Shown: piece by piece, positions 1-64,000 of the stretch | Layout of the letters: each line of letters opens with the position of its first letter | How positions within the stretch are numbered: the first letter of the stretch is position 1 | DNA from: Dehalococcoidia bacterium | GTDB taxonomy: Bacteria; Chloroflexota; Dehalococcoidia; Plut-88900 | Direction of reading: 5' to 3' | Length of the DNA stretch: 64,000 nucleotides | Assembly (NCBI GenBank): GCA_965207225.1 | Contig: CBDBLV010000005.1 | Span: forward strand, 1,984,001-2,048,000 | Notes under the pieces: model-generated | What the model saw: only the letters and a program-made list of their open reading frames with translations | Database searches by the model: none | What the model was told of the DNA's origin: nothing | Translations under genes and position numbers: made by a program

Positions 1-1
1 C

Positions 2-235
2 GGCCTGGACGATCCCGACGGGGAACTGGCGACGCCCCTGGACAGGCTGGAGGCGAGGATGCGGCGTGTGATCAAGGCCGTGGATGATCTCAGGGAGCGC
101 GTGGATGACCTGACGGAGCGCGTGGAGGCCCTAGAGGCGGTGCAGCAGGAGCCCGATACCGAGGGCCGGGGGCTGGGCCTGTTCGACTGGTGGCGGCGGC
201 GCAGGCCGCAGGGTGAGAACGAGAGACATGGCTGA
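2..235 (+). CDS. Element core protein, C-terminal part (HTH/coiled-coil), 5'-truncated by window
   Basis: Frame from base 2 reads GLDDPDGELATPLDRLEARMRR...WWRRRRPQGENERHG*, homologous to the C-terminus of 52289-52729. Confidence 0.8.
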   Translation, partial: GLDDPDGELATPLDRLEARMRRVIKAVDDLRERVDDLTERVEALEAVQQEPDTEGRGLGLFDWWRRRRPQGENERHG

Positions 236-662
236 GCGGGTGCGCTGGATTACGAAGGCGGAGGCGGCGCGGGAGATGGAGGTCTCCATTTCGACGCTGG
301 ACCGGATGATACGGCGTGGAGAGGTCGAGGTGCGCAGGGAGGGCCGGAGGGTCTACGTGGAGATGGAGGGGCCGGAGCGGGTGAGCGACGAGGAGCTGCT
401 GCGTCGGGCTATTGGGCGGGAGGACAGGCTTCAACGGAGGCTGGTGAAGCTGGACCAACGGGCGCAGGCGTTGGAGCGGGAGCGGGACGAGGCCGTGTAC
501 GCCGCATCCGCCGACCGGCAGGCGCTAGAGGAGGTGGAGGAGGCGTATCAGAAGGAGCGGGCCGCCCGGAGAAGGATGAGGCGGTTGGCCGTCAGGCTTG
601 GGTTGGCCGTGGTCGTGTTGCTAGCCGTCGTGGGCCTGCTCGTGTGGCGGCTGGTGGCATAG
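228..662 (+). CDS. Excisionase-like HTH + coiled coil + C-terminal TM protein
   Basis: WITKAEAAREMEVSISTLDRMIRRG HTH_17-like motif; hydrophobic C-terminus; near-identical copy at 51862-52296. Confidence 0.8.
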   Translation: MAERVRWITKAEAAREMEVSISTLDRMIRRGEVEVRREGRRVYVEMEGPERVSDEELLRRAIGREDRLQRRLVKLDQRAQALERERDEAVYAASADRQALEEVEEAYQKERAARRRMRRLAVRLGLAVVVLLAVVGLLVWRLVA

Positions 663-672
663 GGTATAGCGC

Positions 673-3351
673 ATGGCCGGAGATGACATCGGACACCAGA
701 TACGCATCGCCGCCGAGAGCACTAGGCTCTACCGCCTATTCGCTGTTGGACCGACGCGTGTGTCGCTGACCGACGAAACGCTCACCTTCGAGGGACGCCT
801 GGGTGGAGCATCCGACGAGGTGCCCGTCGGAGCCATCGACTCAATCACGGTCTCACCATCGTTGTTGTGGCATCGGCTGACCATACAGTTGGGAGATGGG
901 ACCGAGCGGTCAGTTGGAGGACTTGACGAGAGCAGAGCTGCACGGGTCCGGGACGCGGTGTTGGCGAGCACCGTCGAGGTCGCCAAGGCTTTGAGCCCTG
1001 AATTGAAGTGGCTCGATGAGCAGGTTCGACAACACTTCGCCGCCGACCGCTACGCCCGATACAGCGACTGCCGGAAGCTTCACGAGTCTCTAGCGCCGGT
1101 TCTACGGCAATGCAAGGCACTCACCCGTGGACGCCTGAACCAAGAAGCGTCAGAGACGGCGGAGCGGCTTTCGCCCCTAGAATCGGTTGCGGGGTTCGAG
1201 GCGGCAAGAAGGCGTGCGAACAGCCTGTTCATTTCCAACGCCAAGCCCTCCGTACAGCAAGCCGCATCCGAGACGCTGGGTAACCCTCTCACGGATGAAC
1301 AGGCCGAAGCCGTCGCCACCGACGAGGACGCGACCCTTGTGCTGGCGGGCGCGGGAACGGGCAAGACCGCGGTCATCGTCGGCAAGGTCGCCCATGTCGT
1401 TCACAATTTGGGTGTTCGCCCGAACGAGGTGCTGGTCCTGGCATTCAACCGCAAGGCGGCCGATGAGATACGGGGACGGCTCAAGGGCGACCTCTCCGCA
1501 GCGCACGTCCACACCTTCCACAGCTTCGGTCGCCGCGTCATAGCCGAGTCCGAGTCCGCTCCCACCATATCGAAGCTGGCCGAGGACGAACTGGCGCTGA
1601 GGCGCGCAGTTGACAACATCATCGGCGAGCTACTCAACGACCTGGAGCAGTCGAGGGCTGTGATCGACTTCATCGTCTACCACCACGCGCCCTACAGATC
1701 GGCCTTCGAGTTCGACACCCTTGACCAGTACGAGGAGTACGTCCGCGAAGTCGATTTGCGGACCCTGAGCGGGGATCTGGTCAAGAGTTTCGAGGAACTG
1801 TCCATCGCGAACTACCTGACGGAACACGGCGTCGAGTTCCGGTACGAAGACCTGTACGAGACAGCGACGGCGACGAACCAACACAGGCAGTACCAGCCGG
1901 ATTTCTTCCTGCCCGGCCACGACATCTACATCGAGCACTTCGCACTCAACGAACATGGACGCCCTCCCCCCGGCTGGAGAGGGTACGTGGAGGGCGTCGA
2001 GTGGAAGAGGAACATCCACCGTCAACACGGCTCGACGCTGGTGGAGACCTACAGCTGGCAACACCGGCGGGGCATCCTGCTTGAGACGCTGCGCAAGCGC
2101 CTCGAAGAGGCAGGGGTTAGCTTCGAGCAGGTACCTCGCCAAACCCTGGTGCGGCAACTCGGCCAGGAGCAGACGTCGTCGCTGGCGGGGCTGCTGGCGA
2201 CCTTCCTGAATCACGCCAAGAGCGGCGGCCTCTCGTCCGAGACGCTTCGCAGCCGAGCCCGTGAGAGAGGAGACCGCCGGCGCAACGGTAGCTTCCTTGC
2301 CGTTTTCGAGCAGGTGCGCGACCGCTACCAGAAGCTGCTCTCGGACCAAGGGGAGCTGGACTTCCACGACCTCATCAACGTCGCCGCAGGGCATATCCGT
2401 GAGGGCCGATGGAAGTCTCAGTATCGTTACGTTCTGGTGGATGAGTTCCAGGACATATCCGCAGGTAGGATGGCGCTCATACACGCCCTCCGGGGCCAGG
2501 ACGTAGCCTACTTCCTGGTGGGAGACGACTGGCAGTCGATCTACAGGTTCGCGGGGAGCGACGTCGGTCTCCTGCGGGATTGCGGCGACCTGCTCGGCCA
2601 CGTGGAGGAGCGGACGCTGAGCCGGACCTTCCGGTTCGCCGACGGCATACTCGGCCCCTCGACCGAGTTTGTGAAGCGGAACCCGGAGCAGACCCAGAGA
2701 CCCTTGCTGTCCGCCAGCGGAGCGGAGGACGAGGGCGTCACCATCGTCGCCGACGCCAGTCCCGCTGGCGGCGTTGCTCGGGCGTTGCAGGACATCGAGG
2801 CAAGGGCGCAGGGTGAGCCTCGCAGCGTCCTTGCGCTGGGGCGCTACCGGCAGGGCCGCGAGGTGGTCCAGTCGATTCGGCGGAGCAGGTCGCTACGAGT
2901 GGAGTTCAGCACGGTTCATGGAGCGAAGGGCCGCGAGGCCGACTACGTGATCCTGCTCGACCTCAACGACGGTCGTTATGGGTTCCCTTCGAAGGTGGAG
3001 GACGATCCGCTGCTGGAGCTCGTGCTGCCCCCGGTCTCGGGGGGAGCTTATCCATTTGCGGAGGAGAGGCGTCTCTTCTACGTGGCGATGACCCGGGCGC
3101 GGAACGGCGCATACCTGGTGACCGACCCTGTGCGGCCATCCCAGTTTGTGACGGAACTGTTAAGGGAATCCGACGACCTGCGGCAGATCGGCGAACTCGC
3201 GACGAAGTGTCCGCGTTGCGGCAGGGGCGTGCTCCAGGTGATCAATGGCAGGCGCGGCCGCTTCTGGGGCTGCACTGGGTACCGGTCCACGCCGCCATGC
3301 CGATACACCAAGGACATTGAGGGAGAAACCGCCCATAGAGGGCGGGAATAG
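673..3351 (+). CDS. UvrD/helicase IV-like SF1 helicase with inserted PD-(D/E)XK-like domain and C-terminal topoisomerase-type Zn ribbon
   Basis: Walker A AGAGTGKT, LVDEFQD, VGDDWQSIYRFAG, EERRLFYVAMTRAR; insert YQPDFFL...IYIEHF; CPRCG...FWGC...C. Confidence 0.9.
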   Translation: MAGDDIGHQIRIAAESTRLYRLFAVGPTRVSLTDETLTFEGRLGGASDEVPVGAIDSITVSPSLLWHRLTIQLGDGTERSVGGLDESRAARVRDAVLASTVEVAKALSPELKWLDEQVRQHFAADRYARYSDCRKLHESLAPVLRQCKALTRGRLNQEASETAERLSPLESVAGFEAARRRANSLFISNAKPSVQQAASETLGNPLTDEQAEAVATDEDATLVLAGAGTGKTAVIVGKVAHVVHNLGVRPNEVLVLAFNRKAADEIRGRLKGDLSAAHVHTFHSFGRRVIAESESAPTISKLAEDELALRRAVDNIIGELLNDLEQSRAVIDFIVYHHAPYRSAFEFDTLDQYEEYVREVDLRTLSGDLVKSFEELSIANYLTEHGVEFRYEDLYETATATNQHRQYQPDFFLPGHDIYIEHFALNEHGRPPPGWRGYVEGVEWKRNIHRQHGSTLVETYSWQHRRGILLETLRKRLEEAGVSFEQVPRQTLVRQLGQEQTSSLAGLLATFLNHAKSGGLSSETLRSRARERGDRRRNGSFLAVFEQVRDRYQKLLSDQGELDFHDLINVAAGHIREGRWKSQYRYVLVDEFQDISAGRMALIHALRGQDVAYFLVGDDWQSIYRFAGSDVGLLRDCGDLLGHVEERTLSRTFRFADGILGPSTEFVKRNPEQTQRPLLSASGAEDEGVTIVADASPAGGVARALQDIEARAQGEPRSVLALGRYRQGREVVQSIRRSRSLRVEFSTVHGAKGREADYVILLDLNDGRYGFPSKVEDDPLLELVLPPVSGGAYPFAEERRLFYVAMTRARNGAYLVTDPVRPSQFVTELLRESDDLRQIGELATKCPRCGRGVLQVINGRRGRFWGCTGYRSTPPCRYTKDIEGETAHRGRE

Positions 3352-3533
3352 CCGGGAAGAGGAACCCGCCTTCTTCCGACACTTTGGACTCTCCTTTAGC
3401 GTCCTGCCCGCACGATTTGCAGGCCCTCTAGCGATGCCGTAGTGTCGGATGTCCCTTGCGCCCTAGGTATCCTATGGCCTACAATTGGGGAGGTGGGCAA
3501 ACTCCACCAAACCGATGACCACGGGGGGTTGAG

Positions 3534-4373
3534 ATGATAAGAAGGCGTTTGAGCCTATTGGCCCTATTCGCGATAGTCACCGCGATGCTGGCTGTAGCCT
3601 GCACTGACGATTCGTCCGACTTCGAGGAAGCGGTGATGCAAGAGTTGACCGTCATTAGCGCGACGACGGACCAGCTATCCCAATCGTCGGAACAGGCGCA
3701 GTCTGCGTCTGCTGATGGGGGCATCCTGGTGACCGGCGAGGGACACCTCAGCGTGGAGCCGGACTTGGCGATGGTGTACATCGGCATCGAGGCTCAGTCA
3801 GAGACGGTCTCTCAGGCCAGGACCGATGCTGCTGAGGCAATGTCGAGGGTTGCGGCAGCCGTCAGGGCGCGGGGCCTGTCTGACGCGGACATTCAGACCG
3901 TATCGTTCGATATCAGGCCGGAGTACCGGTACGAGGAGATCGAACAGGATGGCAGCTATGTGGCGAGGCGGAAGTTCGTCGGCTACGTCGTCAGCAACTT
4001 TGCCTCAATCAAGGTGCGCGACCTGGACGCCGTCGGACCCGTCATCGACGATGTGGCGGAGGCCGGAGGCGATCTCGCCAGAATCGATGGGGTCAGTTTC
4101 ACGGTGGAGGACCCGAACCCCTTCATGGAGGAACTCAGAAGGGAGGCTTTTGAGGAGGCGAAGGCCAAGGCCGAGCAGCTTGCGGACTTGGCTGGCGTCA
4201 GACTGGGGCAGGCCCAGTCCATTAGCGAGTCAGTCGCATCGGACGGACTGACTGGCACCACTTTTGGATTGCGCGAATTCACATTCGTAGACTCTGAAAG
4301 CTTCACCCCCATCAGCGGCGGGGAGACGGAGCTTCGTCTGACGGTCATAGCCCAGTTTGACATAGAGCCGTAG
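3534..4373 (+). CDS. SIMPL (DUF541) domain lipoprotein
   Basis: Lipobox LAVAC; ILVTGEGHLSVEPDLA, KAKAEQLADLAGVRLG and PISGGE motifs typical of SIMPL. Confidence 0.85.
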   Translation: MIRRRLSLLALFAIVTAMLAVACTDDSSDFEEAVMQELTVISATTDQLSQSSEQAQSASADGGILVTGEGHLSVEPDLAMVYIGIEAQSETVSQARTDAAEAMSRVAAAVRARGLSDADIQTVSFDIRPEYRYEEIEQDGSYVARRKFVGYVVSNFASIKVRDLDAVGPVIDDVAEAGGDLARIDGVSFTVEDPNPFMEELRREAFEEAKAKAEQLADLAGVRLGQAQSISESVASDGLTGTTFGLREFTFVDSESFTPISGGETELRLTVIAQFDIEP

Positions 4374-4403
4374 ATGGACGTGGCAGACGCAAGGACGGCG
4401 GCA

Positions 4404-4712
4404 ATGGCAAGGACGACGACCAAGCAATGGGATCCGGCGAAGCATCTGGAAACCGCAGAGGAGATGGCAGCCTACCTGAGCGCCGCCTTCGAAGAGGACG
4501 ACGTGCGGTTGATCCTGGCAACGCTGGGGGACATCGCCCGCGTCCGGAGGATGGCGGTGGTGGCGCAGGAGACGGGGCTGGGCAGGGAGAGCCTCTACAA
4601 GTCGCTGTCCGCCGACGGCAACCCGGAGTTCGTCACCATCTTGAAGGTGATGCGCGCCGTGGGACTCAGACTTCAGGTCGCAGTGGTGCCTGGAGCGAAC
4701 GACGCCGCCTGA
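4404..4712 (+). CDS. Putative addiction-module antidote (HTH), orphan
   Basis: WDPAKHLETAEEMAAYLSAA...LGDIAR...GLGRESLYKSLSADGNPEFVTILKV. Confidence 0.85.
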   Translation: MARTTTKQWDPAKHLETAEEMAAYLSAAFEEDDVRLILATLGDIARVRRMAVVAQETGLGRESLYKSLSADGNPEFVTILKVMRAVGLRLQVAVVPGANDAA

Positions 4713-4771
4713 GAGCGTCGCAGTGACGGACGACACGACTGAGGGAACAGACGATTCCAGAGGAGGACGAC

Positions 4772-7700
4772 ATGAAGAAGCAGCACCTACAGCCCCTGAC
4801 GCCGGCGGCCCTCTACGCCAGGGTGTCCAGCGACCGCCAAGACGTGGATCTGTCCGTGGCCGCACAGCTTAGGGCGCTCAAAGAGTACGCCAAGGCCAAC
4901 GGCTACTCCGTGGCCAGGGAGTACGTGGACGAGGCCGAGAGCGGCCGGGTCGCCGACCGGCCCCAGTTCCGGGAGATGATCGCAGAAGGCTCCAAGCCCC
5001 AGGCTCCTTTTGAGGTGATTTTGGTCTGGAAGTTTTCAAGGTTCACCCGCAAGCGGGAGCACGCCGTGGCCTTCAAGGCTCAGCTGCGGCGCAAGGGCAT
5101 CCGCGTGGTGTCCATCACCGAGCAGGCCGAGGACAACGCCACCGGCAGGCTGCTTGAGGGCATCATCGAGAGCGTGGACGAATACTACAGCGAAAATTTG
5201 GCGCAGGAGGTCGTCCGGGGGATGCGGGAGGCGGCTTCGAGAGGCTTCTTCCTGGGCTCCAAGGCCCCCTTCGGCTACCGGAAGATCAAGGTGCAGGACG
5301 GGGCGAAGGAGCGCCCCTCGCTGGAGGTTGACCCTGCCACGGCTCCTGTAGTGAAGGAGATATTCGAGAAGTCTCTGAGCGGCCACGGTCTGAAGGAGCT
5401 GTGCAAGGAACTGAACGACCGGGGCGTCACCAACCGGGGGAAGCGCTGGTACAAGGGCGGTCTCCACTACGTGCTGCGGAACGAGGCGTACACCGGAACA
5501 GCCGTGTGGGGGCTCAAAGGCAAGGGAGAGAAGGCCCAGGACCCGGTGAGGGTTGAGGGAGCGTGGCCCGCGCTGATTTCACGGGAGCTGTTCGAGGAGG
5601 TCCAGCAGGCGATGAGCGAGCGCGCCCCGAAGGTGCAGAGGCCCGCCAGGGTGGGAAGCCCGTATCTGTTGAGCGGGCTGCTGAAGTGTGGGGTGTGCGG
5701 CAGGCTCTACTCGGCCCAGGGAGCCAAGAGCGGCCAGTTCGCCTACTACATCTGCGGGACGCTGTTCCGGGAGGGAGCGGGGACGTGCAGCGCCCGCTAC
5801 CTGAACGCTTCCAGGGTGGAGGAGTTCGTGGTGGAGAAGATCAGGGAGCGCATCCTCACCGAGGAGACCATCGTGGAGCTGGTGCAGCTTGTGGCGGAGG
5901 AGATCGACGCGATGGCCGGTGAGCTTGCAGGGAGGCTGGAGTCTGTGGAGGCGGAGCTGTCCGACGTGCAGAGGCGTCTGGGGAAGCTCTACGAAGCCAT
6001 CGAGACGAGCGACCTGACGCTGGAGGTGCTGTCGCCCCGCATCATGTCCCTGCGGCACCGTGAGGAGCAGTTGGAGGCTGCCAGAGAGGACGCCGAGACC
6101 CAGCTTGAGCAGCGGAGAGTCGATCTGCCCGACACCGAGGAGATCGCGCGGTACGTGGCGGACTTCCGGGAGTTCCTGAAGGAGGGAACGATACCGGAGC
6201 GCAAGGCCCTCATCCGCAACTTCGTTGAGGGCATCGAGGTGGTGGGAGACGAGGCGACGCTGACGTACACGGTGCCCATGCCCAGGGACGGGGTGACCAA
6301 GGAGTCGGCCTCGGTTCTTGATTTCGTCCAGTCCGGCCCAGTGAGTGAGACTGGACGCTGGATGAGAGTTGAATTAGTCGGAGAAGTAATCGCCGGGACC
6401 TTTGAGAGGGGAATCAGCCAATATCCGAACATAGGAGATACGGTTCATCTGGCAGTTGAGGAACACTTGCACCGAATCTACGATATCCGAGGCCAAGGAT
6501 ACGTTGTAATTGGCACTCTCGCCAGTGCCGAAAGCATTTCTGCGAAAGTTGCGCTTGATGAGCTGGTAACACGGCATTCCGCTATTCTCGGCTCAACTGG
6601 TTCCGGCAAGTCCACGACTGTAGCCAGCCTACTACGAGCAATTACGGCATTCGGTCCAGACAGCAACGCATATCCGAACGCCCGGATTCTAATGCTCGAT
6701 ATACATGGGGAATATTCGACTCCTCTCGCCGATGTATCTAAGGTATTCAGCGTTGAACCCCAGCACGGGGAGGAAAAGCTGTTCGTTCCCTACTGGGCAC
6801 TCGACACTGAGGACTTGCTAGACTTTCTGACCGGGAGGCTGGAAGGGAACAGAGAAACGGCATTTACCGACAAGATATTTGAATTGAAATCTGCATCGCA
6901 CTCCGCCCAATTGTTTCCTGGTGTTCAATCCGGCTCAATAACTGTTGACACGCCTTTACCATTCAGTTTGAAGCGACTGTGGCATGAACTTATTGACTTT
7001 GAGATCGCAACATTTGAGGGGAAAGATCGCGACGAGTCTACTCGGCAAGATCCTGGAGACCCTAATACGCTCACACCCCCGAGATATAAACCTCATGCCA
7101 TGGGTGCAACAGGTCCATTCCTAAACCAGCAAGCGTTCGGCATACAACGTCCTCTGAACCTCTTACGTTCCCGACTGCTTGATCGTCGCTATGACTTCTT
7201 GTTGCGCCCCGGGCCGTGGGAACCCGACCTTGATGGTACGGCTGAAAGGGATCTTGATTCACTACTGTCTGACTGGCTTGGAGGTGACAAGCCCATTACT
7301 ATTCTCGATCTGTCTGCAGTGCCTAGCAGCGTGCTTGAGCGTCTGATTGGATCAATTCTGAAGATCATTTATGAGGCTCTGTTTTGGAGTAGAGAGAAGA
7401 CAGAAGGTGGCATTCAGCGTCCTTTGCTTATTGTAATGGAGGAGGCTCATAGGTATCTCTCAGATATATCAGAAGGTACAGCGTCAGATATGGTTCAAAG
7501 GATCGTAAAGGAGGGAAGAAAGTACGGTGTAGGTGCAATGATAGTTAGCCAGCGACCCTCTGAAGTGAACGAGACCATACTTTCGCAATGTGGCACCTTT
7601 TTTGCGCTGCGCCTCTCAAATCCATCTGATCGCGATAGGGTCCGGGGGACACTGCCAGACGGTCTTGTCGGCCTCTTAGATGTGCTACCGATTCTCCGTA

Positions 7701-7945
7701 CGGGAGAAGCTATCGTCACTGGCGAAGCGGCTAAACTGCCCATGCGCTGTCGTGTAAGCCTTCCGGCTAAAGAGAACAGGCCACGTAGCGAAGACCCGGA
7801 AGTGAGTCGTAGTTGGAACCTACCGAGACGTAAAGAGGGTTACGAAAGGGTCGTGGCTTCATGGCGTGCTCAGAGCCCTCTAGCAGTTGCTAATCTCCTA
7901 AACATCAGCCGAACTCCGGTCGAAGATGAGTCTGATCAGGAATGA
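4772..7945 (+). CDS. Large serine integrase (4772-6340) fused in frame to the C-terminal 534 aa of HerA ATPase
   Basis: YARVSS catalytic motif, recombinase domain, CGVCG Zn ribbon and coiled coil; then HSAILGSTGSGKS, MEEAHRYL, KEGRKYG, SQRPSE; RBS GAGGAGG upstream. Confidence 0.9.
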   Translation: MKKQHLQPLTPAALYARVSSDRQDVDLSVAAQLRALKEYAKANGYSVAREYVDEAESGRVADRPQFREMIAEGSKPQAPFEVILVWKFSRFTRKREHAVAFKAQLRRKGIRVVSITEQAEDNATGRLLEGIIESVDEYYSENLAQEVVRGMREAASRGFFLGSKAPFGYRKIKVQDGAKERPSLEVDPATAPVVKEIFEKSLSGHGLKELCKELNDRGVTNRGKRWYKGGLHYVLRNEAYTGTAVWGLKGKGEKAQDPVRVEGAWPALISRELFEEVQQAMSERAPKVQRPARVGSPYLLSGLLKCGVCGRLYSAQGAKSGQFAYYICGTLFREGAGTCSARYLNASRVEEFVVEKIRERILTEETIVELVQLVAEEIDAMAGELAGRLESVEAELSDVQRRLGKLYEAIETSDLTLEVLSPRIMSLRHREEQLEAAREDAETQLEQRRVDLPDTEEIARYVADFREFLKEGTIPERKALIRNFVEGIEVVGDEATLTYTVPMPRDGVTKESASVLDFVQSGPVSETGRWMRVELVGEVIAGTFERGISQYPNIGDTVHLAVEEHLHRIYDIRGQGYVVIGTLASAESISAKVALDELVTRHSAILGSTGSGKSTTVASLLRAITAFGPDSNAYPNARILMLDIHGEYSTPLADVSKVFSVEPQHGEEKLFVPYWALDTEDLLDFLTGRLEGNRETAFTDKIFELKSASHSAQLFPGVQSGSITVDTPLPFSLKRLWHELIDFEIATFEGKDRDESTRQDPGDPNTLTPPRYKPHAMGATGPFLNQQAFGIQRPLNLLRSRLLDRRYDFLLRPGPWEPDLDGTAERDLDSLLSDWLGGDKPITILDLSAVPSSVLERLIGSILKIIYEALFWSREKTEGGIQRPLLIVMEEAHRYLSDISEGTASDMVQRIVKEGRKYGVGAMIVSQRPSEVNETILSQCGTFFALRLSNPSDRDRVRGTLPDGLVGLLDVLPILRTGEAIVTGEAAKLPMRCRVSLPAKENRPRSEDPEVSRSWNLPRRKEGYERVVASWRAQSPLAVANLLNISRTPVEDESDQE
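6313..6343 (+). other. attR-type junction: B attP left arm + herA right half
   Basis: GGTTCTTGATTTCGTCCAGTC-CGGC-CC-AGTG; the arm is the reverse complement of 48352-48372 and matches 59288-59308 at 19/21. Confidence 0.85.
6341..7945 (+). pseudogene. herA: herA 3' fragment (SIR2-associated HerA ATPase) lacking its first 76 codons
   Basis: Starts mid HAS barrel (VSETGRWMRVELVGE...FERGISQYPNIGD); the complementary 5' part is at 59539-59312 on the minus strand. Confidence 0.85.
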
Positions 7946-7954
7946 AGGAACGTC

Positions 7955-8167
7955 ATGGATAGGCGTCAAGTAGCATCATCAAACGTGCGCACAATTGGAT
8001 ACGATGAACAGACCCAAACGCTTGAGGTCGAGTTCGTGAGTGGTTGGGTATACCAATACTATGGTGTTCCTCAACACATGTATGAGCAAATGATGCAAGC
8101 ATCATCCAAAGGGAAGTTCCTGAATCTCTATATCAAGAATGCTTTCCCTTATTCGCGGGTTGGATAG
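7955..8167 (+). CDS. KTSC domain protein
   Basis: VASSNVRTIGYD...LEVEF...YQYYGVP...ASSKGKFLNLYIK. Confidence 0.9.
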   Translation: MDRRQVASSNVRTIGYDEQTQTLEVEFVSGWVYQYYGVPQHMYEQMMQASSKGKFLNLYIKNAFPYSRVG

Positions 8168-8173
8168 AGGGGT

Positions 8174-11072
8174 ATGCAATTGACTGACATGGCGAATGTC
8201 ATCAGCCGCAAGAAACTCATAGAGGTCGCTCTCCCGTTGGACGCCATCAACGCGGCGTCGGCGCGAGAAAAGTCCATCCGACATGGGCACCCTAGCACCT
8301 TGCACCTGTGGTGGGCGCGGCGACCTCTGGCGGCAGCCCGGGCAGTGCTGTTCGCCCAGATGATTGATGACCCATCCTCACGCCCTGAGTTGTTTCCCAC
8401 CGAGGACTCCCAAGCCAAGGAGCGGAAACGGCTGTTCGGTATTATCGAGGAGTTGGTGAAATGGGAGAACACTACCAACGAGACGGTCCTGGAAGCGGCG
8501 CGTGAGGAGATTCGCAAGAAGTTGGCGGCGGACCTGCGAAGACAACATAGGCAACCCTAGGGCAGTGGAATTGTTCGACCCCGTAAAACTTCCTGCTTTT
8601 CACGATCCATTCGCCGGAGGGGGCGCGATACCCCTCGAGGCCCAGCGCCTAGGCATGGAAGCCTACGCCAGCGACCTGAACCCGGTTGCGGTGCTCATCA
8701 ACAAGGCTATGATCGAGATTCCGTCCAAGTTTTCAGGTAAACCGCCAGTAAACCCGGATGCCCGGAAGGGCTGGGGCTCCGTAGGTGCGCAATGGAAGGG
8801 CGCGGCGGGCCTGGCTGAGGACGTTCGCTACTACGGCAAGTGGATGCGCGACGAGGCGGAGAAGCGCATTAGCTACCTGTATCCCAAGATTGAGATCACG
8901 GCGGAGATGGCGCAGGAGCACCCTGACCTAAAGTCATACGTGGGCCGCAAGCTCACTGTCATCGCGTGGCTCTGGGCGCGGACTGTCAAGAGCCCAAACC
9001 CGGCCTTCGCCAACGTGGATGTACCCTTAGCCTCCACCTTCGTGCTTTCGACCAAGAAGGGCAAGGAAGCCTACGTGAAGCCGATGATTGAGGACGGCGG
9101 CTACCGATTCACGGTCAAAGCGGGCAAGCCGCAGGAAAGGGCCATGAACGGCACCAAGCTGGCTAGGGGCGCAAACTTCCAATGCTTGATGTCTAAGACA
9201 CCAATAGCAGCCGACTACATCAAAGCTGAAGGCAGGGCTGGGCGCATGGGCGCTAAGCTGATGGCAATCGTCGCCGAGGGTGACCGCAGACGGGTTTACT
9301 TGGCACCCACACCAGAGCATGAATCAATCATTCAGAGTGCGGAGCCCACGTGGATGCCCGATGTCGAAATCTCTCCAGACAGACGTTCAATGTGCACGCC
9401 GCTCTATGGGCATACACACTTTAAACACCTCTTTACTGACCGTCAGTTGGTGGTCCTCACTACCTTCTCCGACTTGGTGGCGGAAGCACGGGAGTGCGTC
9501 CAACGCGATGCCGTAGCGGCGGGTATGCTGGGTGAGGACAGGTCCCTGCAGGACGGGGGGGAGGGGGCGAGAGCGTACGCCGAGGCTGTGGGGGTGTATT
9601 TGGGATTTCTCGTTGACCAATTAACAAATCACTCGTCGACGATTTGCGGTTGGCATGTCAATAACACACAGTTGCGTAATACTTTCGCAAGACAGGCAAT
9701 CCCTATGACATGGGACTATGCCGAAAGTAATCCACTTTGTAATTCTACAGGTAGCTTTAACAACTTGTGTGAGCGTCAAATCAAGGGATTCACAACTCTA
9801 GGAAACGGCGCATGCGGTACAGCTTCTCAGTTAGATGCAGGTCAGAATGAGATGTCTGTGGGGAAGGTCGTTTCCACAGATCCACCCTACTACGACAACA
9901 TCGGTTACGCCGACCTCTCTGACTTCTTCTACGTCTGGTTACGACGCTCAGTCAGGCCAACATTCCCCGACCTTTTCGCCACGCTAGCCGTACCGAAAGT
10001 GGAGGAACTGGTGGCCATCCCATACAGGCATGGCAGCAAGGAACGGGCAGAAGCATTCTTCTTGGATGGCATGACCCTAGCGATGGAGCGCTTGGCTGAC
10101 CAGTCCCATCACGCGTTTCCCGTGACTGTTTACTACGCCTTCAAACAGTCGGAGAGCCGAGGCGATGCCGGGGTTGCCAGTACTGGCTGGGAGATTTTTC
10201 TCGGAGCGATGATCCATGCCGGCTTCGCCGTCACAGGCACGTGGCCAATGCGAACAGAGCTTGGGAATCGCATGATCGGCATCGACTCCAATGCCTTGGC
10301 CTCCAGCATCGTCATCGTTTGCCGTCCACGCCCAGTCGATGCGCCTGTTGCCACTCGTCGGGAGTTCGTTGACGCACTGAAGTCCGAGTTGCCGGAAGCA
10401 CTGCGTCAGATGCAGCAAGGCAACATCGCCCCTGTGGATTTGGCCCAGGCCGCCATCGGGCCGGGCATGGCAGTCTTCTCCCGCTACGCCCACGTCCTGA
10501 ACGCTAGCGGCGATGCGCTTGTCGTGCGCGAGGCCCTTTCCCTCATCAACCAAACTCTTGACGAAGTGCTCGCTGAGCAGGAGGCCGACTTCGACGCCGA
10601 CACCCGGTGGGCGCTGGCCTGGTTCGAGCAGTCGGGGTTCGATGGTGGCGATTACGGCGTGGCTGAGACGTTGTCCACGGCAAAGAACACCAGCGTCGCG
10701 GGCATGATGGAGGCCGGGATACTACATTCGGGCGGGGGCAAAGTCCGCCTGCTCCGGCCTCACGAGTTGCCTGAAGACTGGGTTCCGGATAGCGACCGGA
10801 TCATCGTATGGGAGGCCGTACACCATTTGGTCCGCGTGCATGACAAGGAAGGCGAGGACGCAGCCGCCTCGCTTATGAGCAAACTTGGCCCAGAAGCCGA
10901 GGCGGCTCGCGAATTGGCCTACCGCCTCTATCGCATCTGCGACCAGAAGAACCGGTCTCAAGAGGCCATTGGCTACAATGCGCTCGTGCAGAGTTGGCCG
11001 GAGGTCGCGCGTCTTGCCCATCAAGTTGTCCGCCCCACGCAGGGGAGAATGGGGTTGCCCGATGACCGCTGA
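8174..11072 (+). pseudogene. DUF1156 adenine-specific DNA methyltransferase, +1 frameshift near 8519
   Basis: [51 protein letters not shown]; removing one A in AAGAAGTTGG joins the two ORFs as EIRKSWRRTC. Confidence 0.85.
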
Positions 11073-11379
11073 AACGATCATCTCAACAATGGTGGAACGC
11101 ATCGTCGGACGGTTCCAGCCGTCTCGCGTCGTGCTCTTTGGTTCCTATGCCCGTGGCACCGCCATAGAGTCGAGCGACGTGGACCTGCTCGTTGTCATGG
11201 GGAACGGGACGGACAAGCGCCGTACGGCAGTGGAGATACGGCGGTCGCTGGGAGATCTCCCCGTCAGCAAGGACATCGTCGTTGCCACTCCGGACGAGAT
11301 CACGAGCAGGGGTGGCGTTGTGGGAACCGTGCTCCACGCGGCGCTGCGGGAAGGGAGGGTCGTCTATGAACGACCCTAA
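11062..11379 (+). CDS. Minimal nucleotidyltransferase (MNT antitoxin)
   Basis: VVLFGSYARG...SDVDLLVV motif. Confidence 0.9.
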   Translation: MTAETIISTMVERIVGRFQPSRVVLFGSYARGTAIESSDVDLLVVMGNGTDKRRTAVEIRRSLGDLPVSKDIVVATPDEITSRGGVVGTVLHAALREGRVVYERP

Positions 11380-11782
11380 CCCTGTGATGGAGGAAGCGCG
11401 ACGCTGGCTGCGGTTCTCCGAGGAGGACCTGAGTGTGGCGGCGCGACTCATGTTGGGCGCTCCCACCGCTCCCCGGCACGTTTGCTGGCTTTCGCAGCAG
11501 GCAGCGGAAAAGTCGCTGAAAGCAGCCTTGATACTGGAGGAGGTCGATTTTGCGTTCACTCACGACCTGGACGCCCTTCGCAACCTCCTGCCGGACGATT
11601 GGACTGTGCGGGATACGCACGCTGATCTGGCTGAGTTGACGGAGTGGGCAGTCGAAACCAGGTATCCCGGCGATTGGCCGGAACCCAACGATGACGATGC
11701 GATTCGGGCAATGTCTCAGGCCCGCGCCCTCTACGGCTCCATCGTGGCGGAGTTCAGGAAGCGCGGAATACTCACTGCGTAG
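11366..11782 (+). CDS. HEPN domain protein (MNT-HEPN pair)
   Basis: QQAAEKSLKA...THDLDAL...RYP; overlaps the MNT gene. Confidence 0.85.
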   Translation: MNDPNPVMEEARRWLRFSEEDLSVAARLMLGAPTAPRHVCWLSQQAAEKSLKAALILEEVDFAFTHDLDALRNLLPDDWTVRDTHADLAELTEWAVETRYPGDWPEPNDDDAIRAMSQARALYGSIVAEFRKRGILTA

Positions 11783-11800
11783 GGCCGAAGGAGGAGGTGT

Positions 11801-15202
<3,402 letters not shown>

Positions 15203-15508
15203 ATGTGCTTCGCTGACAAGGTCGAGCCAACCTGCTCCCGCGGCTGTCTCCTTGGGTAGCACAGGGAGAACCTAGGGTGGCCATCCCGAATCGTCGGCGT
15301 CGTGGTGGTCGAGGCGCGGAGGTACGAAGTGTGGTACCGCGAGTCTCTCCAAAGCTGCGGACGTATTGAAGTACTAATCTAGGCCGGGCAGCCATGCTCC
15401 CTCTTACGAAGGATGACACCTGCCGTGTCCATGGCGAGGGACAGGCAAGCGGGTCATCCGCTGTACCCGGACGGCGGGGATGCTGGCCGTCACTCGATGA
15501 TCTGCACC

Positions 15509-16063
15509 TTACGGCTTGGCGGCATTGGTCTGGCCGGCAGCTGCGGCCCAGGCCAGTGCGGTGAGCATCCGCCCCGGGTTCAGTATCTGCCAGACGACTC
15601 CGTTGTCGACGAAGTACCCGTTGGCGAAGACGAGAGCGCCCAGCGCGGCAGAGACCACCGCGCCCGCGCGCCCCGCAGCATGGCCGGAGCGCCATAGAGC
15701 CACGGCCGCCACGCTGGAGGAACCGATGAACAGCGGGTTCACCGTGCGCCACACGTTGCCCCAATGGTCGTCGAACAGGTCACTATAACCGTTGGCGAGC
15801 ACCACCAGGGCTAGTATGCCCAGCGCGAGGCTGCGCACCCAGGGGACATAGCGTGTGCTGGCCCAGACCCACCAGACGCCGGCGAACCCCATTAGCAGCG
15901 GGCCGATCTGCCACAGCTTCCAGGGCCAGTAGGGAACGGACATATGCTCCGGGTCGACGAGGACTGTCCTCTCTGTCCAGGCAAAGATGGCCAGGGCGAC
16001 AAAGGCCGAAGCTGCCACGGCAGGGATCGGACCAAGATCTCTAGGGGCTATTAGCTTGAACAT
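15509..16063 (-). CDS. Hypothetical multi-pass membrane protein
   Basis: About six hydrophobic segments, with an internal repeat (LANGY...W..VNP / FANGY...W..LNP). Confidence 0.65.
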   Translation of the reverse strand: MFKLIAPRDLGPIPAVAASAFVALAIFAWTERTVLVDPEHMSVPYWPWKLWQIGPLLMGFAGVWWVWASTRYVPWVRSLALGILALVVLANGYSDLFDDHWGNVWRTVNPLFIGSSSVAAVALWRSGHAAGRAGAVVSAALGALVFANGYFVDNGVVWQILNPGRMLTALAWAAAAGQTNAAKP

Positions 16064-16264
16064 AAGCCGGGTCTGCTCCTACGTGCGGTTGGCATTACAT
16101 CTCCGATTCTAGGAGTGGCTCTCCCTTCTCGCGATACCATATCAGTTTCTACACTCCTTGAAACAGTTCTTCCGAGGGGGTATTGACACCGTAGCTGATA
16201 CATGGTTTCATCTGGAGTTCTGTATCATTGGAAATCGCAAGAATCAAATTGAGAGGAAGGATCC

Positions 16265-17434
16265 ATGAGCAATCGGAACGAGGGACGGAGGCTGGATGAG
16301 ACGCCGGAAGGGTCGCAGCTCCACGAAGTCGCAATCGTGGGTGCGGGGGCGGCCGGGCTGGGATGCGCGGTTGCCCTCAAGGAGTTTGGCGTCGACGACG
16401 ACATCATCATCCTCGACCGCCATGAGGTCGGCGCCTCGTTCCGGCGGTGGCCGCAGGAGATGCGCTTCATCACTCCGTCGTTCACTTCTAACTCGTTTGG
16501 GTTGCTCGACCTCAATGCGATCGTCCCCGGTACATCGCCCGCGTACACGCTCGACCGCGAACACCCCAGCGGAGTCGCTTACGCGATGTACCTCGACAAT
16601 GTCGCCAAATACTACGAGCTCCAGGTGAAGCCTGGCATAGATGTCTGCTCCGTCGCAGTCGAGGATAACGGAACATTCACGCTCACGACGACCGACCAGC
16701 CGGTGCGGGCAAAACATGTCATCTGGGCGGCCGGGGAATTCCAGTACCCGAACCGCAATTCGTTTGTGGGTGCAGAATCCTGCTGCCATTCGTCCGATGT
16801 CCGAACATGGCAGGATCTCGAAGGTGACCGTTTCACGGTGATTGGCGGCTACGAGAGCGCCGCAGACGCGGCCGTCTCGCTGGTGCAGTTGGAGAAGGAT
16901 GTGACCGTGCTGGCGCGGGATGCGACATGGAACAGTGACCACCCGGATCCCAGCGTCTCCCTCACCCCGTTTTCCCGCGAGCGTCTGGAATGGGCCCATT
17001 CCACGGGCTCCGTGAACCTCGTCGGCGGTGTCGACATCACATCGGCGCGTGTGGATGGTGACACGTGGGTCGTACAGGCCTCGGACGGCCGCGAGTGGGC
17101 GAGCGAGACACGCCCGATTCTCGCCACCGGCTTCATGGGGTCCCTCAGCCGCCTCGACGGCTTGATCGAGTACGATGAGGACGGCGCCCCCGTCGTCACG
17201 GAAGAGGCAGACGAATCCACGCTTGCGCCTGGCCTGTTCATCTCCGGCCCGGTACTCGAGCACCGGGGCGTGAACTTCTGCTTCATCTACAAGTTCCGCC
17301 AGCGCTTCGCTATCGTCGCCGATGCGATCGCACAGCGCCTCGGAAAGGACACCACGGAAGCCGTGGCGGCCCGCCGAGCGGCGGGGATGTACCTGGACGA
17401 CCTCTCTTGCTGCGAGGAGTCCTGTGCGTGCTGA
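16265..17434 (+). CDS. FAD/NAD(P)-dependent oxidoreductase with Cys-rich C-terminus
   Basis: GAGAAG, VIGGYESAADAA, ILATGF, CFIYKFRQRF, ends CCEESCAC. Confidence 0.85.
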   Translation: MSNRNEGRRLDETPEGSQLHEVAIVGAGAAGLGCAVALKEFGVDDDIIILDRHEVGASFRRWPQEMRFITPSFTSNSFGLLDLNAIVPGTSPAYTLDREHPSGVAYAMYLDNVAKYYELQVKPGIDVCSVAVEDNGTFTLTTTDQPVRAKHVIWAAGEFQYPNRNSFVGAESCCHSSDVRTWQDLEGDRFTVIGGYESAADAAVSLVQLEKDVTVLARDATWNSDHPDPSVSLTPFSRERLEWAHSTGSVNLVGGVDITSARVDGDTWVVQASDGREWASETRPILATGFMGSLSRLDGLIEYDEDGAPVVTEEADESTLAPGLFISGPVLEHRGVNFCFIYKFRQRFAIVADAIAQRLGKDTTEAVAARRAAGMYLDDLSCCEESCAC

Positions 17435-18558
17435 CCGACATGGCTTCGATGTCGCGGCGCGGATTCTTCGACCACGCGGTCGCAGGTCCCACGATAGCGG
17501 TCGTCCTCCTGATCCTACCCGCTCTGCTCGCCGTTTTCGGCGCCAACCAGGCGGCAGCCTGGCTTGATCCGCTGGCCGTGGCGAGCACGACACCCCTAGC
17601 TGAGAGGATAGAAGGCTGGCCGGGACCGCTCGAGGCTGTGCTCGCCGGTGACTACGGACTGCTCACGATGGGGCCGTTACTGTTCGTGTGGGCTGTCCCC
17701 ACGGTGCTGGTCTACTCGGTGCTGATCAGCGTCTACAGCGCGAGCGGCCTCGCCGACCGGATCGGGGCGGTGCTCCATCCCGTGTTGCGGCCGGTCGGCC
17801 TGCACGGGCGCGACGTGACACGAGTGCTGATGGGCTTCGGCTGCAACGTCCCGGCGATCGTCTCGACACGCTCCTGCTCTGCCTGCACCCGGCCGACGAC
17901 CGTCGGCGCGATTTCCTTTGGGTCCGCCTGCTCGTACCAGCTCGGCGCGACGCTCGCGGTTTTTGCCGCCGCCGGCAAGAGCAGTCTCGTTGTGCCGTAC
18001 CTAGCGCTGCTCGTCGCGGCGACGCTCGTCTACACGCGCCTCATCAGTCAGCCTGCCGCGCGGTCGACACTCAACACACTGCTCATCGAACCGCGCACCT
18101 TCCTCACCCGGCCGTCCTTCGCGGCAGTCGGGGCGGAGGCACAAGGGACGGTTTGGGCATTTTTCCGCACGGCGCTACCGACCTTCTTCGCGATCGCTAT
18201 GGTTGCCTCGCTCCTCAACTGGTCGGGCGCGCTCGATGCAGCTGGGGGCTTGCTGGCGCCGGCGATGGCCGTTTTCGCACTGCCGGCGGAAGTGGCAATG
18301 CCGACCATGCTCGCCGCTGTCCGAAAGGACGGCATACTGCTCTTGGCCGAGGCCGGCACCGTCGCTTCGTTGAGCGCGACCCAGCTGCTGGTTGCAACAT
18401 TCCTCGCCGGAACGGTGCTGCCATGCCTAGTCACCGTGTTCACGATCGGGCGCGAACTCGGGCTACGGTTCGCGGGCAGGCTCATCGTACAGCAGTCCGC
18501 CTTCGCCGTCACGGTCGCCGCCACGGTCGGCTGGGCCTCAGCTGCGTTCAGCGGGTGA
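17428..18558 (+). CDS. FeoB-like membrane (Gate/nucleoside recognition) protein without GTPase domain
   Basis: MGFGCNVPA and LPCLVT FeoB gate motifs; multiple TM helices; start overlaps upstream stop. Confidence 0.75.
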   Translation: MLTDMASMSRRGFFDHAVAGPTIAVVLLILPALLAVFGANQAAAWLDPLAVASTTPLAERIEGWPGPLEAVLAGDYGLLTMGPLLFVWAVPTVLVYSVLISVYSASGLADRIGAVLHPVLRPVGLHGRDVTRVLMGFGCNVPAIVSTRSCSACTRPTTVGAISFGSACSYQLGATLAVFAAAGKSSLVVPYLALLVAATLVYTRLISQPAARSTLNTLLIEPRTFLTRPSFAAVGAEAQGTVWAFFRTALPTFFAIAMVASLLNWSGALDAAGGLLAPAMAVFALPAEVAMPTMLAAVRKDGILLLAEAGTVASLSATQLLVATFLAGTVLPCLVTVFTIGRELGLRFAGRLIVQQSAFAVTVAATVGWASAAFSG

Positions 18559-18641
18559 CGATCCACATACCCTCTCTGCCGCAACGCGTGGGCCTATTTC
18601 TTGCTGGTGATGTGGCTCCTGCCAGCCTGGAGAATCGCCCC

Positions 18642-18671
18642 TTGACATGCAATCTTGTGGTTGCGTATTGT
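18642..18671 (+). promoter_or_regulatory. Sigma70-like promoter with overlapping ArsR-type operator
   Basis: TTGACA-18-TATTGT with imperfect palindrome ATGCAATC-TTGT-GGTTGCGT. Confidence 0.6.
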
Positions 18672-18679
18672 ATGCGCAC

Positions 18680-18952
18680 ATGCACAAAGACTTGGTCTTC
18701 AAGGCGCTCGCGGACCCGACACGGAGGTTGATGCTGGACGAGCTCTCGGAGCGCAAGGAGCAGACGCTTTACGAGCTCACGGCGCGCCTGATCATGCGGC
18801 ATGAAGTCGCCATCTCCCGACAGGCCCTGGCCAAGCACATCGATCTCCTGGAACAGGCAGGGCTCGTAAGCTCGGAGAAGCGCGGCAAGTACCGGATGCT
18901 CGTCTTCAACGATGAGCCCCTGAGGGCTGTCATGGACCGATGGCTCAAGTGA
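18680..18952 (+). CDS. ArsR/SmtB family regulator
   Basis: VFKALADPTRRLMLDEL...SRQALAKHIDLLEQAGLV. Confidence 0.9.
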   Translation: MHKDLVFKALADPTRRLMLDELSERKEQTLYELTARLIMRHEVAISRQALAKHIDLLEQAGLVSSEKRGKYRMLVFNDEPLRAVMDRWLK

Positions 18953-18979
18953 CACTATGAAAAGAAGAGGAGGCCAGAT

Positions 18980-19363
18980 ATGCGCATTACACTGACGGGC
19001 GTCTTCGTAAGTGACCAGGACGAAGCTCTGAGGTTCTACACGGAGACCCTCGGCTTTGTGAAGAAGCATGACGTCCCTGTGGGGGAGTTCAAGTGGCTCA
19101 CCGTCGTCTCGCCCGATGACCTAGATGGGACCGAGCTTCTGCTCGAACCAAATGAAAACCCGGTAGCACAAGAATATCAGAAAGGGCTATTTGACCAAGG
19201 CATCCCAGCGGCGTCCTTTAGCGTTACGGACGTCCGCGCGGAGTATGAGAAACTGAAGTCGCTGGGCGTGGCTTTTACGATGGAGCCAACAGAATTGCCC
19301 AACGTCACCATTGCGGTCTTCGACGACACCTGCGGCAACCTGATCCAGATAATGCAGACGTAA
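18980..19363 (+). CDS. VOC/glyoxalase family protein
   Basis: VSDQDEALRFYTETLGF...FDDTCGNLIQI. Confidence 0.9.
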   Translation: MRITLTGVFVSDQDEALRFYTETLGFVKKHDVPVGEFKWLTVVSPDDLDGTELLLEPNENPVAQEYQKGLFDQGIPAASFSVTDVRAEYEKLKSLGVAFTMEPTELPNVTIAVFDDTCGNLIQIMQT

Positions 19364-19422
19364 CTACGATCGACCAGAATACCCTGTTGGGACGCGGGTG
19401 CAGTCCAGCCTGTCCAGGCACT

Positions 19423-19483
19423 TGGTGGGCCTATTTTGACGGTAGACAGAACCGTCTTCGAATTGAGGCTGGGCAGTCTGTAA
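19423..19483 (+). other. Element A left junction (attL-type) carrying the displaced integrase A C-terminal tail
   Basis: Core TGGTGGGCC is repeated at 48342-48350; 19434-19453 is a perfect inverted repeat of 48321-48340; encodes GGPILTVDRTVFELRLGSL*. Confidence 0.85.
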
Positions 19484-19597
19484 ACCCACCGAAACGATGT
19501 TGCGTGGTCTCTCTTGGGCTGCCTACCAGCGTTGCGCCTATCGTGGCTTCCAGCATATTCAATGGGGCGCACGCATTCACAATCCCAGCATTTTGCG

Positions 19598-20020
19598 TCA
19601 CTCGTGACTGCCTCTCAGCAGGGCGACGAATCCAGCCTGCTCAAAGTCTCGGTCGTAGGCGAGCGCCTCAGTCAGGTCACGTTCTTCCATTATGAGGAAG
19701 CTCGCGCAGTCCGTTAGGCTCCAGGTCTGATCCTGGCGTGCCTCGTATCGTCCCACCGCTGTCCAAAACTGGTCCTCAGTAAGCCAGACAACCTCAATGC
19801 TTGGTCTGCCACGAAGACTCTTCGCCCATTCAGTTGCACGCTGTCGCATGTACTCGCCACGGGTCGATGCGAAATTGAGTACCTCGACCACAACCATATG
19901 GGTCGTGACCAGTTGGTCCGCGATGGATTCTGAGCTCAAGTCGAGTGCGCGGGCGTGAAGGTCGTCTCGGTTGTCGAGTAGTGCGATCCAATATCCACTG
20001 TCAGCGAACACCACACGCAT
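19598..20020 (-). CDS. vapC: PIN-domain toxin
   Basis: VFADSGYWIAL...WSLTDCASFLIM...YDRDFEQAGF. Confidence 0.9.
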   Translation of the reverse strand: MRVVFADSGYWIALLDNRDDLHARALDLSSESIADQLVTTHMVVVEVLNFASTRGEYMRQRATEWAKSLRGRPSIEVVWLTEDQFWTAVGRYEARQDQTWSLTDCASFLIMEERDLTEALAYDRDFEQAGFVALLRGSHE

Positions 20021-20304
20021 TACGGTTCCTTCTTCGGATGACCGTACATGTAGTGTTTGTAGTTGACAGAGCCATCGGTGGGTCGGTCTCGTCCGTCATC
20101 CGGGTACTTCTCAATGAGGTGCCTGGCCAACATTGACATGTCTCCGATAGCATTCGCGCCCTTCGCCGCGGCTTGAACGGGAATCTCCTCAATCACCAGG
20201 GCCACTTCCGCTCCCTCGGCAATGTCCAAGGGCTCCAGGGGCGTGAGAACGCCGTTGGAGTACTTGGCCTTCACGTTCGCAATCATGACGCTCCCCTCTG
20301 ACAT
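20020..20304 (-). CDS. DUF104/AF2212-like antitoxin
   Basis: VKAKYSNGVLTPLEPLDIAEGAEV; C-terminal DGSVNYKHYMYG; coupled to vapC. Confidence 0.8.
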   Translation of the reverse strand: MSEGSVMIANVKAKYSNGVLTPLEPLDIAEGAEVALVIEEIPVQAAAKGANAIGDMSMLARHLIEKYPDDGRDRPTDGSVNYKHYMYGHPKKEP

Positions 20305-20424
20305 GGCTACGGCCTTCGGGCAACTCTCAGCGTCCTATGTGTGCTCAAGACCGTTCTGCCCTCATCATACTCCTGATGGCTGCTGATCATCAATGGAAAC
20401 GCTGCCTTTTCTTGGTCGGCGCTA

Positions 20425-20625
20425 TTGACAACATCCGCTTCGGTGGTTTAAGGTAATAGGTGGATAGTAATGATACTATATCTCAATTATCAACGTAATG
20501 GTGGCCTTGCCCACTGTCCGTGTCGAGACCGTACCTCGTCAATTGGACGCATACGAAGCTCAATACCAATGATCCGAACGTACTCCACGGTTGGCGACGA
20601 CGGGAACAATGATACTAAGACTCAA
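20425..20625 (+). promoter_or_regulatory. Promoter with duplicated Fur/Zur-like operator
   Basis: TTGACA at 20425; AATGATACTAnnnCTCAA at 20469-20486 and 20608-20625 (15/18 identical). Confidence 0.5.
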
Positions 20626-20778
20626 CACGATGGCGGAAACGATAGCTGACGATTGTGATATCAGTCGTCCCGCACGGAGCAAAACCAGTGTAGAAACACG
20701 CACCCGTCTTGGGCGCGAGGCAAAGAACAACGAACCAACTCGATCTAGATTTCGAAAGCAAGGAAGCTAGGAGAATCG

Positions 20779-22413
20779 ATGAACAGCTTTACCAACGCAT
20801 CAATGCCCCTGAAACTCTTCGGCGTCGTCTTGGCGCTGGCCCTAGTAGCGGTGGCCGCCCTGTTGGTCACCCCCACCTCGGCGCAAAGCCCGGACAACAC
20901 CTACGACGACCCGCAGCCTTGTGGGTTCGGCCAAGGCGCATCCACTGCATTCCAGGCCGAACCGCACGAGAAGACCACCGGCCACTACGCACTCTTTGAC
21001 GCCTACTGGGAGGATACGGGGCCGGATCAGGCGCAGACCCCAGGGCTGGACCCTGACCAAACCCCTGACAACACCGGCATCCTGCACACCAACGAGTGCC
21101 CGCCGCTGTTGACCACCGAAACGCAAGACCTCCAAACCGTAACCACCCTGACCGACTCCGGCGTCGACATCGACGAGCTCATAATCCACGTCGAGAACTC
21201 GCGTCAGGCGACTGTGGTGGAGGGCAATCCGGATGATTTCAGCACCCACCATTTGCGTTTGGACCAGTACCCAGGGGTTCGTGACCACGCCAATGTTGGT
21301 GAAAAGGTCTGGTGGCTGCGGCTGGACGACCCCGACCTCAGCGGGGACCAGAAATCCGACCTCACCCTCGGATTCTCGACGCACCGATTCGACAAGAAGT
21401 ACTGGACCAAGGTTAGCTACGAGTTCAGGCTCTTGCGCAACCCCGGCATTGCCCCGAGCGAGCATCCCCACCTCCTCGCCTACCGGGCGCGCCAGTCGGG
21501 TGTGCCCGGCGCGACCAAGGTCTGGGACAGCGCTGAGGCAGGCATCGCATCCATGGAGATGGCGCCCGGCGAACTCATCAATGACCTACAGTGGGTCTTC
21601 ACCAAGCCCGGGACCTACGAAATATCTGCTCAACCCGTGGGGTACGTGCGCAACAAAAACCCTCACGCTGAAGGCGATGAGGAGTACGACGCGAACTGGA
21701 AGGCGATCAGTGCAAACGTCACCGAGGCCGGCGAGGTGAAAAAGTACGTCATCCACGTGGGGCCTCTCGTCGAGGTGGAGCCGCCACTATTGGGCGTCAG
21801 CCGCAGCGTGCCGGAAAACTCCCCGGCCGGGACCAACGTCGGCGACCCGTTCCTGGTCTACTCGGAAGCGAGTGATCTGGGGTACAGCCTCTCCGGCGTC
21901 GGCCACGAAAACTTCGTAGCAACGGCCACGACCGACGCGGACCCCTACGGCGTCCAAATCAAGGTGGCCGAGGGGGCCAGCCTGGACTACGAGACCAAGG
22001 CCACCTATGACCTCACCTTGGGAGTGACAAACAAGATCGACCACGAGAGCAATCCCGACCCCACCGTAGACGACACCCTGGTGGTGCGGATCAGTTTGGA
22101 CGACGTCGCCCCCACCGTGAGCCTTGCAGTCGATAATGCCAGCCCGGCGGTGGGTGACACGGTGACCTTTAGGGCGGTGTTCCAACACTTCGAAGAAGTG
22201 GGAGAGTATCTGTATGATTTCGACAGTCTGTCGAATTCCGATACCCTCACTGGGCGGGTTACCACCAACAACGCCATTGTGTACACCACCACCCGAAATA
22301 GCGCCCTAACGGAAACTTTCACCTTCAGTGCCACTTACGACGTTGATGATGATGGCTCGAACCGACGTGTCATTCACGCCGAGAATGTCACCGTCACCTG
22401 GGGCAACCCGTAG
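20779..22413 (+). CDS. Secreted surface protein with TIGR03769-like domain and cadherin domain
   Basis: Signal peptide; QWVFTKPGTYEI; SVPENSPAGTNVGDP...LDYETKATYDLTLGV. Confidence 0.75.
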   Translation: MNSFTNASMPLKLFGVVLALALVAVAALLVTPTSAQSPDNTYDDPQPCGFGQGASTAFQAEPHEKTTGHYALFDAYWEDTGPDQAQTPGLDPDQTPDNTGILHTNECPPLLTTETQDLQTVTTLTDSGVDIDELIIHVENSRQATVVEGNPDDFSTHHLRLDQYPGVRDHANVGEKVWWLRLDDPDLSGDQKSDLTLGFSTHRFDKKYWTKVSYEFRLLRNPGIAPSEHPHLLAYRARQSGVPGATKVWDSAEAGIASMEMAPGELINDLQWVFTKPGTYEISAQPVGYVRNKNPHAEGDEEYDANWKAISANVTEAGEVKKYVIHVGPLVEVEPPLLGVSRSVPENSPAGTNVGDPFLVYSEASDLGYSLSGVGHENFVATATTDADPYGVQIKVAEGASLDYETKATYDLTLGVTNKIDHESNPDPTVDDTLVVRISLDDVAPTVSLAVDNASPAVGDTVTFRAVFQHFEEVGEYLYDFDSLSNSDTLTGRVTTNNAIVYTTTRNSALTETFTFSATYDVDDDGSNRRVIHAENVTVTWGNP

Positions 22414-22419
22414 TATCGG

Positions 22420-25400
22420 ATGGCGGTTGCTGTGGCCCTTAGGCTTGTAACGCTGTGCCTGTTTGCAGCGCTGGTCGCCATCGCGACCAGCGCTGCCGAG
22501 CCCGCTTTTGCTGCCCCCTCGCCCCCGGCGAGCAGCATCTCCCTGGACAGTCTGCCGAAGCCAAGAGGAACCTCAAATGCCTGGTGGGAGCTCTTCGTGC
22601 GCAACGATCCAGTCCCCGGTCACCCACCGGCGGCGGCTTATGATGTAGTCGTTCGCATTACCGCCACGGCCAATGGTCAGGAGTACAAGCAGCACACAAC
22701 TGTTAGCAACCCTTCATCCGGGTACATTGACCGGGACCGTGGAGTGTGGGTCATCCCCTTTATACCACCGGGGGGCAGCGCTGACGTGATCATTCAGCCC
22801 GCAGCATTCTTTCCTCGATTCAATCAGGATACACCAGTCCGCCTGCACGCTGAATTGGTTTCACATCGTTACCTCGCCAGCGAAGCAGGCAGCCAAGGGA
22901 GTATTGAAACCGAGGATTGGTACATTAGGGCTGCGAATGCTTATCTTTTTGCATGGCCAGGTGCAGAAGTAGGCGTAAGAGTTCGCAGCCTTAACAACAG
23001 GGTTCCAGCGTTAGGTACGCAGACCACGTTTGATGTTCGTGCGATTAATGTACCCTACAATGACCCAGACCCAAGAGTTCTAATAGTACCAAGCAAGCAG
23101 ATTGGCAAAGTATGGGATGTGAAGATCAAGATCGATCTTTCGCCGGGGTTGTCTTTAGCTCCCGGATGGACTGCGCCGACCGGCACATCCTTTGACGCCG
23201 AAAGCGGTATCTGGAATGTGGGGTTAATTAGTGGCGCAAATACCGGTACGACAATGTCTTTGCCGGTACTCCTCGCCGCGGATAACGTTCCCTTGGAGCA
23301 GCGGTGCCTGACGGCGACGGTGGTGAGCTCCACACCCGACTTCGAGCTGGACCCGGGGGTGCTGGTGAACGACTTCTCCACCGAGTGCCTGGGCGAAGAT
23401 CCGATATTGAACGAGGGCGATATTGCTGTTTTCAAGTACGTTTCCTGCGTTGGCCGCACATCTTACCCCTGCACCAGCGATGACACACTGGAATTGGTGG
23501 CAAAGCATGAAGCGGCATTCTGGCAGCCTGAAGATGTCATTGTCCAAGTCAGGGACGTCCAGGGAAGGGTTGAGGCGGGATGGAGCACCGGCAAGACGGC
23601 AAGGCACCTTGCTTCTGTTCCTTCGATCCCTGGTGTTGGTGTCATCTTCGAAGTCATTGATAGCGGGTACAACGCATACACTTTTGCAATTAGCGACGTG
23701 GTGCCAAAACAACGGCCCGGCAAATTTACAGTTGTGGCCGGCAACCAAGGAAACATTACCATCTTGGACGCCGACACAATGCTGTCCGCGGGACCGTACA
23801 ACCTTAATGAACCAATTCCCGCATTAGTAGTTTTCGGCACTTTGGGCACATATAAGGTAAAGATAACCGTTGGGGCTACCAAGTCGGGGACGGCGTACAC
23901 CGACAGCGGCGTCTACACCTTCCACGTGGGGCCGATAGCGGAGCTTGCGGTGCGGGACGGCGGTCGCAGCCCACTGGCGGCGCCGGACCAGCAAGCCTAC
24001 ACCATCCTCGCGGCCAACAACGGACCAGACGCGGCCTCGGCTGTGGTGGTAACCCTCACAGGCGTACCCCAGGGCGCGGAGGCCATCGTCAGTGGCAGCA
24101 CCAAGCGCGTGGACGACGAAGACGTCAGCGGCAGCGATGGAAGGTACGCGCAGGGCGACTGCGTAGACGGATTCTGCGAAGCCACCTGGACCATCGGAAA
24201 GATGTCCGTTTCCTCTGGCAGGACCTCCATCGGCAAGATGCCCTTCCCCACGCTGACCCTGATCGCCCCGGACGGCGCGTCCACGTCGGGCATTGAGGCC
24301 AGCATCGAAAGCACCGAGCCCTACTCGGTTACCATCGACGGCACGGTCCACTCCACCGCCTACTTCGACTACATCGATGAGAACAACAGCGCTCACATCG
24401 CTGCCCGGGCCGGAGCCGGCGGGCCAGTGCCGGGAACGCCACAGGACCTGCAAGCGCAGTTCTACACCGTTCCATTCACGACCGCCCTCGTGTGGTGGAC
24501 CGAGCTTGAGTCGGTGAACAGCTTCCCTGTGTCCCGCTACGAGGTGTTCACGGAGCGGCCGAATGGTGGAGCCTGCCAGGCGCCGAGTACGGACCAAGCG
24601 GGAGAGCGGCTCACGGGAACGACGTACGCGGACCGCCGTGCGAAGGAGGGCGAGCTCACGTGCTACTACGTGCGGGCAGTGAATACTCATAAAGTTCCCG
24701 GCTACTGGGCGGGGCCGGTGATGGCGACCGGCGACAGCCCGGACCAGCCGCGGCTGTCGGTGCAGGGAGGCGATCCAGTCGACGAGGGCGACGCCGCCCA
24801 ATTCACGGTCAGCGCCTCCCCGGCCCCCGCCGCCGGAGACAGTCTCACCTTTGGCTACACGGTGATCCAGCGTGGCGACTACGTAGCCGACAGAGAGTTG
24901 GGCCAGAAGCATGCAACCATAGGCAACAGCGGCCGCGCCACCATAACCGTCCTCACCGTGGGGAACGATACCGACGACGCCGACGGGGAGATATTCGTCA
25001 CCCTGAACAACGGCGAGGGCTACACGGCGTCTTCGGCCCGGTCGGCCAGCGTCGTGGTGAGGGACGACGACAATCCCGAGGTGTCCTTCGCCGACGACCC
25101 GGCCACGGCCACCGTGAGCGAGGGAGATGGCACTTACGACGTGGTGGTCAACCTGGTTCCGGCGCCCCATGCCGCCACCAGCATCAACTACCAGATCGGG
25201 GGCGTCGCCGAGGCCGGCGAGGATTTCATGATCGGCGGCCTGAGCAACGGCTTTGGGTCGGTCTGGGTCGGGCCCGGGCAAAGCAGCGTTCCCATCCGGG
25301 TGCGGCTGAGCGACGACGGCACGAGCGAGGATGATGAGTGGGTGGACATCTACCTGCGCGCGGGAGAGAACTACGACGTGGGAACTCCGTCCCGCTACAC

Positions 25401-27225
25401 GCTGACCATCACCGACAATGACGGCCCCGGGGCGCAGTTCGCCCGGGCCGATAGCGAGGTTGGCGAGTCCGACGGGAGCGTGGGCGTCACCGTCAACCTG
25501 GTCCCGGCGCCCACCGAGGACGTGACCATCAACTACACCGTTGGCGGCGGCACGGCTCAGAGCGGCGACTACAGCATCGAAGGCTTAACCGGCTCTTCCG
25601 GGTCGGTGACGGTCTCCGCCGGGATCACCAGCGTCGACATCCCTGTAACCATCAACAGCGACAACGACTCCGAGCGCGACGAGACGGTGGTGCTGACGCT
25701 GGGGAACGGCTCGGACTACACCGTCGGGACGACTCGGACGCACACGCTGACCATCCTGGACGACGACCGGACGCGGGCGGAGTTTGCCTCCGCTGAATCC
25801 ACCGTCGTCGAGGCGGACACCCCGCACCCCGTGCAGGTCAATCTCCGCCCCGCCGCGCCCGCGGGCGGCCTGACCCTGAGCTATGACGTGAGAAGCACGG
25901 CCACGCGCAACCGGGACTACCGCGTCCCCAACACGATGCGGGTTTCGGAAGGCGCTACCAGTGTTGACATTCTGGTGGAGATCATCCACAACGGCGAAAG
26001 CGAGCCGGACGAGACGGTGGAGCTGACGCTGCGGGTCGGCTCGGGAAACAACGTGGGCGAAGAAAGCGTGCATACGCTGACCATCACGGACAACAACCTG
26101 CCTATGGTCGCCTTTGAGACGGCGGAGGCCAGCGTGAGTGAGACGGGCCGCACGCACCGGGCGGTCATCACCCTGGACCCGGCGCCCCACGAGGATCTCA
26201 CCATCGGCTACACCGTTGGTGGCACGTCCACGGAGGGAGTGCACGGCCAGCACGGCCCAGGCGACGACTTCACCATCAGCAACTCCGGGACGGTCACGGT
26301 CCCGCGCGGGCGGAACCAGGTCTTCGTGCCGATAACCATCGTCAACGACTCAGACGCCGAGGGCGACGAGACTCTGACGCTGACGTTGACCGGCGGCGAC
26401 GGCTACGCCCTCGATACGTCGGCGAACATCTACAAGCTGACCATCCTGGACGACGACGCGCCGGAGGTATCGTTCACGGCGGCCTCGGGCGAGCCGGACG
26501 AGGGCGCCGGCACGCACGTGGTGCGGGTCAGGCTGGACGGGCAGACGGACAATCCGGTGACAGTGGGCGTCAGCGTCAGCTTCCCGCCCAATATCGGCTC
26601 TGACAACACCGATGATGACCACAGCGCCATTCCCGGCAGCGTTACGATTCCGGCGGGGACGCTTGAAACCGAGATTACGGTGACCATCACCGACGACAAC
26701 CTCAACGAGGCCGACGAGGTGGTCGTCCTGACTCTGGAGCCCGGCACGGGGTACTCCCTGTCGCAGGACAAGCCCACGGAGTACACGCTGACCATCGTGG
26801 ACAACGACGCGGACGAGAACACCCCGGTGGCCAGTCGCGACCATCCCCATGCCCACGGGCAGGGCTCGACACAATTTGAAGTCTACGAAGGCCATACGCG
26901 GATCCCGACGTGGTACGTGACCGGGAACTTCGCGGGGGATGTGATCTTCCAGTACGTCGGCGGAACGGCGACCCTGGACGAGGACTTCCGCTTGTTCCGC
27001 ATACAGGGTCAGATCGAGAAGGTGGGCGACACCTTCACGGTCCGGTCCCTTGAGTCCCCCCACGACTCCGACAGGGAAGCGGGCCTCCGTTGGGCCAGGT
27101 TCACGTTCGACCCGATACGAGACCAGGAGCGGGAAGGCGGCGAGACGGTTATCCTCCGGGTGTTGAACGGCCCAGGCTACACCGTCGAGGAGCCCACCGA
27201 GCTCACCATCACCATCATTGACTAG
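22420..27225 (+). CDS. Large secreted adhesin: DUF11-like, FN3 and about 7 Calx-beta repeats
   Basis: Signal peptide; NNGPDAASAVVV; YYVRAVN; repeated E.DETVVLTL...LTI.DDD units. Confidence 0.85.
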   Translation: MAVAVALRLVTLCLFAALVAIATSAAEPAFAAPSPPASSISLDSLPKPRGTSNAWWELFVRNDPVPGHPPAAAYDVVVRITATANGQEYKQHTTVSNPSSGYIDRDRGVWVIPFIPPGGSADVIIQPAAFFPRFNQDTPVRLHAELVSHRYLASEAGSQGSIETEDWYIRAANAYLFAWPGAEVGVRVRSLNNRVPALGTQTTFDVRAINVPYNDPDPRVLIVPSKQIGKVWDVKIKIDLSPGLSLAPGWTAPTGTSFDAESGIWNVGLISGANTGTTMSLPVLLAADNVPLEQRCLTATVVSSTPDFELDPGVLVNDFSTECLGEDPILNEGDIAVFKYVSCVGRTSYPCTSDDTLELVAKHEAAFWQPEDVIVQVRDVQGRVEAGWSTGKTARHLASVPSIPGVGVIFEVIDSGYNAYTFAISDVVPKQRPGKFTVVAGNQGNITILDADTMLSAGPYNLNEPIPALVVFGTLGTYKVKITVGATKSGTAYTDSGVYTFHVGPIAELAVRDGGRSPLAAPDQQAYTILAANNGPDAASAVVVTLTGVPQGAEAIVSGSTKRVDDEDVSGSDGRYAQGDCVDGFCEATWTIGKMSVSSGRTSIGKMPFPTLTLIAPDGASTSGIEASIESTEPYSVTIDGTVHSTAYFDYIDENNSAHIAARAGAGGPVPGTPQDLQAQFYTVPFTTALVWWTELESVNSFPVSRYEVFTERPNGGACQAPSTDQAGERLTGTTYADRRAKEGELTCYYVRAVNTHKVPGYWAGPVMATGDSPDQPRLSVQGGDPVDEGDAAQFTVSASPAPAAGDSLTFGYTVIQRGDYVADRELGQKHATIGNSGRATITVLTVGNDTDDADGEIFVTLNNGEGYTASSARSASVVVRDDDNPEVSFADDPATATVSEGDGTYDVVVNLVPAPHAATSINYQIGGVAEAGEDFMIGGLSNGFGSVWVGPGQSSVPIRVRLSDDGTSEDDEWVDIYLRAGENYDVGTPSRYTLTITDNDGPGAQFARADSEVGESDGSVGVTVNLVPAPTEDVTINYTVGGGTAQSGDYSIEGLTGSSGSVTVSAGITSVDIPVTINSDNDSERDETVVLTLGNGSDYTVGTTRTHTLTILDDDRTRAEFASAESTVVEADTPHPVQVNLRPAAPAGGLTLSYDVRSTATRNRDYRVPNTMRVSEGATSVDILVEIIHNGESEPDETVELTLRVGSGNNVGEESVHTLTITDNNLPMVAFETAEASVSETGRTHRAVITLDPAPHEDLTIGYTVGGTSTEGVHGQHGPGDDFTISNSGTVTVPRGRNQVFVPITIVNDSDAEGDETLTLTLTGGDGYALDTSANIYKLTILDDDAPEVSFTAASGEPDEGAGTHVVRVRLDGQTDNPVTVGVSVSFPPNIGSDNTDDDHSAIPGSVTIPAGTLETEITVTITDDNLNEADEVVVLTLEPGTGYSLSQDKPTEYTLTIVDNDADENTPVASRDHPHAHGQGSTQFEVYEGHTRIPTWYVTGNFAGDVIFQYVGGTATLDEDFRLFRIQGQIEKVGDTFTVRSLESPHDSDREAGLRWARFTFDPIRDQEREGGETVILRVLNGPGYTVEEPTELTITIID

Positions 27226-27355
27226 AAGCAACCGGCCGGCGTCCCCACGGGGCCATGGGCTGAAGGCGGCAGTTCGGCTGCCGACCATTGGACGCCAACG
27301 CGCCGGTGCTGATGCGGACTTGGTGAAACGCAAAGAGAGCGGGATACATGCCGGT

Positions 27356-27394
27356 AGAGAGGGAGGCCATCCAATTCGGATAGCCTCCCTCTCT
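27356..27394. terminator. Long hairpin between convergent genes
   Basis: AGAGAGGGAGGC-CATCC-AATTC-GGATA-GCCTCCCTCTCT; no clear U tract. Confidence 0.55.
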
Positions 27395-27399
27395 TGTAC

Positions 27400-28557
27400 C
27401 TAAGCGGTCGCCGCCCCCGGCCGCATCAACAGTGCGGAGTAGCCCGGCGCCACCACGTGATCCACGGACACCTTCCCTGCGCCGTCGTACCCAGCGCGGA
27501 AGGCGTACTCCACCTCGGCTCCCCAGGGCACGCGCCCGCCGACGCGCACCGCACCGCCCCTGGCCGTGCCGTCTCTACCGCGAGCGCCGTGCACCACCAT
27601 GCCGCTGCGCTCCCCCTTCTTCCAGCCCAGCACCTTCATGGCCACGGGCATCACCCGCTCTTCCCCCTGCCTCCGCTGGAACAGCGCTCCGTGCAGCTTC
27701 TTGAGTACCGTAGCCGACGGGTTGCGCTGGCCGTTCATGATCTGGGAGAGGTGGCCGGAGCTGATGCCCGCCCGGCGCGCCACCTCGTTCTGGCTGACGT
27801 CGAGCTCCTCCATCCGCTCCCAGATGAACTGCCGGTCTACGTCGGGGCACTGGGCGGACTCGACCTTCGCACGTCCCTCAAGCACGGCCTCGACCCTGGC
27901 CTGGAGCTTCACCCCCATGTTTCTGTGGCCGCGTGACACCTGCGACAAGTACCCGGCGGACACTCCCACCTTCTCGGCCAGCTCCCTCATGGTTAGTCCG
28001 AGGGCCCGGGCGGTCTCCCGGATGAAGCTGCTGGCCTCACTCTCGATCACGTCACCCTGGCGGTTGGCGCACTGTGCGGGGGCGACCCTGGCCGGAGCGT
28101 TCAGGACCGACTCGATGCTGGCCTGCACCTTGGGTCCCATGTTCCTGCGGCCACGGGCCACCTGCGTCAGGTAGCCGTAGCTCACCCCCGACCGGTCGGA
28201 CAGTTCCAGCATGGTGATTCCTATCTCGCGTGCGCGCTCCCGGATGAAGGTACTTTCTGCATCTACCTCGCGGGTCTGTCGGTAGACGATCCCCTGCCCA
28301 GGGACCTCTCCCAGCACGGCCATCGCCTTCTCCCGCAGGTTGGGGGTCCAGGGCTTCTTGCCTGTGCCGACCTGGGACAGGTGGCTTGCGCTGACGCCCA
28401 TCAGGGCCGCAAGCTCCTTCAAGGTGAGGCCGCGCTTGCGGGCCGCCGCCCTGAGCTCGCTCTCGGGCCTGCCCCTGCGCTCGGCGGGCGCCGCCGCATC
28501 CGTCGTGGTTGCCGTGTCCTTGGTCCGATTGGTCCTCGTCGTGGTTGCCGTCGTCAT
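27400..28557 (-). CDS. Protein with four tandem XRE-type HTH domains
   Basis: Four repeats of the GLT..ELA...GVS.GYLSQV..G.RN pattern. Confidence 0.85.
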   Translation of the reverse strand: MTTATTTRTNRTKDTATTTDAAAPAERRGRPESELRAAARKRGLTLKELAALMGVSASHLSQVGTGKKPWTPNLREKAMAVLGEVPGQGIVYRQTREVDAESTFIRERAREIGITMLELSDRSGVSYGYLTQVARGRRNMGPKVQASIESVLNAPARVAPAQCANRQGDVIESEASSFIRETARALGLTMRELAEKVGVSAGYLSQVSRGHRNMGVKLQARVEAVLEGRAKVESAQCPDVDRQFIWERMEELDVSQNEVARRAGISSGHLSQIMNGQRNPSATVLKKLHGALFQRRQGEERVMPVAMKVLGWKKGERSGMVVHGARGRDGTARGGAVRVGGRVPWGAEVEYAFRAGYDGAGKVSVDHVVAPGYSALLMRPGAATA

Positions 28558-29015
28558 GTCGCTTCTCCTTTCAATGAAGAAGCGGGACGGCCCACCACCC
28601 CCGTGGGGTGGAGACAGTCCCGCTCGAATTGGTTGTCCCGAATGGCCGGGACTGTCTCCGTGGGTGGATTGGTTGCTGTGGCTGATGGCCGGCTGCGGCG
28701 TCCTCCGTATCGCTGTACTGGGCAGGCTCTACGTGGGGAAGCCGTGTGCGGGCAATGTCAATGCCCGTCGTGAATTGGGCATAGTTCCTCCTGGGTGGGT
28801 TAGTGGATGGGTGGTGCGGGACTGGGTCCCGCAAGCAAGGGGCGGAGCGGTCAGGCTCCGGCGTGGCAAACGATGTGGAGAGTCGGAACGAGGGGAGCGC
28901 TAGCTAGCGGCGCACTCGGCCCAAGCAAGCAGGTGTAAGAAGGCAGCGCGTCCTCGCCCGGGTTGCAAGAACAACCGCGCCGCCGATGCGACCGAGGAGG
29001 GTGCGGAGAGCCGGG

Positions 29016-29522
29016 TCAAGGGCAAGCCTTCGCTAGAGCCTGCCTCGTACTCGATACGAGAGGCTGGAGGCCCCGGAGGCTGCGCTCCGAGACCAGCTTG
29101 CCGGGCCGCCAGCGCATCCCCAGGACCGCAGCCACCTCCAGCGTCCCGTCGCCGTGGGGAACCAGCGCTGAGGCTCTGCCTACGCCCTGGCTGTAGAGCA
29201 CCGCGCCCCGGCCGCTGAAGCGCCGCCTGACCATCTGCTTCCACTCGGAGAAGGCCCACCGAGCCTCCCTCGGCGTCGCCTGCGCCACGTTCGCACTGCC
29301 CAGCGCCGCCAGCGCCCCGTCCACGTCCCCCGCCTGCCTGAGCCGTCGGGCCTCGTGGATGGAGCGGGTTGCGCTCCGCTCAACCGGCTGAGTCTCCGTC
29401 TCCCCCGTGAATCCCATCGCCGCGAACACCCGGTCCACCAGCTCCTCCAGGCTGCGCCGGGGCCGCATCGTCTCTGTGGTCTCCATCGTCCGATTGCCTA
29501 TTGCTGCCGTTGCCGTCGTCAT
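29016..29522 (-). CDS. Hypothetical protein
   Basis: RBS AGGAGG upstream; N-terminus MTTATAA resembles MTTATTT of the neighbouring gene. Confidence 0.6.
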   Translation of the reverse strand: MTTATAAIGNRTMETTETMRPRRSLEELVDRVFAAMGFTGETETQPVERSATRSIHEARRLRQAGDVDGALAALGSANVAQATPREARWAFSEWKQMVRRRFSGRGAVLYSQGVGRASALVPHGDGTLEVAAVLGMRWRPGKLVSERSLRGLQPLVSSTRQALAKACP

Positions 29523-29655
29523 CGTGCACCTCCTACGTGCCTGTGTTTGTGTTGCCTTGAATCCGTTGCGCCCGCTTTCGGGCAAAGAAGTAGGGGCCGC
29601 CCTCGGAGAGAGCGACCCCTGCGTGTTGTGATGGGTTGTGAGAAGCCCGAAGCCG

Positions 29656-30126
29656 TCAGCGACGGAACCTCCGCGCCGAACGACGGGGCATGAACCGCCT
29701 GAGCAGCAGCCAGCCGATGCCCAGACCGAACAGGTTCAGGAAGAACAGCTCCAGGTCGAGGGTGAGCAGCGGCGCGGCGACGACCAGGGCGACGACCCCG
29801 GCCACCACGACCTTCTTCCGCTTCCACCAGGGTTTCTTGGCCTCAGCCCCAACCGCCGCATCCCTGACCGGCTCGCAGGCCGTCCAGATCGGCAGACCGG
29901 TGAGGGCCTCAAGCTCGGTGACTATCACGCCGCGACCGCAGCCCCGTGTGTGGCACCGTACGTCGATGCCGTTGCCGTCGGGTCGCTGCCGAAACGCCAG
30001 CCCGTCGGACTTCCCGCCGTGGCACACCGCCGTGCTGGTCCAGAACCACCCGTTGTGGAAACTCACGCGATGCGCCAGCAGGTCTGCGATCCGCGCCGCG
30101 CTGGGTCCGACGTACTGCTCCGCCAT
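29656..30126 (-). CDS. Primase-type Zn-binding-like domain fused to two TM helices
   Basis: VCHGG...LAFRQ...IDVRCHTRGC; hydrophobic C-terminus; RBS AGGAGG. Confidence 0.6.
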   Translation of the reverse strand: MAEQYVGPSAARIADLLAHRVSFHNGWFWTSTAVCHGGKSDGLAFRQRPDGNGIDVRCHTRGCGRGVIVTELEALTGLPIWTACEPVRDAAVGAEAKKPWWKRKKVVVAGVVALVVAAPLLTLDLELFFLNLFGLGIGWLLLRRFMPRRSARRFRR

Positions 30127-30838
30127 GCTCGTACCTCCTTCTCCGTTGTCCTGTGCCCTTGATTCGTCCATGTGCGATACCCCCTTGTGTGTTGTGTGCC
30201 GTTGACTCCGTTCCTAAGACGCACCCGGACCGCCAGCGATGCAAACGCATGGGAGACCGGGGTGAAAGAAGACGCAGCTCGCCCAAGGTGAAGTCGGTCA
30301 GTGGGGAAGAGTTGCGAGACGTGAAGCGGCCAGCCTGCTCGGAGCGGCAGACCGGCGCGTGTCGTAGCTGCGGTGTAGCCGCGTGCCAGCCATCCCGCAG
30401 ACGTGTCGAACTGGCCGAGGCGACAGGCGCACTTCGACCAGTTTGCCGGGGACGAGGCGCTCATGCGCACCCGTCCTCCTTGGCCCAACGGATGAGGCGA
30501 TCAACCCCAGCCGTCAGACCTATGCCCAGCGGGTGAAGGATCAACGTCAAACTTCAACCGCCGGACTGAGCCGGGGACGGAGGCCCTTGCGTCAACTCCG
30601 TCGAATCGGCCCGCGCTGGTTGCGAAGGACCAACGTCAAACTCCGCATTGCCAGCATTCCCTCTTGGGCGAAGCCCGTGCAACAGGGATCACGCACCCAG
30701 GTTTCTATGGTCGGAAACCTTGGAGAAAGCCAAACAGTGGGGTCATTATCGCAGGTCTCCGACGCCGAAAAGACCCCACGCATGCCCCCACCCTGAGAAT
30801 TGCTCTGGGGTTCACTCCCGCATCGGCAACGCCGGGCG

Positions 30839-31696
30839 CTACTGCGAGGGCCGCCGCCACCTCAGAGTGAGCGCCCGCCACACCTTGGTCACGACCTCGC
30901 GCCTGGCCCGCGCTCTCCGCGTGTCGAAGAGGGCCTTCCTGCGCCAGCTGACCTGGCCGCTGCGGTCGAGGCCGTGCAGGGGCTGCTTCTCCGGGGGGAG
31001 CGTCATCCCGTGCTCCTCCAGCAATGCAAGCTCCATCTCCAGCAGCCGCTCCCGCTCCACCAGCCAATCAAGGCCCTTCCCGTCGTTGGGGTGAGACTCC
31101 TTCAACGCCCGCCACCGGACGATCAGGGACCAGGCGTCTCCGAAGACCTCCTCGTCGTCATCGGCGGGCTCAAGGGTCACCAGATCGGGGTACTCGCGCC
31201 GCATCGAGGACTTTGACGCAGGACTTCCTTCGCTCACTGACCCTGCATCCTCTCCTTTATCAGCGCTCTGCTCCGAGGGACCGGCGCCGGCGTGACCGGC
31301 CCCGGTCGTCTTCGGACTCACTGTGCCCTCCTTTGCGAGAGCCTCCACCGCGCCTTCCACCCTGGACAGCCGCCTGCGCGCCTCCTTGCCCAGCGACTCC
31401 ATCCCGCTCTCCAACTCCCCCAGGCGCTCCTCCAGGGCGTCGTTGCGCTCTCGCTGACGGGCCGCCGCAGAACCCACGCCCTCCTGCAAGGCCCGCTCCA
31501 GGGACTCCCGCATCCGCCGCGACAGCCTCCCCGTCCTGGCGCTCTCGGCCACCGTGCGCTGGTCGATCTCCAACACCCGCGCCGCGCCCTTGTATCCCCG
31601 CTCCCGCACCAGCTCTTGCAGCAACGTCATGAGCCTCATGTGGTACATGTTCTCCACGTCTCTGCTGTCCTCGATGCCGTGTTCGGTCGTCTTCAT
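30839..31696 (-). CDS. HTH/coiled-coil element core protein
   Basis: LVRERGYKGAARVLEIDQRTVA resembles LVQREGQRRTAALLGVNRKTVA of 52289-52729. Confidence 0.7.
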   Translation of the reverse strand: MKTTEHGIEDSRDVENMYHMRLMTLLQELVRERGYKGAARVLEIDQRTVAESARTGRLSRRMRESLERALQEGVGSAAARQRERNDALEERLGELESGMESLGKEARRRLSRVEGAVEALAKEGTVSPKTTGAGHAGAGPSEQSADKGEDAGSVSEGSPASKSSMRREYPDLVTLEPADDDEEVFGDAWSLIVRWRALKESHPNDGKGLDWLVERERLLEMELALLEEHGMTLPPEKQPLHGLDRSGQVSWRRKALFDTRRARARREVVTKVWRALTLRWRRPSQ

Positions 31697-31773
31697 GGCA
31701 ATTTCCTCCTTCTCCGAAAACTCGTTCCAGCTATGAATTCCGCCAAGTCCGTGATTCGCCCGATCTCTCGCCT

Positions 31774-31962
31774 CGCGTAACGCACCCCCACCTCAAGCGG
31801 ACTTTTCGGCCGTTTTTGTCATCGGGCCGTCGATTTTGGCCGCGTCATGCACCCCCACCTCAAGCCTCTTTTTGTCATTGGAGACCGGACTCCGCCCTTT
31901 CATCAGATTGCTCACCGTTCACCTCCTGTAGAGGGGGTTTTGCCCCTGATTTAGCTACGAAA
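31774..31962. other. Candidate oriT/regulatory region of element A
   Basis: 23-mer CGCGTCATGCACCCCCACCTCAA (31841-31863; 21/23 copy at 31774-31796) and 20-mer at 31943-31962, both shared with element B; lies between divergent operons. Confidence 0.5.
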
Positions 31963-32145
31963 TCACGACTTTGACCACTCAGTCACAAAAGTCCATTTCC
32001 TGTACACCCCCAATACTGCACGAAACGGGCCTCAGATAAGAGGGCATGGATGGTGCCACCATGCGTGGGGTCTTTTTCGGCGTTTGATTTGTTCACACTC
32101 TCCTGCGGCGGCCCAAACCGATAGGCCGCACGAAACCGCACCGAG

Positions 32146-32763
32146 GTGAATGTCTTGGCGCAGAAATCGAAACTCCGGTCGGCAAGACGGCTGATCCCCC
32201 TGGCCATCGCGCTGTTCTTGGCGGCGCTGGTGGCCATACCCACGAGCAACCTCGCCCTGGCCCAGTCGCCGCCCGCCGGCGACATCACCCTCGTCAACAC
32301 CGACAGAGAATTCGTCGAGCGCAAGAAGGGCGGCGAGTTCGTCGCACGGCCCCTCTTCGACCGCAAGATAGCAGACCTCTTCTACGCCGTTCGCGACGCC
32401 GACACCGGCGACTGGATATCCGCCATGTACCGGGTCAGGGGCGGCGAGAAGAAGCGCTCCGACGGCTGGGAGTACTCCTGGGAGTATCCCAGGCTCGACG
32501 AGCAGCCCGACCTCGACCCCGACAGGGCCTACCTGCTGGTCATGCTGGCTCACGCCGAGGACGGCAAGCAGGGAGACTTCTACGCCGTCGTCCCCATCCA
32601 CCAGCCGGGACGCATCTGGGACAAGATTCTGAGCGCCCTCAACCCCTCCCGCTGGGCCAGGGCCTTCGCCGGCTGGGTGATCGAGGGAGTCCACGGCACG
32701 CTGTGCGGCGTGGTGGAGCGGGCCTCGGGCGAGGACGCCGACAACTGCCGGGGCGGGAGTTAG
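32146..32763 (+). CDS. Secreted protein heading the transfer operon
   Basis: Signal peptide (LALAQS); first gene of a co-directional tra-like cluster. Confidence 0.7.
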   Translation: MNVLAQKSKLRSARRLIPLAIALFLAALVAIPTSNLALAQSPPAGDITLVNTDREFVERKKGGEFVARPLFDRKIADLFYAVRDADTGDWISAMYRVRGGEKKRSDGWEYSWEYPRLDEQPDLDPDRAYLLVMLAHAEDGKQGDFYAVVPIHQPGRIWDKILSALNPSRWARAFAGWVIEGVHGTLCGVVERASGEDADNCRGGS

Positions 32764-32766
32764 CCG

Positions 32767-33747
32767 ATGAGCGACATCCTCACCGGGACTCCCCCCGACC
32801 TCACCTACGCCCACGACCTGGTGCAGCAGGCGTGGATGGTCGTCTGGGCCATCACGTCGGGCGCCCTAATCGTGATCCTGGGCTGGATGGGGCTGTCCCT
32901 CATCGTGTCCGAGCACCTCGGAAGGTCTCAGACAGGTTGGCGGGAGATGGTCCCCCGGCTGGTGCTGGGGCTTGTGGCCGCCGCGTCCTCCCTGTGGTGG
33001 TGCGCCCTGGTCATCGACGTGGCCGACGCCGTGTCCGGCTTCGTCGCGGTATCTCTGAACGTCACCGCCGGGGACATGCTCAGGTCCACCCTCAAGACCC
33101 TGCTCACGGCGGTTCAGGCCGGAAGCGTGGGCATGGCGTTGCTGCTGGCCCTTCTCTACCTGGTCTACGGCTTCTTCGTCCTCTACGTCATCGTGCAGAT
33201 GATCCTGCGCCTTGCGTTGATCGACATCCTCCTGGCCCTGGCCCCCATCGCCTTGGGGCTGTGGATTCTGCCGCACACGGCGGGCTGGGGCCGCCACTGG
33301 CTCAGGCTCTTCATGACGACCACCTTCCAGCAGGCGATCCAGCTCATCGCGTTGGCGTTGGGGTTCGGGTTCCTGAACGAGGTGGCCGCCATCGCGGCCT
33401 TCGAGCCGGTGCAGGACCTGGCCTGGAAGCTCTTGATGAGCCTGGCCTTCGTCTACATGGCAACCCGGGTGCCGTCCCTCTTGGGCAACGCCGGCACCTT
33501 CGACTCCTGGCTTTCGATGCTCTACTTCGGCATGAACCTGCCCGCGTCCTTCGTGCGCTCTGCAAAGACCATCGGGCTGATGGCCGGGGGAGCGGCGGGC
33601 GGGCCGGGAGGCGTTGCGGTCGGAGCGGTTGCTGCCAGTGCGGGGCTGTCGGCTGCGGCTGGCGGCCTCAGCTCGGCGGCTTCCATGGCGACCCCGTCGG
33701 GCGGCGGAGACATGGGCGGCGAAGCCCCCAGGAGCGCGAACGAGTAA
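32767..33747 (+). CDS. TrbL/VirB6-like conjugative membrane protein
   Basis: Multiple TM helices; LRLALIDILLALAPIALGLWILPHTAGWGRHW; Gly/Ala-rich tail. Confidence 0.75.
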   Translation: MSDILTGTPPDLTYAHDLVQQAWMVVWAITSGALIVILGWMGLSLIVSEHLGRSQTGWREMVPRLVLGLVAAASSLWWCALVIDVADAVSGFVAVSLNVTAGDMLRSTLKTLLTAVQAGSVGMALLLALLYLVYGFFVLYVIVQMILRLALIDILLALAPIALGLWILPHTAGWGRHWLRLFMTTTFQQAIQLIALALGFGFLNEVAAIAAFEPVQDLAWKLLMSLAFVYMATRVPSLLGNAGTFDSWLSMLYFGMNLPASFVRSAKTIGLMAGGAAGGPGGVAVGAVAASAGLSAAAGGLSSAASMATPSGGGDMGGEAPRSANE

Positions 33748-33890
33748 CGACTAGCAAATCCACAGGCGCGGACGAGACAAGCGCCGACCGATACCACGAC
33801 GGAGGCGGAGCGATGTGCATGTGACGGAGCTGACAGACACCAACCGATAGAGACGAGCGGAAGGCTCGAAGAACGAAGGGAGAAAAACGA

Positions 33891-34175
33891 ATGGAAAACC
33901 TGACACAGACCATATCGAACCTGGTGGGCATCCTGCTGGGGATCGTGGGAGTCGTGGGCGTGGGCTTCTTCATCTACGGGGCCTACCTGTACCTGACGGC
34001 CAGCGGAGCACCCCACCAGATGGAGCGTGGCAAGAGCGCCATGATGACCGCCCTCGCGGGCATCGTCCTGGCGATGGTGGCCTACGGGGTCGTCGAGCTG
34101 GTGATGAACGCGGTGGTGGGCAACCCCGTGGAGATCGATGTGCCCAACCCAGCCACACCCACCCCCGAGGAATAG
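33891..34175 (+). CDS. TrbC/VirB2-like pilin
   Basis: FFIYGAYLYLTASGAPHQMERGKSAMMTALAGIVL. Confidence 0.75.
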   Translation: MENLTQTISNLVGILLGIVGVVGVGFFIYGAYLYLTASGAPHQMERGKSAMMTALAGIVLAMVAYGVVELVMNAVVGNPVEIDVPNPATPTPEE

Positions 34176-34193
34176 GTGAAGGGAGAGAAAGCA

Positions 34194-35873
34194 ATGAGAG
34201 AACACGAGGTACCGACCCATGTGCAGGCCGAGGACAGGGTGCTGCTGTGGTTCACCTTCCCGCAGATCGTGGCGGTGGTGGCGGTGTGCGCCCTGTCCTA
34301 CGGCGCATACCGCTACGCACCCGTTGGGCCGTCCGAGGTGCGGATGGGATTCGCCGTCCTGTTCGGGCTGATGGGCATCGCAGTAGTGGTGGGAAAGATA
34401 GGAGGTCGGCGGCTGCCGCTGGTGGCCGCCGACCTCCTCAAGTACCGGCTTGGGGCACGGGTCTACGCCGGGCCTGTGTCCGGGCTGGTGCGTCCTGAGT
34501 CGCCCGCCCCGTTGCAGCCGGTGAAGAGCGGCCCCGGCCCCCTGCGGCTGATGGCAAGGCGGGCCGGAAAGGCCCTCAAGAGGCTGCGCCGCCGCAGGAA
34601 GCAGAAGCGCAACGGGGAAAGAAAACCCTTCCGTCCCCACTGCTGGTTCGGCAAGCGTCGTTCCCGCAAGGCGGGCCGCGACAGCCAGGGCCACGGACCA
34701 AAGGGTTGGATAGCGGTCATGGCGGTCGTCGCAGTGGCGGCCGCCGCCACGGTTCCCCAGTCGGTCCTTGCCGACGGCCACGAGCCGTGGCGCGACGAGA
34801 TCGACTTCGAGGTGACGGAGCCTGTCGAGGGTAGGCGGATATTCGTCGAATCCCTCGCCGTCTCCGGCGACCGGGCCGCGGTGACCCTGAGGGCGGCCAC
34901 CGACCTGGACATCAGGGTGAGAGCCTTCGGCGGCAGCCAGGGCACGGCCCTGCGCTTCTGGGGTTCGGCGATGCTGACGGAGAGGGAGAGCATCGACTAT
35001 TCGCTGCCCCTCAACGGACCAATGCCCTCCTTCACCGTTTCCTGGGAGGACGCGCTGGGACAGGCGGGGGCGCTCACCGTCGAGAGCGAGCAGATTCCCT
35101 ATCCCTTGCCAGTCGTTGAAGGCGAGCTATGCGATCTGCGCATTACATCCCTGGGCTGGACGCCGGGGTCCGTCACCGGCGTCGTCGAGTCCGACTGCGT
35201 TGATGCCGTCGAGCACCTAGTCGAGCTTCAGACGGTGGCCGGACATGAGAGCGTCACCGAGACGGCGCTCATGGACGCCGGGGTGACTGCCATCACGGGA
35301 ACGATCGTTGCCACGACGGGAGCATCGACCGCGAACGTCGAATTCGTCCCCGGCGGCGAGACGAGCTTCCGGCTCGCCGTGCCCACAGGCGAGGCGATTC
35401 ACGCCGTGAGCGTGGACGTGAGCCTTGAGGCTAGCCTACGCATCCCCATCCCTCCGCTTACGACGCTCACCCACCACCCGGAGCGGACGGAGAAGCGCAC
35501 CGAGACGGTGAGCCTGTACAGGCCGGGGACGACCCAAACCGTCAGCGAAACGGTCACCGTCACCAACGATGACGGAACGACCACGGAGCACACCGTCTCC
35601 GCCACCTTGTTGGTGCCCGGCGAGACGGTTCAGAAGGACGTGACCCTTACCATCGTCCACCCCGAGCACGTCAAGGCCGAGACGACCGACCGAGAACCCC
35701 TCACTAGGACAAGGGAAGAGTCCCTATCCCTGGCCTCGGAAATCGGGTCCGACGACGCCTTTGCGGCGCTGACTCTGCCGGAGCCTGAGCCTGAAGACCC
35801 GCCCGCCGAGCAGACGCCCGGCGGCGACCTGACCGACTGGTTCCGCCGGTTGGGATGGGAGTGGCCCTGGTGA
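34194..35873 (+). CDS. PrgI/VirB3-like N-terminus fused to a large extracellular domain
   Basis: HEVPTHVQAEDRVLLWFTFPQI plus 2 TM helices; third TM helix, then a Thr/Glu-rich beta region. Confidence 0.65.
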   Translation: MREHEVPTHVQAEDRVLLWFTFPQIVAVVAVCALSYGAYRYAPVGPSEVRMGFAVLFGLMGIAVVVGKIGGRRLPLVAADLLKYRLGARVYAGPVSGLVRPESPAPLQPVKSGPGPLRLMARRAGKALKRLRRRRKQKRNGERKPFRPHCWFGKRRSRKAGRDSQGHGPKGWIAVMAVVAVAAAATVPQSVLADGHEPWRDEIDFEVTEPVEGRRIFVESLAVSGDRAAVTLRAATDLDIRVRAFGGSQGTALRFWGSAMLTERESIDYSLPLNGPMPSFTVSWEDALGQAGALTVESEQIPYPLPVVEGELCDLRITSLGWTPGSVTGVVESDCVDAVEHLVELQTVAGHESVTETALMDAGVTAITGTIVATTGASTANVEFVPGGETSFRLAVPTGEAIHAVSVDVSLEASLRIPIPPLTTLTHHPERTEKRTETVSLYRPGTTQTVSETVTVTNDDGTTTEHTVSATLLVPGETVQKDVTLTIVHPEHVKAETTDREPLTRTREESLSLASEIGSDDAFAALTLPEPEPEDPPAEQTPGGDLTDWFRRLGWEWPW

Positions 35874-36187
35874 GGCGATTCCTGACGGCAATCCTCCTTG
35901 CCGGGGCTGCGTTGGCGACCGTCGGCGCGGCCCCGGCGGAGAAGGAAGCGATGCTGGCCGCCTTCGATGCGGTGCTGACCGCGATGGCCTACGCCGCCGC
36001 CGGACTCGCCGTCTTCGCCGTCGTCTGGGCGGGGTTCGTCCTGATGGCCGAGGGCGCGGAGGAGCGTGGCGGCGGCAGGGCCAAGACCGCAGTGGTGCTG
36101 GCCGTCATCGGCCTGGCGCTGGTTCTGTCCGCCAAGGGCGTCGCCGCGCTGCTGAGCCACGGCGTCATCCCCATTCCAGTCCCCTAG
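35870..36187 (+). CDS. Second VirB2-like pilin
   Basis: VVWAGFVLMAEG...RAKTAVVLAVIGLALVL. Confidence 0.65.
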   Translation: MRRFLTAILLAGAALATVGAAPAEKEAMLAAFDAVLTAMAYAAAGLAVFAVVWAGFVLMAEGAEERGGGRAKTAVVLAVIGLALVLSAKGVAALLSHGVIPIPVP

Positions 36188-37576
36188 TGAGAAAAGGAAG
36201 CGAACGAAGTGAAAGAGTTTTTTCTGAACCTGATGAGAGGCGGAGAGCGGCATCCCTCAGAGGAGGGCGATGTTCAGACGCGCAATGCGAACATCGAAAC
36301 GAAGACCCGTTCCACGTCGGAGCCGCCCGCGCCGAAACTCCCGCCCGACCTGCCCCTGTTCTTCATGCTGTCGCACGTCGAGGAGGGCGGCCCGGTGCGG
36401 CTGGACGGGGTGAAGGTGGGAGTGTGCGAGGTGATGGGGCTCGAAATCGACGAGCCGAAGCTGGGGGCCTTCGCCGGGGCGCTCAACGCCCTCGACTTCC
36501 CCGTGCAGTTGCTCATTCGCCAGCACCCTCCACGTCTTGGCGGGCTGAGGGAGAAGCTGCAAGAGGCCCAGCCCGACGACCTTCCCCAGCAGACCAGAGC
36601 CGCCGCCGAGTCGCTGAACCGGCTGCTGACCGACCTGGAGGCCCGGGACGGCATCCTGGACCGGCGCTTCTACGCCGTCTGCGAGCACGCCCGCATCGAC
36701 GAGCTGCGGGGTCTGCTGGCGAGGGCCGGACTCTCCGTCCACCCCCTCAGGGGCAGGCAGCTTCGAATGTTTTTTGTTTCGGCGGCCTTAGGTGGTTCTC
36801 CGACCGAGTACGACGAGGAGACGACCGTCAAGGTGCAAGTAAAGAGACGCGAGATGAGCATCGGAGACCGCCTGGCCCGCTCCCTTCACCTGGGCAAGTG
36901 GCCGAGATCGTTGGCCCCGGGGTTCCTGCAAGGACTCATGGCGGCGGGAGCGCCCATGGACCTGTCCATTCACCTGGGGTCGATCCCAGCAGAGCAGGCG
37001 GCCCGCACCCTCGAATGGCAGAAGGTCAGGTTCGAGTCGGCGCAATCACTGTCGTTCAAGCGGGGGCGAACCATGTCGCCGGAGGCCGAGATCGCCCTGG
37101 AGGACGTGACAAGGCTCAGGGACGAGGTGCAGAGGGGCAGGGAGCGCCTATTTCACTCCTCTTTATCCGTGACCCTCCACGCGAAGGACGAGGCGTCGCT
37201 GAAGGAGATGACCCAGAGGGCCAAGGCCCATTTTGCCGCCACTCTCGGCAAGCTGGACAACCTGGCCTTCCGCCAACGCGAGGGGCTGCTCTCGACGCTG
37301 CCCCTGGCCCTGAACGCCGTGGCCGAGTGGAGGACGCTGGACACATCGTCTCTTGCTCGCCTCTTTCCCTTCTCGCCGCCCGACCTGGATACCCGCAGCG
37401 GCACCCTCTACGGCATCGACATGCGGGCCTGCTCCCCGGTGGTCTACGACCCCTGGGACGGCACCCACCTCAACTGTCAATGCTAAGTTAGATTTGACCC
37501 TTTTCCGCTAAGTTAGAACTGACCCACCTTGTCGTTAAGTCGCCTCCTTTCTGGCAAGCAAGAGTGCCTGTTGGAT

Positions 37577-38380
37577 TTAGACGTCGCCGGAGCTAGCGGC
37601 TTCAGGCGATGTCGATAGCAGTTGATGGGAGGCGAAGAGTCCGGCCTGCCTCTTGCCTTTAAGCCGGTAGCTCTCGCCTCGGATGTTGAGGACGTGGCTG
37701 TGGTGCAGCAGCCGGTCCAGGATGGCCGAGGCGATGACGGTATCGCCCAGAAGCTCACCCCACTCGGCGAAGCCCTTGTTGGAGGTGAGGATGATGCTGC
37801 CCCGCTCATAGCGAGCCGACACCAGGGTGAAGAAGGCGGTGGAGGCGTCCCGGTCGTAAGGCCAGATGCCGAACTCGTCCACGATGAGTAGCTTGGGCGA
37901 CAGGTAGACCCGCATGCGCCGTTGGAGGTTGTTCTCCACCCTGGCCTTCCTCAGGTCCTCCATCAGGTCGTAGGCTCGGACGAAGTAGGCCCCCTGGCTC
38001 TTCTCGATGGCCTTGAGCGCTAGGGCCACCGCCAGATGGGTCTTGCCCACACCTGGCGGTCCCAGGAGCAGCAGGTTGGTGGCTTCAGCGACGAAGGACA
38101 GGCCGGCCAGTTCCCGCACCTGTCGCTCGTCGATGGAGGGCTGGAACGAGAAGTCGAACTGCTCCAAGGTCCGGTGGAAGGGGAGGTGAGCCAGCTTCGT
38201 CCTGGTGGACATGTACCGCTCCTTCCGGGCGGCCACTTCCACGCCGAGTAGCTCTGCCAGCATCTCGGGGTAGGTCAGTTTCTTGGTGGCCGCAGCGTCC
38301 AGGGAGTTGTCCAGGGCTTCGACGGCCTGCTTGAGGCCCAGCGTCTCCAGGTGCTGGCGAGCCTGTTCCAGCGCGATCAT
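37577..38380 (-). CDS. istB: IS21 helper ATPase
   Basis: GPPGVGKTHLA, LLIVDEFG, ILDRLLHH, GESYRLK. Confidence 0.95.
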   Translation of the reverse strand: MIALEQARQHLETLGLKQAVEALDNSLDAAATKKLTYPEMLAELLGVEVAARKERYMSTRTKLAHLPFHRTLEQFDFSFQPSIDERQVRELAGLSFVAEATNLLLLGPPGVGKTHLAVALALKAIEKSQGAYFVRAYDLMEDLRKARVENNLQRRMRVYLSPKLLIVDEFGIWPYDRDASTAFFTLVSARYERGSIILTSNKGFAEWGELLGDTVIASAILDRLLHHSHVLNIRGESYRLKGKRQAGLFASHQLLSTSPEAASSGDV

Positions 38381-39612
38381 CGCCCACCTCCCACCGCTGC
38401 CAACTCGTACACCTCCAGGGAGCGGCGCTCCACTTGGCCCACAGGGATCTGCACCGCCACGGCTTCCTTACGAGGACGATCATCGCCGCCGGGCAGTCCG
38501 TCCCACTGGCCCGGCAGTGTGAGGCGCTGACCGGTCCGCTGGGCTTGGGGATGCACCGCCAGCCGCACGTCGCCCGACCAGACCTCCACCGTACCGGCCC
38601 GCACACCCACCTGGACCGTCGAACCCGCCCAGCTCCAGGGCACGCCGTAGCGAGACCTCTCCCAGTGGACGTAGCCGTCCCTGGCCACCTTCCGCTCCTC
38701 CCGCATGTAGGGCGCAAGGCCCGAACGCGGCGGCAGGCTGCCCAGGTGGGCGAGCTCCTCAGCCAGCATCTCTCGGGGGACCCGGTGCGTCGTCCCATGG
38801 ACTCGCCGATTGGCCACCGCATCGCACCACTCCAGGGCCTGGCGGTTCATGTCTGCGTCGTCGGTGAAGCGGACACCGGGCCACAGGTTGCCCCGGACGT
38901 ACTTCACGCCGCTCTCCACCTTGCCCTTCGTCTGCGCTCGGTAGGGTCGGCACAGACGGAGGTCGAAGCCCATTCGCAGTGAGAAGTCCAGCATCCGGCT
39001 GTTCCACTCCGGCCTGCCCTCCCTGTCACGCCCCAGGACCACCACCTTGGCGTTGTCGTACAGGCAGCGGCGGGGAACACCACCGAAGTACTCGAAGGCG
39101 TTCAGATGGCACCTGATGAAGGTCGCCACGTCGGCGCGCCGGACGAACTCCACGTAGATGGTCCGAGACCAGCTCAGCACCATCACGAAGGCCCAGACCC
39201 GGTGCTTGCGCCCGTCCTCTCCGACATAGGCGAAGCTGCCCCAGTCCACCTGTGCCTGCTCGCCTGGCGCCGTCTCGAACCGCACCGTCGCACGGGGCTG
39301 ACGCGGCCGACGCCGAGGCCGCACGTAGTTGGTCAGCGTCGGATAGCTGCCGTCGTAGCCCAACTCCCGGATCTCCCGCAGCAGCACCACGCAGTTGTCC
39401 ACTCCCGCCGACAGCCGACCATCTATGTGACCCTTGTATGGGTCCAGCTTCGACCCCTGCTTCTCTCGCCGCTTGGCCTTGGGCACCTCGTCGGAGCGCA
39501 CGTACTTGCGCACGGTGTTCCGGGAAATCCCCAACTCCCTCGATATCCCTCGGATCGAGCTTCCATCGCCCTTCAACTCGTATAACTCTCTCACTAACCC
39601 ACCTCCTATCAT
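38377..39612 (-). CDS. istA: IS21 transposase
   Basis: RFETAPGEQAQVDWG, LYDNAK, QTKGKVE. Confidence 0.95.
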   Translation of the reverse strand: MIGGGLVRELYELKGDGSSIRGISRELGISRNTVRKYVRSDEVPKAKRREKQGSKLDPYKGHIDGRLSAGVDNCVVLLREIRELGYDGSYPTLTNYVRPRRRPRQPRATVRFETAPGEQAQVDWGSFAYVGEDGRKHRVWAFVMVLSWSRTIYVEFVRRADVATFIRCHLNAFEYFGGVPRRCLYDNAKVVVLGRDREGRPEWNSRMLDFSLRMGFDLRLCRPYRAQTKGKVESGVKYVRGNLWPGVRFTDDADMNRQALEWCDAVANRRVHGTTHRVPREMLAEELAHLGSLPPRSGLAPYMREERKVARDGYVHWERSRYGVPWSWAGSTVQVGVRAGTVEVWSGDVRLAVHPQAQRTGQRLTLPGQWDGLPGGDDRPRKEAVAVQIPVGQVERRSLEVYELAAVGGGR

Positions 39613-40768
39613 TTGACTTGCTGCACCTCCTAATCGGTTTCCCGACGAAGATGCGTCCGCTATCGGGGTGGGTCAATTCCAAATTAGCGCTACTGGGTCA
39701 GTTTAGAGTTAGCACTAACACAACGCCAACACGGCAGTCCTCGCACGGTCGGGCAGCGGCAAGTCTTTCGCAACCAAGCTCGGAGTGCTCAGGGGATTGA
39801 CGCGCGGCGTCACCGCCTACGTCATCGACCCTGAAGGGGAGTACGCGGACATGGCTCGCGCCGCCGGAGGCAGGGTGCTGTCTCCCGGAGTGGAAGGCCA
39901 GGGCATGAACCCTTTCGTCATCGACCGGGGAGACGACGAGGAGCTGCTCCAGAGGATCGGGAGCCTGAGAAGGCTCATCGAGGTGATGGTGGGTGAGAGT
40001 CTCGGAGCGGAGCGCAGGGCCTCCCTGGACCACGCCCTGGCGGGCTACTACGCCCAGCACCGCGAACGCACAGGCTTCCGCGATTTCTACAAATACCTGG
40101 AAGGGCAGGCCCCGGACATAGCCCACCTGCTGAGGCCCTTCGCCACCGGCAGCCTCCGCAACCTCCTCTCCGACGAGGGGGACGACCTGCTGGGGAGCGA
40201 AGCACTCGTCACCGTCTTCGACCTGCGTCTCCTCGAACCGGAGCTTAGGCCCGCAGCGGCGATGGTCTGCACCGAGACGGTGTGGGCGGCGGCCGCCCAG
40301 AACCCCAAGCCGAGGCTGCTGGTGGTGGACGAGGTGTGGAGCATCATGCAGCACCCCGAGGGCGCGGCCTTCATGGTGTCTATGGCGAAACGCGCCAGGA
40401 AACACCGGCTGGGGCTTCAGTTCATCACCCAGGACGTCCAGGACCTTTTGTCCGAGGACTCGTCGAGGACCATCACCGGCCATTCGGGGAGGGCGCTTCT
40501 CCAGAACGCCGCCTTCAAGCTGCTGTTGCAGCAGGACGCGGCGGCCATAGGCACCGTGGGCGACGCGTTCGACCTGCCCGAAGACCTCCAGCGCTGGCTG
40601 CTGTCGTGTCCCCGTGGGGACGGACTGTTGCTGGCGAAGGGACACCGCTTCCCCGTCCGCATCGAGGCCACCCCGGAGGAAACGGAGGTCATCAAGTGGA
40701 GACCGGGCGGACACCGACAGAGAGGCGAGAACGCAGAAGAGACCCATACGTAGGGAGGAGTAACAGAA

Positions 40769-43300
40769 ATGAAACAGAACCCGATACGCAAACTATTTGG
40801 AAGCGACGACAAGACCCCGGCGCTGCTTGCGGTGACGCCGCCGAGGACGGGCGAGCGGACGTTGCTGGGCGTGGAGAACCTCCTCCAGTCAATCGCGGTG
40901 CCTGAGCCCTTCTCTTTGGAGCTTGCCGGGGACATGGACGGCGTGACGCTGATGGCCCGGTGCATCGACGACCGGGTGGTACGCGGCCAGATCGCCGCCC
41001 ACTACCCCCAGGCCAGGATAGAGAAGGTGGACCCAAACAACGATCCCTTGCGCCTGGGAGACGGCGAGCAGGCGTGGTCGATGACGCTCAGGGCCGACGG
41101 CCCCGAGTACGTCCCCCTGCGCACCTTCCGGGACGACGACCTCCTCGACCCCGGCTCCGACCCTCTGATCGCCCTCATGGGCGCGCTGTCGTCCCTCTAC
41201 GAGGGGGAGCGCGTGGTGGCTCAACTCAAGCTGAACTCCCTCGGCCCCGACTGGTCCCAGCACCACATGGAGAAGGCCCACAAGCGGCCCGGCCAGGAGC
41301 AGCGGGAGCCGTCCTACACCTACCAAACCAAGCCCCTCCAGATGGACGGGGTGACCATGGCCGTCCTCGGCGTCGGCGCTCTCGCAGCCCTCCAAGGCTA
41401 CCTGTGGGTGCAGGACGGCGAGACGTGGAAGACGGTGCTGCTTGGCATCGGAACGGCCCTGGGGCTTGGCATCGGTGGCTGGGCATGGCACCGCTTCAAG
41501 AAGGCGAGGAACCGGGTCGAAGACCCCCTGCTCATCAGGGAGAAGGTCTCCCGCATCGCCTTCGACGCCGAGATACGGGTCACGGCGATCATGCCGGACG
41601 ACACGGGGCGCGAGCGGACCGAGGAGCTCATGAGGAGGGTTGCCGCCGCCTACCGGCACTTCGACAACCCGGCAGGGGCGAGGTTCAAGGTGAGCAAGGT
41701 AAGGCCCGTCGCTCCCGCCCCGGAGAACCTGCATCCCACAGGCCCCGGCCTGTTCGGCAGGCGCAGCGTCCTGGGGGTGCGGGAGGCCGCCTGCCTCTGG
41801 CACCCGCCGGGAGCGGGGAACGAGACGCCGTTGGTGGAGCGGTCTGGCGCGCGGGCGCTCAGCCCGTCGGCGAAGGGAGTCAGGGGCGGTGCGCTGGTGG
41901 GCGACACCACGGCGGGTACCAAGAGGGAGATCAGATTCCCCGACGACCTGCTGCGCCGTCACCACCTCTACGTGGCCCGCACCCGCATGGGCAAGTCCAC
42001 GCTGATGCACCACGTGGTCGCCCACAAGATGCGGGAGAAGGCGGCGGGCAGGGACGAAGACGCCATCGTCGTCATCGACCCCCACACCGACCTGGTGGCG
42101 GGCATCCTCGAACACGTCCCGAAGGAGATAGCCGACAGGGTGAGGCTGATAGACCTGTCGGACGCGAGCCGTTCCCCCGGCGTCAATCTGCTGGACACCC
42201 GCATATTCGCAGACCGCGACCGCACCGCCGACTCGGTGGTGCGGGTGGCCAAGGGCCTCTGGGACCAGTGGGGGCCGAGGATGCAGTCGATCCTGGAACA
42301 GACCGTCAAGACGCTGCACGAGGCCAACGAGCAGATGGAGGCCGAGCAGCAGTACACCATCCTCGACGGCCTGAAGCTGCTCTCGGACGATGAGTTCGCC
42401 AAGCAGGTGCGCAAGAGGGTCTCCGACCCCTACCTGCTGGAGTGGTGGGCCAGGGACTTCGGCAAGTGGGGCCGCCAGTACAAGGCGGAGGCCCTGGCCC
42501 CCGTCCAGACCCGTCTCTCCTACTACGCGTCCTCCAAGCGGGCGAGGGCCATCCTCGGGCAGCGCCGCTCCACCATCGACCTGAGAAGGACCATCCACGA
42601 CGGCGGCGTGCTGCTGGTCTCCACCTCCCAGGGAACGGTGGGCAGGGACGTGGCCGCCCTGGTGGGCGCGTCGCTCCTGAACCTGGTGGACGCCGTGATA
42701 CGGGAGCAGGGAAGTCTATCTCTCAGGGAACGTCGCGGCGCGCTGGTCGTCGTGGACGAGATGCAGTCCATGCCCGGCGTGGACTACGAGTCGATGTTGT
42801 CGGAGCTTGGGAAGTTCGGAGCGTCCTTCGTGCTGGCGACCCAGAGCCTGGCCAAGCTGGACGACCTCTCCCGCACCATGCGCGACACCATCCTCGCCAA
42901 CGTGGGGTGCCTCGCCGTCTTCCAGGTGGCCGGCTCAGACGCCAGGACCCTGGTGTGGGAGCTTGGCAAGGACCGGGTGTCCGAGGACGACATCGTGTCC
43001 CTGCCCGTGCACCACTGCTACGTCCGCGCCACCGTGGGCACCGAGCGGATGCCCGCCTTCTCGATGGAGGTGCGCAAGCCTGAGGAAGGAGACCCATCGG
43101 TCGCCGACCGCATACGTGCAGCTACGCAAGGCTACACCGTCTCGGCCCGCCAGGGAGACTACGCCGACGCCGAGGGCCACGAGAAGGTGGACGAATTTCA
43201 CAAAGGCGTCGAGGCATTGGAGCAGGCCGAACGGGAGGAGAACGACGAGCAGGCGACCGAGAACCACACCGACGAAGAGGACGAGGAGGTCGGAGAATGA
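40769..43300 (+). CDS. Type IV coupling protein (VirD4/TraD-like)
   Basis: 2 TM helices; HLYVARTRMGKST, VIDPH, VVDEMQ, LATQSLA. Confidence 0.8.
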   Translation: MKQNPIRKLFGSDDKTPALLAVTPPRTGERTLLGVENLLQSIAVPEPFSLELAGDMDGVTLMARCIDDRVVRGQIAAHYPQARIEKVDPNNDPLRLGDGEQAWSMTLRADGPEYVPLRTFRDDDLLDPGSDPLIALMGALSSLYEGERVVAQLKLNSLGPDWSQHHMEKAHKRPGQEQREPSYTYQTKPLQMDGVTMAVLGVGALAALQGYLWVQDGETWKTVLLGIGTALGLGIGGWAWHRFKKARNRVEDPLLIREKVSRIAFDAEIRVTAIMPDDTGRERTEELMRRVAAAYRHFDNPAGARFKVSKVRPVAPAPENLHPTGPGLFGRRSVLGVREAACLWHPPGAGNETPLVERSGARALSPSAKGVRGGALVGDTTAGTKREIRFPDDLLRRHHLYVARTRMGKSTLMHHVVAHKMREKAAGRDEDAIVVIDPHTDLVAGILEHVPKEIADRVRLIDLSDASRSPGVNLLDTRIFADRDRTADSVVRVAKGLWDQWGPRMQSILEQTVKTLHEANEQMEAEQQYTILDGLKLLSDDEFAKQVRKRVSDPYLLEWWARDFGKWGRQYKAEALAPVQTRLSYYASSKRARAILGQRRSTIDLRRTIHDGGVLLVSTSQGTVGRDVAALVGASLLNLVDAVIREQGSLSLRERRGALVVVDEMQSMPGVDYESMLSELGKFGASFVLATQSLAKLDDLSRTMRDTILANVGCLAVFQVAGSDARTLVWELGKDRVSEDDIVSLPVHHCYVRATVGTERMPAFSMEVRKPEEGDPSVADRIRAATQGYTVSARQGDYADAEGHEKVDEFHKGVEALEQAEREENDEQATENHTDEEDEEVGE

Positions 43301-44958
43301 GACCCGCGGGACTGGAAGCTCAGATCATCCGCATCCTGGCCGACATGCCCTACCTCAATCGCCGGGAGATGGTCCCGGTCACGGGCCGGTCCAAGGGCGC
43401 GGTCCACGAGGCCGTAGAGAGACTGCAAAATGGCGGCCTCTGCGACTCCGTGCTCCACGCCGTCGATCCCTTTTCCCCTTCCCGCAGGTTCCACCTCACC
43501 GGGGCGGGGCTGCGCAGGCTTGCAGATGAGGACGGGATTTCGCCGGACAACCTGGTGCGTACACACCCCCTCTCCGCCGAGTGGCGGCGAAGCCTGATGG
43601 AGCGCATGGACGCCCTGGCTTCCATATACCACGTCGCATCTCTCGCTTCCGACGTTGCCTACCCCCTGCGTTTCCGCTGGTACCGCTCATCCAAGCTGGA
43701 CGCGGGTATAGAACTTCCCGACGGCAGGACCGTCGGCATCGTGAGGCAGGGACTCACCGCCGACCGCTCGGTCTTCGCCCAGCGCCTCTGGCGACTGAAG
43801 GACGAACCCATGCCCGGAGTCGTCCTCGTCCTCACGATGGACGCCGTCCGTCTCAGGCACGCCCGCAGGATGCTCTCGACCACAGACGTTCCGTCCCTCC
43901 TGGCCGTCGAACGCGAGACGGTCATGGCCGACGTAGACGCCCCGATCTGGACTCCGGCCCAGGTCCACGCAGCCGTGAGCCTGCGCTATTCGTTGGACAG
44001 GACCGACCCCCGCGGCGCGTTTCCGGGGGAGCCGCAGCCCGGACTGGCGTCGGTCCCTGCCGACCTGCCCGTCATGGGAACGGTAGCCGACATGGCCGAC
44101 CACATGCTGCCCGTGACGCTCAGACCCGCCGAGAAGCGCGCCCTCGACCTGGTTTTCGACTGGCCCTGGATCGCCCTCGGCGAACTCGCCGGTCTGTTGG
44201 GCGTCTCGCCCCAGAGGGCTTCCCAGATCGTCAATCCACTGGAGGGCTTCAGCCTCGTCGTCAGGCCCCGCGAAGCGGAGGGACGGCTGGCCCTCACCGA
44301 CCGGGGACTGGCCCTCCTCGCCCGCAGGGACAGGACCTCGGTGGCGGCGGCGAGGAGGAGATTGAGCGTCGCCCCGGAGGACGCCAAAGGGCCTTTCGAG
44401 TGGCGCAACCTCACCGGCAGCAGGAGCCGCCAGCTTCTCAGGAACATCGAGCACACCGAGGCCGTCCACGTCTTCCTGTCCGCGCTTGCGGCCCAGGCCC
44501 GGCACCTGGGCTGGGAGATAGCGCAGCTCGACCCGCCCAGGAGGGCGTCCCGCCACTTCCGCCACGACGAACGGATGCGCGCCGTCTACCCCGACGCCTT
44601 CGGCGTCCTGCGCAGGGGCGAAGAGACGTGGGCCTTCTTCCTGGAGTGGGAGCGAAGGGCCGTTCGGCCCTCGACGATGGCGACGCGGCTCGCCCCCTAT
44701 CTGCGCTACTACTCGTCCCACAGGCCCACCGACGACCACGGGGCCAGACCCGCCGTTCTCATCGTCTTCGACGACGACATCGCCGCCACCCACTTCCTGC
44801 GCGTGGCGAGGGAGCGGATGCAGGCCAGCCGGGTCACGGTCCCCCTGTGGGTCTCCCACAAAGAAGCCATCGACTCCCTGGGACCGCTGGGACGCGCCTG
44901 GCGCACCCCGGACGCCGCCTGGGAGCCGCCCCAGTCCCTGCCGACGGAAGCGAAATGA
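43297..44958 (+). CDS. Replication-relaxation (Replic_Relax) family protein with winged helices
   Basis: EHTEAV...YPDAFG...FFLEWERRA; follows the coupling protein; homolog of 53260-55089. Confidence 0.7.
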   Translation: MRPAGLEAQIIRILADMPYLNRREMVPVTGRSKGAVHEAVERLQNGGLCDSVLHAVDPFSPSRRFHLTGAGLRRLADEDGISPDNLVRTHPLSAEWRRSLMERMDALASIYHVASLASDVAYPLRFRWYRSSKLDAGIELPDGRTVGIVRQGLTADRSVFAQRLWRLKDEPMPGVVLVLTMDAVRLRHARRMLSTTDVPSLLAVERETVMADVDAPIWTPAQVHAAVSLRYSLDRTDPRGAFPGEPQPGLASVPADLPVMGTVADMADHMLPVTLRPAEKRALDLVFDWPWIALGELAGLLGVSPQRASQIVNPLEGFSLVVRPREAEGRLALTDRGLALLARRDRTSVAAARRRLSVAPEDAKGPFEWRNLTGSRSRQLLRNIEHTEAVHVFLSALAAQARHLGWEIAQLDPPRRASRHFRHDERMRAVYPDAFGVLRRGEETWAFFLEWERRAVRPSTMATRLAPYLRYYSSHRPTDDHGARPAVLIVFDDDIAATHFLRVARERMQASRVTVPLWVSHKEAIDSLGPLGRAWRTPDAAWEPPQSLPTEAK

Positions 44959-45280
44959 ACGACGCAGGGAGCGTCGCGAAAACTCCCGCTCAATACCCGA
45001 TAGGAGATGGAAAGCCGATGCGTTCACCGGATAACGATATAGCAAGAGGCCCCCGGAGGAGCGGAGGACGGAGCGCCGTCCGGCTCGACGCGGCGGCCCT
45101 GGGAGACGGCTCACTTCGGTGATCACCTCCCGGAACCGGCCCGCCGGGGTCGATACAGACAGACCCGGTCCCATGTCGAAGTCGGCGCGTGGGGAGCGAC
45201 CGCCCTCCGGTCGCATCCGCCGCCGGATGCACATGGCCTTGGGAACAACAACCCAAAGCTTTATGACATGGAGGATAGAC

Positions 45281-45571
45281 ATGACCAACATCGATCACAT
45301 CGACGGATGGAGCGAGATGGAGCCCCTTCAGGGCGCCGACATGCCCGAGGACTTCCCCCAGCGGCTCGTGCGCCTCAAGGAGGCCAGCGGCCTCTCCTGG
45401 CGCGGCCTGTGCAGGGTCACCGGCATCGACTACAAGCTGCTGCGAAGGTGGCTCAAGGGCTGGGCGCCCAGCGGAGGCTCCATGCTCACCCTGGTCATCT
45501 TCGCCAACCGCATCGGATGCCTTCCGATCCTCCTGGGGGAGGAGCTACGGATGACCCACTTCAGGAGCTAG
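45281..45571 (+). CDS. XRE-type HTH protein
   Basis: FPQRLVRLKEASGLSWRGLCRVTGIDYKLLRRW; RBS GGAGG. Confidence 0.7.
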   Translation: MTNIDHIDGWSEMEPLQGADMPEDFPQRLVRLKEASGLSWRGLCRVTGIDYKLLRRWLKGWAPSGGSMLTLVIFANRIGCLPILLGEELRMTHFRS

Positions 45572-45737
45572 CCGGCACCCCCCGCCGGCGCCCTAACCGG
45601 CGCATCGGCGGCGCGGCGGGGTAGGACACCACAACGCCGCCGGGCGCTCGCACCCATCCGTCCGTGCCCGGCGGCCACCCAATACACCTGTAACGAGAGG
45701 CCAGCGGCCCAACGAACCGCCGCTGAGATTAGGCAAC

Positions 45738-45956
45738 ATGAAAGACACCAATAGAGAAGATACGAGGAACCGGCAAAAGAAGAGGCCGGGGAGGGATGCT
45801 CCCGAGTCATCCTCCGACAGGCCGGTGGAGTCCTATACTCCTCAGCAGCGGAGGACGATACGCAAGGGGCTGCGCATCCTGGCCAAGGTCGCCGTCCGCG
45901 CCCACATGCGCAGGAACGCGGCTCACTCAGAGGATGACGGCGAGGGCAGGCGGTGA
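45738..45956 (+). CDS. Small basic hypothetical protein
   Basis: 72-aa ORF with amphipathic helix IRKGLRILAKVAVRAHM. Confidence 0.5.
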   Translation: MKDTNREDTRNRQKKRPGRDAPESSSDRPVESYTPQQRRTIRKGLRILAKVAVRAHMRRNAAHSEDDGEGRR

Positions 45957-46017
45957 ACGTCCCGCCCAACCTTGTCCCCGGCAGACTCGTTGGAGATGGC
46001 CGCGTGAAGCTAGCATC

Positions 46018-46046
46018 TTGGCATAGCACGAAAGCCGTGCTATTAT
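46018..46046 (+). promoter_or_regulatory. higBA promoter with palindromic operator, probably leaderless
   Basis: TTGGCA-17-TATTAT; ATAGCACG-N5-CGTGCTAT at 46023-46043; ATG begins 7 nt after the -10 box. Confidence 0.7.
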
Positions 46047-46052
46047 GTACTT

Positions 46053-46346
46053 ATGATTGTCTCATTCAGAGACGGCGGTACAGAGGACATCTTCAACGGG
46101 CAATCCACTCAAGCGGCCCTGCGGGCATGTCCCATGCCGATATGGGGAGTGGCTCATCGAAAGCTTGACCAGATCGATTCCGCCTCCGTTCTGGGAGACC
46201 TCAGAATACCTCCCGGCAACCGCCTGGAACGGCTGGCCGGAGATCGAAGCGGGCAACACAGTATTCGCGTCAACGACAGGTATCGAATCTGCTTCACGTG
46301 GACACCTGCCGGACCCGCCGACGTCGAAATCACCGACTATCACTGA
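46053..46346 (+). CDS. higB: HigB toxin (RelE/ParE family)
   Basis: DLRIPPGNRLERLAGDRSGQHSIRVNDRYRICF. Confidence 0.9.
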   Translation: MIVSFRDGGTEDIFNGQSTQAALRACPMPIWGVAHRKLDQIDSASVLGDLRIPPGNRLERLAGDRSGQHSIRVNDRYRICFTWTPAGPADVEITDYH

Positions 46347-46354
46347 AGAGGAGA

Positions 46355-46720
46355 ATGAGCATGGTACGCATTCCCACCGATCGAGAGCCTACGCATCCGG
46401 GCGAGATGCTTCTGACGGAGTTCCTGCTGCCCCTCGGAATGACTCAGCGCGACCTGTCCAATGCCATTCACGTGCCCTATCAGAGGGTCAACGAAGTCGT
46501 CCGAGGGAAGCGGGGGGTCACGCCAAGCACCGCCCTGAGGCTCTCTAGGTTCTTCGGCACTTCGCCCGGCTTTTGGATGAACCTGCAACTCCGTTGGGAC
46601 CTCTACCACGCCGAGCGTTCCGAGGCTGAACAGATCGAGGGCATCCTTCCGCGTGAAATGGTCAGCGCGCTTGGGGAAGACACGGGTTCGATGACGACGA
46701 TGCCGGGTGTTGCAGGCTAG
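46355..46720 (+). CDS. higA: HigA antitoxin
   Basis: PTHPGEML...ALRLSRFFGTSPGFWMNLQ. Confidence 0.9.
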   Translation: MSMVRIPTDREPTHPGEMLLTEFLLPLGMTQRDLSNAIHVPYQRVNEVVRGKRGVTPSTALRLSRFFGTSPGFWMNLQLRWDLYHAERSEAEQIEGILPREMVSALGEDTGSMTTMPGVAG

Positions 46721-46764
46721 TAGTGGCCCACGGGAACGACAGGAAACAGGAGGAGGACTCACAG

Positions 46765-48696
46765 ATGAACAATAGAAGCGACTACACCCCCGTGGCCCTC
46801 TACGCCAGGGTCTCCAGCGACAGACAGGACGTGGACCTGTCCGTGGCCGCACAGCTGCGGGCGCTCAGGGAATACGCCCATAAGAACGACTACGTGGTCG
46901 TCCGCGAGTACGTGGACGAGGCCGAGAGCGGGCGCGTCGCCGACCGCCCGGAGTTCCGCAAGATGATCGACGAGGCCGCCAAGCCCGAGGCCCCGTTTAG
47001 AGAAATCCTTGTCTGGAAATTTAGTAGATTCACCAGAAAGCGCGAGCACGCCGTCGCCTTCAAGTCCATGCTCAGGCGAAAAGGCGTCCGCGTCGTCTCC
47101 ATCACCGAGCAGGCCGACGACACCGCCACCGGCAGGCTCCTTGAGGGAATCATCGAGTCGGTCGATGAGTTTTACTCGGAAAATCTTGCGGAAGAGGTTC
47201 GCCGTGGGATGCGGGAGGCCGCTTCCAGAGGCTTCTGGGTCGCCAGCCGGACGCCCTACGGCTACAACCGCGTCATGGTGCAGGACGGAGCCAAGAAGCG
47301 GCCCACACTGGAGATCGACCCTGACACTGCTCCCGTCGTCAAGCGCATCTTCGACATGGCCGAGTCGGCCACCGGGATGACCGAAATCACCCGCACACTC
47401 AACTCAGAGGGCATCGCCAGCGCCACCGGCAAGCTCTGGTCCAAGAACGGCGTCCACTTCATCCTCAGAAACGAGGTCTACACGGGCACGCTGCTCTGGG
47501 GCACTACAGGGAAGGTCAAGTCCGACCCCGTACGCATAGAGAAGGCGTTCCCCGCCGTCGTCTCCAAGGCCCAATTCAACCGCGTCAAGCGGCTCATGCG
47601 CTCCCGCGCGCCGAAGAGGACGCACCCTCGCAGGGTGGGAAGCTCCTACCTGCTCAGCGGGCTGGTCAGGTGCAAGTCCTGCAACAGGGCGCTCTCAGGC
47701 CAGGACGCCAAGAGCGGCCAGTTCGCCTACTACGTCTGCCAGTCCATCATGAAGCGGGGCAAGAACGCTTGCACGACCCCCAGGCTCAACGCACGACGCT
47801 TCGAGGAGATGGTGGTGGAGAGGATACGGGAGAACGTCCTCACCGAGTCCAACATCACCGAACTGGTCAAGATCGTGGACGAGGAGATGGATGGGGTGGC
47901 AGCGGAGCAGCGGCAGAAGCTGGAGACCATCGAGGCCGAGCTTGATGAGGTCAAGCGCAAGCTGGGCCGCGTCTGGCACCTGGTGGAGAACACCGACCTC
48001 GACATGGCCGACGCCTCGGAACGCATCAGGGAGCACCGGGAGCGTCAACAGTGCCTTGAGGACTCGGCGGCCGAGGCCAGGACCATCCTCTCCCAGCGCA
48101 GGGAGGTTTTGGACGACGTGGAAACCATCGCCACCTATGCCCAGGACATGAGCGAGTTCCTGAAGGAGAGCGAACTGACCGAGCGCAGGGCCTTCATCGA
48201 GTCTTTCGTCAAGGAGATCGTCGTCATGCCCGACAACGCCCTCCTCCGGTACACCATCCCCATGCCTCAGGATGGACCGGTAGGAGGGAAAACCGCCGAG
48301 GAGATGGACCTGAACGGCTCGGTTCTGTCTACCGTCAAAAATGGTGGGCCGGACTGGACGAAATCAAGAACCGATGCCGACTCCCGCCTCACTCCGTCCC
48401 TGGGCATGGGCACCGTGTACGTCAGCGTCGCCTCGTCTTCCACCACCTCGATAGCCTCCACGAAGTTGCGGATGAGGGCCTTGCGTTCGGGGATCGTCCC
48501 CTCCCTCAGGAACTCCCGGAAGTCCGCCACGTACTCCGCTATCTCCTCCGTGTCGGGAAGGGCAACCCGCCGCCGCTCAAGCTGGGTCTCGGCGTCCTCT
48601 CTCGCAGCCTCAAGCTGCTCCTCACGGTGCCGCAGGGACATGATGCGGGGCGACAGCACCTCCAAGGTCAGGTCGCTGGTCTCGATGGCCTCGTAG
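46765..48696 (+). CDS. Large serine integrase A; native part ends at 48350, then reads through antisense to integrase B
   Basis: YARVSS, CKSC Zn ribbon; ...VLSTVKNGG then antisense-derived tail; RBS AGGAGGA. Confidence 0.9.
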   Translation: MNNRSDYTPVALYARVSSDRQDVDLSVAAQLRALREYAHKNDYVVVREYVDEAESGRVADRPEFRKMIDEAAKPEAPFREILVWKFSRFTRKREHAVAFKSMLRRKGVRVVSITEQADDTATGRLLEGIIESVDEFYSENLAEEVRRGMREAASRGFWVASRTPYGYNRVMVQDGAKKRPTLEIDPDTAPVVKRIFDMAESATGMTEITRTLNSEGIASATGKLWSKNGVHFILRNEVYTGTLLWGTTGKVKSDPVRIEKAFPAVVSKAQFNRVKRLMRSRAPKRTHPRRVGSSYLLSGLVRCKSCNRALSGQDAKSGQFAYYVCQSIMKRGKNACTTPRLNARRFEEMVVERIRENVLTESNITELVKIVDEEMDGVAAEQRQKLETIEAELDEVKRKLGRVWHLVENTDLDMADASERIREHRERQQCLEDSAAEARTILSQRREVLDDVETIATYAQDMSEFLKESELTERRAFIESFVKEIVVMPDNALLRYTIPMPQDGPVGGKTAEEMDLNGSVLSTVKNGGPDWTKSRTDADSRLTPSLGMGTVYVSVASSSTTSIASTKLRMRALRSGIVPSLRNSRKSATYSAISSVSGRATRRRSSWVSASSLAASSCSSRCRRDMMRGDSTSKVRSLVSMAS

Positions 48697-49913
48697 AGCT
48701 TCCCCAGACGCCTCTGCACGTCCGATAGCTCCGCCTCGACTGACTCCAGCCTGCCGGACAGCTCTCCAGCCATGGCGTCTATCTCCTCCGCCACCAGTTG
48801 CACCAGCTCCACGATGGTCTCCTCGGTCAGGATGCGCTCCCGTATCTTCTCCACCACGAAGTCCTCGACCTTGGGGGCGTTCAGGTAGCGGGCGCTGCAC
48901 GTCCCCGCTCCCTCCCTGAACAGCGTCCCGCAGATGTAGTAGGCGAACTGCCCGCTCTTGGCTCCCTGGGCCGAGTAGGGCCTGCCGCACACTCCGCACT
49001 TCAGCAGCCCGCTCAGCAGGTACTGGCTCCCCACTCTACCGGGCCTCTGCACCTTCGGCGCACGCTCGCTCATCGCCTGCTGCACCTCGTCGAACAGCTC
49101 CCGCGACACCAGGGCAGGCCACGCTCCCTCCACCCGCACCGGGTCCTGGGCCTTCTCGTTCTTGCCCTTGAGTCCCCATACGGCTGTTCCCGTATAGGCT
49201 TCGTTCCTCAGCACGTAGTGGAGTCCGCCCTTGTACCAGCGCTTCCCCCGGTTGGTGACGCCCCGGTCGTTCAGCTCCCTACACAGCTCCTTGAGGCCGT
49301 GACCGCTCAGGGACTTCTCGAATATCTCCTTCACTACAGGAGCGGTGGCCGGGTCAACCTCAAGTGAGGGGCGCTCCTTCGCCCCGTCCTGTACCTTGAT
49401 CTTCCTGTAGCCGAAGGGGGCCTTGGAGCCGAGGAAGAAGCCTCTCGACGCCGCTTCCCTCATCCCCCTGACAACCTCTTCCGCAAGACTCTCCGAATAG
49501 AATTCATCCACCGACTCGATGATGCCCTCCAGCAGCCTGCCGGTGACGGTGTCGTCGGCCTGCTCGGTGATGGAGATCACCCTGATGCCCTTGCGCCTAA
49601 GCTGGGACTTGAACGCGACGGCGTGCTCCCGCTTGCGGGTGAAGCGCGAGAATTTCCACACCAAGATGACCTCAAAAGGAGCCTGGGGCTTGGAGCCCTC
49701 CTCGATCATCTCCCGGAACTGGGGCCGGTCGGCGACCCTGCCGCTCTCGGCCTCGTCCACGTACTCCCGTGTCACGGAGTAGCCGTTGGCCTTCGCATAT
49801 TCCTTGAGCGCCCGCAGCTGGGCGGACACGGACAGGTCCACGTCCTGCCTGTCGCTGGACACCCTGGCGTAGAGTGCCGCCGCCGTCAGCGGCTGTAGGT
49901 GCTGCTTCTTCAT
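48267..49913 (-). CDS. Large serine integrase B; native part ends ~48345, then reads through antisense to integrase A
   Basis: ~94% aa identity (by eye) to 4772-6340; ends VLDFVQSGPP. Confidence 0.9.
   Translation of the reverse strand: MKKQHLQPLTAAALYARVSSDRQDVDLSVSAQLRALKEYAKANGYSVTREYVDEAESGRVADRPQFREMIEEGSKPQAPFEVILVWKFSRFTRKREHAVAFKSQLRRKGIRVISITEQADDTVTGRLLEGIIESVDEFYSESLAEEVVRGMREAASRGFFLGSKAPFGYRKIKVQDGAKERPSLEVDPATAPVVKEIFEKSLSGHGLKELCRELNDRGVTNRGKRWYKGGLHYVLRNEAYTGTAVWGLKGKNEKAQDPVRVEGAWPALVSRELFDEVQQAMSERAPKVQRPGRVGSQYLLSGLLKCGVCGRPYSAQGAKSGQFAYYICGTLFREGAGTCSARYLNAPKVEDFVVEKIRERILTEETIVELVQLVAEEIDAMAGELSGRLESVEAELSDVQRRLGKLYEAIETSDLTLEVLSPRIMSLRHREEQLEAAREDAETQLERRRVALPDTEEIAEYVADFREFLREGTIPERKALIRNFVEAIEVVEDEATLTYTVPMPRDGVRRESASVLDFVQSGPPFLTVDRTEPFRSISSAVFPPTGPS
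48321..48372. other. Hybrid att junction: A arm + shared core + B arm
   Basis: GGTTCTGTCTACCGTCAAAA-ATGGTGGGCCG-GACTGGACGAAATCAAGAACC. Confidence 0.85.
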
Positions 49914-49956
49914 GTCGTCCTCCTCTGCAATCTTCTGTACTTAGGGGAGGCCAGCC

Positions 49957-51003
49957 TTAGGCCAGCCCCCAGGGGTAAGATTCACCTTTGACATATGAAA
50001 TGGAACCGTCCAACCTCACCGTGATTACGGCGTCGAAGGCCGATAGGTCGCACCCATCCCAGGCTGCGGACTCCGTGCCACCGATAGAATCTACGATGTC
50101 CACTAGTAAGAGGCAGAAGCGAGAGTATTCTGGGCATTCGGCTCGCTTACCTGCTTTGTCGTTGACCTCCTCCTGTAAAACTTCACCGACCTTGTCGTTC
50201 GTTATGAAGTTCCGGAAGACATTGTTCCGTCCCCTAGCGTCCAGTTCTCGATTCACCTCCACATAAGAGACCATGCCAGATTCTACGCGTGCAACCTCAA
50301 CTGCCCATTCCTGCCCTTCCACGAGGAGTTCAAAGTCGGGAAAGCTATTCCCGAGAGGTTCGTATCGATATTTCAGGTCTTCTTGTGAGATGCCGAAACG
50401 CGAACATAGGTCAACACGGAGTGAATGGAGAGCGAAGTGCTCCATGTCTTCCTTGGAAGCATACGCGGGCGAGAATCGAAGCCCGTCCAACCGGTCGCTT
50501 TCTACGAGACGCTGTACGGCAGGGTCCGTTGGGTTGACCAGGCCGATGACGATGCTGTCTTGACTCATGTATTCGTCCTCGAAGAGGTCTACCCTGAACG
50601 CGAAGGTTTCCTTCATGTGGTGAACGCTCAATAGTTTTCGATTGTCGGTAGACAAGGGAAGATGAGACAGGATTGAGGTCAACTTCTCCCGCTTCATTGG
50701 GTGATAACGGATGAGTACGCTATCGCATCCATGGACCCAGTCCATGTCATTCTGGGAGATGATGTGTGACACCTCTTCCCTCAGAAATCCAAGAGTCAGT
50801 TTTCTCCCGTTGGCTGGGGTATGTGGGACAGACTCGGAGAGATCTTTGGATTCTAAGGCGGCCCTCAAAGAGTTCGACGCACGCCGGTACTCATTGACGG
50901 TGCTTCCCTGTTTACCCGGAATCAAGACAAACTGATACCAGGGCAACTTCTGGTATTCAGGGTCTTCCTTCTTCACATACTTGGTCGGAAAGGCGGATGT
51001 CAT
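49957..51003 (-). CDS. Hypothetical protein with C-terminal PD-(D/E)XK-like motif
   Basis: FPDFELLVEGQEWAVEVAR; lower GC than flanks. Confidence 0.65.
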   Translation of the reverse strand: MTSAFPTKYVKKEDPEYQKLPWYQFVLIPGKQGSTVNEYRRASNSLRAALESKDLSESVPHTPANGRKLTLGFLREEVSHIISQNDMDWVHGCDSVLIRYHPMKREKLTSILSHLPLSTDNRKLLSVHHMKETFAFRVDLFEDEYMSQDSIVIGLVNPTDPAVQRLVESDRLDGLRFSPAYASKEDMEHFALHSLRVDLCSRFGISQEDLKYRYEPLGNSFPDFELLVEGQEWAVEVARVESGMVSYVEVNRELDARGRNNVFRNFITNDKVGEVLQEEVNDKAGKRAECPEYSRFCLLLVDIVDSIGGTESAAWDGCDLSAFDAVITVRLDGSISYVKGESYPWGLA

Positions 51004-51049
51004 GAAGTTTTCCTAATCTCGCTGGGGGTTCCGAATCGTGGTTCGCAAC

Positions 51050-51382
51050 TTAACTCACCAGGACGCCTATCGTGGTGCCAAGGGCGCTGGCGATGCGTAC
51101 CAGGGCCGAGGCCGATCCGGGTTTCAGCCCGCGCTCAATCTCGGAGAGGTACCCTGAGGCAAGGCCGGTCCTCTCGGACAACTCCCTCAGGGTCATGCCC
51201 TGGTGGTTCCGAAGCGCCTGGATGGGACCCTTCCCCCGCATGATGTCGAGAGCGACCTCGTGAGGGACGCGCACGCCGTCGTCGGCGTCCTGGGCAGCCA
51301 GCATGTCCTCAAGCTGGCTGTTGCGCTCGATGAGAGCGTCGTACTCCCTTCGAGTCAAGGTTACGGTCTGTTCGCTAGTCAT
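51050..51382 (-). CDS. XRE HTH antitoxin
   Basis: IQALRNHQGMTLRELSERTGLASGYLSEIERG. Confidence 0.85.
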   Translation of the reverse strand: MTSEQTVTLTRREYDALIERNSQLEDMLAAQDADDGVRVPHEVALDIMRGKGPIQALRNHQGMTLRELSERTGLASGYLSEIERGLKPGSASALVRIASALGTTIGVLVS

Positions 51383-51632
51383 AAGCCTCCCTCCTGTGTC
51401 GAACTCTCAGGATTATGAGGGTTGAGGGCTCGCCATGTTCGGTGGCGAAGATGACGCGGTGTTGGCCGACCCGCAACCGGCTGTAGTCACTGCCGGTCAG
51501 CGCAGTCACCTGTCTGGCGAGAGAGGCGGGGTTCTCGGCATATTGCTCAACCTTGCCGATGATGCGCTCCCTGTCCCGCGCGGCGAGACGGCGCATATCC
51601 CTGATGGCCCGCGTCCCCCATTCGATTTGCAT
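51375..51632 (-). CDS. relE: RelE/ParE family toxin
   Basis: IEWGTRAIRDMRRL...RLRVGQHRVIF...VRHRREAY. Confidence 0.85.
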   Translation of the reverse strand: MQIEWGTRAIRDMRRLAARDRERIIGKVEQYAENPASLARQVTALTGSDYSRLRVGQHRVIFATEHGEPSTLIILRVRHRREAYD

Positions 51633-51861
51633 TCCCTCATACACACCCTCTATATTCGCAAATAGAGAGCAGTGAGTCAAGGGCGCACCCACGCGGGCAG
51701 CGTCTCTAGTTTCAGCTAGAGTGATTTCCGAAAGCCGCCTCATCCGCCACTTTCGCAGGACGGTCAGCAACCGGCGCAGTGCTTGAATCTCGTATTTCGC
51801 TCGCTCTGGTTGCATACCCTCACCCCAGGCAGCATTCTCCCTTCAAACTGAGACACTACCC

Positions 51862-52296
51862 TCACGCGACCAGCCGCCACGTGAGCAGACCAACGACCAC
51901 GAGCAGCACGACAACGGCCAGGCCGAGCCTGACGGCCAACCGCCTCATTCGTCTGCGGGCATCGCGCTCCTTCTCGTACTTCTCCTCCATCTCCTCAAGC
52001 GCCTGCCGGTCGGCGGCTGCGGCGTACACCGCCTCGTCCCGCTCCCGCTCCAACGCCTGCGCCCGCCGATCCAGCTCCAGCAGCCTCCGCCCAAGCTTCC
52101 CCTCACGTGCCAGAGCCCGGCGCAGCAGCTCCTCGTCGCTCACCCGGTCCGGCCCCTCCATCCGCACGTTGACCCTCCGGCCCTCCCTGCGCACCTCGAC
52201 CTCTCCCCGCCGGATCATCCGGTCGAGGGTCGAGATGGAGACCTCCATCTCCCGCGCCGCCTCCGCCTTCGCCACCCAGCGCACCCGCTCAGCCAT
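51862..52296 (-). CDS. Excisionase-like HTH + coiled coil + TM protein
   Basis: Paralog of 228-662, same length. Confidence 0.8.
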   Translation of the reverse strand: MAERVRWVAKAEAAREMEVSISTLDRMIRRGEVEVRREGRRVNVRMEGPDRVSDEELLRRALAREGKLGRRLLELDRRAQALERERDEAVYAAAADRQALEEMEEKYEKERDARRRMRRLAVRLGLAVVVLLVVVGLLTWRLVA

Positions 52297-52729
52297 CGCT
52301 CCCGTCCTCGCCCTGCCGCCTGCGCCGCCGCCACCGGCTGAACAGGCGCAGCCCACCGCCCTCGGCGTCGTCTTCCTGCTCCCGCGCCGCCTCCAGGGCC
52401 TCCACGCGCTCCGTCAGGTCATCCACGAGGTTCCTGAGATCATCCACCTCTCTGATCGCCTGCCGCATCCTCCCCTCCAGCCTGTCCAGGGGCGTCGTCC
52501 TCTCCCCATCGGGATCGTCCAGGCCGGCCATGAACCGCTGCACGGCCAGGGTCATCTTGCTCGTCAACCGCTCTTTGCTCAGGGCCAGGGCCACCGTCTT
52601 CCGGTTCACACCCAGCAGGGCCGCCGTCCTGCGCTGACCCTCCCGCTGGACGAGGTACTCCACGACCCACTTCTGGTCGGGTCGCCCGTCTACGGCCTTC
52701 GATTTCATCTTCGACTTCCCAGAGGTCAT
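52289..52729 (-). CDS. HTH/coiled-coil element core protein
   Basis: GQRRTAALLGVNRKTVA; paralog of 2-235. Confidence 0.75.
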   Translation of the reverse strand: MTSGKSKMKSKAVDGRPDQKWVVEYLVQREGQRRTAALLGVNRKTVALALSKERLTSKMTLAVQRFMAGLDDPDGERTTPLDRLEGRMRQAIREVDDLRNLVDDLTERVEALEAAREQEDDAEGGGLRLFSRWRRRRRQGEDGSDG

Positions 52730-52757
52730 CTTCGTCCTCTACCGAGATGGGCCGTTT

Positions 52758-53170
52758 CTGCAATTTTCGGTGGAACCGGCCCTTGACAGCGACCGGTCAC
52801 ATTTTTCGGCCAAACCCCCGAAATGTTGCATAAATCCAAACCTGCGTGGCCCGAAATGTCCGCTCCTGACCATGCCCCCATTTCGCGTCATGCACCCCCA
52901 CCTCAATTCCTGCAATTTCCGGTGGGCCGCCCTGGGCCAAAGACGCCGCCGACGCGCCGGTTTTGCTCCTCATAGACGCTTCAGACCCGCATCCGTACCT
53001 ACATCCCCCATGATCGGCTGACCGGTCAGGGTGGTAAGAGTGCAATTCCGGCGTCTCCGGAGCGCGCCCTAACTTTAGCACAGCTTCTCCCCAACCTGCA
53101 TTATTTGCCGTTGACCGGTCGAGGACGTTGCAGCCCGTTTCGTAGCTGAATCAGGGGAATATGACCGGTC
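52758..53170. repeat. Candidate origin (oriT/oriV) of element B with clustered repeats
   Basis: GACCGGTC x4 (52791, 53020, 53113, 53163); CTGCAATTTYCGGTGG x2 (52758, 52910); motifs shared with A at 52884-52906 and 53138-53157. Confidence 0.55.
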
Positions 53171-53259
53171 TCGGCTATTTCGAGGCCCCGCCGGAGGTAC
53201 AACTTGTACCGTTTTGCGCCCCCCAGACGCCAGGGAGGGCAGACAGCGTTGCATCGACG

Positions 53260-55089
53260 CTATCTATGTCCCCTCCTATTGGACGCCTCTACAGGACGGG
53301 TGGGACGCATCCGGTGGTACAGCGGGTCGTAGACGTAATCGCTCAGCTGGGACAGCCTCAGCCGGGGGGAGGACGGCGCCCACAGGGGGCGCCAGGACTC
53401 CCCCAGTATCCCCGTGGTGCTAAGCACAGGGATGCAGGACACCAGGACGGGCAGCGACATCCGGTGCATCCGGGCGGCGGTGCTCATGTAGGTCTCCTCC
53501 ACCTCCTCACTGTCCACGACGAACAGCGTGACCGGGTACGGCGGCAGGTCCTCTTTGTGCTCGTTGGACCAGTAGTAGTCTTCGTAGGGGTCCAGTCGTG
53601 CCATCACTCCCCTGGGGTGACGGGCTCTGAGTTCGTGCTCAAGGTAGAAGGGCACAGGATGGCCCTCGGCGACAAGATGCCCAACGGCGTCGGGGGCGAT
53701 GGCGGAGCGGCCCCAGTTGTAGGCCCGGTCGGACCTGGCGGTGGGGACAAGCCATACAAGCTCACTGTCGGGATCGGAACGGGTCTCAGATGCAAGCTGC
53801 GAGAGGAACCAGGTGATGCCGTCCGTGTGCCTCGTCTGCCTCGCCCACGTCTCGATACGGTGGCCTACGTGCCGAGGCCGTCCCTCTTTGTCCGTGGTGC
53901 GCTCCGTGCTCCAGATACCCCGCGTGGTGGGCAGCTCGGCCCGGTCCCGGTGGGTCACGTAGCGTATCCCCTCGTCGGACAGCGTGTAGCGAACCTCGCC
54001 CCGTTTGCCCCGGCGCTCCACGAGACCCCAGGTCTTCACCAGGCCGTGCATCATCTGGCTGACCCTTCCCTCGGAGACGCCCAGCCAGGTCGCCAGGTGC
54101 TCGCGGGGGATCATCGGGTGGTCGGTGATGAGGTCCAGCGTGCGCTTCTCAGCGGGGCTGAGGCCGAAGGCCGGCGCAGCCTGCGTCATCCGCTCAGGAT
54201 CGGGCAGGGAAGCTCGCTTACGCTCCGGCGACATGGTGAGGGGTCTTCGTCTCCTGCCAGCCGTGCCCCGGGAGATGACATCTTCCAACGTGTGGAAGAC
54301 GTTCCCAACCCACCCCGTGGTCTCCTGCCAGACCCGGCGGTTTCGTCGTTCTAGGGCGGTCCTGGACTCTACGGCAACGAAGCAGTCACGCAGATAGACC
54401 TGCTCGCAGAACCTCCCCGTCTGCCTCCGCTCCCAGACGCTGGGAACCAGGCTGAGAATGACATCGGGGCGGCGGCTGGAGTCGTAGTGGGCCAAGGCCC
54501 GTAGCCGGTCGCGGAGGGAGCGCCTGCGTAGGGCCAGGCCCTGGCGCACCACGCCGAAGTCCCGCCCGTCGTGGAGGGTGATGGTGGCGTCGAACCGGCC
54601 CCTGCGGTGGAACTCCACGCGGGACCGCAGGCCGTCCGAGCCGGGGGACATCGTGGCGGCGAGACGGTAGACGGCGGCCACGGCGTCCATCCTGCGCAGG
54701 AGCAGCGTCAGCCACTCCCTGGACATGGGGTAGGCCCGCACGAAGTCCGAAAGCGTGTCGTAGTCCAGCAAGTCGGCTGTCTCACGTATGCCCTTCGCCG
54801 TCAGGTAGTATCGTGCGCTTGACGGCAGGTGGACGGTGCCGTGGGTGACTCTCCCGACGATGCCATCGTCCAGCAGGCCGGTCAGGGCGCGATGGACGGT
54901 CGCGTGCGGCTCGCCCAGGACAAGCGCCAGCTCCGTCGATTCGACGAAGGGCATCCGGGCAAGTGCGTCGAGCAGCTGGTGGTCAGTAAGGACCATAGCC
55001 CCACGGTAGCGATTGAGCGTCCTGGTGGGCAACTGGGACGTGTCAGCGCCGCGCTTGGCACCGACAGACTGCTGAGAAGCCTGACTCAC
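53260..55089 (-). CDS. Replication-relaxation (Replic_Relax) family protein
   Basis: RHTDGI...IAPDAVG...FYLEHELRA; colinear homolog of 43297-44958. Confidence 0.7.
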   Translation of the reverse strand: MSQASQQSVGAKRGADTSQLPTRTLNRYRGAMVLTDHQLLDALARMPFVESTELALVLGEPHATVHRALTGLLDDGIVGRVTHGTVHLPSSARYYLTAKGIRETADLLDYDTLSDFVRAYPMSREWLTLLLRRMDAVAAVYRLAATMSPGSDGLRSRVEFHRRGRFDATITLHDGRDFGVVRQGLALRRRSLRDRLRALAHYDSSRRPDVILSLVPSVWERRQTGRFCEQVYLRDCFVAVESRTALERRNRRVWQETTGWVGNVFHTLEDVISRGTAGRRRRPLTMSPERKRASLPDPERMTQAAPAFGLSPAEKRTLDLITDHPMIPREHLATWLGVSEGRVSQMMHGLVKTWGLVERRGKRGEVRYTLSDEGIRYVTHRDRAELPTTRGIWSTERTTDKEGRPRHVGHRIETWARQTRHTDGITWFLSQLASETRSDPDSELVWLVPTARSDRAYNWGRSAIAPDAVGHLVAEGHPVPFYLEHELRARHPRGVMARLDPYEDYYWSNEHKEDLPPYPVTLFVVDSEEVEETYMSTAARMHRMSLPVLVSCIPVLSTTGILGESWRPLWAPSSPRLRLSQLSDYVYDPLYHRMRPTRPVEASNRRGHR

Positions 55090-55171
55090 AAGGAGTCACC
55101 TATGGCTAGTCGTGCTCGTAGCCAGCCCGCGCATGTCGTCTACGCGTCTCTTAGTTGAAGGCTTCTAGACG

Positions 55172-55202
55172 TTGAATCACCGCTACTTGAAGTATATACT
55201 TC
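55172..55202 (+). promoter_or_regulatory. RM operon promoter with perfect 14-bp palindrome over the -10 box
   Basis: TTGAAT-17-TATACT; GAAGTATATACTTC at 55189-55202. Confidence 0.7.
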
Positions 55203-55209
55203 CGAGTAG

Positions 55210-55416
55210 TTGGAAGGGAGGAGCAGCTTGAAAGGTACTGAAAATGGACAACGTGGAACTTTCCTGGTGACGGCGTATAGGTGTCGTTGTGGACACGAGT
55301 GGGTTCCAAAGAAACTGCGCAGCGCGGAACGTCCACGGGTTTGCCCAAAGTGCAAGAGCGCCAACTGGGACAGGCCCTATCAATTTCGGAGGGGAGGTGC
55401 TCCTAGCCAATCATGA
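55210..55416 (+). CDS. Small Zn-ribbon protein, candidate RM controller (start uncertain)
   Basis: YRCRCGHEW...VCPKCKSANWD; stop overlaps the MTase ATG. Confidence 0.65.
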   Translation: MEGRSSLKGTENGQRGTFLVTAYRCRCGHEWVPKKLRSAERPRVCPKCKSANWDRPYQFRRGGAPSQS

Positions 55417-56336
55417 GTACTCTTGAAGCACCCAACTCAGCCGACTTGGTGACTGTGGACAAAGGCCACATTCTTCTTGGAAACGCATTCGACTGGCTGG
55501 AGAAGGCCGAACGAAACTCGATTCACGCCGTGGTGACCGACCCGCCGTACGGGTTAGTTGAGTACTCGCCATGTCAACTCGAAAAGCTCCGCAACGGCAA
55601 CGGAGGGGTTTGGCGAATACCTCCGGCGTTCGACAACGCCGCCCGCAAGCCCGTTCCTAGATTCACAGTGCTAAATGACGACGACAAGGAGCGTCTTGAG
55701 GCGTTCTTTGATCGCTTTGCTGCCCTGCTGATGCCGGTCTTGGTTCCCGGCGCTCATGTCTTCATAGCGACCAACCCTCTAGTCTCCCACTTCGTCTATC
55801 TGCCCTTCGTCAGGGCGGGCTTCGAGAAGCGGGGAGAGATCGTCCGTGTGGTTCAAACCTTGCGTGGTGGTGACCGTCCCAAGAATGCACACGTTGAGTT
55901 CTCCTCTGTCTCGGTCATGCCCCGGTCCTGCTGGGAACCGTGGGGCCTGTTCCGCAAGCCATGTGAAGGACGTGTCCAAGACAATCTGCGCAAATGGAAG
56001 ACAGGGGGGCTTTCGCGTGTGTCCGACACTGAGCCATTTCGGGATCTCATTCAATCCTCTCCCGCTCGGGGACTCGAAAAGAAGGTAGCCCCTCACCCGA
56101 CGCTAAAGCCTCAAGACTTCATGCGGCAACTTGCACGAGCTTCTCTTCCGTTGGGCGAAGGCGTAATCCTTGACCCGTTTATGGGTTCTGGCTCTACGAT
56201 CGCGGCAGCTGCCGCTTGTGGTCTGGACAGCATAGGTATCGAGATCGACCCGGAGTACTTCAAGATGGCGCGTACAGCTATTCCTCAGCTAGCGAAGTAC
56301 GTCCCTAACGGAAGCAGGCATAATGGTCAGAAATGA
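55413..56336 (+). CDS. Beta-class N4/N6 DNA methyltransferase
   Basis: VTDPPYG precedes HPTLKP and LDPFMGSGST. Confidence 0.92.
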   Translation: MSTLEAPNSADLVTVDKGHILLGNAFDWLEKAERNSIHAVVTDPPYGLVEYSPCQLEKLRNGNGGVWRIPPAFDNAARKPVPRFTVLNDDDKERLEAFFDRFAALLMPVLVPGAHVFIATNPLVSHFVYLPFVRAGFEKRGEIVRVVQTLRGGDRPKNAHVEFSSVSVMPRSCWEPWGLFRKPCEGRVQDNLRKWKTGGLSRVSDTEPFRDLIQSSPARGLEKKVAPHPTLKPQDFMRQLARASLPLGEGVILDPFMGSGSTIAAAAACGLDSIGIEIDPEYFKMARTAIPQLAKYVPNGSRHNGQK

Positions 56337-56931
56337 CTGGTTCGATTCATCGGTGCCGCTTCCTCCAGGTCTAACTGTCGGCGCGATCCGCAGGTCTATA
56401 GACTATGTCGAGCGTGAGCTCGCGGAGTTGGTGGAAATCTACGACGAGCAAATGAACGTATTCAGCGCAATTGTCGGAATCTTCGGTACGCGAGCACTCG
56501 ACTCGGTCAGCAACTACGAGAAGCACAGGAACCTCGACACCGCCCAGCAACGGTTTCCCGATCTGCGTCGAAGAGGGTCCGGTTCGAACCCCACGGCCAA
56601 CGACTCATTGGAGAGTAAGGCAAGCAAGAGGCCGTGGGCGCTGCAATCGCATTTCGACCATCCTGGATGGTATATCGTCTGGCGATATCTTGTTGATCCT
56701 ACCGAGACGTTAGAAGCTGGCAGGCCGGTCATTGTTTGGCGCGTGGACGTCGCATTCATCGATAAGGAAGATTGGAAGTACGAATCGAGCAGCGCAGGAC
56801 CGGCGGGCGGAGGACGTACTCACACCTTCGGCCTGAATCGTCCGGCAACAAAATTGCGGGGCAAGGCTGTCTATCGACGGGGCGATGTCGCCCTAGTTGG
56901 TGGGAAGCCGATCCCTGCGAATGGCGACTAG
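56323..56931 (+). CDS. Putative type II restriction endonuclease
   Basis: FPDL...LESKAS PD-(D/E)XK-like motif; overlaps the MTase. Confidence 0.6.
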   Translation: MVRNDWFDSSVPLPPGLTVGAIRRSIDYVERELAELVEIYDEQMNVFSAIVGIFGTRALDSVSNYEKHRNLDTAQQRFPDLRRRGSGSNPTANDSLESKASKRPWALQSHFDHPGWYIVWRYLVDPTETLEAGRPVIVWRVDVAFIDKEDWKYESSSAGPAGGGRTHTFGLNRPATKLRGKAVYRRGDVALVGGKPIPANGD

Positions 56932-57133
56932 ACATATTGGATCAGGTGCCGAAGGTGGATGACCGAAGATGTCGCCGCGCTTTACGCCCAAGCCTAAGTT
57001 CGCAGCCATGACTTCGTGCACCAAGTTTAGGCCACCTTCGTCTCTCCTGGAATCTGGAAGCAACATCCGCCCGACAATGGGCATCCATCCACTTCCACCT
57101 AGCCTTGCCACTATCGGACCAGGAGCCGCCCCA

Positions 57134-59257
57134 TCACTCGCAGACCACGCCGTCGTTGTCGGCGTCGTTCATGTACTCGTATGCGGGATGTCCACGGCGC
57201 ACAGGAGCAATGCCGTGGTTGCGCGCCTCCGCGCAGGTGATGCGGCCGTTCCCGTTGTCGTCGTACAGCTCTAGGGCGTTGTTGACTGCTCCGTCTCCTC
57301 GCGCAGTAGCGGGGGTCGGTGTAGGGGCGGGAGCTTCTCGCACAATCATCTCAGTGGACGTGCAGCCCGACAAGATGCTCTCCAGGGCGTCACGTTCGCT
57401 TTCGTCGATGGTCAGGTGATATCTCTCCTTGACCTCGACGACGCGGTTCGCAAACCAGCAATGATTCAGGTCGGGGACCCATTCGGCGACATCCTTGCCG
57501 CTCTTCTGGTGGCGATTCACCGAGGGACTGGCCAGGGTGAGATTGATCAGGTCTGAGGCAAACCGTCGTCTCGTTGCGGAGTCCGCTGCGCAGAGGCCGC
57601 TGTCGTGGGCCTCGGAGCGTGCGACGATATGCTCGATATCGGTGTCCGACGTGCTATCGAACCAGCTTCCCGTGTATGGGCCGTAGACGATGCCTCCCAT
57701 GCTGTCAACGATTTCTTGCTCCACGGACTGGGGATAACGGTAGTCGTCAGCGTCATATGTCGAGCAGCGGTCTTCTGGCGCAACCACAAGCCCGCGCCAG
57801 GTACCCAGACGATTGTGGGCTTCTGAACCAGTATTGAGGTCAATTTCAAGGACGCAGCCGGTCTTGAAGTACTTGTCGGTATCGAGAATCTCGACGTAGA
57901 ACTGCCCTCTCGCGTTGTCTATGGCAATGACGTCCGACAACTCCCCCGACACTCCGCTCAGGCGAGTCCATGAGCAAGAGTCCAGCGCCCCAGTTCCCGC
58001 CATCCCTGCATATACGCCAGGTCGGATGTCTCGTCCTACGATGTGCGTGCCGATCTCAATCTTTGACAACGGCTCATCTGGTGTGGGCCAGTCATCAAGG
58101 TGGGTCATGGAGCAGCCGGTCTTGAAGTACTTGTCGGTATCGAGAATCTCGACGTAGAACTGCCCTCTCGCGTTGTCTATGGCAATGACGTCCGACAACT
58201 CCCCCGACACTCCGCTCAGGCGAGTCCATGAGCAAGAGTCCAGCGCCCCAGTTCTCGCCATCCCTGCGTATACGCCAGGTCGGATGTCTCGTCCTACGAT
58301 GTGCGTGCCGATCTCAACCTTTGACAACGGCTCATCTGGTGCGGGCCAGTCATCAAGGTGGGTCATGGAGCAGCCGGTCTTGAAGTACTTGTCGGTATCG
58401 AGAATCTCGACGTAGAACTGCCCTCTCGCGTTGTCTATGGCAATGACGTCCGACAACTCCCCCGACACTCCGCTCAGGCGAGTCCATGAGCAAGAGTCCA
58501 GCGCCCCAGTTCCCGCCATCCCTGCATATACGCCAGGTCGGATGTCACTACCGACCTCGTACGTTCCAGGATCGAATCCAGCTTGGATGGTGGTCATCGG
58601 CTCCGGTGTTTCCGTGGGGGTTTGAGTCGATGCTGGTGTCGGTCTCGGTCCCGGATTGACAGTAGGAGGGATGCTCGTAGCGGTGGGGTCAGGCTTCGGT
58701 GTCGATACTGGCTCAGAAGTCATAGAATCGGAAGTAGTTACTTCTATGCTGATCTCTTGGCCTTCCACCCCTCCTAAACCAATTGCTCTTATGCGGTACT
58801 TGTGCTCTTCGCCGCTTCTGAGTCCCGCGTCGGTAAACATTGCCTCCGATACGAAGTGATGCTCGTCAAGGCCCAAGAATACGTCTCGGGTCACTTCATA
58901 ACGTTCGACAGTAACCACATCGCTGTTTACTGGAGGTTTCCATTTGAGCGTGATTGAGTTCTCAGTAACACTGGCTACCTCAAGGTTCTGAATGACACCT
59001 GGAGGGGCGGCAGCAGAGGTGGGAGTGTCAGTCGATGCGGGCGTTGGCGTCACCAAAGGTGCCGACGTGGGGGTGTCAATCAGCGTGGGTGTTGGAGTTG
59101 CCGTAGGTGCCGGTGTGGAGGTGTCGATCGGCGTAGATTGCTCGTCGCTACATGCGGCCAGAGACATGACGAAAAGGACCACTACGAGGCTGATTAACAT
59201 CACCGGGCGGGCTCTCTCCCGTGACCGTGTACGTATCGACGCCTCAAGCCTCTTCAT
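57134..59257 (-). CDS. Lipoprotein: FN3, tandem repeats, DUF1524/HNH nuclease domain, Excalibur domain
   Basis: LAAC lipobox; YRIRAIG; DIEHIV...VNRHQKS; TCAEAR...DADNDGVVCE. Confidence 0.8.
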   Translation of the reverse strand: MKRLEASIRTRSRERARPVMLISLVVVLFVMSLAACSDEQSTPIDTSTPAPTATPTPTLIDTPTSAPLVTPTPASTDTPTSAAAPPGVIQNLEVASVTENSITLKWKPPVNSDVVTVERYEVTRDVFLGLDEHHFVSEAMFTDAGLRSGEEHKYRIRAIGLGGVEGQEISIEVTTSDSMTSEPVSTPKPDPTATSIPPTVNPGPRPTPASTQTPTETPEPMTTIQAGFDPGTYEVGSDIRPGVYAGMAGTGALDSCSWTRLSGVSGELSDVIAIDNARGQFYVEILDTDKYFKTGCSMTHLDDWPAPDEPLSKVEIGTHIVGRDIRPGVYAGMARTGALDSCSWTRLSGVSGELSDVIAIDNARGQFYVEILDTDKYFKTGCSMTHLDDWPTPDEPLSKIEIGTHIVGRDIRPGVYAGMAGTGALDSCSWTRLSGVSGELSDVIAIDNARGQFYVEILDTDKYFKTGCVLEIDLNTGSEAHNRLGTWRGLVVAPEDRCSTYDADDYRYPQSVEQEIVDSMGGIVYGPYTGSWFDSTSDTDIEHIVARSEAHDSGLCAADSATRRRFASDLINLTLASPSVNRHQKSGKDVAEWVPDLNHCWFANRVVEVKERYHLTIDESERDALESILSGCTSTEMIVREAPAPTPTPATARGDGAVNNALELYDDNGNGRITCAEARNHGIAPVRRGHPAYEYMNDADNDGVVCE
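57854..58546. repeat. ~2.7 near-identical tandem copies of a 258-bp (86-aa) unit
   Basis: GCAGCCGGTCTTGAAG recurs at 57854, 58112 and 58370. Confidence 0.9.
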
Positions 59258-59539
59258 TTAGACCTCCAACCTGAACCTCAACTGAAAGGTTCTTGATTTT
59301 GTCAAGTCTGGTGGACCGATGCTTTCTGGAACGGCCCTTGCACCAACTTCGGCGACTATACCGAACAGATCTTGGTACCCTTGAGGCACTCTGATGAAGC
59401 TGCCGACCTGCCCCACCTTATAGGTCTGCCCCCCGAATATGGACAAACCCGAGTCAATTGATTTAGCGAGGTGGACACTAAGGGTCGCGCCCGATACGAC
59501 TGCGATAGTGCCAAGATAGGTAGGATCACGACTAAGCAT
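59258..59539 (-). pseudogene. herA: herA 5' fragment (76 codons) fused in frame to the integrase B tail
   Basis: MLSRDPTYLG...VGQVGSFIRVPQGYQDLFGIVAEVGA...ESIGP then PDLTKSRTFQLRFRLEV*; start overlaps the SIR2 stop. Confidence 0.85.
59288..59317 (-). other. attL-type junction: herA left half + B attP right arm
   Basis: Minus strand GGT-CC-ACCA-GACTTGACAAAATCAAGAACC. Confidence 0.85.
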
Positions 59540-60781
59540 TTGGGGACTCCGCTGCAACTTGTGAGTCCTTGCTGCCCGCCGTATCCTCTGTTTCATCTTG
59601 CGCTGGGGAAGTAAGTCTATGTGCCTGCGTCAATGCTAGGAACCTCGCAAGCATAGCAAAGTCTCCTAGGAGAAACTCTCCAGCATGCCCATCGGAAGAG
59701 GGCTTCCAGAACGTCTGCTGAATATCTTGCCATTCCTCATTGGGGGTCGCACCTGACACCCACTGTCCCTCAATGCTATTGATGATGGCACCATCACGGG
59801 CGTAAACGCTTAGGTTGGGACGAGACCTCGCCATAGAGATGACCGTCTGTTCTTCATCAAGCACTCTGTATTGAAACGCGAAGATAGCTGAATGAGCATT
59901 GGCTGCCATTGCTTCGTCCAGCACAGCACAGATGTGAGAATCAAAGAACGAGAACCCAGTGCATATGAGGAGGGTGTCTGGAGTCGTCAAGAATGTACGT
60001 AGCCTTTCAAAAAGAGCGGAATACGGAAGCCGTGATACCTGGTCATATTTGAGGTGATCAGGATAAATCAACCCCGTCGCTTCTCTCCTTCCGGTTCTAA
60101 CCACCGTATCTCCAGACACTTCCCAGCCAAGAGAACCGTGAAGCTTCCACAGTAAGGACCATCGAGCCGGAAGGTCTTCGTTGGACACACTTGCGGGGTC
60201 AAAAACGGCCTATATGAACCACTAAAACCATCAAAGTAAGGGACTCTGGCCCGCTCAAAAGCCTCTTCCATCAGCAGATCGTAGTTTGGAGTAAACACCT
60301 CTATGGAATGTTTCCGACGAGTACCTGCAATCCAGGAGGCGACTTCCGAATAGGGATTAGGAGCATTCGGCAAGCTAGCACTGACACATCTTCCAATCTC
60401 ATCACAAATGCGCTGGGCCATTGAATCGTAGGCGGTCGCATCCAAGCCATGTACGCATGAGCTTCCGATAGCCTGCGCGAGTCTCCGAACCTGTGTTAGG
60501 ACGGTTTCAATGTTGATGGGCTCCTTTAGTTGGGGCTTCAGTTTGTCGATAACCTGGCGGTCTGTTTCACTCAATGCCTCAATAACAGAGTCGGTCAAGC
60601 CAGCTACGTCAGGCACTAAATCGTGACCACCGTGCTCAATAATCTGATTGTCTTGGTCTACACGAATGGCAGTCGGAGCACCAGCACCGATCAATATGCC
60701 GATACGTTTCCGACCCTGAGCGAGTGTCTGTCTCAGGTCGATCATATATCTATTCGGATTGTGTATAGTTACGTTCTGCAT
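59532..60781 (-). pseudogene. SIR2 family protein, frameshifted at a T5 run near 60201-60205
   Basis: LIGAGAP, FTPNYDLLME, KLHGSLGW, GFSFFDSH; one extra T gives RPFFDPASVSNED and ~416 aa. Confidence 0.85.
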
Positions 60782-60919
60782 CGCTTAAGCTCGAACACTA
60801 GGCAAGGGAATCACCCCCGAAAGCTTCTGAGGGCAACCCTATCGTCTGCGCTAGGGGAAAGAGACTAGCCAGCCAGCTTCTATCCCTGCCAAGACCTTGC
60901 CTCTTCAGTTCTTGTTGTA

Positions 60920-63900
60920 TCACGAAGGTGCCTCAGCTCGCGCCAGCAATTCCGGTAAGTCGTAATTCACGCTCGTCACCCCAAAGTCCGGCTCCCGGCG
61001 AAACGGCTGGCGAACGTAGTGGACCCGTTCTGTTTCTCCATTCTGGAACTCCACGATAGCCAAGATATAGTCCTCAGGCTTGTTGAGCGACGTGAGGACC
61101 TCGTTCTTAGTCACTGTCACCGTCGGCGCACCCTGAACTCTTCCCTTCACCTCGATGAACCGCAGCTTGCCTGTGCCGGGTACCCGGCTCTCGATGTCGT
61201 AGCCGAGCTTGTCCACCTCCCGGTCCACAGGCTCGAACCCTAGGTTGCGCTCCACCTCCATAATCACAGCCCTAGCCCGTGCAGCCGAGGCTTGGGTGTC
61301 AGGGGTCGTTGTAGACGTGCTGACCTCGCCCTTCATCTTGCGCAGGAGACCGGCAGGCACCACTAGCACTCCACCTAGCACCACGGGGGGCAGCGGAGAG
61401 AGCTGGCGCTCGCGTTGAATCTCATCCATCCGCTTCTGCAACCGTGCCTGAAGGTCGTCGGCTCTACGATGGGCTTCGGAGGAGTTGAGACGTGCATTTG
61501 GCTTTCCCGCCTGCTCTTGCATCTGGAGGTCTGCAGCCCGGTGGTCCCAGTAGGCTATTTCCTTGGTCAGGCGTTCCTTGACCGCGGCTTCGGTCTTCGA
61601 GAGAAGGCCCAGCTTCCGCGACCGTACCGATTCAAGATGACCAGGAACCAGATGGGACACGGCGTACCCCACGGCCTTGCTTTCGATGTCGCCGCCAATA
61701 AAGCCACACTCAGACCTAGCTACTATCTTCGCCACGGTAGGCTCATTGTCACCCAAGGGTCGGTAGTCGAGGTAAGGCGCATAGTCCTGTCCCACTGTCT
61801 CAAGCTCCGCATCCACTTCGATGTGGAGCATCCTCTTGGAGATGGTCCGCTGCTCTCCAGAGCGGGTGCGGCTTCCGTCTTGGATACTATGTTCCAAGTA
61901 GATGAGGGTACGCGGCTGGTCGCCGTCATCGTTGTCGTCCACCAGCACCGCGCTTTGGCGGAGCAGGTCACGGTGCCGCTCCAAGGTCAGGTCTATGGTG
62001 GCGTCCAGTAATGGATGACCGGGACAGACGAATGCTGCCGGAGGCTGGCCCTGGGGAGCCATCAGCGACTTCTCAAAAGTAATGCGCTCGTAGCGTTGGA
62101 GGACCGGCTCGCCCAGGCCAATCAGACGGTCGCGGTCACGCACCTGGGCCGGAACATGGGACACCTGATAGCGTCGGTGCTCACGCTCCGTAACCCTGCC
62201 CCCTAAACGGAGGAAGGCCTCCAGGAAGAAGGACTCGATGTAGTGTGGCTGGAGTCTTCTAACCTCCGCACGTTCCATCTCTTCCCGAATCCTGAGCACC
62301 TGGCTAGTATCCATCGATTCCTTTACGAGGGCAGACTCCTCAAGGAGGTCCTGGACCTGGCCTCTGTCAAATGCGTCACTGACCGCCTGTGTCAGCCTGG
62401 TTTGGACTTCAGGACGCTCCCCGTAACGAATGGCCTCCAACAGCAGCTCGCGCAGGGGCTTCCCGTCGAATTGCACCTTGCCCAAGACGTCGAATACTTG
62501 CCCACCCAGTGCTTTTCGGGCCTCCTCCAGCTTTTCCAGCAGAGTGTGGTAGACATCTCCTTCCCTGGTCTCCTCCGCGATCAGGTTCCACAGGTGGCAG
62601 ACCTCAGTCTGACCGATGCGGTGGATGCGCCCAAACCTCTGCTCAATGCGGTTCGGATTCCACGGAAGGTCGTAATTCACCATCAAGTGGGCACGCTGCA
62701 GGTTGATCCCCTCCGAGGCGGCGTCATTGGCCAGGAGTATCTTCACCTCGGGGTCGTGCAGGAATGATTCCTGGATAGCCCGTCTGTCCTCCCGCCCTAT
62801 GCCGCCATGAATCATCACCACAGCTTCCTGACGACCCAAGAGAGTGGTAATCCGCTGGTGAAGGTAGTTGAGGGTGTCTCTGTGTTCGGTAAAGATGACG
62901 AGCTTCTGATGGGGGGAGGGCGTGAATGATTCCTGATCCGCTGACGGTGCGTTCGTGAAGAACCTGTTGAGGAGACCAGCCAACTCCTGCCACTTCTTGT
63001 CTTCGCCGCTGGCCCGCACCTTTCCCGCCACCGATTCCAGCTGTCTCAAACTCCGAATCTCAGCATCAAGCTCATCTAACGTCCGCGCCGCCGTGGCGCG
63101 GTCCAGTATTTCCTCCTCGGCAGCGGTGGCCTCTTCATCCGGAGCGTCTTCCAAGTCCGCGATATCTTCGTCTTCCCATTCAGGGACGCTCGCCGATAGC
63201 GAGGCGGCGACTTCGGAGCCTCGCTGCAACAGCCGAAGCTCCCGGTGCCGGCTTTCCAGCCGTTCCTTACGTCTACGTAGAGACTGGTAGATGGCTTCCG
63301 GAGAGGATGCCAGCCGACGTTGGAGGATGGTCAGAGCAAACCCGACTGTCCCTGCTCGCTTATCGTTCTGAAGGGCCTCAGCCCGGTTGAACTCGTCCCG
63401 AACGTAGTCGGTCACCTCACGGTACAAGCGAGCTTCGCCGTCGGATAGCTTATAGGGAACTGCGTATGCGCGCCGCTCTGGGAACAGCGGCGTGGCATCG
63501 AACTTAAACAATCGTTCCTTGACCATGCGCCGCATCAAGTCTGAGACGTCTGCTGTATGCACACCATCCCTGAAGCGGCCCTCAAAACGGTCTCCATCAA
63601 GTAGGGACATGAACAGCTGGAAGTCCTCTTCCTTGCCGTTGTGTGGGGTCGCTGTCAGCAGCAAGAAGTGACGCGTGCGGGTCGAGAGCATCTGGCCCAG
63701 ACGGTGGCGTTTGGTGTACCTGACTTCGCCTCCGAAGAAGGAGGCCGACATCTTGTGCGCTTCATCGCAGACCACCAAGTCCCAACCGCCCTCTCGGGCA
63801 CGGAGCAGAGCTTGCACGTCCTCGTCCCGGGCGAGCTTGTCCAGTCGAGCTATCGCCAACGGCGTCTCAGAGAACCAGTTGCCCGTGCGAGCGGCCTCCA

Positions 63901-64000
63901 GCTTGTCGTTGGTCATAATCTCGAACGGTAGGTGGAACCGGCGATAGAGTTCATCCTGCCACTGCTCTGCAAGGCTTCCGGGGCATACAACGAGGCACCG
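60920..64000 (-). CDS. SNF2/SF2 helicase with C-terminal DUF3883 nuclease domain, 5'-truncated by window
   Basis: DEAHKM, TATPHNG, EGINLQ, PWNPNRIEQRFGRIHRIGQ; GYDIES...FIEVKG; frame open to the window end. Confidence 0.92.
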   Translation of the reverse strand, partial: RCLVVCPGSLAEQWQDELYRRFHLPFEIMTNDKLEAARTGNWFSETPLAIARLDKLARDEDVQALLRAREGGWDLVVCDEAHKMSASFFGGEVRYTKRHRLGQMLSTRTRHFLLLTATPHNGKEEDFQLFMSLLDGDRFEGRFRDGVHTADVSDLMRRMVKERLFKFDATPLFPERRAYAVPYKLSDGEARLYREVTDYVRDEFNRAEALQNDKRAGTVGFALTILQRRLASSPEAIYQSLRRRKERLESRHRELRLLQRGSEVAASLSASVPEWEDEDIADLEDAPDEEATAAEEEILDRATAARTLDELDAEIRSLRQLESVAGKVRASGEDKKWQELAGLLNRFFTNAPSADQESFTPSPHQKLVIFTEHRDTLNYLHQRITTLLGRQEAVVMIHGGIGREDRRAIQESFLHDPEVKILLANDAASEGINLQRAHLMVNYDLPWNPNRIEQRFGRIHRIGQTEVCHLWNLIAEETREGDVYHTLLEKLEEARKALGGQVFDVLGKVQFDGKPLRELLLEAIRYGERPEVQTRLTQAVSDAFDRGQVQDLLEESALVKESMDTSQVLRIREEMERAEVRRLQPHYIESFFLEAFLRLGGRVTEREHRRYQVSHVPAQVRDRDRLIGLGEPVLQRYERITFEKSLMAPQGQPPAAFVCPGHPLLDATIDLTLERHRDLLRQSAVLVDDNDDGDQPRTLIYLEHSIQDGSRTRSGEQRTISKRMLHIEVDAELETVGQDYAPYLDYRPLGDNEPTVAKIVARSECGFIGGDIESKAVGYAVSHLVPGHLESVRSRKLGLLSKTEAAVKERLTKEIAYWDHRAADLQMQEQAGKPNARLNSSEAHRRADDLQARLQKRMDEIQRERQLSPLPPVVLGGVLVVPAGLLRKMKGEVSTSTTTPDTQASAARARAVIMEVERNLGFEPVDREVDKLGYDIESRVPGTGKLRFIEVKGRVQGAPTVTVTKNEVLTSLNKPEDYILAIVEFQNGETERVHYVRQPFRREPDFGVTSVNYDLPELLARAEAPS

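Follow-up and report, generated by a model that had tools for sequence, protein, structure and literature searches.

A SIR2-HerA and Hma defence island in a Dehalococcoidia bacterium, broken at a serine-recombinase crossover site, probably by off-target integrase action

A B-type large serine recombinase has very probably swapped strands between its own attP (52 bp) and a site inside the defence gene herA that resembles the attP core by chance, as judged from the sequence of the surviving junctions. In all likelihood, it was this swap that broke herA and tore the surrounding Hma island apart. The resulting layout looks like the fixed scar of an accident in an element-rich genome, not a working switch.

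Results

A split herA gene is rebuilt by a single inversion in silico

In the window analysed here, meaning the whole stretch of 64,000 nucleotides, inspection of the sequence places herA in two pieces ~53 kb apart on opposite strands:

6341-7945, plus strand: herA 3' part, 534 aa, assigned by PDB 8wiv_A and PADLOC HerA PDLC04105
59315-59539, minus strand: herA 5' part, 75 aa, assigned by PDB 8wiv_A and its translation

Alignment to the PDB chain matched residues 7-533 of the 3' piece to residues 88-624 of 8wiv_A (E 1.8e-155) and residues 22-93 of the 5' piece to residues 8-79 (E 8.5e-16). Inversion of 6339-59313 in silico gave a single 610-aa HerA ORF, bearing out the claim of an earlier note on this DNA that the two parts join in frame to ~610 aa. 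The rebuilt protein aligned over its full length to five of six HerA homologues with 0 gap openings and 73-81% identity, while the sixth, L060, showed 2 gap openings and 71% identity. A metagenome scan (genome_contigs) returned 80 homologous foreign loci, in all of which the counterparts of the two pieces are neighbouring, colinear and in frame; the highest identity among them is 78%, and thus none is from the same species. The earlier note had staked its reading on a continuous alignment of the joined protein to HerA homologues, which is what these comparisons revealed. Among 41 genomes searched, herA of this type is present only in G000 and absent from the 40 relatives. A strain of ~98% identity in run X1 gave a 2481-base contig whose match to the window starts only at 6334, as would suit an intact herA better than a B arm. 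The predicted target site within herA reads ATCGGT-CC-AGTGAG, and the strands were swapped precisely at the CC, with zero bases added or removed. The reading frame of the 5' piece runs on into the natural C-terminal tail of the integrase.

Both herA breaks lie on the central dinucleotide of a B-type attP

Four junctions, J0 to J3, were delimited in the window, all given here on the plus strand:

6313-6339, plus strand: J1, the P arm of element B' (21 bp), CGGC, crossover CC at 6338-6339, then herA 3'
19423-19453, plus strand: J0, flank, TGGT, GG (19427-28), GCCT, then the P' arm of element A
48321-48372, plus strand: J2, the P arm of element A, TGGT GG GCCG, then the reverse-complemented P arm of element B, with the crossover at 48346-47
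59288-59314, plus strand: J3, the reverse complement of the P' arm of element B, TGGT, crossover GG at 59313-59314

At J1, the arm GGTTCTTGATTTCGTCCAGTC (6313-6333) is followed by CGGC, CC and the 3' part of herA, starting AGTGAGTG. On the plus strand J3 comprises the arm GGTTCTTGATTTTGTCAAGTC (59288-59308), TGGT, GG and the reverse-complemented 5' part of herA, and only the CC is common to J1 and J3. The site regenerated from them is 52 bp long, with arms that match at 19 of 21 positions around the core CGGCCCACCA, and so has the form of an attP (~50 bp, imperfect inverted arms and a central dinucleotide, here CGGC-CC-ACCA). J1, J3 and the gap-free HerA are consistent with a conservative exchange at the central 2 bp, in which target sequence was neither duplicated nor lost. 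With up to 3 mismatches allowed, the arm motif occurs 3 times in the window, against 0 expected from 100 shuffles. A palindrome at 27356-27394, considered as a further att site, was dismissed; it resembles a terminator-type hairpin.

The junction sequences thus confirm the placement, in the earlier note, of both breaks on the CC that centres a 52-bp integrase-B site with 21-bp arms, and together with the restored gene they support its proposal that a large serine recombinase joined attP to a look-alike site in herA at that CC. Its map of half-sites is correct for J1 and J3; J0 and J2 were overlooked, and element A with them.

The 53-kb segment carries two elements and part of a defence island

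Annotation of the mobile DNA gave the following features:

4772-6337, plus strand: Int1, B-type large serine recombinase of element B' (Pfam Resolvase, Recombinase, Zn_ribbon_recom)
18603-19428, plus strand: putative ArsR-like and glyoxalase-like block, named from translations; the flank that originally lay downstream of the tRNA, up to the J0 crossover
19429-48345, plus strand: element A, 28.9 kb (Pfam and end arms)
46723 to ~48345, plus strand: Int2, integrase of element A (Pfam)
48267-49913, minus strand: Int3, integrase B (Pfam)
48348-59312, minus strand: element B, 11 kb (Pfam, ORFs and homology to B')

The 53-kb segment is composed of 13 kb of native island, element A (29 kb) and element B (11 kb), and forms the distal end of a 78-kb element stack behind tRNA-Met. 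Each of Int1, Int2 and Int3 contains PF00239, PF07508 and PF13408, the domains expected of large serine recombinases (~500-700 aa), and the B-type integrase is predicted to act on the sites described above. The earlier note took the gene adjoining J3 (57134-59257) for an integrase, which is wrong; its domains are fn3, GmrSD_C and Excalibur, and integrase B is the minus-strand gene at 48267-49913. Int1 and Int3 share 89% nucleotide identity (4747-6340 against 49938-48345), and in the ORF listing the Int1 frame crosses J1 into the 3' part of herA, creating a 1057-aa fusion with 534 aa of HerA. Element A carries large surface proteins, an HTH regulator, an IS21 copy, a T4CP-like protein, a Replic_Relax protein and Int2, and element B the GmrSD/fn3/Excalibur protein, a DNA methylase, a Replic_Relax protein, a small gene pair and Int3. 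The small gene pair (146 aa and 110 aa) is a candidate toxin-antitoxin by reading of its translations. Element B' extends past the left end of the window.

A SIR2-HerA pair lies within an Hma system

The remaining genes of the island are divided between the two sides of the segment:

7955-8167, plus strand: small ORF of 70 aa between herA and HmaB (ORF listing), named KTSC in the earlier note
8174-11072, plus strand: HmaB, DUF1156 adenine methylase, with a frameshift near 8500-8515
10885-11782, plus strand: MNT (nucleotidyltransferase) and HEPN pair (Pfam NTP_transf_2, HEPN), with ORF limits as listed and uncertain starts
11801-15202, plus strand: HmaC, DUF499 ATPase with an N-terminal Swt1-like HEPN domain (Pfam; PADLOC HmaC, E=0)
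59532-60781, minus strand: SIR2, with a frameshift near 60190-60200 at T5 and C4 runs
60920-64000, minus strand: HmaA, SNF2 helicase with a NOV_C domain (Pfam; PADLOC HmaA, E=0, profile positions 183-1172 of 1176)

The 5' end of HmaA is open and extends beyond the window. As the earlier note had stated, a single inversion that remakes herA also brings the island onto one strand; in silico, with the limits 6339-59313, the order becomes HmaA-SIR2-HerA-KTSC-HmaB-MNT-HEPN-HmaC. Two of the 80 foreign loci have the order HmaA, SIR2-HerA, HmaB and HmaC intact. HmaA, HmaB and HmaC all match their PADLOC models at E=0, giving the three components of an Hma system. In the part of the Hma description available (10.1101/2024.01.29.577857), the three genes are expected close together on one strand and free of pseudogenes; here HmaA (minus strand) faces the opposite way to HmaB and HmaC (plus strand), and HmaB is frameshifted. 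Pfam DUF1156 falls in 8174-8560 and the PADLOC HmaB match in 8502-11072 (profile positions 114-958), and the two parts share one frame in loci L042 and L060. The HmaB frameshift region is the same in contigs of three sequencing runs.

The pairing of a defence-type SIR2 with HerA is evident from PADLOC (SIR2 PDLC04094 and HerA PDLC04105) and from the structural relatives 8w9l_A and 8wiv_A, and is kept in 80 of 80 homologous loci. Neither partner is intact in the window, herA being split and SIR2 lying in two frames. The N-terminal part of SIR2 corresponds to residues 15-192 of 8w9l_A and the C-terminal part, in a differing frame, to residues 199-367, while all 80 homologues have both parts in a single frame; the SIR2 frameshift is read from the assembly.

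The elements mimic tRNA 3' ends and stack with unlike arms

The genome contains 40 large serine recombinase (LSR) loci. The shared core, YRGCCCACCA, is a tRNA 3' end. Five A-type elements in this genome directly adjoin intact tRNA genes (tRNA-Ile, Ala, Lys, Val and Met), and homologues of the J0 flank in G001, G005 and G007 (88% nucleotide identity) end precisely with TGGTGG, abutting tRNA-Val or tRNA-Ala at the 3' end. A rule that only A-type elements use tRNA genes holds here (5/5); it was overturned by two B-type elements adjoining tRNA-Val in related genomes. The 18 junctions with two arms in this genome all pair unlike arm types. A junction of B with B accordingly occurs at 0 of these 18, and 12 genomes of the family, which together hold 70 B arms, yielded 0 such sites. 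At J2, Int2 and Int3 converge on the site, and the same site type lies between seven other convergent integrase pairs in the genome.

Off-target insertion followed by a flip is the favoured route

Which events produced the two herA junctions is less firmly settled than the crossover itself. We favour, at somewhat less than an even chance, a route in which B inserted off-target into herA and a flip between B' and B followed. At the start, B' would have occupied the far end of the tRNA-Met stack, with element A next to it and the native flank beyond. Ordinary direct integration would then have put a free B copy off-target into herA. B' and B, inverted sisters with ~4.7 kb of blocks that are 86-89% identical, would finally have recombined together, flipping the intervening 42 kb (6340-48345). 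The sequence displays the four junctions, the restored gene and island order, the tRNA identity of the target and gene conversion between B copies, whereas in what order things happened, and how the flip came about, we infer. The layout before the flip would require solely junction types found elsewhere, namely the convergent B-/A-type integrase site that recurs at the seven other places. The earlier note had listed a version of this route as its alternative, with the inversion between the integrase genes; it fits the genome-wide pattern at least as well as the main proposal of that note.

That main proposal, a one-step exchange, appears possible and rather unlikely. A tandem of B' and B would have left a whole attP in the chromosome, and integrase B would have recombined it with the opposed look-alike in herA, inverting 6339-59313 or, had element A arrived only afterwards, a shorter stretch of 24 kb. 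One conservative event would account for both herA junctions, by attP x attB, the forward reaction of serine integrases without helpers, which between opposed sites yields inversion. The regenerated site is B's own attP, with its closely matching arms and identical core; the proximity of the sites is expected of an intramolecular reaction, and Int1 and Int3 show no visible chimera. The tandem it starts from is the difficulty, as junctions of B with B are absent from the 18 in this genome and from the family genomes. A regenerated attP would be reactive, which could account for the lack of a surviving copy. To our knowledge, neither attP x attL nor attP x attR is performed by serine integrases in phiC31 or Bxb1 biochemistry; a B'|B tandem would require one of them, which disfavours the tandem precursor. 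If element A was already present, moreover, a genuine B-type target, the A-type distal arm at J0, would have been nearer than herA, in deletion orientation.

The flip of the favoured route draws on recombination among B copies, for which gene conversion is evident from the sequences. B' and the further copy B'' share tracts of 2.2 and 1.8 kb at 100% identity within 95% overall identity, and B' and B agree at 30 of 40 informative sites in a 200-nt patch and have identical runs of 50-80 nt. Counted against this route are the extra type of event that it requires, a homologous flip, relative to the one-step exchange, and the 86-89% identity, which depresses homologous recombination. The arrival of B within 42 kb of a sister element would also be a mild coincidence. 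No reciprocal chimera was found inside the integrase gene: Int3 differs by ~10% from all other copies in every 100-nt window, and Int1 is near other copies at both ends, with ~1.6 kb 100% identical to one of them. The crossover would therefore have to be placed within the upstream blocks or among the final 29 identical bases. This test is masked by the recent 100% conversion of Int1 from B'', and the crossover could sit in the upstream blocks. B' is closer to B'' than to B on either side of any candidate crossover, with the right side masked by the same recent conversion. Co-integration of A and B into herA followed by a 13-kb inversion was rejected, as it requires two attR-like sites to recombine.

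The layout looks like a fixed scar

Contigs from three Logan runs of one sample extend over J1 from 6311/6312 to 8855 with 0 differences, reaching just 27-28 letters to the left of the CC, below the 31-letter bridging rule. This read-derived check covers J1; J0, J2 and J3 rest on the assembly, a metagenome-assembled genome in 5 contigs with 92.3% completeness and 8.3% contamination. These figures, and the complete identity of Int1 to another copy over ~1.6 kb, are what a mis-join of strains or of repeated integrase genes would draw on. Such an artefact is nonetheless very improbable: the J1 words recur without differences in all three runs, a mis-join would not put both herA breaks at one shared CC within a recombinase site whose halves are reciprocal, and J0-J3 make a closed, consistent set.

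The earlier note had proposed an integrase-driven switch. The integrase-made break is supported by the junctions and the switch is not, with SIR2 and HmaB frameshifted, no flipped junction in the contigs and no recombination directionality factor (RDF) identified. A live switch, in which integrase B and a directionality factor still flip the segment and turn the island off and on within the population, could point to J1 and J3 as intact attR- and attL-like sites, to the three full-length serine recombinase genes in the window and to the existence of serine-integrase elements that restore genes upon excision (SPbeta, skin and fdxN). We consider it highly unlikely. Phase variation calls for one orientation with a working gene set, and here the frameshifts of SIR2 and HmaB persist, the latter lesion being identical in the contigs of three runs; a flip back would thus leave the island broken. 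Int1, moreover, is fused to HerA. The depth of the J1 contigs (5-18) equals that of unique DNA beyond, and no joint to an intact herA was present among the joints listed for the Logan contigs over 4000-20500; both observations are weak evidence, since contigs drop rare forms. A joint of 6340 to 19434 with CCAT between, considered as a variant, was traced to cross-mapping of J2-type sites from other copies. Were the 53-kb flip reversible, for which the likelihood is very small, a tRNA-mimicking element stack would control the Hma/SIR2-HerA island, and the frameshifts would be late decay or assembly noise.

Discussion

The split herA offers a clean natural record of off-target serine integrase action. 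Both reciprocal junctions survive, which allows one to read directly where exactly the crossover fell, what the look-alike site was and how two nested defence systems were damaged. It is also a case of mobile elements breaking up the defences of their host, in a genome very heavily loaded with such elements. The stack context carries more weight than the herA scar itself: a family of serine-recombinase elements hits the 3' ends of several tRNA genes, every element bears a mimic of that end, and junctions within the stacks pair solely unlike arm types.

Elements with serine integrases that interrupt genes include SPbeta (SprA, spsM), skin (SpoIVCA, sigK) and the Anabaena fdxN element (XisF). 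As in these, an element with a large serine recombinase has here cut a host gene precisely, such that it could in principle be rebuilt. Those elements, however, are direct insertions with evolved sites and regulated excision, whereas here the site is off-target, the gene halves lie on opposite strands, the neighbouring genes are frameshifted and no reversal was seen.

The integrase of phiC31 uses pseudo-att sites in foreign genomes. PhiBT1 uses pseudo-attB sites in Nocardia, according to the portion of the source available (PMC5937489), and the event in herA resembles both in joining attP to a partly matching chromosomal site by exchange at the central dinucleotide. Unlike the pseudo-attB cases described there, it occurred naturally, inside a defence gene, and its outcome is an inverted layout of 53 kb, not a simple insertion.

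The use of tRNA genes by serine recombinases is called rare in the excerpts of the literature available, with Mycobacterium AICEs in tRNA-Leu and phage phiRSM in tRNA-Ser as examples (PMC3218068), and targeting of the kind seen here is, on that basis, rare or unknown. Like the tRNA island arrays of Islander (PMC4383910) and the SXT/R391 arrays cited in PMC3218068, as far as those sources were available, several elements stand in series behind a single tRNA gene, with a fragment of the tRNA end kept at every junction. Islander and SXT/R391 arrays are built by tyrosine integrases, whereas the present stack comprises three alternating serine-recombinase arm types.

Hma systems with embedded defence genes, as portrayed in the accessible parts of 10.1101/2024.01.29.577857 and of the PADLOC description (PMC8565338), likewise hold guests between HmaA, HmaB and HmaC, matching the restored order. 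The available main text of 10.1101/2024.01.29.577857 contains 0 occurrences of SIR2 or HerA as such a guest. Unlike in those systems, HmaA here stands 53 kb from HmaB and HmaC on the opposite strand, and HmaB is frameshifted.

Two reciprocal breaks split herA

The source genome, G000 (4.03 Mb in 5 contigs; completeness 92.3%, contamination 8.3%), carries three large serine recombinases in the window, which spans G000:C5:1984001-2048000. They lie in elements named by arm type: Int1 in B', Int2 in A and Int3 in B.

Integrases, elements and native DNA of the window
4772-6337, + strand: Int1, large serine recombinase
46723 to about 48345, + strand: Int2, large serine recombinase
49913-48267, - strand: Int3, large serine recombinase
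leaving the window at its left end: element B', carrying Int1
48348-59312, - strand: element B, 11 kb
28.9 kb: element A, with a T4CP-like protein, Replic_Relax, an IS21 copy and surface proteins as cargo
6340-19426: native island piece, 13 kb

J1, the junction at the herA 3' break, runs from the 21-base arm GGTTCTTGATTTCGTCCAGTC through CGGC and CC (6338-39) into herA codons. J3, the junction at the 5' break, has a version of this arm with 2 mismatches, which leads through TGGT and GG (59313-14) into the first 75 herA codons in reverse complement. Three copies of the arm occur in the window versus 0 expected. The herA pieces match consecutive parts of the solved HerA 8wiv_A (residues 8-79 and 88-624), and scripted inversion of 6339-59313 yields a single 610-aa ORF while also rebuilding a 52-bp site whose arms agree at 19/21 positions around the core CGGCCCACCA. 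The rejoined HerA aligns end to end with five of six homologues without a gap opening (73-81% identity), and with the sixth with two (71%). SIR2 and the two herA parts lie side by side, colinear and in frame, in 80/80 loci of other genomes; the spacing matches the join exactly in 28 of them and is one codon longer in 40. The junction sequences, the 610-aa join and the colinear loci thus bear out the earlier note's claim that herA was split at two reciprocal breaks, and the continuity with homologues on which the note had staked that claim was found when the alignment was run. Int1 stays in frame across the crossover and continues into herA, so that a 1057-aa integrase-HerA fusion ORF results (4772-7945, + strand), and the herA 5' ORF terminates in the integrase's natural C-terminal tail; Gly-Pro codons (GGY CCA) lie at the crossover in both genes.

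Composition of the 53-kb segment

Two further junctions lie inside the segment. At J0 (GG at 19427-28; site 19423-19453), native DNA is joined to the P' arm of the second element type, A, and at J2 (GG at 48346-47; site 48321-48372), where Int2 and Int3 converge, the P arm of A is joined to the P arm of B. The 53 kb therefore consists of native island, element A and element B; the earlier account of the segment was right about the herA junctions and had overlooked J0, J2 and element A. The gene adjoining the right-hand break (57134-59257), previously taken for an integrase, instead encodes an fn3/GmrSD_C/Excalibur protein; its 98% near-perfect direct repeats (57846-58546, period ~259 bases) probably encode repeated fn3 modules.

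Int1 and Int3 share 89% nucleotide identity across 1594 bases in inverted orientation, and a second homologous block, which pairs 1-666 with 52526-51857, shows 86%; B' and B are therefore sister elements. The cargo of B' includes a UvrD-type helicase of 892 aa (673-3351, + strand) that has a topoisomerase zinc ribbon and matches GajB models in PADLOC, and that of B includes a DNA methylase and a GmrSD-like protein, so the island-breaking elements bring defence-like cargo of their own. Element A contains an IS21-type insertion (37577-39612, - strand) with IstA (rve and Mu-transposase C-terminal domains) and an IstB ATPase.

The native flank of J0 (18603-19428) is an ArsR-like and glyoxalase-like block, named from translations, whose 88% homologues in three relatives (G001, G005, G007) stop exactly at TGGTGG against tRNA-Val or tRNA-Ala. 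It is a diverged second copy, 88% identical to one at G000:C5:1851508-1852333 that is orthologous to the gene pair in the relatives (96% identical to that of G008) and likewise lies beside a decayed A-type arm.

The defence island and the proposed present-day switch

PADLOC identified the flanking genes as HmaA, HmaB and HmaC (each E=0). Once restored, the island reads HmaA-SIR2-HerA-small ORF-HmaB-MNT-HEPN-HmaC on a single strand, and HmaA..SIR2-HerA-HmaB-HmaC is intact in 2/80 foreign loci (L042, L060); guest genes nested within Hma systems are described in 10.1101/2024.01.29.577857. SIR2 (59532-60781, - strand) lies in two frames, matching 8w9l_A residues 15-192 and 199-367, with the frameshift, as read from the assembly, falling in a T5 and a C4 run near 60190-60200; in 80/80 homologues the two parts are in a common frame. 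HmaB (8174-11072, + strand) has a frameshift near 8500-8515, its parts being in a single frame in L042 and L060, and this region is identical to the letter in contigs from three runs. Nothing supports current flipping, and SIR2 and HmaB would stay broken after a flip-back; we consider the live switch proposed earlier very unlikely.

The depth of the J1-carrying contig (5-18) equals that of the unique DNA beyond it. Among the joints listed for the J1 contigs, none leads to an intact herA, contigs being a form in which rare arrangements are lost. From run X1, a sponge metagenome of another study with a strain ~98% identical, a 2481-base contig aligned to 6334-8251 matches the window only from 6334 rightward. 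It leaves the window sequence exactly there, as an intact herA would; a B arm would extend the match further left. This strain may be a lead to intact herA.

A family of elements at tRNA 3' ends

G000 holds 40 loci matching these integrases in 4 Mb (E<=1e-20), including 4 distant ones (<30% identity) and 3 fragments, and 25 B arms. The common core, YRGCCCACCA, is the tRNA acceptor end plus CCA. Five A-type elements adjoin intact tRNA-Ile, Ala, Lys, Val and Met, their crossovers lying ~5 bases from the end of the tRNA, and two B-type elements adjoin tRNA-Val in relatives; the P arm and core of B resemble a tRNA 3' half (20/31 positions versus tRNA-Ile, by our own count). Upstream of the window, the junctions of a ~78-kb stack behind tRNA-Met at C5:1911997 are interpreted as the order A3|C|B''|A*|B'. 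All 18 two-armed junctions in G000 join unlike arm types, and seven convergent B-type/A-type integrase pairs occur elsewhere in the genome.

B' (G000:C5:1973012-1990338) and the upstream copy B'' (C5:1944386-1962016) are 95% identical over 7 kb, with tracts of 2.2, 0.6 and 1.8 kb at 100%, the last ending 63 bases short of the crossover site. This indicates recent gene conversion between these direct copies, 28 kb apart. B' and B agree at 30/40 informative sites within one 200-base patch.

Routes to the present layout

Two histories of equal length fit the present layout. In the one we tentatively favour, at somewhat less than even confidence, the stack would formerly have had ...B'|A|flank at its end; direct integration of a free B into herA would have come next, and recombination between the inverted B' and B would then have flipped 6340-48345. 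Because the convergent B/A site recurs at seven other places, the pre-flip state holds only junction types known elsewhere, and exchange among copies is visible. Against this history, B'/B identity is only 86-89%, and B' is closer to B'' than to B wherever conversion leaves the comparison unmasked. The earlier note instead had B' and B in tandem with a whole attP between them, which recombined in one step with a look-alike site in herA. This uses the normal forward reaction of serine integrases, accounts for both breaks by a single event and is consistent with integrase genes that carry no reciprocal chimera. However, the 70 B arms of 12 family genomes include no B|B site, and the tandem would require attP x attL or attP x attR recombination, which studied serine integrases are not known to perform. 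Both points count for insertion followed by a flip, and we regard the one-step route as rather unlikely. That the layout is an assembly artefact we consider very improbable, and the remaining probability we assign to more complex paths.

In the part of the literature searched, we found neither a natural serine-integrase inversion via a pseudo-site in a defence gene nor alternating element stacks of this kind. It is established that serine integrases use pseudo-attB sites and invert DNA (PMC5937489). For serine recombinases, the use of tRNA genes as targets is described as unknown in PMC4383910 and as rare in PMC3218068; the large serine recombinase family described here, which has three arm types (A, B and C), targets several tRNA 3' ends and stacks in arrays.

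Follow-up and report, generated by a model that had tools for sequence, protein, structure and literature searches.

Islands that are driven by a large serine recombinase (LSR) and that reside at tRNA or tmRNA genes are an element kind already known. SCC elements (SCCmec; CcrAB/CcrC) are LSR driven, have the 3′ terminus of some conserved gene as their insertion point, regenerate their site, and assemble into composite tandem arrays, and to our knowledge no hybrid tail-to-tail att sites have been described for them. In Dehalococcoides, islands at ssrA carry the CcrB-like LSR DsiB and occur in tandem arrays, according to the accessible portion of the published account (McMurdie et al. 2011, PMC3146451). 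According to Islander (2014), in the excerpts available, no serine integrase is known that targets tRNA genes (PMC4383910). Ghinet et al. 2011, a source likewise accessible in part, describe such integration as rare and name Mycobacterium AICEs at tRNA-Leu and phage phiRSM at tRNA-Ser (PMC3218068); among tycheposons, 27 of 937 carry an LSR, as given in the available part of the preprint (bioRxiv 10.1101/2020.12.28.424599). In the literature searched, we found no account of a multi-tRNA range or of a tRNA-mimic palindromic attP in the integrase frame, nor of two orientations with recurrent hybrid junctions or of arrays on the scale reported below; an earlier description of any of these is possible.

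How does the locus studied here compare with these systems? The window, by which we mean the whole 64-kb stretch of DNA that was analyzed (C5:1984001-2048000), belongs to a metagenome-derived genome, G000, of 4.03 Mb in 5 contigs with 8.3% contamination. The public runs that contain the sequence are sponge metagenomes, and the host is a sponge-associated member of the Dehalococcoidia. We read positions 48321-48372 as a seam in a tandem array of elements from one LSR family that would use tRNA gene 3′ ends as attB, and we put the probability of this reading at about 0.8. The family is set beside DsiB by description; among the 53 window ORFs scanned, we found no small DsiA-like recombinase, and the Resolvase domain occurred only in three LSRs. 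The tmRNA gene of the genome (C1:198772-199125) adjoins none of the integrase genes of this family, that is, no integration at ssrA was found.

The hybrid site and its integrases

IntA, IntB, and IntB′ (Table 1) all match the Recombinase (PF07508) and Zn_ribbon_recom (PF13408) domains in addition to Resolvase (PF00239; E values of 4e-34, 6e-33, and 7.5e-33, respectively). A YARVSS..RQ block is invariant across 43 aligned relatives, the solved structures nearest to these integrases are LSRs, and the AF2 model of a natural full-length integrase (mean pLDDT, 65.5) has long helices at 361-450 after the ribbon. The domain matches bear out the claim of an earlier, sequence-only reading of this DNA that both integrases at the seam are LSRs. 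Judged by these features, IntA and IntB are LSRs with predicted catalysis; they are 60% identical over 499 residues.

Table 1. Features of the window and of the surrounding array. Positions are window coordinates (negative, upstream of base 1); array sites were ordered from CCACCA sites with arms in C5:1.905-2.050 Mb.
Feature	Position	Strand	Description
tRNA-Met, then element A2	-72003		Array site; int left
Element C	-58104		Array site; int left
Element B″	-39614		Array site; int right
Element A′	-21984		Array site
Element B′	-10988		Array site; start of element B′
IntB′	4772..6339	+	Arm 6313-6337, crossover CC 6338-6339; right end of element B′
herA junction	6339		Array site; herA C-terminal part and 13 kb of chromosomal genes follow
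herA C-terminal part	6344..7945	+	HerA profile positions 83-573 of 576; fused in frame to IntB′
hmaB	8174-11072	+	
hmaC	11801-15202	+	
Element A	19428..48346	+	Array site at 19428; ICE-like, ∼28.9 kb; T4SS pilin, VirB6-like, VirB4/TraC-like, coupling protein, relaxase, HTH, IntA
A far arm	19434-19453	+	Then in-frame 9-codon tail VFELRLGSL and stop, 19454-19483; crossover dinucleotide 19427-19428
IS21-family insertion	37577-39612		Inside element A
IntA, large serine recombinase	46723..48345	+	541 aa to crossover; ORF continues to 48696; PF00239, PF07508, PF13408
Hybrid att junction	48321..48372	.	A int-proximal arm, core TGGTGGGCC, B int-proximal arm
IntB, large serine recombinase	48345..49913	-	523 aa to crossover; ORF continues to 48267
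Element B	48347..59313	-	Array site at 48346; IME-like, ∼11 kb; IntB, HTH, ParE-like toxin, relaxase, DNA methylase, GmrSD_C/Excalibur protein
B far arm	59288-59311	-	Then in-frame tail FQLRFRLEV and stop, 59287-59258; crossover dinucleotide 59313-59314
herA N-terminal part	59315..59596	-	Array site at 59313; PADLOC HerA profile positions 7-68 of 576 (ORF 59258-59596)
SIR2 gene of SIR2-HerA pair	59532..60781	-	Two overlapping ORFs, profile positions 2-188 and 190-391 of 399
hmaA	60920..63916	-	PADLOC

In what follows, the int-proximal arm is the arm adjoining the integrase gene, and the far arm is the other, int-distal one. Inspection of 48321-48372 revealed GGTTCT at the start, AGAACC at the end, and TGGTGGGCC at mid-site, with the central dinucleotide GG at 48346-48347. 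A repeat search of the window paired the A arm (48320-48340) with 19434-19454 as a perfect 21-nt inverted repeat and the B arm (48349-48372) with 59288-59311 as a 24-nt inverted repeat with an 88% match. Rebuilt from their half-sites, attP-A and attP-B are both 52 bp long; the arms of attP-A are 20 bp and perfect, and those of attP-B are 21 bp and match at 19 of 21 positions. The sequence-only reading had proposed two such attP sites bounded by GGTTCT and AGAACC, with one core and crossover position, integrase genes on opposite sides of the core, and overlapping read-through ORFs. The att sequences, the inverted repeats, and the ORFs themselves (46723..48696 on the plus strand and 48267..49913 on the minus strand, overlapping by 430 nt) agree with it on each of these points.

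The geometry (52-bp sites, inverted half-sites, CC at the center) is that of the short att sites of LSRs, which are 40 to 50 bp long and have a nonpalindromic central dinucleotide. By our own arithmetic, a perfect 21-nt inverted pair is expected ∼5e-4 times per 64 kb by chance, the arms recur ∼50 times across the genome, and the B-arm pattern gave 12 matches in G000 versus 0 with a reversed control pattern; a chance pairing of the A and B arms is therefore excluded. The nucleotide sequences of intB′ and intB are 89% identical, and the homology ends exactly at the core. Within its att borders, element A has matches to TrbL/VirB6, T4SS_pilin, TraC, TraG/TrwB-like, and Replic_Relax together with its integrase, as an ICE does. 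This copy may be nontransferring, since its VirB4/TraC-like gene is broken by the IS21-family genes.

tRNA 3′ ends as the probable target

No tRNA was found within the 64-kb window, and the link to tRNA genes is thus drawn from the rest of the genome. A tblastn search revealed ∼33 LSR genes of the family in G000 (two of them partial), 20 of which are A-like (61 to 100% identity to IntA) and 13 B-type (81 to 100% identity to IntB). Of 49 tRNAs predicted by ARAGORN, seven (Ile-GAT, Ala-TGC, Lys-CTT, Val-GAC, Val-TAC, Met-CAT, and Gln-TTG) have an int-proximal arm and a convergent integrase gene directly after CCA. The core of the hybrid site had been likened to a tRNA 3′ end, for example, that of tRNA-Ile, and the likeness proved exact: tRNA-Ile(GAT) (C1:177682-177758) ends in GGCCCACCA, directly followed by an identical A arm and a 98%-identical IntA copy. 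The same GGCCCACCA recurs at 7 of 9 array junctions, with the two herA junctions retaining only part of it.

Other Dehalococcoidia revealed the same arrangement. Among 80 IntA-like loci, 31 abut a convergent tRNA (Ala, 8; Val, 7; Ile, 7; Lys, 5; Glu, Met, Ser, and Gln, 1 each), 20 face a B-type int-proximal arm in the same tail-to-tail junction, 1 faces an A-type arm, and the remaining 28, which include truncated loci, are of another kind or unclear. One further Met locus was counted by eye, beyond the 31. Of 401 genomes in the class, 31 carry the B far-arm pattern, and the control gave 0 matches; at 10 of 30 loci from other genomes, a genuine tRNA stands immediately before the B-type far arm. 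The elements thus have the borders of tRNA islands, with an intact tRNA 3′ end at one border and the displaced end repeated at the far border; their integrases are serine recombinases, not the tyrosine integrases of such islands.

We propose that each element carries a ∼52-bp near-palindromic attP centered on GGC-CC-ACCA, with crossover at the CC corresponding to tRNA positions 71-72. The inner 12 to 13 bp of attP resemble the T arm and acceptor strand, and its outer ends, GGTTCT, are a copy of the tRNA T-loop motif GGTTCGA set 6 bp farther out. Integration would rebuild the tRNA end from the element and leave the core again at the far end, so that further elements could pile up. In A-type elements, the integrase gene lies on the tRNA side and reads toward the tRNA; in B-type elements, it lies on the far side and reads away. 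A B-type element on the tRNA side of an A-type element would therefore bring the integrase genes tail to tail at a site with two attP arms, such as 48321-48372. Entry would take place mostly at the tRNA-bearing site, irrespective of the right-hand sequence.

What might such integrases recognize? The consensus of 36 tRNA half-sites has GGTTCGA at −19 to −13 from the crossover CC, and 28 P arms have GGTTCT at −25 to −20; GTC at −12 to −10 and GG at −3 to −2 are common to both. In the LSR model based on LI integrase, as laid out in the accessible part of the source, the recombinase domain sits on the same inner positions and the zinc-ribbon motif lies ∼5 bp farther inward on attB (PMC3783163). 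The motif shift found here appears to resemble this attB/attP model, but it amounts to 6 bp versus 5 bp. Only the tRNA side of attB is conserved, with downstream flanks varying by locus; this would account for the many tRNAs used and for foreign arms being tolerated. Classical LSR rules allow attP × attB recombination only. Our main reading is weakened here, as entry at a site with a foreign attP arm as its other half would go beyond these rules.

The side of the core that bears the integrase gene changed at least 4 times (5 in a per-group count) on a FastTree tree of 104 integrases, from which 5 badly extracted rows were dropped and in which 4 rows had no call. Shuffling gave a mean of ∼20 changes, and 0 of 500 shuffles were as low as the observed value. 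The B clade corresponds to one orientation flip, and others fall within the A clade at 70 to 80% identity to IntA. With near-perfect palindromic arms around a shared core, the core could flip easily relative to the integrase gene.

The array, its junctions, and a probable inversion at herA

The window lies within an array headed by a tRNA-Met (3′ end GGGCCCACCA) ∼72 kb upstream of base 1. Its series of CCACCA sites with arms supports the earlier suggestion that the elements stack at one hotspot. A B-type arm preceded by a tRNA had also been predicted upstream of base 1. The arm is there, at −10988, and it is preceded by GGCCCACCA; the core at that position, however, belongs to the far arm of the A-type element A′, and the tRNA is the tRNA-Met at −72 kb. 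The predicted junction of a tRNA followed by a B arm is present in other genomes, at the 10 of 30 loci given above, but precedes 0 of the 12 B far arms in G000, and B-type elements may thus prefer a site regenerated at the end of another element.

The flank at the array end (18647-19423, left of 19427) abuts tRNA-Ala in the relatives G007 and G005, tRNA-Val in G001, and a tRNA-Ala fragment in G008. Judged by these matches, the DNA left of 19427 is the true tRNA-downstream flank, and its position at different tRNAs in relatives indicates that flanks and tRNAs were re-paired between arrays more than once. We counted ∼50 att-like sites genome-wide, in clusters that span 443 kb or ∼11% of the assembly, a rough figure that includes trapped host DNA.

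The junctions were read from the assembled contigs of G000. An A-type int-proximal arm adjoins 7 of its 13 B-type int-proximal arms; of the others, 4 meet unique DNA, 1 meets an A-like far arm, and 1 meets herA. The neighbors of the 12 B far arms are A-type far arms in 6 cases, C-type far arms in 3, and an A-like int arm, herA, and unique DNA in 1 case each. Both kinds of hybrid junction fit attP-A × attP-B products and stepwise entry at a core-retaining site alike. Could the hybrid site then have formed in one step, by recombination of free attP-A with free attP-B, with the cointegrate entering the tRNA site as a unit? The hybrid junctions (int-int, 7; far-far, 6 between A and B and 3 between C and B) are the exact reciprocal products of that reaction, and the core and dinucleotide are common to both att sites. 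We nevertheless consider this origin unlikely: sequential integration yields the same junctions, the head-to-tail junctions between A and C in arrays would be left unexplained, and attP-attP pairing is not known for LSRs, as far as the accessible part of the source goes (PMC3783163).

It also seems improbable that B and A make up one composite element with integrases at both flanks or in the middle, in which the hybrid site would be a working attP-like site, a mixed IntA/IntB complex would act on it, and both parts would move and excise only jointly. Such an element would account for the repeated occurrence of the tail-to-tail junction, at 20 of 80 loci across many species and 7 times in G000, and for an intact core flanked by two attP-type arms. 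A-type elements, however, stand alone at tRNAs (7 in G000 and 31 of 80 elsewhere), as do B arms in 10 of 30 loci, and the subtype and cargo of the partners vary among hybrid junctions. The earlier suggestion that the hybrid site makes the excision of A and B interdependent is one that we would offer as conjecture.

A mis-join of near-identical repeats would be a very improbable source of the junction or of the inversion described below. The 5 contigs, the 8.3% contamination, the ∼33 related integrase genes, and contig graphs that branch at the arms could all favor such an error; the same junction type, however, is found in single-contig genomes of other species, and intB and intB′ are 11% divergent, so that long reads could tell them apart. 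The fold of 48321-48372 (−29.3 kcal/mol; z, −4.4) could speak for a chance repeat or for no more than a palindromic hairpin, such as a terminator that serves two convergent genes. This reading is refuted by arms that recur genome-wide and adjoin tRNA ends, by the tRNA-then-B-arm loci elsewhere, by homology of the B copies that stops exactly at the core, and by a search that found no terminator-like site at 48321-48372.

In the tandem array at a tRNA 3′ end, which we prefer as the reading of this locus, two junctions lie in herA. The halves of herA are on opposite strands, 53 kb apart, with SIR2 upstream of the N-terminal part, and hmaA is on the strand opposite to hmaB and hmaC. PADLOC models for the SIR2-HerA system were matched, but the genes are not an adjacent intact pair, with herA split and SIR2 in two ORFs. 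The herA junctions (6338-6340 and 59312-59314) share only CCA, including the geometric center CC of both palindromes, and the crossover is therefore confined to those 3 nt. The herA pseudosite keeps GTTC at −18 to −15, GG at −3 to −2, and CCA. Reversing 6339-48346 or 6339-59313 restores one herA and a co-directional series of hmaA, SIR2, herA, hmaB, HEPN, and hmaC; the same reversal places A at the end of the tRNA-Met array, beside its tRNA-type flank. These data suggest that an inversion of 42 to 53 kb with endpoints at att sites split herA and separated the Hma genes. No close herA ortholog was found in 40 relatives, the best match being 34% identical over part of the protein.

Two routes could have produced this inversion. 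In the first, a free B would have entered herA, and intB′ and intB, or their att sites, would later have recombined. In the second, B′ and B would have stood in tandem, and their joint, a complete attP, would have recombined with an inverted pseudo-attB in herA. We favor the second, with odds slightly better than even, because it needs only a canonical LSR reaction, and we rate the first at rather less than even. A joint between two B-type elements as invoked for the second route was found nowhere else in G000, with none of the other 12 B-type int-proximal arms having a B far arm next to it. A homologous-recombination crossover within intB and intB′ was sought as the cause of the inversion, and gene conversion between intB′ and intB″ was found instead: the two are identical over nt 1-1502 and have 10 differences in the last 67 nt, which shows recent conversion between copies. 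This observation is consistent with either route.

Contigs of public runs, which resolve neither excision products nor the joins of a repeat-rich assembly, yielded no usable sign of circles, empty sites, or inversion isomers. They revealed two further details. One run contains a short joint of 59307 to 48354 with 13 other letters (depth, 12.8), which resembles the site of a related element with the core reversed. Contig X1, from another study, matches 59312-61000 at ∼98%, and the match ends exactly at the crossover; depth over element B there is 0 at 55146-57281 and at most ∼1 up to 58883, a faint hint that element B is absent from X1.

An integrase frame across attP, and comparison with known systems

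A short in-frame tail and a stop lie beyond every far arm. The B tail follows the pattern F-x-L-x-F/L-x-L-D/E-V/L at 12 of 12 far arms in G000, and across the class it is nine codons long in 28 of 30 loci and six codons long in the other 2. The pattern is V/I-F-E-L/M-W/R-L/M-G and onward for A tails and F-R-W-E-V-x-x for C-type far-arm tails. Although the nucleotides differ, the pattern and the place of the stop are kept, indicating selection at the peptide level. From the layout of the frames, the tail is predicted to become part of the integrase only where the int-proximal arm meets the far arm, namely, in a circle or a same-type tandem. In integrated copies, the integrase frame continues for 3 to 116 unrelated residues; within the window, the addition is 26 residues for IntB and 116 for IntA, the latter read antisense through intB. 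The pLDDT of the tail in the AF2 model of the natural full-length integrase is 26 to 34.

One potential explanation is that a self-contained, tRNA-mimicking attP lies inside the frame of its own integrase with the tail as a sensor of the integration state, and that junctions with two attP arms are recombination competent and arrays self-shuffling. We hold this proposal as tentative and on balance doubtful. Full-length integrase, with a last ∼19 residues that include the conserved 9-residue tail, would come from the circle or a same-type tandem joint only. Upon integration, the tail would be lost and junk would take its place, and the tail would bias the enzyme toward integration or excision. 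Junctions with two attP arms that remain competent may give rise to inversions of tens of kilobases and to broken host defense genes. We infer that the attP-split frame may have a regulatory role.

Why would such a family matter? tRNA genes are usually deemed the preserve of tyrosine integrases, and published serine cases are few. A whole LSR family that uses the near-universal T arm and CCA end of many tRNAs through a 52-bp attP would show how an RNA-gene target can be read, and its members are candidates for landing-pad-free insertion tools. With arrays on this scale in a symbiont assembly and an att-bounded inversion that appears to have broken a SIR2-HerA and Hma defense cluster, these elements would reshape the host chromosome. 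As for directionality, an integrase frame that runs through attP suggests that its control could be simple.

The Dehalococcoides ssrA islands, as described in the available parts of their account, likewise belong to the Dehalococcoidia, with an ∼540-aa LSR beside attL that is oriented against the target RNA gene, and are alike in target, the 3′ part of a tRNA-like gene, with tandem islands separated by 3′-end repeats. Their target is ssrA, with crossover in the T loop and a repeat of 20 bp, whereas the elements here use ordinary tRNA genes of at least 8 isoacceptor types, with crossover in the acceptor stem and a repeat of at most 9 bp. Two orientation classes and an integrase ORF crossing attP are found here, unlike in the ssrA islands as that partial account presents them. 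SCC elements are alike in their LSR, gene-3′-end insertion, and tandem composites (partly from PMC3146451, accessible in part). Their target is rlmH and Ccr acts as a pair, whereas the target here is tRNA.

AICEs, phiRSM, and LSR-bearing tycheposons share with this family a serine recombinase at a tRNA gene; in the portions of those sources available, each case involves one tRNA, whereas here one family uses many tRNAs, its arrays take up ∼11% of the assembly, and it has the attP and ORF features given above. The tRNA islands of tyrosine integrases, in the available excerpts of Islander (PMC4383910), are alike in the restored 3′ end, the displaced fragment, and tandem arrays; they differ in enzyme family, and attP here is a short simple palindrome without arm-type sites. 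The closest published logic is the integration-dependent immunity of mycobacteriophages, in which, according to the accessible part of the source, attP lies within a coding gene, attB overlaps a tRNA, and the C terminus is altered upon integration (PMC9262239). The likeness is in the attP within a coding gene and the attB at a tRNA; the gene split there is a repressor and the enzyme is a tyrosine integrase, whereas here the serine integrase itself is split.

Integrase ends and a copy of IntA

Beyond each far arm, the att arm at the element end opposite the integrase gene, we found an in-frame tail that is conserved, runs for ∼9 codons and ends in a stop (window 59258-59311 and 19434-19483, and also the 30 far-arm loci of B type fetched across the class, L101-L130). 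The B-type tail was exactly 9 codons long in 28/30 of these class loci. Because the tail and its stop are conserved and in frame past each far arm, the integrase gene is complete only when read across a joined attP.

A 98% copy of IntA, the large serine recombinase of element A, adjoins GGCCCACCA at C4:892600-892790 of the source genome (G000), and the sequence just before GGCCCACCA there cannot be recognised as a tRNA or tmRNA.

A split defence cluster and the cargo of A and B

An inversion whose ends are both att crossovers in the window splits herA and sets the Hma genes apart. With SIR2 and hmaB each broken into two overlapping ORFs, the SIR2-HerA/Hma defence cluster looks decayed. The tRNA-like pseudo-site inside herA shares the 9-mer CGTCCAGTC with the int-proximal arm of B; it lies on the herA side (window 6340-6365, minus-strand reading), 5 bp further from the crossover than in the B arm.

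Features of the split defence cluster and of element A
Feature	Window coordinates	Strand	Remark
herA (SIR2-HerA pair)	6344-7945 and 59315-59596	+ and -	split by inversion
Hma genes	8174-15202 and 60920-63916	+ and -	set apart by same inversion
hmaB	8174-8560 and 8502-11072		two overlapping ORFs
SIR2	59532-60781		two overlapping ORFs
VirB4/TraC-like gene halves	36209-37486 and 39785-40753		element A; broken by istA/istB
IS21-family istA/istB	37577-39612		element A; within VirB4/TraC-like gene

B', another B-type member of the array, holds a second copy of this IS, which lies before the start of the window at roughly -3000 to -1000. Element B encodes a 707-aa ORF with fn3, GmrSD_C, and Excalibur domains, within which lie three 258-nt tandem repeats (window 57854-58627).

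Exchange among array members and flanks

The integrase genes intB'' (G000 C5:1960450-1962018) and intB' (window 4772-6340) are identical over nt 1-1502, after which 10 of the final 67 nt differ; outside these genes the two elements are ∼95% alike. This pattern points to recent gene conversion among members of the array.

The glyoxalase/ArsR flank has a second copy, 88% identical, at G000 C5:1851300-1852400. After it come the decayed remains of two arms, one an A-type far arm plus tail and the other a B-type arm. In four relatives (G007, G008, G005, and G001; loci L002-L005), one chromosomal flank adjoins a tRNA-Ala in two, a 19-nt tRNA-Ala fragment in one, and a tRNA-Val in one. Judged from these differing neighbours, flanks and tRNAs have repeatedly been re-paired within the genus.
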